Below are positions 1 through 38,380 of a DNA stretch of 38,380 nt, piece after piece. The position numbers and the translations under genes are program-made. The notes under the pieces were generated by a model that ran no database searches, was not told the DNA's origin, and was given only the letters and a program-made list of their open reading frames with translations. Source of the stretch: Acidobacteriota bacterium (lineage in GTDB: Bacteria > Acidobacteriota > UBA6911); assembly GCA_050010475.1 (NCBI GenBank), contig JBEKKY010000001.1, forward strand, positions 1 through 38,380, read 5' to 3'. The first letter of the stretch is position 1. The number at the start of each line of letters is the position of its first letter.

Positions 1-2
1 CG

Positions 3-788
3 GAAAATGTGCTTGCCGAAATCCGGTCTCTGGCGGAGGCCGGTTTTCAGGAAATAGTCCTGACGGGGGTCAATCTGGGCACTTTCGGGCGCAGGATCAA
101 AGGGCGCATGCACCTGATCGATCTTCTCCGTCGCATCATCGAAATCCCTCAACTGGGAAGAGTTCGGCTGAGCAGCATCGAACCGATGCTGCTTGAACGC
201 TCGATCATCGCCCTTGCTGCCGAAAGCCCGATCTTCGCTCATCATTTCCACATTCCGATACAAAGCGGCAGCGACGGGATTCTGCGGCGCATGCGGCGCC
301 CCTACACGTCGGCTCGAATTCGCGAACTTTTTCGAAGCATTCAAAATGCTATCCCGGACGTTGGGCTTGGGACGGATATTCTGGTAGGGTTTCCAGGAGA
401 GACGGAGGAGGACTTTGCTCAGACTTGCGAGTTGATTCAAAGTTCGCCCCTGACCTATCTTCACGTATTTCCATTCTCACCGCGCGAGGGGACGGAAGCT
501 TATTCGCTGCCCGGCCGGATTCCGTCACAATTGATGAAGCAGCGCTTGGGTGCGATTCTCGAAATTTCCCGGTCCCAAAATCTGGCGTTCCGACAACAAT
601 TCGTGGGCAAGGTTCTCCCTGCAATTACGCTCGCAAAAGAGGAAGATCTGGGAACGTCTGTGGCCCTCACTACCAATTACATCCATGTGCGGGTTCGGGA
701 TCTTGCGATCCCTCCAAACCGGCTTGTTGACATCCGTATCGAAGACGTTCAGCCCGCCGCAACGTATGGGACAGTCCTCGGGATCTAG
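3..788 (+). CDS. mtaB: tRNA t6A37 methylthiotransferase MtaB (radical SAM, MiaB family), 5'-truncated by the window edge
   Basis: Motifs EIVLTGVNLG, RVRLSSIEP, HFHIPIQSGSD, DILVGFPGET and LHVFPFSPREGT are typical of MtaB. The frame is open to the window start. Confidence 0.88.
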   Translation, partial: ENVLAEIRSLAEAGFQEIVLTGVNLGTFGRRIKGRMHLIDLLRRIIEIPQLGRVRLSSIEPMLLERSIIALAAESPIFAHHFHIPIQSGSDGILRRMRRPYTSARIRELFRSIQNAIPDVGLGTDILVGFPGETEEDFAQTCELIQSSPLTYLHVFPFSPREGTEAYSLPGRIPSQLMKQRLGAILEISRSQNLAFRQQFVGKVLPAITLAKEEDLGTSVALTTNYIHVRVRDLAIPPNRLVDIRIEDVQPAATYGTVLGI

Positions 789-796
789 GGGAAGTG

Positions 797-862
797 ACCG
801 CGAATTGCCACGGATTCTCGCAGACAAGGAGGGTCCGTGTAAATCTGTGGAAACCCGCAACT
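797..862. repeat. Degenerate inverted repeat with ~10-bp periodic arms (CCACGGATT/AATCTGTGG family)
   Basis: ccgcgaattg ccacggattc tcgcagac ... gtccgtgt aaatctgtgg aaacccgc; related to 22404-22485 and 37918-37941. Confidence 0.65.
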
Positions 863-897
863 TAGTTTTTTAAAGACAACAAGGCCTCCCTATCTGG

Positions 898-917
898 TTT
901 GTGATGTATCTCACAAA
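898..917. promoter_or_regulatory. CRP/FNR-family (or Rex-like) operator, TGTGA-N6-TCACA
   Basis: TTTGTGA TGTATC TCACAAA: perfect 7-bp inverted arms, about 50 bp upstream of the ORF at 966. Confidence 0.6.
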
Positions 918-965
918 GCAGGGTTCGGCATTCGTCGATCAGTTTGCTAGGAGTATTCATAGGCT

Positions 966-1247
966 ATGTTACTACCGTCCATTCTCAGGATATTGGATCA
1001 AGAGCACAATCAGTGGACAATTCCTGAGCACCTGCAGCCCCGGACGCTTCCCCAATTGGAGGGAGCAACGGGCTTGCAAACAATTGAACGGGAGATCGCA
1101 GCTGCCGCCGAGTTAGCAAAACCCTCCGACGTGAAGCCCCAGCCCAAGGGGACTCCGGTAGCCGGACCTTTTCTGGATGAACTGCTCCGGGCCATTACGA
1201 AGTTTGAAAAATCCGATCAGTCGCGCGTAGTGGACGTTTTCGAGTAA
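966..1247 (+). CDS. Small hypothetical protein (93 aa)
   Basis: ATG start, AGGAG at 949-953, fills the gap between mtaB and icd and is followed by a hairpin. No recognisable domain. Confidence 0.6.
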   Translation: MLLPSILRILDQEHNQWTIPEHLQPRTLPQLEGATGLQTIEREIAAAAELAKPSDVKPQPKGTPVAGPFLDELLRAITKFEKSDQSRVVDVFE

Positions 1248-1254
1248 AAGCAAT

Positions 1255-1323
1255 AACCCCGAAACACACAAAAGACACGAAAAGCATAAAGAGAACTTTC
1301 GTGTACTTCGTGTATTTCGTGGT
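1255..1323. repeat. Inverted repeat with 9-bp periodic arms (CACGAAANA / TNTTTCGTG)
   Basis: cccgaaaca cacaaaaga cacgaaaag ... ttcgtgtac ttcgtgtat ttcgtggt; same family as 26735-26785. Confidence 0.85.
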
Positions 1324-1394
1324 CCTCGATGCCCAGACCGAAATCCAGTATTATAGATATTCAGGCATTATTTCCTGAGGCACAAGGAGATGGT

Positions 1395-3629
1395 ATGACA
1401 AAGCAGAATCCAGAGATTATTTGGACTTGGACGGATGAGGCGCCTGCTCTGGCGACGCTGTCTCTCCTGCCAATCGTGCGAGCGTTCACCCGGGGAACGG
1501 GCATTTCCTTAGAATTATGGGATATATCGCTCGCAGGGCGCATAATCGCCAATTTCCCGGAGCACCTTGCCGGGACACAGCGTATGCCGGACTATCTGGC
1601 GCAACTTGGAGAGCTTACCCACCGTCCGGAAGCCAACATAATCAAGCTTCCGAACATATCTGCTTCCATCCCGCAGCTTGCTGATGCCATCAAAGAGCTT
1701 CAGGAGAAGGGGTACAACGTCCCGGATTATCCGGAAAACCCGAGGAACGAATCAGAGAGAGCCATACAGGCGCGTTATGCGAAGGTTCTCGGCAGCGCCG
1801 TGAATCCGGTCATTCGTCAAGGAAACTCGGACCGGCGCGCACCGGCGTCAGTGAAGCAATTTGCCCGGAGACACCCCATCAAGATGGGCGAATGGAGTCC
1901 GGATTCGAAATCTCATGTGGTGCACATGACAGGGGGGGATTTTTATGGCAGCGAGAGGTCTCTCACTTTACAAACGCCGACCGAGGTCCGCTACGAATTT
2001 GTTGCTGATGACGGAAGGGTAGAGGTGCTTAAAAAGAATATGCCCGTACCGGAAAGGGCCGTCCTCGACACATCCGTAATGAATGTCCGTGCACTCCGCT
2101 CCTTTTATGAAGAACAGATCGCGGAGGCAAAACGGCAGGGACTCCTCCTTTCCTTGCATCTCAAGGCCACCATGATGAAGGTATCGGACCCGGTTTTGTT
2201 TGGCCATGCCGTCAGCGTCTATTTCGGTCCTGTTTTTGAAAAGCATGCCGAAACGCTCGAGCAACTTGGCGTTAACCCGGACAATGGTGTGGGGGACTTA
2301 TATGCCAAAATCGAAAACTTGCCGGTGGGGAAGAAAAAAGAAATCGAATCTGACATCCGGGCGCTATATGACGTCCGGCCTCCTCTGGCAATGGTCGACT
2401 CAGACCGGGGAATTACAGGCCTCCATTTCCCCAACCTGGTGATTATAGACGCATCGATGCCGGCGATGATCCGCGACTCGGGGCGGATGTGGGGACCGGA
2501 CGGGAAGCTGCACGACACCAAGGCGATGCTTCCTGACCGTTGCTACTCGACATTTTACAAAGCGATTGTCGAAGACTGTCAACGGCACGGAGCTTTCGAT
2601 CAGAAAACGATGGGCAGCGTGCCGAATGTCGGGCTCATGGCTCAGGAAGCTGAGGAGTACGGCTCGCACGACAAGACGTTCATCGCGGCCGGCTCGGGGA
2701 TCATTCGGGTCGTGAGCGAAGCGACAGGTCAAACGCTGCTCGAACAAAAGGTAGAGAAAGGAGACGTTTTTCGTTCGTGCCGGACAACGGATGCGGCAAT
2801 CCAAGACTGGGTAAAACTGGCAGTGCGTCGAGCCCGGGCGACCGGTGTGCCGGCCGTGTTCTGGCTTGACAAGAACCGAGCCCATGATCGAGAGGTGATA
2901 AAAAAGGTCGGACTTTATTTAAAGGACCACGATACCAAGGGTCTGGACATCCGCATTATGGATCCCGTTGAGGCAATGAATTTCTCTTTGGAACGAATCC
3001 GGAAGGGACAGGACACCATCTCGGTGGGTGGCAATATCATTCGTGACTACCTGACCGATCTCTTCCCTATTCTCGAGATCGGCACGTCGGGCAAAGTGTG
3101 GTCGATTGTGCCGCTGCTTGCCGGCGGCGGGCTTTTTGAAACCGGCGCGGGCGGATCGGCTCCGAAGCATGTGCAGCAGTTCCAAAAGGAGGGTTATCTC
3201 CGTTGGGATTCGCTTGGGGAATTTCTGGGACTGGAAGCGTCGCTGGAACATCTTGGCGGCGCATTCAAAAATGAGCGGGCGGCGCTCCTCGCCGAAACAC
3301 TTGACCAGGCAATCGGCAAATTTCTCGACGAAAACAAATCCCCTGCTCGCAAAGTGGGCGGGATCGATAATCGCGGCAGCCACTTCTATCTCGCGCTGTA
3401 CTGGGCCGAAGCGCTTGCCGCGCAGTCGAAAGACAAGGAGATGCAGAAGCGATTTGCCGGAATCGCCAAACAACTGAGCGAAAACGAGGCGAAGATCAAC
3501 GCCGATTTGCTGGCAGCGCAGAGGAGGCCTGTGGACATGGGCGGCTACTACTATCCGGATCTCGTGAAAACAACAGAAGCGATGCGACCGAGCCCCACTC
3601 TGAACGCCATCATTGACGCCATTTGTTAA
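1395..3629 (+). CDS. icd: Monomeric NADP-dependent isocitrate dehydrogenase
   Basis: [89 protein letters not shown] at 1395 follows AAGGAG. Confidence 0.97.
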
Positions 3630-3658
3630 GGCTCCATCGGCCAGGCAGCACAACGATA

Positions 3659-3732
3659 ATTGACGATTTACGATTGACGATTGTAGATTGCAACGCCTTT
3701 CAATCGTCATTCGTCAATCGTAAATCGTAAAT
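3659..3732. repeat. Inverted repeat of tandem heptamers (ATTGACG)n ... (CGTCAAT)n between convergent icd and acpS
   Basis: attgacg atttacg attgacg attgtag attg - 10-nt loop - caat cgtcatt cgtcaat cgtaaat cgtaaat. Confidence 0.9.
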
Positions 3733-3742
3733 ATGAAGGGCG

Positions 3743-4117
3743 TCACTCCAGAATAACCATGGCAATGGCGCAGTTGTCGGAGTGAGTAAGACTGAGATGC
3801 ACCCTTTGCACTCCTAATTCGTTGCTGAGTCTCTGGGCTTCTCCATGCAATATGATCTTCGGCGCATCCTGTCTTTCTCTCTGCACCTCGACGTCAAGCC
3901 AAGTCACTCCCTTGGCCCATCCTGTGCCCAAAGCCTTAAAAAGGGCCTCTTTCGCGGCGAAGCGCACGGCAAAATGCGGAACGGGATCGCGGTGTTGTTT
4001 GCAAAATTGCTGTTCTCCAGGAGTAAAAACTCTGGAAAGGAACCTGTCCTTCAACCTCTCCATTACCTTGCGAAAGCGCAAAATCTCAACCAGATCCACT
4101 CCAGTGCCAATAATCAT
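3743..4117 (-). CDS. acpS: Holo-[acyl-carrier-protein] synthase
   Basis: MIIGTGVDLVE, RFAAKEALFKALGTG, HLSLTH; GGAG RBS. Confidence 0.97.
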   Translation of the reverse strand: MIIGTGVDLVEILRFRKVMERLKDRFLSRVFTPGEQQFCKQHRDPVPHFAVRFAAKEALFKALGTGWAKGVTWLDVEVQRERQDAPKIILHGEAQRLSNELGVQRVHLSLTHSDNCAIAMVILE

Positions 4118-4167
4118 CGCTCAGCTCCGAGTTGACAGAGGTGGACGTGACACCTCAATATTCGAAC

Positions 4168-4983
4168 ATGAGGATGGACGGTTTTATCCTTCATGATTTC
4201 CATGGAATACGCTATTACAGCTGCAGAGCATTGGAAACCCTGCCTCGCGTCTGTCATGGTTTCTCCACCCGATGGGGCGGCTTTGCGGCTGCTGGCGAAT
4301 CCCCACTGAATCTCGGCTATGCTTCATGGGATTCTGTTGAGCGGGTTGAGGGAAATCGACAACGCTTTCTTTCCGCGCTGAACCTTGGAGATTCGCGTCT
4401 TGCCACATTAAACCAGGTTCACTCCAACCGTGTGTATATCATAGACGATAATCCCGGCGATGGGAACCGGCCACAAGCAGATGCGCTTGCAACCAGAGGG
4501 GAAGGCATCGCACTTGCCGTCCAAACTGCCGATTGCCTGCCCGTCCTGATTGCCGATCCTGTAAAACGCGCGGTAGCGGCGGTTCATTCAGGCTGGAGGG
4601 GAACCCTCGCGCGAGTGTTGCTTCAGACAATATTCGAAATGGAGAAGGCTTTCGACAGCAGGCCGTCAGACCTGATCGTTGCGGTCGGACCCGGAATTCG
4701 AGCGTGCTGCTTTGAAGTGGGACCGGAAGTTGCGGATCTCTTCGAAAAGGATTACGCGCCCAGCAAACTGCTGCGTCCCGCCGAAGGCCGGCCGGGAAAG
4801 TACTTTCTGGACCTGAGCAAGGCACTGGAAGCCCAGATGGATCTTGCCGGCGTCCATGTCGAGAATCGTTATGATCTGGGCGCGTGTACCCGATGCGGCG
4901 CCGACAGGTTTTTCTCACACCGTGCCGAGGGATCCGCCGCGGGCCGGATGATGGCCGTAATCGGCATGAGGAAGAGAGACTGA
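4168..4983 (+). CDS. pgeF: Peptidoglycan editing factor PgeF / YfiH laccase-domain purine nucleoside phosphorylase
   Basis: HGFSTR, QVHS, ADAL, TADCLPVL, AVHSGWRG, GPGIRACCFEVG, FFSHR, GRM. Start is ATG 4168 or 4174. Confidence 0.93.
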   Translation: MRMDGFILHDFHGIRYYSCRALETLPRVCHGFSTRWGGFAAAGESPLNLGYASWDSVERVEGNRQRFLSALNLGDSRLATLNQVHSNRVYIIDDNPGDGNRPQADALATRGEGIALAVQTADCLPVLIADPVKRAVAAVHSGWRGTLARVLLQTIFEMEKAFDSRPSDLIVAVGPGIRACCFEVGPEVADLFEKDYAPSKLLRPAEGRPGKYFLDLSKALEAQMDLAGVHVENRYDLGACTRCGADRFFSHRAEGSAAGRMMAVIGMRKRD

Positions 4984-4995
4984 CCGTTATCGCTT

Positions 4996-5035
4996 TCAAT
5001 CGTCAATTGTCAATCGTCAATCGTCAATTGTCAGT
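4996..5035. repeat. Tandem heptamer array (YGTCAAT)x5, single arm; the last unit contains the rlmN stop codon
   Basis: caat cgtcaat tgtcaat cgtcaat cgtcaat tgtcagt. Confidence 0.9.
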
Positions 5036-6074
5036 TCCCGGCCGCCTGTTCGCGCCCTGCCAGCATGCCGCAAGCCGCTGAGACATCGTCTCCCCGGGGA
5101 CGACGGACATTAACGGTTATGTGGTGATCGACGAGAATCTTCTGGAAAGCCAGGATGCGCTCCTGGCCTGGAGTTTTCAGAGGAATCCACGGATCCGCAT
5201 TGAGCGGAATCAGATTGATCTTCTTTCGGAGACCTCGAAGCAGGTGAACAAGCCGGCGCGCATCTTCATCCGAGTCGTTGATCCCTTCGATCAGGACATA
5301 CTCGAATGTAATCCGCCTGCGCTGAGCGATGGGAAAACTGCGGCACGCCTCGAGCAGAGTTGCGATATTCCATTTTTTATTGATCGGAATGAGTAAATCC
5401 CGCACGGAATCGGTTGTGGCATTGAGCGAAATCGCGAGGTTGGGGATGACCGGTTCTTCGGCAAGCCGGCGGATTCCCGGAACTACACCCGATGTGGACA
5501 GGGTAACGCGCCTGGGCGAGATGCACATCCCCTGTTCATCCGTCAGCAGACGTATGGATTTCATCACATTTTCATAGTTGTTCAGTGGTTCTCCCATGCC
5601 CATGATTACGACGTTCAGGCGTTTCGGAATGGTGCCCCGGTCGGCCTGAAGCGCCATGATCTGGCCGACGATCTCACCGGGAGACAAATTGCGGCGCATC
5701 GGCAGCCTGCCGGTCACGCAAAAAAGGCACCCTACGGCACATCCGACCTGAGTCGATACGCAGAAGGTGTCCCTTCGCTCTTCCGGGATGAAGACGGATT
5801 CGATTTTTTGGCTGGCCCCGACCCGGAACAGATATCGCCGCGTTCCGTCCTCCGATACAAATACCTGCTGCACGGAAGGGATTTCTATCCTGAAATTTTC
5901 CTTGAGCCTTTCGCGAAATGGCTTCGCAAGATCTGTGAACTCATCCCAGGAATGAAGCCGGCGGCGATATATTCCTGCATAAATCTGGCGGCAACGGTAT
6001 CGCGGCTCATTCATGCCTTCGAGGGCAGCTTCGATTTCTTCGAGACTCGCCCCACACAGGTTCGTTGTTTCCAT
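5031..6074 (-). CDS. rlmN: 23S rRNA A2503 / tRNA A37 C2-methyltransferase RlmN
   Basis: CVSTQVGCAVGCLFC (CxxxCxxC), MGMGEPL, STSG, AISLNA, FEYVL, AACGML. Likely start ATG 6074. Confidence 0.97.
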   Translation of the reverse strand: METTNLCGASLEEIEAALEGMNEPRYRCRQIYAGIYRRRLHSWDEFTDLAKPFRERLKENFRIEIPSVQQVFVSEDGTRRYLFRVGASQKIESVFIPEERRDTFCVSTQVGCAVGCLFCVTGRLPMRRNLSPGEIVGQIMALQADRGTIPKRLNVVIMGMGEPLNNYENVMKSIRLLTDEQGMCISPRRVTLSTSGVVPGIRRLAEEPVIPNLAISLNATTDSVRDLLIPINKKWNIATLLEACRSFPIAQRRRITFEYVLIEGINDSDEDARRLVHLLRGLRKKINLIPLNADPWIPLKTPGQERILAFQKILVDHHITVNVRRPRGDDVSAACGMLAGREQAAGN

Positions 6075-6097
6075 TTGAATTAAGCTTTCTCTCTGCA

Positions 6098-6106
6098 ACA
6101 ATACCA
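6098..6106 (-). promoter_or_regulatory. Extended -10 candidate for rlmN
   Basis: TG-G-TATTGT on the minus strand, about 24 nt upstream of ATG 6074. Confidence 0.4.
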
Positions 6107-6109
6107 TTT

Positions 6110-6158
6110 TCAGTCGTCAGTCGTCAGCGTGGCTCACTGAAGACTAACGACTGACGAC
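6110..6158. repeat. Inverted repeat of tandem heptamers (TCAGTCG)n ... (CTGACGA)n
   Basis: tcagtcg tcagtcg tcag ... ctgaaga ctaacga ctgacga c, between divergent genes. Confidence 0.8.
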
Positions 6159-6229
6159 GGTTTGGGCCTTCAGGCCCGAGCGAGAATGTGGTAAGTAATA
6201 ACGGGATAAACTTGAAACATCCAACAACC

Positions 6230-7492
6230 ATGGATATCCAGAAGAGGGAAATGAGGAACGGCCTTGTGATTGCTTCCGAGGTCATGCCTCACCTGCGATC
6301 GGTCTCTTTGGGGGTCTGGGTAAAATGCGGGTCTCGTTTCGAAAGAGCCGAGAAGACCGGAATTTCCCATTTCATCGAGCATTTGCTGTTCAAGGGCACT
6401 AAAACCCGTTCCGCTGCGCGGATTGCGGAAGCGATCGATTCGGTCGGCGGTCAGTTAAACGCTTTTACAGAAAAGGAGTACGTCGGTTTTTACGCCAAGG
6501 TATTGGACGAGCATCTTCCGTTGGCTTTTGACCTCGTTTCGGACATTGTTCTGAACCCGACATTTCCGAGTACCGAAATAACTCTGGAACGGAACGTGAT
6601 CTTTGAAGAGATCAACATGGTCGAGGATTCGCCGCAGGAATTAATTCTCGATATTTATACGGAGAGCTTCTGGAGAAACCACCCTCTTGGAAGACCTATT
6701 TCAGGGACAAAGAAATCGGTTGCCCGGATTGGCCGCGCGGATGTGAAGAAATTTTTTCAAAACAATTATAACGCCAGCAACATGGTTATTGCCGTGGCAG
6801 GCAATATCCAGCACCGGGAAGTCCAAAAACTTGCCGAGCGCTATTTTTCCGGCCTGAAACCGGGAGTTGCCACGGATCCGGGGAAGCCGCCCGGAATCCA
6901 TTCCGGGAGTCTGATTCGTCACAAAGCCCATCTTGAGCAGACCCATATATGCCTGGGAACCGTTTCGCCTCCGATCGCGTCGGAGGAACGCTATTGCTCT
7001 CATCTTCTATGCAACATTCTGGGCGGAGGCATGAGCTCGAGGCTTTTCCAGAACATACGCGAGAAACGCGGGCTGGTGTATTCGATTTATTCGATGCTGA
7101 ACCTTTATCATGATACGGGAGCGCTGGTAGTCTATGCCGGCAGCGCACCCGAGAAGGCATTGGAAGTTGTCGAATTGACTCTGAAAGAATTCGGAACTTT
7201 GAGAAAGCAGATCGTTTCCGCTCAGGAGTTGAAACGGGCCAAGGAAAACATCAAAGGCTCCGTCATGCTGGGACTTGAGAGCTCCAGCAGCCGGATGACG
7301 CATCTGGCGCAACAATTAATCTACTATGGCCGCTTTTACAGGCTGGAAGAGATCCTCGACGCAGTGGAACGGGTCACGGCGCGAGAGATCCGCGACTTGG
7401 CGAATAGGATATTTGATCCTTCTTCCTTGGCCCTGGCGGCACTAAGCAGCCGAGACGGTGAAGAGCTGAAATCGGTGGCATTGGACATGTAA
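6230..7492 (+). CDS. M16 family (pitrilysin/insulinase) zinc peptidase
   Basis: Inverted zincin HFIEH, NAFT, GGGMSSRLFQNIREKRGLVY. Likely start ATG 6230. Confidence 0.95.
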   Translation: MDIQKREMRNGLVIASEVMPHLRSVSLGVWVKCGSRFERAEKTGISHFIEHLLFKGTKTRSAARIAEAIDSVGGQLNAFTEKEYVGFYAKVLDEHLPLAFDLVSDIVLNPTFPSTEITLERNVIFEEINMVEDSPQELILDIYTESFWRNHPLGRPISGTKKSVARIGRADVKKFFQNNYNASNMVIAVAGNIQHREVQKLAERYFSGLKPGVATDPGKPPGIHSGSLIRHKAHLEQTHICLGTVSPPIASEERYCSHLLCNILGGGMSSRLFQNIREKRGLVYSIYSMLNLYHDTGALVVYAGSAPEKALEVVELTLKEFGTLRKQIVSAQELKRAKENIKGSVMLGLESSSSRMTHLAQQLIYYGRFYRLEEILDAVERVTAREIRDLANRIFDPSSLALAALSSRDGEELKSVALDM

Positions 7493-7495
7493 TCC

Positions 7496-8281
7496 ATGGG
7501 GCTGAGCTTTATATTACTGGGCAGCGGCAGCTCGGGGAATGCAACTTTGGTTAGCGATGGCGCAAAGCATATCCTGGTGGATGCCGGACTGAGCGGACGC
7601 GAGACTGCAAGACGATTGAGGGAATGCGGGCTGGAGCCCGAGGATGTATCGGCAATCGTGATTTCGCACGAACACGGCGATCATTGCCGCGGCGTCGGGC
7701 CGTTCTCGAAAGACCTCGACATTCCGGTCTTCATGACCGATGGGGCTTTCGGCAGTTCCGGTCTGGTTCTGGATCCGAAAAGGCGCCGGCCGATCAGTCC
7801 CGGGGAACAGTTCGATGTGCATGGAATTTGTTTCACCTGTTTCTCCGTGCCGCATGATTCCGCAGATCCGCTCGGCTTCATCATTGAGAATGGTGGAATC
7901 AAAATCGGGATCGTGCTGGACTTGGGATATCTCTCCAATCTTGTTCTCGAGCGCCTGAAAGGCTGTGACGCGGTCGTGATTGAATCAAACCACGATGTCC
8001 AAATGCTCAAGGTGGGGCCATACCCGTGGGCTTTGAAGCAGCGGGTCATGAGTCGGCTCGGCCATCTCTCCAATGATTCGGTTGCGCAATATTTAAAGGA
8101 CGATTTTGACGGGAAGGCCACCCACGTGATTTTGGCTCACCTGAGCAAGAATAACAATCTTCCCGAGCTGGCCTTGCTGTCTGCTCAAAGAGCATTGGAG
8201 TCACGACCGACGTCCGCCGTATTGCAGACAAAGCTGGAATTGGCCAAACCCGACCGGATCAGCAGGACGTATCGCTATTAA
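7496..8281 (+). CDS. MBL-fold metallo-hydrolase (YycJ/WalJ-like)
   Basis: LGSGSSGNA, SHEHGDH, PHD, DLG, ESNHD, GHLSN, LAHLS. Confidence 0.92.
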   Translation: MGLSFILLGSGSSGNATLVSDGAKHILVDAGLSGRETARRLRECGLEPEDVSAIVISHEHGDHCRGVGPFSKDLDIPVFMTDGAFGSSGLVLDPKRRRPISPGEQFDVHGICFTCFSVPHDSADPLGFIIENGGIKIGIVLDLGYLSNLVLERLKGCDAVVIESNHDVQMLKVGPYPWALKQRVMSRLGHLSNDSVAQYLKDDFDGKATHVILAHLSKNNNLPELALLSAQRALESRPTSAVLQTKLELAKPDRISRTYRY

Positions 8282-8320
8282 AAAATTGCGAACCAAATGA
8301 GTTCGACGAAAAGGCTTTTG

Positions 8321-8464
8321 AACCGCAGAATATCGAACAAGAAATGTCGAATTTCGAAGTGCCAGATCAGGACGGGATGATTTCTGCGGTTCGAAATTCT
8401 AAATTTCAAATATTTTTGTTTAGGAATGTTGAATATTTCGAGACTCGGGTTTCGAAGTCTCGGA
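8321..8464. repeat. Degenerate heptamer-periodic inverted repeat (AATATCG/AATTTCG type) plus a small hairpin
   Basis: gaaccgcag aatatcg aacaaga aatgtcg aatttcg ... ttctgcggttc gaaattc taaattt caaatat, then cgagact...agtctcg. Confidence 0.7.
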
Positions 8465-8478
8465 GAGGAACGGACGTC

Positions 8479-9774
8479 ATGATCGACCGTTACATGCCCC
8501 CCGATTTTGCAGAGATCTGGTCGGAAGAGAATATGTTCCGCACCTGGTTGAAGGTGGAGCTGGAGGTCTGCCGGATGCTTGCCGAAAAGGGCTGGATACC
8601 CAGGGAATCCCTGGAGACCATTGAAAAAAAGGCAAACTTTTCCGTTGCCCGGATCAAGGAAATCGAGAACGTGACGCACCACGACCTGATTGCTTTTACG
8701 ACGAGCGTTGCGGAGTATGTCGGGCCGGACTCGCGATACATTCACTGGGGCCTTACCTCCACCGACGTGATCGATACCGCCCGTGGCCTGCAGCTGAAGC
8801 AGGCCAGCGACAAAATACTTGCCGCGATCGAAGAGCTTCGCGAAGCTATACGGCAAAGGGCGCAGGAACACCGCAAAACTCTCGTGATGGGGCGGACTCA
8901 TGGTGTGCACGCGGAACTGACGACGTTTGGGCTGAAGCTGGCCGTCTGGTATGACGAGATGAGGCGCAATCTGGAACGCATGCAGCGGGCATCAGAAGCG
9001 GTTGCGGTGGGAAAATTGTCGGGCGCCGTCGGAACTTTTGCTCATCTCGATCCGGATGTCGAGGCGCGCGTGTGCGAGCGCCTGGGATTGAAAGCGGCGC
9101 CCATATCCACTCAGACGCTTCAGCGAGACCGGCACGCCGAATATCTTTGCACCATTGCCATTATCGGGAGCTCACTGGACAAATTTGCGACCGAGATCCG
9201 GCATCTCCAGAGAACCGAAGTGAGGGAAGCCGAAGAACCCTTTGCCGCCGGACAGAAGGGCTCCTCCGCCATGCCCCACAAACGGAATCCGGTCAAATGC
9301 GAGCAGATTTCCGGATTGTCCCGGCTGCTGCGCGGATACGCCATCACGGCGCTGGAAAATGTTCCGCTCTGGCATGAACGGGATATTTCCCATTCCTCAG
9401 TGGAGCGTGTCACTCTGCCCGATGCGACTTCTGTTCTTTGCTACATGCTCCGCGCGATGACCAAAATCATTTCCAGAATGGTGGTCTATCCGGACCGGAT
9501 GCTCAAAAATATTGAACTGACGCGGGGTCTTGCTTATTCGGGCCAGTTGCTCCTGGATCTCACGCGCAAAGGGGTCTTGCGTGAAGATGCGTACCGCTGG
9601 ATTCAGCGGTGCTCCATGAAAGTGTGGGACGAGGATAAAGATTTTGTTCGAGTCCTTCAGGAAGACCCCGACATTACCCGCGTGCTCACTGGCGAAGAAA
9701 TCCGATCGGTTGTGAATCCGGAACTCCAGCTGCGCAATGTGGACGCTATCTTTGCCCGGGTATTTGACCGCTAG
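8479..9774 (+). CDS. purB: Adenylosuccinate lyase
   Basis: MIDRY, HHDLIAF, HWGLTSTD, GRTHGVHA, QKGSSAMPHKRNP, WHERDISHSSVER; GAGAGG RBS. Confidence 0.98.
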   Translation: MIDRYMPPDFAEIWSEENMFRTWLKVELEVCRMLAEKGWIPRESLETIEKKANFSVARIKEIENVTHHDLIAFTTSVAEYVGPDSRYIHWGLTSTDVIDTARGLQLKQASDKILAAIEELREAIRQRAQEHRKTLVMGRTHGVHAELTTFGLKLAVWYDEMRRNLERMQRASEAVAVGKLSGAVGTFAHLDPDVEARVCERLGLKAAPISTQTLQRDRHAEYLCTIAIIGSSLDKFATEIRHLQRTEVREAEEPFAAGQKGSSAMPHKRNPVKCEQISGLSRLLRGYAITALENVPLWHERDISHSSVERVTLPDATSVLCYMLRAMTKIISRMVVYPDRMLKNIELTRGLAYSGQLLLDLTRKGVLREDAYRWIQRCSMKVWDEDKDFVRVLQEDPDITRVLTGEEIRSVVNPELQLRNVDAIFARVFDR

Positions 9775-9802
9775 CCGGTTGGGAATCGTGGTTGGATCAG
9801 AA

Positions 9803-9820
9803 AACGGGGAACGGGGAACG
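9803..9820. repeat. Short tandem heptamer (AACGGGG)x2.6
   Basis: Same unit as 24527-24677; lies between convergent genes. Confidence 0.65.
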
Positions 9821-9821
9821 A

Positions 9822-11375
9822 TCAGTCAACTTGCTTCTGCTTTCCGCCGATGATGCTCCGCCCGCCCGGTGTGAAATATCGCTCGGCCAGGCGTGCCAGA
9901 CGCACGAATGGGAGGCCGATCAGAAAGTACATTGCGGCAGCCAGCAATCCAATTCCAAGATAGTCATAATGAATGCTGGCCAGCTCGCTGTAAGCTTTGG
10001 TCAGTTCCACCATCGTGATAACCGAAACAAGCGAAGAATCCTTGAGGAGAGCAATGAAATCATTGGTCACCGGCGGTATCACCATGCGAATGGCCTGCGG
10101 GATAATCACGTAACGCAAAGCCTGCATCTGTGTCATTCCAAGAGCCAGCGCGGCCTCCATCTGGGTCTTGGGAATTGACTGAATGCCGGCCCGATAATTT
10201 TCAGCCTCGTAGGCGCTGTAATTCAGAGCAAGGCCCAGAACCGCTGCAAGCATTGGGGACAGTCGGATTCCGATGTGGGGCAATCCATAGAAAATTAGAA
10301 AAAGCTGAACCAAAAGAGGAGTGCCGCGGATCAGTTCAATATAGGCAACAGCAAACGTGCGCAGGAATCTGGGCGCATAGAGGCGCGCCAACGCGATATT
10401 CAATCCTGCGAAGACGGCCAGAATCATCGACATGATCGACAGTTCCAGAGTGACCACAGCTCCCTTTGCCAGCAACGGCAGATAGCCCGCATACTGAACG
10501 ACCTTCTCCCATCCGGAATTTTTCTTCAGCCTGCTTTCCAGGTATGTGTCGTAGTCCGGATGCTGCTGATTTGGAGGACCTGCTTTACCCAGAATTCCAT
10601 TGCACACGGGTGTCCACAGGTTCCAGTTTTCGAGAATGCGCCTCAATTCGCCGGAAGCAATCATTTGAGTGAGCGCCGCATCTATTTCCTCCACAAGCTC
10701 GGCGTCGTCCTTGCGGACGGCGATTCCGTATTCAATGCGCCCCAGAGGCGGTCCTGTGATCCTCAGCCCGGGAATGGATGCGACGTTGTAGAGCCCGATG
10801 ATATAGTCCATCAATACGGCATCCACACGGCCGTTGAGAAGGTCTTCGTATGCATTGATCTGTCCGTCATAACTGAGAACTTGTAGATCGTTGCGTTCAT
10901 ACAGCATTCGCTCCGCCAGACTGGCCTTCAATGTGCCCACTTTTTTCCTGCTGCAGTCGTCGAGCGTGCGAATTCGGGATTCCTTCTTGCGTACGACCAG
11001 CTGTTCGTAGGTAACGTAGTAAGGGCGGCTGAAGCGTATGACGCGTGAACGGTCCGGCGTAATTTCGAGTCCCGAAACCACCATCCGGTAATTGCCGCGC
11101 TCCAGCCCGGGAATCAGCCCATCCCACTGATTCTGTACGAACTGGGTTGGGCGGCCCAGGATTCTGCCGATGGCATTTACAATGTCGACCTCAAATCCAA
11201 TGATCCGGCTCGGGTTTTGAGGATCCTGAAACTCGTAGGGAGCGCCTCCTTCCGCGTCGGCGCCCCAGGTTATTGGACTGCGCGAGGAGGTCTGAGCCGG
11301 CGCAAAAGCAGGCGCCGCGCAGAGAACAGCGCAAAAGGCCAGCAGGGAACTGCATTTTCGGATCAATGGTTGCAC
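9822..11375 (-). CDS. Polar amino acid ABC transporter, fused substrate-binding protein and permease
   Basis: Signal peptide, SBP_bac_3 features (APYEF, GFEVDI, FSRPYY), permease motifs RGTPLLVQL, AYEAENYRAGI, EAA, LLKDSSLVSVI. Confidence 0.93.
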   Translation of the reverse strand: MQPLIRKCSSLLAFCAVLCAAPAFAPAQTSSRSPITWGADAEGGAPYEFQDPQNPSRIIGFEVDIVNAIGRILGRPTQFVQNQWDGLIPGLERGNYRMVVSGLEITPDRSRVIRFSRPYYVTYEQLVVRKKESRIRTLDDCSRKKVGTLKASLAERMLYERNDLQVLSYDGQINAYEDLLNGRVDAVLMDYIIGLYNVASIPGLRITGPPLGRIEYGIAVRKDDAELVEEIDAALTQMIASGELRRILENWNLWTPVCNGILGKAGPPNQQHPDYDTYLESRLKKNSGWEKVVQYAGYLPLLAKGAVVTLELSIMSMILAVFAGLNIALARLYAPRFLRTFAVAYIELIRGTPLLVQLFLIFYGLPHIGIRLSPMLAAVLGLALNYSAYEAENYRAGIQSIPKTQMEAALALGMTQMQALRYVIIPQAIRMVIPPVTNDFIALLKDSSLVSVITMVELTKAYSELASIHYDYLGIGLLAAAMYFLIGLPFVRLARLAERYFTPGGRSIIGGKQKQVD

Positions 11376-11388
11376 GATGCTCTCAAAA

Positions 11389-12156
11389 TTACAGAAATCG
11401 CCGCAGAAACTGCCGTGTCCGGTTATCCAGAGGGTCGGAGAAGATTTTTCCCGCTGTGCCCTCTTCCACGATCACGCCGTCAGACATAAAAACTACTTTG
11501 TCCGCAGCATCCCGCGCAAAGCGCATCTCATGTGTGACAACGAGCTGAGTGATTCCCTCGGAATCGAGCTCCTTCATGACCTCAAGCACTTCATCCACGA
11601 GTGTTGGGTCCAGTGCGGAGGTCGGTTCATCATAAAGCAGAATTCTTGGCTTCATGGCCAGTGCTCGCGCAATAGCGGCGCGCTGTTGCTGTCCGCCGGA
11701 AAGCTGCGCTGGAAACAGGTTTCCCTTGTCCGCCAGTCCGACCTTTTTGAGCAACGCGAATGCTTGGACGCGAGCGTCGCTGCGGGGAATGCCCTTTACG
11801 ATCACGGGCGGAAAGGCGACATTGTCCAACGTCGACATGTGAGGAAACAAATTGAACGATTGAAACACCATCCCTACCATGGACCGAAGCTGATGCATCT
11901 TTCGCGGGTATGCGCGGGCGGCAGTGCGGCCACTTGCACTGTTTCCGTCCAGCGTAAGACCTGCAATGGAGATTCGGCCCTCGTCAAAGGTCTCAATCCC
12001 GTTCAAACATCTCAGCAGAGTCGATTTGCCGCATCCGGACGGACCGATGAGCACCGTCAGCTGATTGGAATCGATGCATAAATCAATTCCGCTCAGTACC
12101 GGATTTCCCTGAAAAGACTTCTTCAGGGCCTGAATTTCGACAAGGGGCTGTTTCAT
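11389..12156 (-). CDS. Polar amino acid ABC transporter ATP-binding protein (GlnQ-like)
   Basis: GPSGCGKS, VFQSFNLFPH, LSGGQQQR, DEPTSALDP, VTHEM. Start is ATG 12156 or TTG 12183. Confidence 0.95.
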   Translation of the reverse strand: MKQPLVEIQALKKSFQGNPVLSGIDLCIDSNQLTVLIGPSGCGKSTLLRCLNGIETFDEGRISIAGLTLDGNSASGRTAARAYPRKMHQLRSMVGMVFQSFNLFPHMSTLDNVAFPPVIVKGIPRSDARVQAFALLKKVGLADKGNLFPAQLSGGQQQRAAIARALAMKPRILLYDEPTSALDPTLVDEVLEVMKELDSEGITQLVVTHEMRFARDAADKVVFMSDGVIVEEGTAGKIFSDPLDNRTRQFLRRFL

Positions 12157-12210
12157 CAGGCCAATAGTGTTCCACGACCGCAAAGCAACTCACAAGGGTA
12201 AATTGAGTCT

Positions 12211-12284
12211 CAGGACGCAGGAGTCAGGATACCGGACATAGTGCAGGTGCAAGAATAATCGACACTTATCCTGCATCCTGTATC
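12211..12284. repeat. Degenerate heptamer inverted repeat (CAGGANN)n ... (ATCCTGY)n
   Basis: caggacg caggagt caggata ... tatcctg catcctg tatc. Confidence 0.6.
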
Positions 12285-12302
12285 GATATCAGCCTTCCGC
12301 TC

Positions 12303-12311
12303 TGATATAAT
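12303..12311 (+). promoter_or_regulatory. Consensus extended -10 (TGnTATAAT) with no adjacent gene
   Basis: TGATATAAT, about 800 nt upstream of the next + strand CDS. Confidence 0.4.
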
Positions 12312-12902
12312 GGACACGATCGCTCGCATCGCGGGCAAAGGGTGCATCGGTTTATAGGGAAACCATGCCAAAAAGTTGCCGAATCCCCATCTTCGGTGAA
12401 TTCGATTGAGAGTATGCGGGCGTAACACCATTTCATCTCTGCTGGACCGAAGGAATTGCGGGTAGATTCGCTAAGATTCGCCCCCGAAATTAGGTTTGAT
12501 GAGGATGCAGGGCAATCAGCGTCGATTTTGCTGATCAATCAGACGTGCGGGCAGATGGTGACCCGCCAAAGCGGAGGAATTTCGATCGCAGTGGGAGATT
12601 TCCGAAATTCGCGTGAATCTCAAGAAGCATGAGTTGCGGACCGGATTAATCCGGAGAGTATCGTGTGGAGTTGATGCGGTAATGGGAAGCGAAAGGGCGT
12701 AGCCCCCAACAGGGTTGCGCTGAACAATGATTCCCTGATGAGCTGAAATTGGCAGCCTCTCCAGTTTCGCGCGTTTTGTGAAAAGACGGAACAAAGGATA
12801 TTGCTGATTGCGCGGTTTTCCCTGGGAATCGATCGTGGGCGCCCGAGACAGGGATTCTTATTGTGGAATTGGGGCTTCCTCAGGATCCGGAGTAAATTCG
12901 TA

Positions 12903-12917
12903 CGGCACGAGCATTGA
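12903..12917 (+). promoter_or_regulatory. Possible sigma54 -24/-12 promoter (variant)
   Basis: CGGCACG-AGCA-TTGA versus consensus TGGCACG-N4-TTGC; 190 nt upstream of the hydantoinase-like gene. Confidence 0.3.
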
Positions 12918-13106
12918 GAAACTAGCATTGCTGCCTGGCGGGGCGTCCGCCTGTTCTTTCAGTGGCTTCAACGAGGCGATCCCAGAGATTTCCTGTACCA
13001 CTTGTCTCAAAAAGGTTCCGCAAAAGTTTTCCACTGAGATCTAAACAAAGTGCAAATTACTAATCAGGATTGGGAACAATCCCTCTGGAACAACGCTGGA
13101 GAACTT

Positions 13107-14483
13107 ATGACGACTTTAATAAAAAATGGGACCATCATCACAGCCACGGACATCTACAAAGCGGACCTCCTGGTAAAGAATGGAATGGTTTCCGAAATCG
13201 GAAGGGAAATTTCAAAAATTGCCAGCGAGATCATTGATGCGGCTGACAAGTGGGTTTTACCCGGCGGGGTGGACGTTCACACTCACATAGATGCGCAGTG
13301 CGACGGAATGACCACGGTAGATGACTTTGAAACAGGAACTGCCGCAGCGGCAGCGGGCGGAACAACTACCGTGGTCGATTACGCCGAGCAGGTTCCGGGT
13401 GCGACGCTCGCCCAGACACTTGAGGACTGGAAAACAAAAGCCGCTTCGCGCTCCATTGTAGATTATGGGTTTCACCTTGCCCTCTGTGAAGTGAACCAGG
13501 GTGTTCTGGCTGAAATTCCGGGTTTAGTAGAGTCAGGTGTCAGCAGCTTGCATGTCAGACTTGATGGGTGCGGCGAACGGCACATTAACGACGCGCAGCT
13601 GCTGGAATTTCTGCAGTGCACAACCAACGCGGGAGCTCTTGCCTGTCTTCATGCGGAGAATGGCGAAATCATCGATCTTTTTCTGCGCAGGCTTGCAGCG
13701 GAAGGGAAAACTTCTCCCAAGCACATCCCCACGGCCCGACCGCCCGAAGTGGAAGCCCAGGCGACCGCGCGCGCAATCAGTCTGGCTGAAATGGCAAAAG
13801 CGCCGATTTATCTCAGCAGCCTCTCCTCTGCTCACGCGATCGAAAAAGTTAAGGCGGCCCGAGACCGCGGACAGGTTGTATATGCGGAAACCTGTCCGCA
13901 GTACCTCGTATTGTCGAGCGAGCGCTACGAGGAATCCGAAGGGATCAAATATTATTGCACTCCTCCTCTGCGTCCTGCATGGCATGAGGATATCCTGTGG
14001 AAAGCCATTTCCAGCGGCGACATCCATACGGTCGCAAGCGACCATCGGGCGTTTAACTATGCGGGACAGAAAGACCAGGGGAAGGAGAATTTCACTCAAT
14101 CACCACGAGGATTTCCGGGAATTCAGGAACGCCTGTCTCTCCTCTGTTCTGCGGGGATCCATACGGGGAAGATCTCGGTGAACAGGCTGGTCGATCTTGC
14201 ATGCACGACACCGGCTAAACTATTCGGATTGTTTCCACGGAAGGGGACGCTGGCCGTCGGGAGCGATGCCGATATGGTCATTTTCGATCCAAAAGCCGAA
14301 CTGGTGATTTCGAAAAACATAGGTTTGTCGCGCTCGGACTACACTCCCTATGAGGGGATGAAAGTGCGGGGTGCGACCTGGCTGGTACTGCAGCGCGGAA
14401 GAGTGATAGCCCGCGAAGGGAAAGTAATGGGCCGTCCGGGAGGGGGCGAGTTCCTGTCCCGCTCCAAATTCACCGTGGTGTAG
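13107..14483 (+). CDS. Dihydropyrimidinase/hydantoinase-family amidohydrolase with a non-canonical active site
   Basis: PGGVDVHTH, AGGTTT, DYGFH, HAENG, ETCPQYL, PPLR, SDH, KGTLAVGSDAD; GGAG RBS. The Lys and one His ligand appear substituted. Confidence 0.88.
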   Translation: MTTLIKNGTIITATDIYKADLLVKNGMVSEIGREISKIASEIIDAADKWVLPGGVDVHTHIDAQCDGMTTVDDFETGTAAAAAGGTTTVVDYAEQVPGATLAQTLEDWKTKAASRSIVDYGFHLALCEVNQGVLAEIPGLVESGVSSLHVRLDGCGERHINDAQLLEFLQCTTNAGALACLHAENGEIIDLFLRRLAAEGKTSPKHIPTARPPEVEAQATARAISLAEMAKAPIYLSSLSSAHAIEKVKAARDRGQVVYAETCPQYLVLSSERYEESEGIKYYCTPPLRPAWHEDILWKAISSGDIHTVASDHRAFNYAGQKDQGKENFTQSPRGFPGIQERLSLLCSAGIHTGKISVNRLVDLACTTPAKLFGLFPRKGTLAVGSDADMVIFDPKAELVISKNIGLSRSDYTPYEGMKVRGATWLVLQRGRVIAREGKVMGRPGGGEFLSRSKFTVV

Positions 14484-14488
14484 TGAAT

Positions 14489-14554
14489 TGAAAAACGGTG
14501 ACAGCCACCGATGTCCCCGAATTCGGGGACATCGGTGGCTGTCACCGTTTTTCA
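14489..14554. repeat. Perfect 66-bp palindrome (REP/REPIN-like; probable terminator)
   Basis: tgaaaaacggtgacagccaccgatgtccccgaa|ttcggggacatcggtggctgtcaccgtttttca; no spacer, no mismatch. Confidence 0.97.
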
Positions 14555-14598
14555 CTGTCGTTGTTGATCCGTTCACGATATGTTATCGTGCTGGTCCG

Positions 14599-16413
14599 AT
14601 GAGAGAGTGTCCACAATGCGGTAACTCCTACCCGGATTCATTCGAGTTCTGCCCTGCGGATGGGTCGCCGGTCGGCGTCCAGGAGAATACGAAAAAGCAA
14701 GTCGCGCGAAAGCCGGCACAGATCCGGATTAAGGCCCTTGTGCTTGCGTTCGTGATCCTGGTGCTATGTTTGATCATGGCATTCACGGCGGCGTTCTTCT
14801 ACCAGTACTGGAAACCGAAATACGGAAGCCTGACGGTAAAAACCACGCCTCCAGGCGCATTTATTTTCATCGACGGCAAGTTGCGCGGGGCCTCTCCGAT
14901 CACTCTCTCGGATTTGCGCAGCGGTGGACACCAGCTGAAGGGGACCAAGGAGGGCTACAAAGAATTAGTCCAGCAGGTGACGATCATGCCCTATGCGACA
15001 GAAAACCTGCACTGGAACCTGGAGCCGATCGTACCGCAGTTGAGTAATGAGCAGTTGGCGGAAGTGGAAGCCTGGCGCAAGAAACTGGACAGCGCTCAAA
15101 AAGAAAACATACTCCTCCCTCCTCCAGAGGATTACAACGTTCTCTATTTTGCCGAAAAAATCCTGGCAATCGATCCGGCCAACAGCTATGCGATCGAAGC
15201 GAAGAGCAGATTAGGCGAAACTGTGCGAAATCTTGCGGAGCTTGCCTATGCGCAGGAAGACTGGCTCGAAGCGGAAAAGCAGTACAAAAACCTGGTCTTG
15301 CTGTTCCCGAACGATATCTCCGTCGGAGAACGTCTGGCCGACGTCGCAGCCAAACTCGATGCGAGCGTGAAAGACCGGGAGAAACAGATCCAGGATTGGA
15401 AGGCAAAGGCCGATGCTGCAATGAAGATCGGGAGCCTCGTGCCCCCGGAGAAGGATAATGCGCTCGATGCGATAAGGAGCATCCAGCGTCTGGATAGAAA
15501 CAACAGCTATGTGCGGGAGGCTTTCTCCCACTTGAAGGAATTGCTGCAGACTCGCGGAGACAGCAAAATAGCCACATCCGACTGGCAGAGCGCTCGGAAC
15601 GATTTTCGGCTCATGCTGCAGTATTTTCCCGAGGACACATACAGCAAGGGACGGCTGACGACGATTGAAGGCAAGATTGCGGAAATCGCCCAGCAGGATC
15701 AACAGCGTGCGCAGCGCGCGAATGAAGAACAGAAAACGCGCCAGAACATCGCTGCCTTGCGGCAGTCCGCCCTCTCTTCTTTTCGTGCCGGTTCCTACCA
15801 GGACTCGATTTCGAAATGGCAGGAATATCTGAAGATCGAGCCCAACAGCGATGAGGCGTATTTTTATATTGGCGCGAGTTATGAAAACCAGAAGCAACTG
15901 GATACGGCCATTTTGGATTTTGAGAAATGCATTTCTCTAAACCCCAATAACGTCCTCGCTCATGTCAACTTGGGAGTGCTCTACGATTATCATCGGAACA
16001 ACCTCAAACAGGCCGAAGAACATTTTCGCAAAGCGAAGGAGCTGGGCGGAGCGGAAAAATACAGTCCCGAGCGGCTTCAAGCGATGATTCAGGATATTCA
16101 GGACCGAGTTCAAGCCAGCTCTGTCGTGAATACACCCTTTGCTGTGGAGCACAAGCACGCATTTTCCAGTTGTCGGGGCACTATGCTATTCACAGAGGAC
16201 GGGATTGAGTTCAGAACGACAGAAACAGACCACAGCTTCTACGAATCCTATAAAGGACTGCGGGCTTTCGACCTCAAAGGGAGCGATCTCTTACTCAAGA
16301 CTCGCAGCAACAAAAAATACAATTTCCATTTCTTCAATGCGGAAGACGCAGCGCGCATACGGGCCTGGAGTTCATCGGCGCGCTTCATTCAACTCGGCAG
16401 CCACTTTGATTGA
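14599..16413 (+). CDS. Zinc-ribbon / TM / PEGA domain / TPR protein
   Basis: N-terminal CPQC..Y...CPADG, one TM helix, PEGA (GSLTVKTTPPGAFIFIDG...GY), several TPRs. TG-T-TATCGT -10 lies just upstream. Confidence 0.85.
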   Translation: MRECPQCGNSYPDSFEFCPADGSPVGVQENTKKQVARKPAQIRIKALVLAFVILVLCLIMAFTAAFFYQYWKPKYGSLTVKTTPPGAFIFIDGKLRGASPITLSDLRSGGHQLKGTKEGYKELVQQVTIMPYATENLHWNLEPIVPQLSNEQLAEVEAWRKKLDSAQKENILLPPPEDYNVLYFAEKILAIDPANSYAIEAKSRLGETVRNLAELAYAQEDWLEAEKQYKNLVLLFPNDISVGERLADVAAKLDASVKDREKQIQDWKAKADAAMKIGSLVPPEKDNALDAIRSIQRLDRNNSYVREAFSHLKELLQTRGDSKIATSDWQSARNDFRLMLQYFPEDTYSKGRLTTIEGKIAEIAQQDQQRAQRANEEQKTRQNIAALRQSALSSFRAGSYQDSISKWQEYLKIEPNSDEAYFYIGASYENQKQLDTAILDFEKCISLNPNNVLAHVNLGVLYDYHRNNLKQAEEHFRKAKELGGAEKYSPERLQAMIQDIQDRVQASSVVNTPFAVEHKHAFSSCRGTMLFTEDGIEFRTTETDHSFYESYKGLRAFDLKGSDLLLKTRSNKKYNFHFFNAEDAARIRAWSSSARFIQLGSHFD

Positions 16414-16437
16414 TCCTTGGCGCGTCCCCACGTTAAT

Positions 16438-18201
16438 CTACAGCTGTTTCTTATCGATGTAGCCGGAATCTGAAGCATTTGCAGGCGGATTTTTCCGATA
16501 ATCAATCCGGCTCTTGGGCTTTCGGAATATCCCGACAATGCCCAACGCCACAAAGCCGATGACAACCCCAGCTGCCAACGGGATGGGCTGCAGATACCCG
16601 CGGATTTGCCGCAAGAGATTGGAGGAAACAACCAAATGCTCCTGCTGAAGCAAGGAGATTTCCTTTGAATCCTTGTTGACCAGCCGGGCCGACAAAACAA
16701 GCCTGGAATCCTGCAAGCCCCTGTTCACAATGCTCCATCGCCATGAGGCACGATCGCGTTCGCCAATTTCACGAGTCGGCTTGTCCTGATCGGGTGTTAC
16801 CGTTATCGAATCAGTTCCGGAAAACAGATCGAGCCGGATTTTAAACCGCTCGCCGAATGAATGCAGTATGTGCCTCTCTTCCGGAGTCACCCGGACATAA
16901 TCAATGGATTCGGATGAGAAACTCGCCTGGCCGCTTTTGCTTCGGTCGCGATTCAGATAAACGGGGAGACTCCAGTCCAGTGAGCCCAGCAGCACGTTCT
17001 TCAAATAAACATCCGCCTTGCCGCGATAGACTCCACCCGCGGTGGATTCCTCTACGATGCGGGTGCGCAGAGCATTGACCGCCCGTGCGAAGGAATCGAG
17101 CTTTTCCTTCTCGTTTCCGAGATCGTAGTATCGCTTCGCCAGGGAATCGCCCTTGGATGTAAGATCCGAGATTTGGGTTTGCAGCTTGCGGTTGTCGGCC
17201 TTGAGTTCCTCATTATCTCCCACGAGATGAGCATTTGCCGCTTTCTGGGCCTGCAGATTCGTTTGCAGAGAGCTGATCTGGTTCGCGAAGGATTCGTTGT
17301 CACTCTGCAGTTTTTTCAAGGCATGGCCGAGATCCGCAATCTGCCCGGTCACATCATGGCTTGCGTCGATCCGGAGATTCAGAGATCGCTGGATTTTTGC
17401 CAGCTCATTCTGATATCCCTGGGCATTCCCCTTTGCATCCCGCACCGCCTCACCCAGCTTGGATATCTGTGACGTATAGTTCTCGAGATTGGCCTGCAAT
17501 GCGGAGTTATTGCTCTTCAGGCGAGACAGTTCGGCTTGCTGAGTGCGCGATTCGGTTTCGAGCTTCCTGTTCTCCGATTGAGATTGCGAGAGCTGCGCGG
17601 TGATCTCCTGTATTTTGTCCTTTAAGCTGTCAATTTCCCGCTGGGCATCCTGGTAGGCAGGCAAACGGGAAGCGATGTTCTTGAGCACGGCTTCCCGGCT
17701 GATCGATGCTGAACCGGAAATTTCCCCCACCGCGCGATCGAATTGCTCCTGGACAAAGCTGTCCTTCGCCTCGTCGATGTCTGTGTATTTGAGTCCTTCG
17801 GTCAAAACGGATCGTAGCGCCCGGTCGAATACTTCCCTGTTTGGAAAACTCTCCTGCAAGCTGCTGTCAAACTTGAATCCAAGCTCCACCAGGCCTGGTG
17901 TTGCGATACCTCCCATTTTGAATTTTATTTCCTCGCCGCTGAAATCGACAGCGAGGACTCGCAATTGATCTCCAACCTTGTACCTTGGCGTTCCCGAGCC
18001 CTGTTCCACACGGAAGCTCTGTCCGCTGATATAGATCATCTGCTTCTCCGCATAGATCGGAACCTTCAGAAACATGGCCTTATTTTCGTAATTCTTTTTG
18101 TACTGATCCTGGAACACTCGGGATACGCCGGCAAAACTCGACAATATGCTGGAGAGAATGAGAAGCACTAAACAGAGAACTCGGAATTCCCAGTTTTTCA
18201 T
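16438..18201 (-). CDS. Hypothetical exported long coiled-coil protein with C-terminal TM anchor
   Basis: Signal peptide after ATG 18201 (GAGGA RBS), about 200 aa of heptad-rich region, C-terminal hydrophobic helix and basic tail. Confidence 0.85.
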   Translation of the reverse strand: MKNWEFRVLCLVLLILSSILSSFAGVSRVFQDQYKKNYENKAMFLKVPIYAEKQMIYISGQSFRVEQGSGTPRYKVGDQLRVLAVDFSGEEIKFKMGGIATPGLVELGFKFDSSLQESFPNREVFDRALRSVLTEGLKYTDIDEAKDSFVQEQFDRAVGEISGSASISREAVLKNIASRLPAYQDAQREIDSLKDKIQEITAQLSQSQSENRKLETESRTQQAELSRLKSNNSALQANLENYTSQISKLGEAVRDAKGNAQGYQNELAKIQRSLNLRIDASHDVTGQIADLGHALKKLQSDNESFANQISSLQTNLQAQKAANAHLVGDNEELKADNRKLQTQISDLTSKGDSLAKRYYDLGNEKEKLDSFARAVNALRTRIVEESTAGGVYRGKADVYLKNVLLGSLDWSLPVYLNRDRSKSGQASFSSESIDYVRVTPEERHILHSFGERFKIRLDLFSGTDSITVTPDQDKPTREIGERDRASWRWSIVNRGLQDSRLVLSARLVNKDSKEISLLQQEHLVVSSNLLRQIRGYLQPIPLAAGVVIGFVALGIVGIFRKPKSRIDYRKNPPANASDSGYIDKKQL

Positions 18202-18230
18202 GGATATCCTCGGGCGCAATTTGAATCCGT

Positions 18231-18239
18231 ATGATACCA
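18231..18239 (-). promoter_or_regulatory. Extended -10 candidate for the coiled-coil gene
   Basis: TG-G-TATCAT on the minus strand, 30 nt upstream of ATG 18201. Confidence 0.4.
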
Positions 18240-18479
18240 CACCCGAGTGCGGCAACTTGCAGCTGCCTTCATCCGCTCTAGTGGTCTGTAACAATGGAAT
18301 TGATAGTAGATCCGTCACTTTCGCCCGGAGCGCCGGAGGCGGGATTTGTGCGGACATGCTCCTGAGTCCGTCCAAAGCAAAGACGGAAAAACCTTTCAAT
18401 CGTGCCGGTTTAGTTCTAAAGTGAAAGAGCGTATTGCGTTGAGAAGGCGATCAGCAGCATCTCAGATCGGGGTGATTCA

Positions 18480-19214
18480 TTGCAACTAGTGTATGGAGCT
18501 CGGAGCGACCAGGGGAAGGTGAGAACCTCGAACGAGGATTATTATGTTGCCGACGCCCGCAGCAAAATCTTCGTTGTGGCTGACGGTATGGGTGGACACG
18601 CCGCCGGAGAGATTGCCAGCCGAATGACCGCAGAAAAAGTTGCGGCGGTTTTGTCCGCCGGATCGACTGCCTCCAGCGCGGAAGATGTCCTGCTTCGCGC
18701 TGTCCAGGAAGCAAACACGAGCGTGCATGAAGCTCAGAAGATTCAGGCTGAATATCGAGGCATGGGCAGCACCTTGACCGTATTGACCTTCTCGATGAAC
18801 CGTTACTACATTGCCCAGGTTGGCGATTCGCGGGCATATCTCCTTAGAGACAATCTGCTGACTCAGCTCACACAGGATCATTCTTTGGTATGGCCATTGT
18901 ATAAGAGCGGCATTATCAGCAAGGATGACATCTCCCGGAACCCGCGCAAAAATCTTATCACCCGGTCAATCGGCACCCAACCCCAGGTTCAAGCCGATCT
19001 GCAAACTGGCCCCGTTCTTGAAGGAGACCTGTTTCTGCTTTGCTCGGACGGATTGACGGACGTGCTTTCGGACGACGATATATCCCGCATATTGTCGAAC
19101 GGAAGCAGGAATCCTCAGCACTTGAGCGACCTTCTGGTCAACGCCGCAAACTCAGGCGGAGGACCGGACAACGTGACTGCCGTAGTTGCCTACCTGGCGC
19201 CTGATTCCAATTGA
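18480..19214 (+). CDS. Stp1/PrpC-type PP2C Ser/Thr protein phosphatase
   Basis: SDQGKVRTSNED, VADGMGGHAAGE, GMGST, VGDSRAY, TQDHS, LCSDGL, GGPDNVT. Confidence 0.95.
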   Translation: MQLVYGARSDQGKVRTSNEDYYVADARSKIFVVADGMGGHAAGEIASRMTAEKVAAVLSAGSTASSAEDVLLRAVQEANTSVHEAQKIQAEYRGMGSTLTVLTFSMNRYYIAQVGDSRAYLLRDNLLTQLTQDHSLVWPLYKSGIISKDDISRNPRKNLITRSIGTQPQVQADLQTGPVLEGDLFLLCSDGLTDVLSDDDISRILSNGSRNPQHLSDLLVNAANSGGGPDNVTAVVAYLAPDSN

Positions 19215-19216
19215 TT

Positions 19217-19300
19217 AAAAAAGGGGACGCCACCCTATTTCGCCGTCAGCTTTGATCCAGCGAGACCCAACCGGCGAAATAGGGTGGCGTCCCCTTTTTT
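19217..19300. repeat. Perfect 29-bp inverted repeat with 26-nt loop (REP-like; bidirectional terminator shape)
   Basis: aaaaaaggggacgccaccctatttcgccg ... cggcgaaatagggtggcgtcccctttttt, directly after the PP2C stop. Confidence 0.95.
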
Positions 19301-19490
19301 GGCAATTCCCGATAGTTTTCCACAGGCGGGAAGATCGGGATGGATATTCATGTTAAATGCTTTATTTGTAGGAAATAATAGGTCTCCATTCCACTGAGAT
19401 TTTCACAGGATATTCACATCGTCTCCAGCAGATAGGACAATGACCTTCCCCGGTTCCGGTTTCCCGTTTCCCGGTGGGGGAGGCAGAAGG

Positions 19491-19793
19491 CTACAAAGCC
19501 TCCAGGTGTTCCAGGAGCCTGGCTTTTGAAAAGCCAGTGATTTGGAGAACCTTATCTCTGGACTTAAGACCGGAGGTTATGCGAAGGATTGATTTGGGGA
19601 TTCCGAACAGAGCAGCGAAGAATTCGAGGATTGCTCGATTGGCAGAGTCATCCACCGGGGGCGCCGTCACTTTCAATTTCAGTGCCCCGGCGTAAATGCC
19701 CGAAATTTCAGAACGCTTTGCCCGCGGTTGCACGTGGAGTGGCACTTCCAGCCCGGCCTTCGTCTCACGAATTTGCAAACCCGCGCAGTTCAT
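19491..19793 (-). CDS. yggU: DUF167 (YggU) family protein
   Basis: VQPRAKRSEI, LKLKVTAPPVDDSAN, SGLKSRDK. The ATG overlaps the yggS stop (ATGA). Confidence 0.92.
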   Translation of the reverse strand: MNCAGLQIRETKAGLEVPLHVQPRAKRSEISGIYAGALKLKVTAPPVDDSANRAILEFFAALFGIPKSILRITSGLKSRDKVLQITGFSKARLLEHLEAL

Positions 19794-20485
19794 TGGCGCA
19801 ATCCAAAAATGGCAGTTCCGATGCGCACGATCGTCGCACCTTCCGGAATGGCTTGCTCGAAATCGTGGCTCATTCCCATCGAAAGGTGCTTCAAACCGAG
19901 GCATCCCGGCTGTTCCGATTCCAAACCGTCTCTGATTTCACGCAGCCTGGAAAAATAAGGACGCACCTTTTCGGCGTTCTCGAGGTAAGGCGGAATCGTC
20001 ATCAGTCCATTGAGCCGGAGCCCTCGCAAACCCGAAATCTGCTCGATCATTTCCCGGATTCGGGCGGGTTCCGCACCGTATTTTGTTTCCTCTCCCCCCA
20101 AATCTACCTGCAGGAGAACCGATAAGATTTTCCCGATATCAAGGCACTCCTGGCTGAGCTTGATTGCGAGCTTCTCGCTGTCCAGAGAGTGCACCACGGC
20201 GAAAAGCTCGGCGGCGCGCTTCGCTTTATTTGTCTGCAGATGGCCGACCAAATGCCATTCCAGCTCCGGGATTTCAGTAAGGTGAGGTATTTTACCCTCC
20301 GCCTCCTGAACGCGATTTTCACCGAATCGACGAAGCCCGGCCTTTGCAGCTTGAATGATGGATTCCTTCGGGAAGGTCTTACTGATGGCCAGAAGCGTAA
20401 TCTCGTCCGGCAAGCGCCCGCACTTCACGGCGGCGTTGGCAATCCGTTCCCTGATGGACTGAATGTTTTTATGGATTTGATCCAT
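19790..20485 (-). CDS. yggS: YggS family PLP homeostasis protein
   Basis: LLAISKT, FGENRVQE, WHLVGHLQTNK, GLMTIPP, LSMGMSHDF, VRIGTAIFG. Confidence 0.97.
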   Translation of the reverse strand: MDQIHKNIQSIRERIANAAVKCGRLPDEITLLAISKTFPKESIIQAAKAGLRRFGENRVQEAEGKIPHLTEIPELEWHLVGHLQTNKAKRAAELFAVVHSLDSEKLAIKLSQECLDIGKILSVLLQVDLGGEETKYGAEPARIREMIEQISGLRGLRLNGLMTIPPYLENAEKVRPYFSRLREIRDGLESEQPGCLGLKHLSMGMSHDFEQAIPEGATIVRIGTAIFGLRQ

Positions 20486-20505
20486 GAGCGAATTAGAGCA
20501 TAAAA

Positions 20506-20614
20506 AATTACGAATGACGAATGACGAATTGAAAAGATGCCTTTCTTGGGCGAATCCCGAAATTGTGAATCCCCAGAGAAGTATGTTTCATTTCGTCATT
20601 CGTCATTCGTAATT
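20506..20614. repeat. Inverted repeat of tandem heptamers (AATGACG)n ... (CGTCATT)n, 29-bp arms
   Basis: aattacg aatgacg aatgacg aattgaaa ... tttcattt cgtcatt cgtcatt cgtaatt (28/29 paired); near-identical arms at 33938-34047. Confidence 0.92.
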
Positions 20615-20684
20615 GTGAATTGAGTTAGCCGTCGTGCTTTGTTACTCTGGGATCTCAAAACAATCTGCTGAGACAGGGATCCCG

Positions 20685-21326
20685 GTGTTTATCACGTTTG
20701 AAGGTATTGAAGGTTCGGGCAAAAGCCTGCAGATAGCTCGTGCACGTGAATATCTCACGAATGGAAAAGGGATTGAATGTCTGGTTACGCGAGAACCGGG
20801 CGGGACCGATTTCGGGCTTGCACTTCGCAGCGTCCTGCTGGGTCTCCATGGATACCGGATGGAGCCGCGGTCCGAACTGCTGCTGTACCTTGCGGACCGA
20901 TATCAGCACCTGAAAGAGGTAATCGAGCCTGCGCTGGAACGAGGACTTGTGATCCTTTCGGATCGTTACCAGGACGCCACACGGGCATACCAGGGAACTG
21001 CCAGGGGAATCCCCGGGGTCGAGATCGAAGAACTAAATCGGCTCCTGGGAATCATTGAACCTGACAAAACGATCCTGCTGGATCTCGATCCCGAAGTCGG
21101 TCTCTCAAGAGCACGTTCACGCAATCTGGCTTCGGCCTCTGCTGCGCAAGAAGGAAGGTTTGAAGCGGAAGACCTGGAATTCCATAAAAAAGTCCGGGAA
21201 GCTTATCTGGAACTGGCTGCGCAAGCGCCGCACAGGATCCATTTAGTTCCTGCTTCGGGAACACCGGATGATGTTTTCGCTCGAATCTTCCCCTTACTCG
21301 ATCGATGGCTTGCATCCAACAAGTAA
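20685..21326 (+). CDS. tmk: Thymidylate (dTMP) kinase
   Basis: FITFEGIEGSGKS, TREPGGT, SDRY, AYQG, RFE, upstream of holB. Likely GTG start at 20685. Confidence 0.96.
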   Translation: MFITFEGIEGSGKSLQIARAREYLTNGKGIECLVTREPGGTDFGLALRSVLLGLHGYRMEPRSELLLYLADRYQHLKEVIEPALERGLVILSDRYQDATRAYQGTARGIPGVEIEELNRLLGIIEPDKTILLDLDPEVGLSRARSRNLASASAAQEGRFEAEDLEFHKKVREAYLELAAQAPHRIHLVPASGTPDDVFARIFPLLDRWLASNK

Positions 21327-21331
21327 AGCGA

Positions 21332-22405
21332 ATGAAATTCCCGACAGGTCTGAACAGTTTCATTGGAAATGCGCGCGCAATGGAAATTTTGAAACGGGCG
21401 ATCGGACAGGATCGTCTGCCGCATGCAATGATCTTTTCGGGTCCGGCTGGCATTGGGAAGTGCACGCTCGCGCTTCTGATCGCAAGATATCTGAACTGTC
21501 TCGCGCCAGGCGCGAATGACGCTTGCGGTGATTGTTCAGCCTGCAAAAGGATCATGGCTGTCATTGAAAGCCGATACCTGCAGTGTCAGAACTTGAAGGG
21601 AAGTTTTTGCGGCACGTGCCCGAGCTGTAAAGTCTGGACAATACGGCATCCGGATGTTCGGCTCATTGAGCCCGAAAAGACAACCATCAGTATCGATCAG
21701 ATCCGCGACATGATCGGAGAGATCTCTTTTCAGCCTCTCGAAGCCCGATATCGTGTGGTAATCCTCGATCCCGCAGAGCAAATGCGTCTTGAAGCGCACA
21801 ATAGCCTTCTCAAGACCCTTGAAGAGCCTCCGAGCCGGACCGTGATGATTCTGGTGACCACAAATCCGTATCTGTTGTTGGAAACCATTCGCTCTCGATC
21901 GCGCATGCTGCATTTCGGCGAAATCCCCCAGAGCCGGATTGAGCGGTACCTCATAGAGAAAGAAGGAAAGACGCGGGAGGAGGCTCGAATGGCCGCCGCG
22001 CTCAGCGGGGGAAGCCTTGCTGCTGCCCTCAGCTTCGACACAAACCGGTACCGCGATATTCGCAAACAGGCGCTTGAATTTGTCCGGCTGCTCTTAAAAA
22101 GAGGTGAGTTTTCGGAAGCCAGCACTATCGCCGTGCAGGTAAGCAAAGATAAGGAATTTTTTCAGTCATGGCTTGAATCGGTGAAATCGCTGCTCCAGGA
22201 CGTGTATTACGCCGGGCGGGCTACGGAACGCATCGGACAGCGTGACCTGCTTGAGGAGTTGGAAATGTTGGCGCAGACTGTCTCTCGCTTCCGTCTGGTC
22301 CAAACAATCAATGATGTCAGCAAATTGGCTCGCGATCTTCAGTTCAACGTAAATCGGCAGATCGCTCTTGAAGCCATGTTTGTGGCGCTATCGCAAAATA
22401 CATAA
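21332..22405 (+). CDS. holB: DNA polymerase III delta prime subunit
   Basis: PHAMIFSGPAGIGK, CGxCxxC, HPD, ISIDQIR, NSLLKTLEEPP, TIRSR; tmk-holB synteny. Confidence 0.93.
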   Translation: MKFPTGLNSFIGNARAMEILKRAIGQDRLPHAMIFSGPAGIGKCTLALLIARYLNCLAPGANDACGDCSACKRIMAVIESRYLQCQNLKGSFCGTCPSCKVWTIRHPDVRLIEPEKTTISIDQIRDMIGEISFQPLEARYRVVILDPAEQMRLEAHNSLLKTLEEPPSRTVMILVTTNPYLLLETIRSRSRMLHFGEIPQSRIERYLIEKEGKTREEARMAAALSGGSLAAALSFDTNRYRDIRKQALEFVRLLLKRGEFSEASTIAVQVSKDKEFFQSWLESVKSLLQDVYYAGRATERIGQRDLLEELEMLAQTVSRFRLVQTINDVSKLARDLQFNVNRQIALEAMFVALSQNT

Positions 22406-22485
22406 AAACGCCACGGATTCCACAGATTTCACCGATTTTATCGCCACTTTAAATCCGTGAAATCTGTGGAATCCGTGGCGTTTTT
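22404..22485. repeat. 35-bp inverted repeat with 9-10 bp periodic arms; bidirectional terminator shape
   Basis: aaaaacgccacggattccacagatttcaccgattt ... aaatccgtgaaatctgtggaatccgtggcgttttt (1 mismatch); fills the gap between two convergent stop codons. Confidence 0.95.
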
Positions 22486-22952
22486 TATTTTTTTTCGAGC
22501 TTGGCGAGCCGCGCGAGAAACTCAGCGGTTTTTGGCGAATTCGGGTTCTTCCCAATAAACTGCTTGTAGGCGGCGATCGCTTTATCCGGCTGATCGTTCT
22601 TCTCGTAAGCCCGCGTGAGAGCATCATACGCACGGATTGAGTCCGGCTGATATGCTATTGCTTCCAGATATCTGCTAATGGCTGCGGCATAGTTCTTCTG
22701 TTTGTAATAAAAGTTGCCGATGTTAAGGTTTTGCTCTGACAGAATCGGATCTGGCTCTTTGGGCGTCGAAGCGTCCGTAGTTTCTTTGCCTTCTGCCGTA
22801 TCGGTGTCCCGGATGAGCGGCGGGGGCGTTCGGGATGCGGATTGGGCGACAACCGGCTGAATTGTCAGGAGGAAAGAACCGAAAAACAGCAACAGAATTT
22901 GAAAAAGTTGAACAACTGTGCAAATTCGAGAACAGTTTCTTTGTAAGTCCAT
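22485..22952 (-). CDS. Exported tetratricopeptide repeat protein
   Basis: Hydrophobic signal segment, then TPRs (IGNFYYKQKNYAAAISRY, AIAAYKQFI..NP). Confidence 0.85.
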   Translation of the reverse strand: MDLQRNCSRICTVVQLFQILLLFFGSFLLTIQPVVAQSASRTPPPLIRDTDTAEGKETTDASTPKEPDPILSEQNLNIGNFYYKQKNYAAAISRYLEAIAYQPDSIRAYDALTRAYEKNDQPDKAIAAYKQFIGKNPNSPKTAEFLARLAKLEKK

Positions 22953-22961
22953 TGTACGTTA

Positions 22962-22990
22962 AATTTAGCGAAATATTTTTCCCTTGTCAA
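22962..22990 (-). promoter_or_regulatory. Sigma70 promoter candidate for the TPR gene (near-leaderless)
   Basis: TTGACA (22990-22985) - N17 - TAAATT (22967-22962); the ATG follows 9 nt later. Confidence 0.55.
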
Positions 22991-23123
22991 AGGCGGATTC
23001 AAAGACTACAATTTATTTTAATTACCGGCTTTTCGATCGCACGATTTCGTACTTTAAAGAAAATGTATCGCTCGCGGAAGATGGCTATCGCCCTATTTTT
23101 GTAATCTCCCGTGGAGGAGTTGA

Positions 23124-23450
23124 ATGGTGAACCGGAAACTGATTCGTCCGAGCTTGTCTGAAATCAAGGACCAGATGCCCCGCTATGGACCGTTGCCCCG
23201 GAAGCGCGTACCGCCTGAAGTAACCAATGCGGAGAATTACTACTACATCAAGCAGATGGCTGCAAAGACTCCGATGATTGTCAAACTTACGGATGGCGAG
23301 GAGATTCGAGGAGTCATCGAGTGGTACGATAAGAACTGCATCAAGGTGCATCGGAGTGACGGACCCAACCTTCTCATCCTGAAGCATGTGATCAAGTACA
23401 TGTATAAGCAGAACGAAGATCAAGAACCTGATGAGGTGGATTTGGAATAG
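23124..23450 (+). CDS. Hfq-like Sm-fold RNA chaperone
   Basis: Sm1-like [17 protein letters not shown], Sm2-like [10 protein letters not shown] (cf. YKHAI), acidic tail; strong GGAGGAG RBS. Confidence 0.8.
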
Positions 23451-23474
23451 CGAGTTCATAAGGCGGGACGCCCG

Positions 23475-24560
23475 GTGGCTGCAAATGCCGATCCCATACA
23501 GACCTTATGGCAGGCGGTGCTGCTCTTGCCAGAATCTCAATCCGTACTTCCTCAGCTCGGTATCACAACAGGAGATCCGGCTGGCATAGGCCCTGAGATA
23601 TCGCTGCGTGCTGCGCGCGAACGATCTTTGGCCGGCGTGTGCCGCCTCATACTGTTTGGAAGTTGGGAACTTCTGCGGGCGAGATCTGCAGATATCGGAC
23701 TGCCCTTTGAATTCGAAAAAATCCCGATCGATTCCCTTTCGGACCGAAGCCGGCAAATTCCCGACCGATGCATTATCGATATTCCTGCGGGAAAAATTGA
23801 GGCGGGAATTGGATCAAAGGCAAGCGGTGAGGCCGCTGCGCGGAACATCATCGAATGCGCTTCCGCGTGCCGGAGAGGGCTGCTTGATGCCATAGTGACG
23901 GCTCCCCTGAACAAAAAATATTTCCAGGAAGCAGGATATTCCTTTCCCGGTCACACTGAATTCCTGGCTCACCTCGCCGGCGTTTCGGATTTTGCAATGG
24001 CTTTCTTAACCGAGCGTCTTAAGGTCGTGTTGGCCACGATACACGTTTCGTTGCGGGACGCCATAGAGTCGATCACGCCGGAGCTGGTTTACTGCAAGTT
24101 GCGGATCATCCTGACGGAATTCCGGCGCCTCGGATTGCCTTGCCGCAAAGTGGCGGTTGCCGGACTCAATCCTCATGCCGGAGAGTCGGGGATCATGGGC
24201 ACTGAAGAGATGGAACGGATCGCGCCTGCGGTCCGCAAAGCCCAGAGCCTCTTCACCGATTCAATGATCGATGGACCTCTCCCGGCGGACACGCTGTTCT
24301 GGCGGGCCTATAACGGCGAGTTTGATGTTGTGCTGGCCATGTATCACGATCAAGGTCTGGCGCCGATTAAACTGGTGGGATTTGGCGAAGCGGCAAACGT
24401 GACCTTGGGCCTTCCTTTTGTCCGCGCCTCTGTAGACCACGGGACTGCATATGATATTGCGGGAAAAGGAGTCGCGCGTCACGACAGCATGAACGCGGCA
24501 ATTCGGTGGGCCCTGCGGCTGATAACCGTTCCCCGTTCCCCGTTCCCCGTTTCCCGTTGA
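23475..24560 (+). CDS. pdxA: 4-hydroxythreonine-4-phosphate dehydrogenase PdxA family
   Basis: GDPAGIGPE, TAPLNK, GHTE, GLNPHAGE, PADT, MYHDQGL, SVDHGTAYDIAG. The true start may be TTG 23526. Confidence 0.93.
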   Translation: MAANADPIQTLWQAVLLLPESQSVLPQLGITTGDPAGIGPEISLRAARERSLAGVCRLILFGSWELLRARSADIGLPFEFEKIPIDSLSDRSRQIPDRCIIDIPAGKIEAGIGSKASGEAAARNIIECASACRRGLLDAIVTAPLNKKYFQEAGYSFPGHTEFLAHLAGVSDFAMAFLTERLKVVLATIHVSLRDAIESITPELVYCKLRIILTEFRRLGLPCRKVAVAGLNPHAGESGIMGTEEMERIAPAVRKAQSLFTDSMIDGPLPADTLFWRAYNGEFDVVLAMYHDQGLAPIKLVGFGEAANVTLGLPFVRASVDHGTAYDIAGKGVARHDSMNAAIRWALRLITVPRSPFPVSR

Positions 24561-24677
24561 AAACCAAGAATTGGCTAAGCGCATGCCGGATGGAATCCGC
24601 TCCGTGCGCTGCTCCTCTGTTACCGCGCGGCAGTGCCGAAAATTTAATCCGCTATTTCTAACGGGGAACGGGGAACG
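24527..24677. repeat. Inverted repeat of tandem heptamers (CGTTCCC)n ... (AACGGGG)n; left arm overlaps the pdxA 3' end
   Basis: cgttccc x3 cgtttcc cgttgaaaa ... tttctaacgggg aacgggg aacg. Confidence 0.85.
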
Positions 24678-24680
24678 TAT

Positions 24681-26159
24681 TTATTCCAATAGCTGAACGA
24701 GCGTCCTGACTCCAAAGCCGGTTGCCCCTTTACAGGCGAAGGTCCAACCGTCGTACTCGAGGTCAACGCCCGCAATGTCGAGATGAACCCAGGGCGTATC
24801 TTCCACGAATTCCTCCAGGAACTTTCCGGCGGTGACTGCGCCACCCCAGCGGTCGCCGACATTCTTGATATCGGCAATTTCGCTTCTGATTGCCTTGCGG
24901 TACTCTTCGTCCAGGGGAAGCTGCCAGAGTCCTTCTCCGGTAATCCTGCAATTGCTGCGCAGCCGGTCGATCATCTTCTGGTCAGTGCCCATCATCCCTG
25001 CATTTGCATGGCCCAGTGCAATAGTGCACGCCATGGTCAAGGTTGCGATGTCGATAATGTGGGTCGCTCCGAGAGTTCGCGCGTATGCCAGAGCGTCTGC
25101 CAATATCAATCGTCCTTCCGCATCCGTGTTTACGATCTCCACCGTTTTTCCGAGATACGATTTGACCACATCTCCTGGTTTGGTGGCCCTTCCGCTGGGC
25201 AGGTTTTCGACTGCAGGGATCAAGCCGATCACAGGATGTTTGGGCCGCAGCTGCGCCAGCGCGACCATGGCCCCGAGCACGGCTGCACCCCCGGACATAT
25301 CCGCCTTCATCTCCTCCATTTTGTCCGAAGGCTTGATGGATATTCCCCCGCTATCGAAGGTCACACCTTTTCCTACAAAAGCGTAAAGCGGCCCCCGCTT
25401 TTTTCCCTGGTCCTTGTGGGTCTGAAGAATGATAAGTTTGGGAGGTTCCTCGCTGCCGCGGCTGACGGCGAGCAACGTGTTCATCCCGAGCTTTTCCATT
25501 TCTTCCCGTTCCATCACCCGCGCGATCAGGCCGGTTTGTGATGCAACGGTCAGGGCTCGAGCCGCAAACTGGGAAGGAGTCAGAATGTTTGAGGGCTCGT
25601 TCGCCAGAGTGCGGGCAAAGTTCGTGGCGTCGCCGACAATCGTTCCGCGGCGGATTCCCTCCCGCACTTCTGCCTGAGCCACCTTGCGTCCGAAAAGGAG
25701 AAGAAAAGTTTCTATCTCTCTTTCTTCCTTGTTGCGCGTCTTATAAATGTCGGATTCGTAGTTGGCATACAGAGCTCCTTCCGCCGCCAGGCGAGAGGCA
25801 AGGCCGGCCGGGTGATCGCCGCGGAACAGAAATCCGATGGTCTTGACTGCACTCGGTTTTGCGCTCCGCACGGCGGCGCCGGCTACCTGCCGGAGCCTTG
25901 CCGGGTTGAACTGCGATTTCTTCCCGGCTCCCACCAACAACAGATGCCGAGCTTTCAGACCTGCAGGCTTGAAAATATTACATGTTTTGCAAAACTCCGG
26001 TTTGAACTCTCCGGAAGAAAGAACCGCGTTCACGGCCCCGCGAGTAATCCTGTTTAAAAGGTCCAATGAGGCGTCGCGTGTCTCCCCTTCAAAAACCGGA
26101 TATGCCAGCAAATCACAGGCAATCTCTTTATAATCCCCAAGTCGATGCTCAATCTGCAT
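24681..26159 (-). CDS. pepA: Leucyl aminopeptidase (M17)
   Basis: VGKGVTFDSGGISIK, MKADM, NTDAEGRL, HLDIAG; GGAGG RBS before ATG 26159. Confidence 0.95.
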   Translation of the reverse strand: MQIEHRLGDYKEIACDLLAYPVFEGETRDASLDLLNRITRGAVNAVLSSGEFKPEFCKTCNIFKPAGLKARHLLLVGAGKKSQFNPARLRQVAGAAVRSAKPSAVKTIGFLFRGDHPAGLASRLAAEGALYANYESDIYKTRNKEEREIETFLLLFGRKVAQAEVREGIRRGTIVGDATNFARTLANEPSNILTPSQFAARALTVASQTGLIARVMEREEMEKLGMNTLLAVSRGSEEPPKLIILQTHKDQGKKRGPLYAFVGKGVTFDSGGISIKPSDKMEEMKADMSGGAAVLGAMVALAQLRPKHPVIGLIPAVENLPSGRATKPGDVVKSYLGKTVEIVNTDAEGRLILADALAYARTLGATHIIDIATLTMACTIALGHANAGMMGTDQKMIDRLRSNCRITGEGLWQLPLDEEYRKAIRSEIADIKNVGDRWGGAVTAGKFLEEFVEDTPWVHLDIAGVDLEYDGWTFACKGATGFGVRTLVQLLE

Positions 26160-26201
26160 TAAAGCCTCCGGCAAAAGGTGTTGAGTGCGTCTCCGCAGGT
26201 A

Positions 26202-26669
26202 TTATCGTCGATGTTTCATCGCCGATTTTGCTTCTCGATCCGCCTCTTTGCGTCGCTCGGTTTCACGCTTGTCGATCAACTTCTTGCCCCGCGCCACCCC
26301 GATCTCCACTTTCACTTTTCCCCGCTTAAGATACACACGCAACGGGACGAGAGTCAGTCCCTTTTCCTGCGTTTTCCCGATCAGTTTTCGGATTTCGTTC
26401 TCGTGCAACAGAAGCTTTCTGGATCGAGTCGGATCATGGTTTTCCCTGTTCCCATGGGAATACGGGCTGATATGGCAGTTGAATAGAAATGCTTCTCCCG
26501 CCTGGATCATGGCATAGCTGTCCGTCAAATTCAGTCTGCCTTCGCGAATCGCTTTGACCTCGGTGCCAAGCAGGGATATGCCGGCTTCGAGCTTTTCCAG
26601 AATAAAGTAGTTGTGGAAAGCTTTCCGGTTTGCGGCAACCAGTTTTTCTCCCGCTTGCTTCTCAGCCAT
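26202..26669 (-). CDS. smpB: SsrA-binding protein
   Basis: NRKAFHNY, EAGISLLGTEVK, NHDPTRSRKLLLH, ARGKK..DKR. Confidence 0.98.
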   Translation of the reverse strand: MAEKQAGEKLVAANRKAFHNYFILEKLEAGISLLGTEVKAIREGRLNLTDSYAMIQAGEAFLFNCHISPYSHGNRENHDPTRSRKLLLHENEIRKLIGKTQEKGLTLVPLRVYLKRGKVKVEIGVARGKKLIDKRETERRKEADREAKSAMKHRR

Positions 26670-26705
26670 AAGATGCTCACGCGTAAGAGTAAGAATTATA
26701 CATAG

Positions 26706-26732
26706 GAATTCAGGAGTCAGAAGTCAGAATTC
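26706..26732. repeat. Tandem heptamer (AGTCAGR)n, single arm
   Basis: gaattcag gagtcag aagtcag aattc. Confidence 0.65.
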
Positions 26733-26734
26733 AT

Positions 26735-26785
26735 ACCACGAAATACACGAAAGGCCTCTTTTGTGTATTTCGTGTGTTTCGTGGT
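26735..26785. repeat. Inverted repeat with 9-bp periodic arms, abutting the rfbD stop
   Basis: accacgaaatacacgaaa ... tttgtgtatttcgtgtgtttcgtggt; same family as 1255-1323. Confidence 0.88.
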
Positions 26786-27633
26786 TAAGCTTTTCTGAAT
26801 TCTATTGCGATGTATTCCCGGGCGGCGGCCTGCCAGGGTCTCATTAGAGGGAATCCCTCACGCTCCAGGCGCGCATTGGCGAGAACTGAGTTTGCCGGAC
26901 GCGGCGCCGGCCTCTTGAATTCTGAAGTGGTAACCGGTGTAATCGGAATGTTTCTCATCCCGGCCCATTCCAGCGCTCTGGCCGCGAGCTCAAACCACGT
27001 GCAGGATCCGCTGTTCGTCAGGTGATATGTCGACCGGCAACCGCTCCCGATCATGTTCAGCGTGTACGAGGCGAGATCCTTTGAATAGGTCGGGCTTCCT
27101 TTCTGGTCGTTCACGACGCGTAATGGTGTGCCCTTTTGAGCGGCGCTCAGAATCGTACGGATGAAGTTCACACCGGGCCCGAACAACCATGACGTGCGCA
27201 GTATCAAGTGATTTGGGCAGTGGCGGCGAACCAAATCCTCCCCCGCGAGCTTTGATTTTCCATAGACACTTTGCGGATTGGGCTCATCCTCTTCCAGGTA
27301 GGCTTCTTTCTTCCGACCGTCAAATACGTAATCAGTGCTGTAATGGACGATCGAAGCGCCGAATTCTGCGGCTGCCTTCGAGAGGTTTCCCGCGCCATCT
27401 CCATTAACCAGAAAAGCCTCCTTTGAGTGCGTCTCGCAAGCATCCACGCGCGTGAAGGCTGCGGCATTAATGATCACCTCCGGCCGGTGGACTTTCGTCA
27501 CGGCAAGGCATTGTTCAGGATTGGTGATGTCGAGTTCCTTCAGATCGACTCCCACAACATCATGGCTGGAACGAAAAACCTGCACCAGATCCGTCCCCAG
27601 CATTCCGTTGCATCCTGCAATAAGGACTTTCAT
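26785..27633 (-). CDS. rfbD: dTDP-4-dehydrorhamnose reductase
   Basis: GCNGMLG, NAAAFTRVDACE, STDYVFDG, YGKSK, LRTSW, DQKGSPT, PAPRP. Confidence 0.96.
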   Translation of the reverse strand: MKVLIAGCNGMLGTDLVQVFRSSHDVVGVDLKELDITNPEQCLAVTKVHRPEVIINAAAFTRVDACETHSKEAFLVNGDGAGNLSKAAAEFGASIVHYSTDYVFDGRKKEAYLEEDEPNPQSVYGKSKLAGEDLVRRHCPNHLILRTSWLFGPGVNFIRTILSAAQKGTPLRVVNDQKGSPTYSKDLASYTLNMIGSGCRSTYHLTNSGSCTWFELAARALEWAGMRNIPITPVTTSEFKRPAPRPANSVLANARLEREGFPLMRPWQAAAREYIAIEFRKA

Positions 27634-27647
27634 AGTGCTGAAAATGC

Positions 27648-28679
27648 CTACCGTTCGGAAAGAGTCTGCCCGCGCTGCCTGTACATGCGATCGTAGTAGG
27701 TGAGATACGATCCGGAGCGCACGTGATCGATCCACTGGGAATTGCGGCGATACCAGTCGATAGTCTCCCGGATTCCACGATCGAAGAGCATTTGCGCGTG
27801 CCAGTGCAGGTCGTTCTCCAGCTTTGAGCAATCGATCGCATATCGGCGGTCGTGTCCGGGACGGTCTTCGACATAGCGAATGAGGGATTCATCCTTGTCC
27901 AGCAATTTTAAAATCAACTGAGCCACATAAATGTTGGGGAGCTCTTGTCTTCCTCCGACGTTATAGACCTCCCCATCCTTTCCCTTATGGAGCACCACAT
28001 CAATTGCAGCACAGTGATCCCGGACGTGAATCCAGTCCCGCACATTCATGCCGTCTCCATAAATCGGCAGAGGCTCGCCGGCAATGGCGTTGCTGATCAG
28101 CAGCGGAATGAGCTTCTCGGGAAATTGATAGGGGCCGTAATTGTTGGAGCATCGTGTGATGATTCCGGGAAAGCCGTGGGTGTGGCAATAGCTCCGGACC
28201 AGAAGGTCTGCCGACGCTTTGCTCGCTGCGTACGGGCTGTTTGGTTCTATGGGGCTGAGTTCCGTAAACAGGCCGGATGCTCCCAGACTGCCGTAGACTT
28301 CATCGGTGGATATTTGGATGAAGCGGCCGATTTTGTTTTTCCTGCTTAACTCGACCAGATTCAGAGTTCCAACCACATTGGTCCGAATAAACTCCTGAGA
28401 ATGAAGGATGCTGCGATCTACGTGGGATTCGGCGGCAAAATTTACAACGGCGTCAACCCCCTTCCGGAGTATCCGGCCCACGGCGTCCGGATCGCATATA
28501 TCCGCCTGGATGAACTGGTGGCGAGAGTCATGCTCGAGACCCGATAAATTCTCGAGATTGCCGGCATAAGTGAGCTTATCCAGATTCAACACGTGGTAGT
28601 CCGGATAGTTCTCGAGCATGAATCGGACGAAATTAGATCCGATAAAACCGGCCCCACCTGTAACCAGCAGTTTCATCAT
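27648..28679 (-). CDS. rfbB: dTDP-glucose 4,6-dehydratase
   Basis: TGGAGFIG, DKLTYAGN, AAESHVDRSI, STDEVYG, YAASK, NNYGPYQFPEKLIP, DRPGHDRRY. Start is uncertain within 28676-28682. Confidence 0.97.
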   Translation of the reverse strand: MMKLLVTGGAGFIGSNFVRFMLENYPDYHVLNLDKLTYAGNLENLSGLEHDSRHQFIQADICDPDAVGRILRKGVDAVVNFAAESHVDRSILHSQEFIRTNVVGTLNLVELSRKNKIGRFIQISTDEVYGSLGASGLFTELSPIEPNSPYAASKASADLLVRSYCHTHGFPGIITRCSNNYGPYQFPEKLIPLLISNAIAGEPLPIYGDGMNVRDWIHVRDHCAAIDVVLHKGKDGEVYNVGGRQELPNIYVAQLILKLLDKDESLIRYVEDRPGHDRRYAIDCSKLENDLHWHAQMLFDRGIRETIDWYRRNSQWIDHVRSGSYLTYYDRMYRQRGQTLSER

Positions 28680-28726
28680 CACAGTTATTTCGGGATTTGC
28701 TTATTTGACGTCTGCTTAGCTGCCTG

Positions 28727-29479
28727 CTACTTCACTGCAACAGCCGGTGTTTTCTGTTCTCGTTCTGCATTCTGGCAGACGAGATTGGATGCCCGAAGAA
28801 GGGATTCAAAAGTCCCAGCATCCGTCCACCAGCCGTCCAGAATGTCATATTGCATTCTCCCCTGCTCTATATAACAGTTGTTCACGTCCGTGATCTCCAA
28901 TTCCCCTCGCCCGGACGGCTTCAGAGTCTTGATAATCTCGAAAACCGTTGCATCATACATATAAATTCCCGTCACGGCGAACTTCGAGGACGGATGCACC
29001 GGCTTTTCGTCGATCCGAACAATCCGCTTGCGCCGGATTTCGGGCACGCCGAACCGCTGGGGATCCGGGACCTCCTTCAACAGTATTCTCGCTCCGGACC
29101 GCTGCTTCTGGAAGTTCTCCACATATCGGGAGATTGAACCCTCCACGATGTTGTCGCCGAGGATGACGCAAATCGGATTTTGATCGGCAAAGAATTCCGC
29201 AAGAGACAAAGCCGCGGCGATCCCCCCCTCTCCCTCCTGATAGGTGTAATTGATGTGGTTGAGTCCGAACTCTTTGCCGTTGCCGAGCAGGCGGAGGAAA
29301 TCGCCGGCATTTTTTCCGCCGGTAACAATCAGGATGTCACGGATTCCTGCGTCTACCATCAGTTCGATGGGATAGTAAATCATCGGCTTGTTATAGATGG
29401 GCAGCAGGTGCTTGTTTGTCACTTTAGTCAGTGGATGCAGCCTTGTTCCCAAACCTCCCGCCAGAACAATACCTTTCAT
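28727..29479 (-). CDS. rfbA: Glucose-1-phosphate thymidylyltransferase (short, SpsI-like form)
   Basis: LAGGLGTRL, KHLLPIY, LGDN, EKP, RGELEITD, WWTDAGT. Confidence 0.92.
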   Translation of the reverse strand: MKGIVLAGGLGTRLHPLTKVTNKHLLPIYNKPMIYYPIELMVDAGIRDILIVTGGKNAGDFLRLLGNGKEFGLNHINYTYQEGEGGIAAALSLAEFFADQNPICVILGDNIVEGSISRYVENFQKQRSGARILLKEVPDPQRFGVPEIRRKRIVRIDEKPVHPSSKFAVTGIYMYDATVFEIIKTLKPSGRGELEITDVNNCYIEQGRMQYDILDGWWTDAGTFESLLRASNLVCQNAEREQKTPAVAVK

Positions 29480-29562
29480 GAGTTGACCTCAAATAAATGA
29501 GATGATTTCAAAACAAGCGCCTACTATAACTCTGAGGGCCGGCTCTTAAAACAAAGAAAACA

Positions 29563-29632
29563 GAACGCTCCCTATTTCGCGTTTAAGCTGCGGCAATCCA
29601 AAAGCCAATGGGCAAAATCGGGGAGCGTCCCC
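29563..29632. repeat. Degenerate member of the GGGGAC/GGTGAC REP-like palindrome family
   Basis: acgctccctatttcgc ... gcaaaatcggggagcgtcccc; resembles 19217-19300. Confidence 0.7.
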
Positions 29633-29638
29633 TCTCGA

Positions 29639-31327
29639 CTACTGTGACTTTTCGGCCGATACCTGAACCGGTTGATTGACCTTGAAATCGGCCGTAGTGG
29701 AGACCGATTTGTTGGAAATATTATCGACAACCTTTATTTCCAACTTGTATTTTCCAGGCGAGATCGCATTCAGCGGAATCTTTCCCAAAACCACGACGCG
29801 CAGGCCGTAAAAGAGCTGCTCTGAGTTGAAAGGATTACCCTTAAGCTCCTCGATTACCTTATCCCCGTTCTTGATCGTGAACGTTACATCCAGCGACGGG
29901 TTCTGCTTGGTCTGGTCGATATCCATGTTGTAAACCTGCATATAAGGAAGCAGGTTCTGACCTTGCAGGTATTCGGATCTCACATTCGGCACAACCTTCA
30001 TATCTCCGATTACGTACTGCTGCAGTTGATCTGAGGTCGTACGGGTTGGAGCAATCGAATTGGCAAGAATGATGCTGCTGGACTGCAGCGCTGTTTCTTC
30101 GTATTTGGGAATATTCAGCACCCGGCTGAGGGAGCCGACATTCTTGCTGTTGGTATCCTTCAGAACCAGGTCGAGCCGGTATCGCTGGCCCGGAGGCACC
30201 GAAATGATCTTTTGATATTCCGATCGCTTATTCTTTCCCTCTTCGAAGTACTGGTCCGAGTACTCTACGTTGATCACGTCTTCCCACTCATACATGATGC
30301 GGCCAGAGAGGCTTTTTACCACTCCATATACGTTGACGGCTCCCCGGCTGAACTCGGTTTCCTTCTTAAATTCCAGATCCTTGTTGCTGAGCTCGATGGT
30401 AACCGGGACAAGGACTTTGTCGGCGGAAAGCTTCATGTAATCCGTTCTGAGGTCATACGGGAAGGAAGTGAAAGTGACGTTCGCGGTTACAATGCTTTTC
30501 AAGTCCTCAAACTTGATCTGAGGCGGACGCTGCACGCTGAAATACTGCTCCATACGCGAAAAGGGGTTATCCTTGGCGCGCGCGAACATATTTTCGGGGT
30601 TGTTAACATCGCCGTATCCTTCCGGGTTGAAATAGGGGCGATCCGTTTTCTGCGCCAGACCCATTTGTTCAGCGTACGTCAGCCCGGCGTTGGGCACATT
30701 GATCAGGGCGTCCTTTTCCTCCGGACTCATCGCAATCTTATACTCGCCGCTGTTCGATTGGTCGACAAACTCGATATCGATATCGTCTCCGACCCCATCA
30801 ATGTGACGGTACCACCATTTTTCAAACGGGTACGTGGATGTCGTTCCGCCACCTTCGTTCATCGGCCGGTCATAAGTGCCGCCGGTCGGATGAGATTCCT
30901 GCTCATCCGGCTTCCCGTACATGATATAGATCCGCCCACGATCTGTTCTCCAGCCTGGTACGCCCGAAGCAAAGTGCTCATTTGCATATGCGATCCGGCG
31001 ATAATGCTCTTCTTTGAAAGAGTTTCCCGAGGAGTGCGGATCGGGGTTCCTGCGCTCCCAGAATTGATCGATAAATGCGTCCCGCTCCTCGTCGTTTGAC
31101 AGTTTTTTGAAAACACTTCGCTCTTCGTCCGTAATGATGTAATTAGCATCCTGCTCAAGCCACTTCTTGTAATAGGACGCCTGATCGCCCTCCTTGTTTT
31201 TCTTGGTTTTTGCTTTTTCCGATTTAGGCTTATCCGGTGTATCCGATGGGGAACTCGAAAAGGAATAGCCGGCATTAAAGCCGAGGCACAATAAAGCCAA
31301 AATCATCAATAACCTCGAATAACGCAT
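29639..31327 (-). CDS. GWxTD domain-containing exported protein
   Basis: Signal peptide, YKKWL..D..YII, FWERRNP, EHYRRI, GWRTDRGRIY, C-terminal beta-sandwich-like regions; GGAGG RBS. Confidence 0.93.
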   Translation of the reverse strand: MRYSRLLMILALLCLGFNAGYSFSSSPSDTPDKPKSEKAKTKKNKEGDQASYYKKWLEQDANYIITDEERSVFKKLSNDEERDAFIDQFWERRNPDPHSSGNSFKEEHYRRIAYANEHFASGVPGWRTDRGRIYIMYGKPDEQESHPTGGTYDRPMNEGGGTTSTYPFEKWWYRHIDGVGDDIDIEFVDQSNSGEYKIAMSPEEKDALINVPNAGLTYAEQMGLAQKTDRPYFNPEGYGDVNNPENMFARAKDNPFSRMEQYFSVQRPPQIKFEDLKSIVTANVTFTSFPYDLRTDYMKLSADKVLVPVTIELSNKDLEFKKETEFSRGAVNVYGVVKSLSGRIMYEWEDVINVEYSDQYFEEGKNKRSEYQKIISVPPGQRYRLDLVLKDTNSKNVGSLSRVLNIPKYEETALQSSSIILANSIAPTRTTSDQLQQYVIGDMKVVPNVRSEYLQGQNLLPYMQVYNMDIDQTKQNPSLDVTFTIKNGDKVIEELKGNPFNSEQLFYGLRVVVLGKIPLNAISPGKYKLEIKVVDNISNKSVSTTADFKVNQPVQVSAEKSQ

Positions 31328-31362
31328 AGCGCACCCTCCGAGCGGATCAAATCCGTGAGAAG

Positions 31363-31391
31363 ATTATAGGTATTCCGAACCGTTGAGTCAA
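31363..31391 (-). promoter_or_regulatory. Near-consensus sigma70 promoter for the GWxTD gene
   Basis: TTGACT (31391-31386) - N17 - TATAAT (31368-31363). Confidence 0.7.
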
Positions 31392-31558
31392 CGAATGCGG
31401 AATTGCGGATCGAATGACCCGCGGAAGCGCACCGATCCGCAGCTGTGGCCTCCAATTTACGAAAATGGTATAAAGAGTACATGGGTATACTCTATTCAAA
31501 GAATGTCTTACCTTAAGTATAGGATCTGCAACAAAAGGAAATGGTTCAATGGGTGAAA

Positions 31559-31597
31559 AATCAGGAATCAGGAATCAGGAATCAGGAATCAGGAATC
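31559..31597. repeat. Perfect tandem heptamer (AATCAGG)x5.6
   Basis: Five exact copies plus AATC in the leader of the acyl-CoA dehydrogenase gene. Confidence 0.97.
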
Positions 31598-31622
31598 TCT
31601 CAAACCTGAGAGGTGAACCTCA

Positions 31623-32807
31623 ATGAGTCCTGAAGCTCCAAGTGCAGAAAGCGGAAACGCACTGCCATTGACAGTCCTAACAGAAGATGAACGGTTGTTT
31701 CGCTCCAGCATTCGGGATTTTGCAGATGAGCAGATTCGGCCGTTGGTGTCCCGGATGGATCAAGAGGAGCGAATCGATCCTGCGCTGATTCGGCAATTCT
31801 TCGAACTGGGACTCATGGGAGTGGAAGTCAGCGAAAACTATGGTGGCTCAGGGGGGACTTTCTTTATGGCAATCCTCGCCGTAGAGGAGATCTCAAGGGT
31901 CGACGCTGCGGCAAGCATTATTGTGGATGTCCAAAACACTCTGGTGAACAATGCCATCACTCGCTGGGGGACTGAGGAGGTGAAACGGAGATACCTCCCG
32001 CGTCTTTGCGCAGAAAGCGTCGGCGCCTATGCGCTCTCCGAGGCCGGGTCCGGGAGCGACGCTTTCGGAATGGCTACCCGGGCCGTAAAGCGCGGCGGCG
32101 GATTTGTTCTGAACGGCCGCAAGCTTTGGATCACCAATGCGGCTGAAGCCGAAATATTCATCGTTTTCGCAAATATCGATCCATCGGAAGGCTACCGGGG
32201 AATAACAGCATTAATCCTTGAGAAAAACACCCCCGGGTTTGCCGTGGGCAAGAGAGAGGACAAGCTCGGAATCCGGGCCAGCTCCACTTGTGAATTGATT
32301 CTGGATGACTGCTATGTCCCCGACAATCAGATCCTTGGCGATCCCGGAAAGGGATACAAGGTTGCGCTGGAAACCCTGAATGAAGGGCGCATCGGGATCG
32401 GCGCTCAGATGATAGGAGTCGCTGAGGGAGCTCTCGAGTGTGCAATCCGGTATTCGCACGAACGAAAGCAATTTGGAAAGACCCTCTCCGGCTTCCAAGC
32501 AGTTCAGTTTCAAATCGCCCAGATGGCAACCGAACTTGAAGCGGCGCGGCTGATGGTCTACAACGCCGCAAGACTGAAAATGACGGGAAAAAGCTATCTC
32601 AAAGAAGCCGCGATGGCGAAGTATATTTCCTCGGTAATGGCTGAGCGCATCACCAGTCAATCCCTCGAGTTGTTTGGAGGATATGGCTATACCCGTGAAT
32701 ATCCTGTGGAAAAATATTACAGAGATGCGAAGATTGGAAAGATATACGAAGGCACTTCCAACATGCAGCTTCAAACAATTGCCAAGCAGATTCTGGGATC
32801 CTCTTGA
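31623..32807 (+). CDS. Acyl-CoA dehydrogenase (short/branched-chain type)
   Basis: DVQNTL, ALSEAGSGSDA, KLWITN, KLGIRASST, LNEGRIGI, RKQFG, GGYGY, IYEGT; GAGGTG RBS. Confidence 0.93.
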   Translation: MSPEAPSAESGNALPLTVLTEDERLFRSSIRDFADEQIRPLVSRMDQEERIDPALIRQFFELGLMGVEVSENYGGSGGTFFMAILAVEEISRVDAAASIIVDVQNTLVNNAITRWGTEEVKRRYLPRLCAESVGAYALSEAGSGSDAFGMATRAVKRGGGFVLNGRKLWITNAAEAEIFIVFANIDPSEGYRGITALILEKNTPGFAVGKREDKLGIRASSTCELILDDCYVPDNQILGDPGKGYKVALETLNEGRIGIGAQMIGVAEGALECAIRYSHERKQFGKTLSGFQAVQFQIAQMATELEAARLMVYNAARLKMTGKSYLKEAAMAKYISSVMAERITSQSLELFGGYGYTREYPVEKYYRDAKIGKIYEGTSNMQLQTIAKQILGSS

Positions 32808-32811
32808 ACTT

Positions 32812-32864
32812 CAAAGACACAAAGGCTCAAAAGAGCAAATTCGAGCCGTGGAGCCTTCAAGGCT
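32812..32864. repeat. Degenerate inverted repeat with 8-bp periodic arms
   Basis: caaagaca caaaggct caaaag ... ttcgagcc gtggagcc ttcaaggc. Confidence 0.55.
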
Positions 32865-32946
32865 AGAAAAGTTTTGCAAAAAAGCTGCGGCAATGCCAGT
32901 ATGTGCGACTGCAAATTGTTACAAAGCGAATTGTTGAGAAAAACCT

Positions 32947-33963
32947 ATGACCGATACCCCCCCAAAAATGATTATTGTTTCCGGCATTCAACCCTCCGGA
33001 GACCTCCATCTCGGCAACTACTTCGGCGCTGTCCAGCAATTCATTCAATTCATTGAAGATGGGCATGAGTGCTATTACTTTTTGGCCAACTATCATGCGC
33101 TGACCACCATCCGTGACCGGCAGCAGCTGATGGACCTGACGCGGAATGCGGCCGTCAGCTATCTGGCTCTGGGGTTGGATCCACAACGCTGTGCCATCTA
33201 TTTGCAAAGCGACCTGTCCGAAGTCTGCGAACTGCAGTGGTTGCTGACAACCGTGACACCGATGGGACTGCTGGAACGCTGCCATGCATATAAGGAGAAA
33301 GTTCAGCAGGGTATAACGGCCGATCATGGCCTTTTCGCATACCCCGTATTGATGGCTGCCGATATCTTGATCGTTCGCGCCAACCGGGTTCCCGTGGGAC
33401 AGGATCAAAAGCAGCATGTGGAGGTGACCCGCGATATCGCTCAGTACTTCAACAATGCTTACGGGGAAATGCTGACAATTCCCGAACCATATATTCAGGA
33501 GAGCGTGGCAACTGTTCCCGGCCGGGATGGACGAAAAATGTCCAAATCTTACAACAATACGATCGGGCTGTTTGCGAAAGAAGAGGAACTGCGCCAGCAG
33601 ATATTCTCGATTGTAACCGACTCGGCTTCGGTTGCGGAACCGAAAGACCCGGATCGCAGCGTGCTTTACGCAATCCTCAAGCTTTTTTGCGATTCCGAAA
33701 CCCAGGCCTATTGGGCCGATCGCTTCCTCAGCGGAGGATTGAGTTACCGCGAGGTGAAACAGGCCATATTCGACAAGTTTATGGAAAAGTTCGGACCTGC
33801 CCGCGCCCGCCGCGAAGAGCTCTTGAAGCAGCCGGAGTTCGTGGACCAGATACTGAAACGTGGTGTGGAACAGGCGCGCAGCATAGCCTTGCCCCTGGTG
33901 CGTCAAGTTCGAGATGCAGTAGGAATACCGAATGCTAAATTACGAATGACGAATGACGAATGA
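32947..33963 (+). CDS. trpS: Tryptophan--tRNA ligase
   Basis: SGIQPSG, HLGN (HIGH-like), YPVLMAADIL, VPVGQDQKQH, KMSKS. Confidence 0.98.
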   Translation: MTDTPPKMIIVSGIQPSGDLHLGNYFGAVQQFIQFIEDGHECYYFLANYHALTTIRDRQQLMDLTRNAAVSYLALGLDPQRCAIYLQSDLSEVCELQWLLTTVTPMGLLERCHAYKEKVQQGITADHGLFAYPVLMAADILIVRANRVPVGQDQKQHVEVTRDIAQYFNNAYGEMLTIPEPYIQESVATVPGRDGRKMSKSYNNTIGLFAKEEELRQQIFSIVTDSASVAEPKDPDRSVLYAILKLFCDSETQAYWADRFLSGGLSYREVKQAIFDKFMEKFGPARARREELLKQPEFVDQILKRGVEQARSIALPLVRQVRDAVGIPNAKLRMTNDE

Positions 33964-34047
33964 CGAATTGAAACATCAGGCAGGAGTTATTCCTCACCTT
34001 TGGCTTCAGCCCTTCAATTCGTAATTCGTCATTTGTAATTCGTAATT
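33938..34047. repeat. Inverted repeat of tandem heptamers whose arms contain the stop codons of both trpS and pepP
   Basis: aattacg (aatgacg)x3 aattgaa ... ttcaatt cgtaatt cgtcatt tgtaatt cgtaatt. Confidence 0.93.
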
Positions 34048-35450
34048 ACATTACAGGCTTCCTCGATCTCAGGTATTGTCTTTGGGATTCCGGGCCCGAG
34101 AACATGGCTCCCGGCAGGCGTGACCAGGACGTTGTCCTCAATTCGAATCCCGCCAAATCCTGCAAAGGCGCTTACTTTTTCGTAATTGATGAATTCCTTA
34201 TGCAGGCGCTCGTTTTGCCAGCGCTCAATTAGCGCCGGAATGAAATAGACGCCCGGCTCCACCGTCAACACAAAACCGGCTTCAAGCGGTCGGCTCAGAC
34301 GCAGAAAATTCAGACCAAACTGCCCGCTTCGCTTTTCCCTTTTGACGTATCCGACGATATCCCCCAGATCCTCCATATCATGGACGTCCAATCCAAGCAT
34401 GTGGCCGATCCCGTGCGGGAAAAAAAGCGCATGCGCGCCCGCATCAACAGCGTCCGATGGGTTGCCCTGCATAAGGCCGATGGTGCGCATCCCTTCCGCC
34501 AAAATCCTGCAGGCGCCCAGATGAACTTCGCGGTAGGAAATTCCCGGCTTGACCATGCCGATGGTCGCTAGCTGCATGTGCAAGACAATTTGATACACTT
34601 CCGCCTGTTGGGCCGTAAAACGTCCGCTAACCGGAAACGTCCTGGTAATATCGGACGCGTAATACCTGGGGGATTCGGCGCCTGAGTCGTTCAAAACGAG
34701 CTGCCCTTCGGCCAGAACACCGTTATAGGAATGGTTGTGCAGCACTTCCCCCCGAACCGTAACGATTGGGCTATATGCCTGTTCGCGGTCGCTGGACAAC
34801 GCGATGCCCTGGATAAGCCCTGCGAGTTCGCTTTCACGTTTTCCCGGTTTTGCCGCCGCCATGCATGCCCGGTGCATGCGATCCGTAATAACAAGCGCAT
34901 CTTCAATCTCAGCGATCTCGACATCCGATTTGACGCTTCTCTGTTTCGCGACCTGTTCCATCAGGATTTGCGATACGTTGGCCATGACTTCGCCGGTCTC
35001 CATATTCAGTAACTCGGCGAGTCTTAGCAGCGAGGAGTGTTGATAGGGGGGCAAATAATTAATCTTCATCCCCTGGCTACGTGCCTTTGCGAGATACCCC
35101 TCCAGACGATCCATATCTTCCACCGTATCCAGCCCGGCTTCACGCGCCAGTTCGATTCGTGACGGCTCCGGTCCGTTCCAGACAATGTCATCGATGCTCG
35201 TAGGCCGTGAAAACAGCACATCGTAATCGGATTCGGGAAAGGACAGCATTGCCACGTCCGGTTTCGAAAGCCCTGTGTAATACAGGAAATGGGAGTTTTG
35301 CCGGAATCGATATGTGTTGTCGGCATAATTGCGGGGTTGCAGCACGTGTCCCACCCAGAGAATAATCCCGCCGCCCGCTTCTGCACGAATTCTGTTGCGC
35401 CTTTGCCTGTATATGTCAGGCCAGTCCGTCTCGAACGAAGTTGTGCTCAC
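34029..35450 (-). CDS. pepP: Xaa-Pro aminopeptidase (M24B)
   Basis: FRQNSHFLYYTG, LHN, DSG...YASDITRT, HGIGHMLGLDVHD, TVEPG, GIRIED; AAGGAG RBS. Confidence 0.93.
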   Translation of the reverse strand: MSTTSFETDWPDIYRQRRNRIRAEAGGGIILWVGHVLQPRNYADNTYRFRQNSHFLYYTGLSKPDVAMLSFPESDYDVLFSRPTSIDDIVWNGPEPSRIELAREAGLDTVEDMDRLEGYLAKARSQGMKINYLPPYQHSSLLRLAELLNMETGEVMANVSQILMEQVAKQRSVKSDVEIAEIEDALVITDRMHRACMAAAKPGKRESELAGLIQGIALSSDREQAYSPIVTVRGEVLHNHSYNGVLAEGQLVLNDSGAESPRYYASDITRTFPVSGRFTAQQAEVYQIVLHMQLATIGMVKPGISYREVHLGACRILAEGMRTIGLMQGNPSDAVDAGAHALFFPHGIGHMLGLDVHDMEDLGDIVGYVKREKRSGQFGLNFLRLSRPLEAGFVLTVEPGVYFIPALIERWQNERLHKEFINYEKVSAFAGFGGIRIEDNVLVTPAGSHVLGPGIPKTIPEIEEACNVITNYK

Positions 35451-35498
35451 GATGATCTCCTTACTCAGGAAGTTCAGGAATTATTATAGCGAAAAAAC

Positions 35499-35554
35499 CG
35501 TATACGCGTTCACGGGTTTATGCGTTAAAGGGCAAACGCGTGAACGCGTAAACG
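35499..35554. repeat. Inverted repeat with 8-bp periodic arms (CGTTYACG / CGTRAACG)
   Basis: cgtatacg cgttcacg ggtttatg cgtt ... aacg cgtgaacg cgtaaacg. Confidence 0.8.
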
Positions 35555-35574
35555 CTCCATCGGTGTGCTCGATA

Positions 35575-35601
35575 GTAAAACGGTGACTGTCGCCGTTTTA
35601 C
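35575..35601. repeat. Single REP-like palindrome of the GGTGAC family
   Basis: gtaaaacggtgac t gtcgccgttttac; shares aaaacggtgac with the 66-bp palindrome. Confidence 0.8.
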
Positions 35602-35604
35602 CCG

Positions 35605-35634
35605 TTGACACTTAACCGGGTGTCCAATTATCGT
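35605..35634 (+). promoter_or_regulatory. Sigma70 promoter candidate for the AOR gene with overlapping GACAC-N8-GTGTC operator-like site
   Basis: TTGACA - N18 - TATCGT. Confidence 0.5.
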
Positions 35635-35700
35635 TTACCACTTTGCGGTATCGGCCCGCCTTCAGGAAGCGGGACCCGAGTGGAATCTGGAAGGAACAGT

Positions 35701-37908
35701 ATGAAATACGACAGGGGGGGAATTCAGCGCGGTTACACCAACAGGATCCTCTGCATCGATCTGACAACCGGCGCGATGACTGCCCCGGAACTGGACCCGC
35801 AGGTGCGAGATTACTTCCTCGGCGGGCGCAGTCTGGGACTCTACCTGTTGCATAAAGCGATTACTCCTGGAACGTTGCCCGGAGATCCGGAGAATCCGCT
35901 GATCATTGCGAACGGACCGCTTGGGGGAATCCCGCAATTCCCTGGCACTGCAAAAGCGATGGCTGTGTCGCTCTCCCCTCTCACGGGCATTCCGGGCGTT
36001 TCCAATTTCGGTGGACACTTTGGGGCCTACCTCAAATATGCCGGGTTCGATGCTCTCCAGGTGACCGGAATCGCCGATCGCGACGTCAGCATCGTCATCA
36101 ATGGCTACAATAGAGAGGTAACGATTGAGGATACTCCTTCGGACGAGGAGGCTTTTGATCTGGAGCGCCACATTGCCGAACGCCTGACGTCCCAGGGGTA
36201 TGACAAACGGCATATCGCCTTTTTATCCACTGGAATTGGAGCGGCAAACACAGATTACGGCTGCATTAATAGCCACTATTTTGATGTCACGAAACCGGTT
36301 GACGGGCATAGAGGCCTCTTTCGCGTCAAACAGGCCGGACGCACAGGGATCGGCACCGTCATGAACAGGAAGAGGATCCAGTCCGTTATCGTCATGACCG
36401 ATAATCCTCGTGGGGAGAATCCTTATGGCGCGGCTGATTGGGAAAGAGTGAAACTGGCTGGAGCGAAACTGCACAAGGTCGTGAAGGATGTCGACCCGCA
36501 GTCGCTGAAAATGCATCGCAAGGGGAGCGCAGGCTTGATCAGCTTCATGAGCAAGATCGAGTACCAGTCGCTGCCGGTCCGCAATTTCCAGGGCGGATCG
36601 GATCCGAGGGCGGCGCAGATTTGCGGCAAGTACTATGCAGAACATCTCTTCGAGCATCGGGGAATGGACGGATGTTTCCCGGGTTGCAACCTCCAGTGTA
36701 CGAAAGGGGGGTGGGTGACGCTTGTGAGCGGCACGCATGCAGGCCGCCGGGTTTGGGTGGATGGGCCGGAGTACGAAACAGCCGCCGGTTTCGGTTCCAA
36801 TCTGGGAATATGGAACGCCGAATTCATCATGGAGGCAAACTGGCACTGTGACAATTATGGGATTGACACGATCACCACTGCCGGAGGCATGGCGTTCCTG
36901 ATGGAATGTTTCCAGCGTGGATACCTGATGCAAAAGAATGGCGAAGGGCTTGTCCTCTCGTGGGGAGACGAATCAAGCGCATTGGAGTTTATCCACCGCC
37001 TTGCTCACGGAGCGGCCGACATGGCGCGCGCAGCGGGAAAAGGAATCAAATTTCTGGTGGAATGGGTGGCACAAAAACACGCATCCAGAACAGGAGAAGA
37101 CATCCGGCCCGAGCTTGAAAAATTTGCCATGCACGCCAAGGGACTGCCGTTCACATTCTACCGGACCCATCGCTCGCTCTCGATGCAAGGTTCCTATGCC
37201 GCGGCCAGCGATATCGGCGCACATCACGCGGCGGCATGGCTCATCAAAGCCGACCTGCTGGGAGCTTTCCCGAGTTTTGAAGACAAGGCCCGTGCCCTCA
37301 TCAACTATCCCCGGGTGCGGCTCGGAAACGACAATATGGGAGTCTGCAAACTCCCTTGGGTAGACGTGTTTAATCCGGAATCTGCCAACCGCACCGGCGC
37401 CGATATATACATCAATCCGGCCTCTCAGGAAATCTACGCGGAATTCTACAATGGAGTGCTGGGCACAAACCTGAGCTGGGAGGATATTTTCGCCCAAACC
37501 GACCGGGATATTAATCTTCAGAGAATCCTCAACGTACTCCATTACGGGTGGGAAACAGGACGGCACGACTGGATTCCAGACCGGGCAATCGGTCCGACGG
37601 ATGACTTCCTCTACCAAGCTGAAGCGGAGTACAACGACAAAGACCTGGCTGCGCGAATCGGCGGGCCCATCGATGAAATGACCACCGGCTCCAAGCGAGA
37701 ACTGCTGATGAAATTGCGCAAAAAGGAACTGCGCCGTCTGATTGACGTCTATTATCAGGAGCGTGGCTGGAATAGTCGCGGCATTCCCCTGCCGGAGACG
37801 CTGAAGGAACTGGGATTATGGAATTTCCTGAATGACGAGACTCGTTCCATTATCGAACAACTGACTTCTAAAAAATGCCACGCTCTCCCCATGCATTGCA
37901 CAAATTAG
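35701..37908 (+). CDS. Aldehyde:ferredoxin oxidoreductase family protein (W/Mo-bis-pterin, 4Fe-4S)
   Basis: SPLTG...SNFGG, LKYAGFDAL, AGRTGIG, Cx3Cx3C cluster, GPEYET, CDNYGID, GVCKLPW, YYQERGW. AAGGA RBS before ATG 35701. Confidence 0.92.
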   Translation: MKYDRGGIQRGYTNRILCIDLTTGAMTAPELDPQVRDYFLGGRSLGLYLLHKAITPGTLPGDPENPLIIANGPLGGIPQFPGTAKAMAVSLSPLTGIPGVSNFGGHFGAYLKYAGFDALQVTGIADRDVSIVINGYNREVTIEDTPSDEEAFDLERHIAERLTSQGYDKRHIAFLSTGIGAANTDYGCINSHYFDVTKPVDGHRGLFRVKQAGRTGIGTVMNRKRIQSVIVMTDNPRGENPYGAADWERVKLAGAKLHKVVKDVDPQSLKMHRKGSAGLISFMSKIEYQSLPVRNFQGGSDPRAAQICGKYYAEHLFEHRGMDGCFPGCNLQCTKGGWVTLVSGTHAGRRVWVDGPEYETAAGFGSNLGIWNAEFIMEANWHCDNYGIDTITTAGGMAFLMECFQRGYLMQKNGEGLVLSWGDESSALEFIHRLAHGAADMARAAGKGIKFLVEWVAQKHASRTGEDIRPELEKFAMHAKGLPFTFYRTHRSLSMQGSYAAASDIGAHHAAAWLIKADLLGAFPSFEDKARALINYPRVRLGNDNMGVCKLPWVDVFNPESANRTGADIYINPASQEIYAEFYNGVLGTNLSWEDIFAQTDRDINLQRILNVLHYGWETGRHDWIPDRAIGPTDDFLYQAEAEYNDKDLAARIGGPIDEMTTGSKRELLMKLRKKELRRLIDVYYQERGWNSRGIPLPETLKELGLWNFLNDETRSIIEQLTSKKCHALPMHCTN

Positions 37909-37917
37909 AGCTGGAAA

Positions 37918-37941
37918 AATCCGTGGAATCCGTGGCGTTTT
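37918..37941. repeat. Single arm of the CCACGGATT-family repeat
   Basis: aatccgtggaatccgtggcgtttt, nearly identical to the right arm at 22461-22484. Confidence 0.8.
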
Positions 37942-38023
37942 GCGATTTATTTTTGACTCAGCTTGGAATCCAGAATTACCAGATAGGCGGCGATCAACTT
38001 GTAGCTGTCGGCTGATCGCTTCT

Positions 38024-38380
38024 TTATTTCTTTTTCTTAAAAAGATTGCGCAAGGTATCGCCCAGGGCTTTGCCAGTATCGGATTGACTGCCCTGGTTGC
38101 CCTGCCCGAGCGCAGAGCCCAGGAGACCGCCAGCCGCTTTTTTCATATCAGGGACAAACTTTGGCTCTGAGGCGGTACCGCGAACAAAGAAAGGAACATT
38201 CAGCGTGCCTCCCTTCACTAGACGCCCCAATCCCGCACCCAGCGCTCCGGAGGGTTTCAGCATCGCTTGCATGGTGAAATCCAGCGATTGATCGGCGGCA
38301 ATCCTGCCGTTGCCGCTCAGCTCTCCCAAAGCCGGAGCGACCAGAACTAAATTACTTACCTGAATCCCATCCGGCGCGAG
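38024..38380 (-). CDS. AsmA family protein, C-terminal part (5'-truncated)
   Basis: GELSGNGRI...LDF.M.A.L and VPFFVRGTASEPKFVPD, followed by a Gly/Leu-rich tail; frame open to the window end. Confidence 0.75.
   Translation of the reverse strand, partial: LAPDGIQVSNLVLVAPALGELSGNGRIAADQSLDFTMQAMLKPSGALGAGLGRLVKGGTLNVPFFVRGTASEPKFVPDMKKAAGGLLGSALGQGNQGSQSDTGKALGDTLRNLFKKKK

Follow-up and report, generated by a model that had tools for sequence, protein, structure and literature searches.

The stretch of DNA analyzed here (the window, 38,380 nt) carries many short tandem arrays between its protein-coding genes, a number of them mirrored by an inverted array. A preliminary description of this DNA had listed at least 18 such loci, with periods of 7, 8, and 9-10. 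Tandem Repeats Finder (TRF), at a score of at least 30, returned 27 rows across the window and an inverted-repeat tool returned 46 pairs. One or both of these tools back 14 of the 18 loci: those of period 7 at 3659, 4996, 6110, 9803, 20506, 24527, 26706, 31559, and 33938, that of period 8 at 35499, and those of period 9 at 1255, 22404, 26735, and 37918. The other four, judged by eye and by folding, are weak or degenerate (797, z -3.2; 8321, z -4.3; 12211, z -2.3; 32812, z -1.95), and one further array, at 19449-19473, was absent from the earlier list. No true 10-mer unit was seen in the window, the loci labeled 9-10 being 9-mers. The units are present in 2.0-5.6 copies. Thirteen loci form paired hairpins whose arms are 4-115 nt apart, and the arrays at 4996, 9803, 19449, 26706, 31559, and 37918 are unpaired. 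The features are as follows:

797..860, degenerate hairpin of the 9-mer CCACGGATT family between tandem genes; fold -24.7 kcal/mol, z -3.17; the family's terminal anchors detected at 808-850, no TRF match
1256..1323, hairpin with 9-mer arms of unit CACGAAANA (1256-1282 and 1297-1323, 14 nt apart, 81% complementary); z -4.69; TRF period 9 at 1298-1321; the IDH start codon lies 6 nt beyond its end
3659..3732, hairpin with 7-mer arms ATTGACG / TCAATCG (3659-3693 and 3698-3732) between convergent IDH and ACPS genes; z -6.34; TRF and inverted-repeat tool
4996..5033, single array TCAATCG x5.4 without a partner arm, between convergent genes; TRF
6103..6161, 7-mer hairpin (TCAGTCG / ACTGACG) in the divergent spacer of the RlmN and M16 peptidase genes; z -3.93; TRF and inverted-repeat tool
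8341..8407, hairpin of AATTTCG-like units (inverted-repeat pair I24); z -4.27
9803..9820, single array AACGGGG x2.6 in a convergent context; TRF
12205..12290, weak hairpin with CAGGAGT-like heptamer arms, found by eye; z -2.30, 4 of 200 shuffles folding equally well; no TRF match
19449..19473, single array CCCGTTT x3.6; TRF
20506..20614, hairpin with 7-mer arms ACGAATG (20506-20534 and 20586-20614, 97% complementary, 51-nt loop), divergent genes on either side; z -12.06
22391..22498, 9-mer element of the CCACGGATT family with no gene inside; arms at 22391-22438 and 22451-22498, ends AAAAACG / CGTTTTT, between convergent holB and a TPR gene; z -12.74
24527..24677, 7-mer hairpin (CCGTTCC / AACGGGG, loop of 91-115 nt) where pdxA and pepA converge, its left arm overlapping the end of the pdxA reading frame; z -4.48
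26706..26733, array GAAGTCA x4; the closest relative, G014, has the complete 7-mer hairpin of which this is the left arm; TRF
26735..26785, hairpin with 9-mer arms CACGAAATA; z -8.25; inverted-repeat tool (I20, I25)
31559..31597, single array AATCAGG x5.6 with 100% matches, upstream of an acyl-CoA dehydrogenase gene; TRF
32812..32870, weak 8-mer-like hairpin CAAAGACA / CAAAGGCT, found by eye; z only -1.95
33938..34047, hairpin with 7-mer arms ACGAATG (33938-33972 and 34013-34047, 40-nt loop) between convergent trpS and an M24 peptidase gene; z -9.25
35499..35554, 8-mer hairpin of the ACGCGTTT family, with divergent genes on either side; z -4.76
37918..37935, half of a 9-mer-family element, two AATCCGTGG units and then CGTTTT; TRF

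The window also has palindromes of a non-periodic family, GGGGACGCCACCC, at 19217-19300.

As the preliminary description stated, the 18 loci occupy all types of spacer; with genes taken from Pfam-supported ORFs, 7 are in convergent, 5 in divergent, and 6 in tandem contexts. A scan of 33 window ORFs found no transposase, nuclease, or four-helix-bundle protein, in agreement with the earlier statement that no mobilizing enzyme is encoded there. Folding gave z of -3.1 or below in 11 of 13 folded loci, the lowest being -12.7. The excess of arrays over chance is large. The window has 23 arrays of periods 7-9 against 2.28±1.61 (maximum 6) in 100 dinucleotide shuffles, and 21 of the 23 are mostly within the 3,500 nt (9%) of intergenic DNA. 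In the intergenic DNA alone, 20 arrays were observed where shuffles gave 0.22±0.52.

The same holds for the whole genome, in which a third-order Markov simulation was exceeded at period 6 (173 against 19), period 7 (727 against 71), period 8 (331 against 99), and period 9 (419 against 77); period 10 showed no excess (131 against 139). Neighboring arrays are inverted in 264 cases and direct in 11, and 252 hairpins have spacers of at most 150 nt. The 9-mer CCACGGATT family numbers 110 elements with a median length of 57 nt and a terminal-anchor design in common; 55 of 109 copies end AAAA(A)CG ... CGTTTT(T). The commonest 7-mer families, AATCGTC, AATTACG, and AATCTCG (93, 82, and 68 arrays), have no filled copy in the genome's own assembly. 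The loops of short forms are unrelated to one another, only 4 of 231 pairs being alike.

None of the window loci carries an ORF; they are only short forms, either arms with a 4-115-nt loop or a single arm. Arm pairs that do enclose an ORF were found elsewhere in the genome and in the genus, and there the gene family tracks the period, as the preliminary description had suggested might be checked. A filled cassette at C113:5144-5620 encodes a GxxExxY protein between exact termini AAAACG-CCACGGATT ... AATCCGTGG-CGTTTT, which it has in common with the 9-mer hairpins of the window. The copy at C484:2201-2654 has terminal inverted repeats around a PF05635 ORF, and the four-helix-bundle copy at C126 has just the downstream arm, because the contig ends. 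These two four-helix-bundle cassettes are 53% identical and abut one 74-nt flank (C484 tail, C126 head). Several 7-mer families of the window have filled counterparts in congeners: four-helix-bundle genes are flanked by the unit of 3659..3732 in G012 (L066), by that of 24527..24677 in G034 (L064), by the GAAGTCA unit of 26706..26733 in G037 (L071), and by units related to 6103..6161 both at C484 and in G014 and G018.

The period tracks the gene family, TIGR02436 (four-helix bundle) having mainly 7-nt units and TIGR04256 (GxxExxY) 8-10-nt units. All five cassette-family genes of the genome itself have periodic arms, of 7-mers at both four-helix-bundle genes and of 8-, 9-, and 10-mers at the three GxxExxY genes. 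Within the genus, arrays of period 8-10 accompany 25 of 25 GxxExxY loci, and the 30 four-helix-bundle loci comprise 23 of period 7, 1 mixed 7/8, 4 of period 8, 1 of period 6, and 1 with none; period 9-10 formed the main arms at 0 of these 30. A survey of 80 GxxExxY loci in many phyla gave arrays at 65 and none of period 7, the best arrays being of period 9 (56), 10 (24), 8 (11), 11 (2), 12 (3), and 4 (1). Two or more copies of the core CRCRRATT lie upstream in 29 of 77 loci, and of its complement downstream in 30 of 77, with the wrong polarity in only 3 upstream and 3 downstream (chance expectation 0.024 hits per 200 nt), at genes whose proteins are only 46-81% identical. The rule of 7-mers for one family and 9-mers for the other, which the preliminary description gave, therefore stands in this genome, in the genus, and, for GxxExxY, across phyla. 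We found no published description of a link between repeat arms and these two gene families.

The four-helix-bundle protein at C484 matches PF05635 (E 2e-32) and PDB entry 2gsc (Xanthomonas XCC0516; E 2e-21); this family has no known catalytic activity. The GxxExxY protein (~115 aa) matches PF13366 (E 3e-38), and 15 sequences from the genus agree without exception at D61, E71, and K73. Its AlphaFold model (pLDDT 95.4) has 4ic1 (SSO0001) as best Foldseek match (E 5.6e-4, TM 0.61-0.67), followed by lambda-exonuclease-like and Hjc-like chains. With the predicted core fold and a D ... E-x-K motif, the protein is assigned to the PD-(D/E)XK class and predicted to be nuclease-like.

Array abundance follows the presence of these genes in part. 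The four genomes richest in ACCGCGAAG arrays (G011, 143; G004, 64; G006, 13; G034, 12) all contain a cognate filled cassette. In G000, where the CCACGGATT cassette is found, pattern matches number 286, and no other genome exceeds 109. In sampled DNA, four genomes lacking both genes gave 0 inverted array pairs in 333 kb, five genomes with cassette genes gave 13 in 392 kb, and G000 gave 26 in 376 kb. This contrast is confounded, since the sampled genomes that lack the genes mostly have a much higher G+C content (65-69%) and kinship makes the genomes non-independent. Arrays can persist with no cognate gene, because CCACGGATT arrays are abundant in genomes devoid of any TIGR04256 gene (G009, 109; G018, 72; G037, 43) and in G014 (83), in which different arms flank the GxxExxY genes.

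Orthologous sites show that the hairpins are not fixed, with turnover, replacement, and nesting all seen there; alignment of orthologous spacers, a check put forward in the preliminary description, made this clear between pdxA and pepA and at 8281-8477. The pdxA-pepA site has no element in G008, G010, G015, and G016, and four families in six genomes including that of the window: CCGTTCC in the window and G014, AATCTGG in G004 and G017, AGCTGAA in G005, and CACGGATT in G018. The hairpin at 8341..8407 is within a ~196-nt spacer (8281-8477) with hairpins, which is only ~18 nt long in G014. The element at 22391..22498 is absent from G008, G011, and G005, and G014 has the same ends there around a ~110-nt loop containing another palindrome. 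At two sites a hairpin of one period has been swapped for one of another period relative to G014, with a remnant left. G014 has an 8-mer ACGCGTTT hairpin and a remnant, ATTCGTAATT, of the 7-mer arm at 20506..20614, and the 9-mer hairpin 26735..26785 occupies the place of the loop and right arm of G014's 7-mer hairpin. G014 also has an 8-mer AAGACTC hairpin at 9803..9820, 2.5 units and no acyl-CoA dehydrogenase gene at 31559..31597, a clearer form of the hairpin at 32812..32870, and ACGATTG in both arms of its counterpart of 33938..34047; a different palindrome takes the same place at some sites (14484, 37908), the one at 37918..37935 being unrelated. Arms vary by whole units as well, with an extra AACGGAA at 24666 in a contig of run X2. 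The sequencing runs listed as containing this DNA included none of RNA.

The preliminary description supposed that the arms are recognized by periodicity or structure. The arms look instead to be recognized by sequence, because each unit family has 5-7 positions at a frequency of at least 0.9 and 1-2 free positions, the 9-mer core is kept across phyla, and exact arm-to-arm compensation showed no excess.

We think that the window loci are probably, for the most part, gene-less members of a family of palindromic cassette elements, and we take the hairpins to be non-autonomous relatives of cassettes whose build resembles that of 23S rRNA intervening sequences. A full element would consist of a ~120-aa gene, coding for either a four-helix bundle (PF05635 / TIGR02436) or a GxxExxY PD-(D/E)XK nuclease-like protein (PF13366 / TIGR04256), between two inverted arrays of a short unit. 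The short forms would spread by inserting themselves in intergenic DNA, in many cases within or next to hairpins already there, and would depend on a factor that reads the unit sequence. That factor would most likely be the cassette protein, working in trans in the way that RAYT serves REPINs. The arms would afterwards lengthen and shorten by slippage. Once transcribed, the 20-35-bp stems would be open to RNase III cleavage, like those of 23S rRNA intervening sequences, and some may serve as terminators.

Mobility of elements and cassettes is inferred from sequence comparison. The earlier view of the hairpins as non-autonomous or 'empty' mobile forms gains from the filled forms with the same termini and from the unfixed sites, and was not borne out in two respects. 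Target-site duplications in the 9-mer family numbered 0, 1, 0, and 0 of 109 for k = 3, 4, 5, and 6, no more than in shuffled pairings, and a remnant of the cassette interior was present in 0 of 22 loops. An origin of the short forms by internal deletion is without support, because no loop resembles the cassette interior. Internally deleted cassette copies do occur in G004, where they sit inside a larger repeat with its own terminal repeats; being so embedded, they are no sign of the cassette's own movement.

Several known systems bear a likeness to these elements. The 23S intervening sequence of Coxiella burnetii has a PF05635 ORF within terminal inverted repeats, a 28-bp stem cut by RNase III, and tandem heptamers (GACAGAT x3) whose number varies between strains (Warrier et al. 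2016, PMC4990558). The ORF-bearing intervening sequences described from Coxiella burnetii and Leptospira (S23p) thus resemble the present elements in having a PF05635 gene in long-stem inverted repeats. The elements here differ in that they lie between protein-coding genes and not in rRNA, most copies are gene-less, the arms are wholly periodic, and a second, unrelated gene family (GxxExxY) has the same design with a longer unit. Insertion of the window loci in 23S rRNA is ruled out, all being between protein-coding genes. The 23S genes of four congeners (G011, with two copies, G014, G017, and G037; the genome's own 23S is unassembled) measure 3,005-3,017 nt against a 2,925-position model, and these lengths are normal, so that no ORF-sized insert is present in those four.

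The hairpins behave like REPINs with no Y1 transposase attached. The REPIN-RAYT system, as described by Bertels and Rainey (2011; PMC3116915, PMC3337134), likewise comprises hundreds of intergenic inverted short-repeat doublets, with sequences specific to each family and one or a few protein genes bordered by these repeats; target duplication is absent, and abundance partly tracks the presence of the cognate gene. It differs in that the flanked genes here are not Y1 transposases (0 of 6 PF01797 genes with periodic inverted arms) and the arms are tandem unit arrays, not a single REP. MITEs are also short, non-coding, multi-copy, and intergenic with terminal inverted repeats, whereas here the 9-mer family has no target-site duplication, there is no DDE transposase partner, and the arms are internally periodic. 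STRR1-3 are tandem heptamer units in intergenic DNA of heterocystous cyanobacteria; their period and intergenic location fit, but identity is ruled out, since the host is not a cyanobacterium (for one of its genes, the nearest named records come from Acidobacteriota MAGs) and the units differ. Dispersed intergenic tandem heptamers, GGGAATC in Xanthomonas and GGGGAYT in Nostoc, were described by Rehm et al. (2015; PMC4692102), with 70-75 cases in Xanthomonas of two convergent-orientation arrays able to form stem-loops, and with length and sequence varying between close relatives while the site is kept. These were interpreted as G-quadruplex formers, and that paper makes no mention of four-helix-bundle genes ('four helix', 0 occurrences). 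Compared with the heptamers as described there, most units here are not G-rich, periods 8 and 9 occur too, and the arrays are tied to two gene families.

Could the hairpins instead be RNA elements that serve the host as bidirectional terminators, 3' stabilizers, or RNase III sites, kept in place by selection, with the cassette genes as occasional passengers? The share of spacers with a hairpin is 10.2% where genes converge, 6.2% where they are in tandem, and 6.3% where they diverge. The 9-mer family is present in 20 of the 482 convergent spacers and in 11 of the 495 divergent ones, though the latter are longer. The A-run and T-run ends of that family look like two-way intrinsic terminators, a terminator scan matches at 22464 and 22425, and the palindrome swaps of G014 at 14484 and 37908 look as if any hairpin would suffice. 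We nevertheless consider this unlikely, as 5 of 18 window loci and 34 of 252 hairpins genome-wide lie between divergent genes, the 7-mer families have no T-runs, the pdxA-pepA site is empty in four congeners, and the unit cores show a sequence conservation that a stem alone would not require. Nor is there a strand bias in tandem contexts, the sense strand not being the more stable (50 against 66, p 0.16). Service as RNA elements can also be reconciled with mobile elements as exaptation.

We give little credence to the idea that these are REPINs moved by the genome's own Y1 (IS200/IS605-type, RAYT-like) transposases, with the cassette genes uninvolved. The lack of target duplication would fit that enzyme class, the genome has six PF01797 matches, and the Y1 gene at C288, flanked by REP-like palindromes, indicates that such a system is present. 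Yet inverted periodic arms flank none of the six, only a 2.1-copy heptamer being near C288, the palindromes at C288 belong to the non-periodic GGGGACGCCACCC family, and the period tracks the cassette gene family and no transposase. Already disfavored, and very improbable, is an origin as immobile microsatellites, unlinked to genes, that grew in place by polymerase slippage and gained their mirror arms through local inverted duplication. Strains do differ in length by whole units, which agrees with slippage, a hypothesis cited by Rehm et al. (2015; PMC4692102) for the bacterial heptamer excess. It does not account for the preponderance of inverted over direct pairs, the terminal anchors common to 110 9-mer copies with the AAAA(A)CG end in half, the same families around the same genes across genomes and phyla, different families at one orthologous site, or the excess over shuffled intergenic DNA.

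The reading of the window loci as gene-less cassette relatives has a bolder extension, which is possible, though we would sooner expect it to fail than to hold. Each small protein would read its own unit, one subunit per unit, so that the period (7 with the four-helix bundle, ~9 with GxxExxY) would be the footprint of the protein. The gene with its inverted arrays of binding sites would then make up a new kind of self-propagating module, one that is moved or copied with no classical transposase, perhaps through cutting of cruciforms or hairpins by the PD-(D/E)XK protein, and the gene-less hairpins would be its trans-dependent progeny. If true, recognition by one subunit per unit would also explain dispersed heptamers that have long been unexplained, such as STRR and the GGGAATC of Xanthomonas, and the origin of the ORF-bearing 23S rRNA intervening sequences.

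Short tandem arrays are frequent in the window: TRF reported 27, chiefly of period 7 and 9, and an inverted-repeat tool paired many of them as hairpins with arms of 18–48 nt. The preliminary description had listed 18 such loci, 14 of which are supported by TRF or the inverted-repeat tool; those at 797, 8321, 12211 and 32812 are degenerate and visible only by eye and on folding, and an array at 19449 is an addition to the list. Against dinucleotide shuffles, 11 of 13 folded loci have z scores of −3.1 or lower, the best reaching −12 to −13. Arrays of period 7–9 number 23, compared with 2.28 ± 1.61 (maximum 6) in 100 shuffles, and 21 of the 23 are intergenic, with intergenic DNA making up 9% of the window. 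Within the intergenic DNA alone, 20 arrays were observed versus 0.22 ± 0.52 after shuffling. The level expected from slippage in shuffled intergenic sequence, against which the preliminary description had wanted its reading judged, is therefore clearly exceeded. The same description correctly placed the loci in all gene contexts (of the 18, 7 lie in convergent, 5 in divergent and 6 in tandem spacers, using Pfam-supported ORFs) and reported no mobilising enzyme in the window; 33 ORFs were scanned, and no transposase, nuclease or four-helix-bundle protein was found among them. Rfam gave no match across the window at the gathering threshold. The 9-mer hairpin at 1256–1323 ends 6 nt 5′ of the ATG predicted for the monomeric isocitrate dehydrogenase gene (1323–1329); given this gap, the stem would contain the ribosome-binding region of that gene, unless translation starts at another codon.

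The genome to which the window belongs (G000; 4.06 Mb, 516 contigs, 53% G+C, the window being contig C1) was surveyed by comparing TRF array counts with a third-order Markov simulation.

Arrays by period in G000
Period 6: 173 observed, 19 simulated
Period 7: 727 observed, 71 simulated
Period 8: 331 observed, 99 simulated
Period 9: 419 observed, 77 simulated
Period 10: 131 observed, 139 simulated

A few units dominate these arrays (AATCGTC 93, AATTACG 82, AATCTCG 68, AACGGGG 51, AATCCGTGG 97 and AAACGCGT 54). Adjacent arrays with related units are inverted in 264 cases, direct in 11 and ambiguous in 2, and the separation is 0–100 nt in 248 of 266 adjacent pairs. Altogether, roughly 250 hairpins and well over 1,000 short-period arrays occupy the intergenic spaces of this 4-Mb genome; on rough ORF calls, hairpins are present in 10.2% of convergent, 6.3% of divergent and 6.2% of tandem spacers. 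Contig ends show no excess of arrays (71 of 1032 carry one, against about 6% expected). The feature is genuine, extends across the genome and is not a product of chance. A strand test for RNA-level selection on 116 tandem-context hairpins gave no significant bias, the sense strand giving the stabler fold in 50 of them and the antisense strand in 66 (p = 0.16).

Elements with a gene between inverted periodic arms, here called filled, were sought with the profiles of two protein families, the four-helix bundle (TIGR02436/PF05635) and GxxExxY (TIGR04256/PF13366). G000 has two matches to the former and three to the latter, one with an internal TAA, and periodic arms surround all five.

Arms of the cassette genes in G000 (C, contig)
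Four-helix bundle, C484: arms AGTCGCC / GACTAAC, 7-mer
Four-helix bundle, C126 (contig end cuts cassette): arm GCCCACT, 7-mer
GxxExxY, C113: arms CCACGGATT / AATCCGTGG, 9-mer
GxxExxY, C142: arms CTTTGAGT / ACTCAAAG, 8-mer
GxxExxY, C78: arms TCCGCGTCCG, 10-mer

Among 30 genomes of the genus, TIGR02436 occurs in 23 and TIGR04256 in 12. The main arms at 30 TIGR02436 loci, examined out of 81 listed matches, have period 7 at 23 loci, mixed 7/8 at one, 8 at four, 6 at one and none at one fragment; 9- or 10-nt main arms were found at none of the 30. All 25 TIGR04256 loci examined are flanked by arrays of period 8, 9 or 10. The comparison was extended across phyla with 80 loci whose proteins are 46–81% identical to that of C113, the named records coming from Acidobacteriota, Chloroflexota, Bacteroidota, Planctomycetota, Patescibacteria and others. 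An array lies within 250 nt of the gene at 65 of the 80; among the best arrays the periods are 9 (56), 10 (24), 8 (11), 11 (2), 12 (3) and 4 (1), never 7. The preliminary description had linked 7-mer arms to TIGR02436 and 9-mer arms to TIGR04256; both links hold, the second with periods of 8–10 in G000 and the genus.

The link between filled and gene-less elements (arms and loop only) is closest in the 9-mer family. The C113 cassette starts with AAAAACG-CCACGGATT and ends with AATCCGTGG-CGTTTTT; the same termini bound the gene-less hairpin at window 22391–22498 and are present in 36 of the 40 period-9 hairpins listed. A terminal-anchor search located 110 elements of this family in G000, with a median of 57 nt. 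Several other window families have filled counterparts in congeners.

Filled counterparts (L, numbered cassette-gene locus; G, congener genome)
Window ATTGACG family: L066 (G012)
Window family CCGTTTC / AACGGGA: L064 (G034)
Window family TTCAGGAGTCAGAA: L071 (G037)
ACTGACG-like units: L049, L061

The two G000 four-helix-bundle genes (C484:2201–2729, C126:1–320) are followed by a 74-nt stretch that is the same at the tail of C484 and at the head of C126; the proteins are only 53% identical and their heptamers differ. We take the two cassettes for alternatives occupying a single site in the population, which the assembly shows as a bubble, with misassembly as another possible cause. At C358:459–1196, two ACCGCGAAG-type 9-mer hairpins flank two small ORFs (88 and 66 aa), toxin–antitoxin-sized by look, which may be a third kind of cargo.

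The GxxExxY protein matches PF13366, and residues D61, E71 and K73 are the same in each of 15 sequences from the genus. Its predicted fold (pLDDT 95.4) has weak best structural matches, 4ic1 (E 5.6e-4) and then lambda-exonuclease-like and Hjc-like chains, and PDB sequence searches with the protein and its profile gave no hits. The four-helix-bundle protein matches PF05635 and PDB 2gsc, and bAvd weakly.

Whether the arms are recognized by sequence or by structure can be approached through their variation. Each family has five to seven near-invariant unit positions and one or two free ones; in the xCACrGATT unit, seven positions are conserved at 0.98 or above. In the 9-mer family, the two arms of an element resemble each other more closely than they resemble the arms of other elements (0.605 vs 0.521; 0 of 2000 permutations), and exact compensatory changes between arms are not overrepresented (222 compensated cells, with 305 as the upper bound for independently varying arms) in a test blurred by unit-length indels. 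Of 77 cross-phylum loci, 29 have the core CRCRRATT at least twice upstream and 30 have its complement at least twice downstream; the wrong polarity occurs at 3 and 3 loci, and 0.024 hits per 200 nt are expected by chance. Such a core in non-coding DNA at 50% protein identity suggests that the sequence itself may be read. For the four-helix bundle, heptamer distance correlates with protein identity (mean 3.4 below 40%, 1.7 at 70–85%), which fits recognition and descent alike because gene and arms are co-inherited. Three groups of these proteins, 67–74% identical, have identical heptamers, and the units of four pairs at 70–75% identity differ at 3 positions.

Synteny with the closest relative, G014, extends over window 6148–37875 at 82–90% identity, and the alignment is broken at the hairpins.

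Window sites compared with G014
8281–8477: ~196 nt with hairpins in the window; ~18 nt in G014
20506–20614: 7-mer hairpin in the window; 8-mer ACGCGTTT hairpin and remnant ATTCGTAATT in G014
22391–22498: identical ends; G014 loop of ~110 nt, similar to a palindrome nested in other copies
24527–24677: arms alike, loops largely different
26706–26785: complete 7-mer hairpin in G014; 9-mer hairpin in place of loop and right arm in the window
33938–34047: both arms ACGAATG in the window, both ACGATTG in G014
37918: half 9-mer element in the window; unrelated palindrome of the GGGGACAGGCTACGCAAT family, 3′ of the AFOR gene, in G014

The pdxA|pepA site was compared in 11 genomes. The element is absent in G008, G010, G015 and G016, and G011 is without a periodic array; both the window and G014 have CCGTTCC hairpins, G004 and G017 have AATCTGG arrays, G005 has an AGCTGAA array and G018 a CACGGATT hairpin. 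Different families independently occupying one site are hard to explain without insertion. Fixation at orthologous sites, which the preliminary description had opposed to its own reading, thus does not describe either this site, empty in four congeners, or that at 8281–8477. Periodic-arm elements turn over faster than neighbouring genes. Contigs from public peat and wetland metagenomes break at hairpins, and one from run X2 has an additional AACGGAA unit at 24666. Among the public runs listed for the window, none was from RNA. Contig joints such as 22438>37917 and 20537>34013 were considered as locus rearrangements and are attributed instead to contigs assembled from further copies of these families.

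Larger differences from G014 were also seen. The acyl-CoA dehydrogenase gene at 31623–32807 is not in G014, where an AATCAGG array directly adjoins an 8-mer hairpin; window 31437–32883 is a whole-gene indel with repeat elements at its borders. The 373 nt at 12365–12737, with no Rfam match or convincing ORF family, are missing at the syntenic site. Window 9768–12272 (2.5 kb with an ABC transporter) corresponds to 4.4 kb of different gene content in G014, and the repeat elements at its left junction differ.

As to what moves the elements, none of six Y1-transposase matches in G000 has periodic arms. The match at C288:2679–3005, which is RAYT-like, is flanked by a non-periodic GGGGACGCCACCC palindrome found also at window 19217–19300, a perfect palindrome with non-periodic 29-nt arms (AAAAAAGGGGACGCCACCCTATTTCGCCG ...); a classical REP/RAYT-type system therefore seems to coexist with the periodic-arm elements. 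Another perfect palindrome, of 66 nt, lies at 14489–14554 with an amidohydrolase gene on one side and a PEGA/TPR gene on the other, and G014 has a different one there, of the GGGGACAGGCTACGCAAT family.

Family abundance was compared with the presence of the cassette genes. The ACCGCGAAG family reaches high numbers only in genomes where a cognate filled cassette is present. The CCACGGATT family peaks in G000 (286 matches), which has the cassette, and persists in G009, G018 and G037, all without a TIGR04256 gene. No inverted array pair occurs in 333 kb from four genomes with neither gene, and 13 occur in 392 kb from five genomes that have them, a comparison confounded by G+C and kinship. Target-site duplications were looked for in the 9-mer family and not found, and none of 22 loops, nor any shuffled loop, hit the interior of filled cassettes at E<0.01.

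Four GxxExxY cassette copies in G004 (L043–L046, on C5, C130, C133 and C161) share an identical internal deletion, at profile positions ~33–77. Each is contained in a larger repeat bounded by terminal inverted repeats of the ACCTGACTTGACCG type, whose terminal motif occurs also at the G018 pdxA|pepA site; because this larger repeat has its own termini, the copies were rejected as unambiguous evidence that the cassette moves. Other palindromes, of the GGGGACGCCACCC and CATGTGGGGACGG...CCGTCCGCACATG families, lie in the loops of 9-mer hairpins (C145:6831–6948 and C160:5183–5333 in G000; L012 3650–3770 in G014), and the tips of hairpins seem to be favoured by other hairpin elements as places to insert.

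Related elements have been described. The Coxiella IVS has an S23p ORF inside a 28-bp terminal stem that is cut by RNase III, and its tandem heptamers vary in number with the strain, according to Warrier et al. 2016 (PMC4990558). GGGAATC heptamers occur as inverted pairs in Xanthomonas; the accessible sections of that report note that no detailed literature on heptameric repeats was found, and go without mention of four-helix-bundle genes (Rehm et al. 2015, PMC4692102). Our literature search, with subscription journals and supplementary files outside its reach, found no paper tying periodic arms to TIGR02436 or TIGR04256 genes. In behaviour, the closest analogue is REPIN-RAYT.

The best reading, which we consider more probable than not, is that the loci are gene-less relatives of IVS-like cassettes, with REPIN-like behaviour, sequence-specific periodic arms, and putative mobility and protein recognition. 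In addition, the hairpins may serve the host in terminating or processing RNA. Short-read assemblies are broken by these elements, and their location at promoters, operon junctions and 3′ ends means that they may affect transcript processing. If the cassette link is true, there would be a second repeat population tied to a single-copy gene beside REPIN-RAYT, with proteins that are not transposases. One explanation would then cover three subjects hitherto dealt with separately: dispersed heptamer repeats, ORF-bearing rRNA intervening sequences, and the widespread, functionless-looking 'IVS protein' and GxxExxY gene families.
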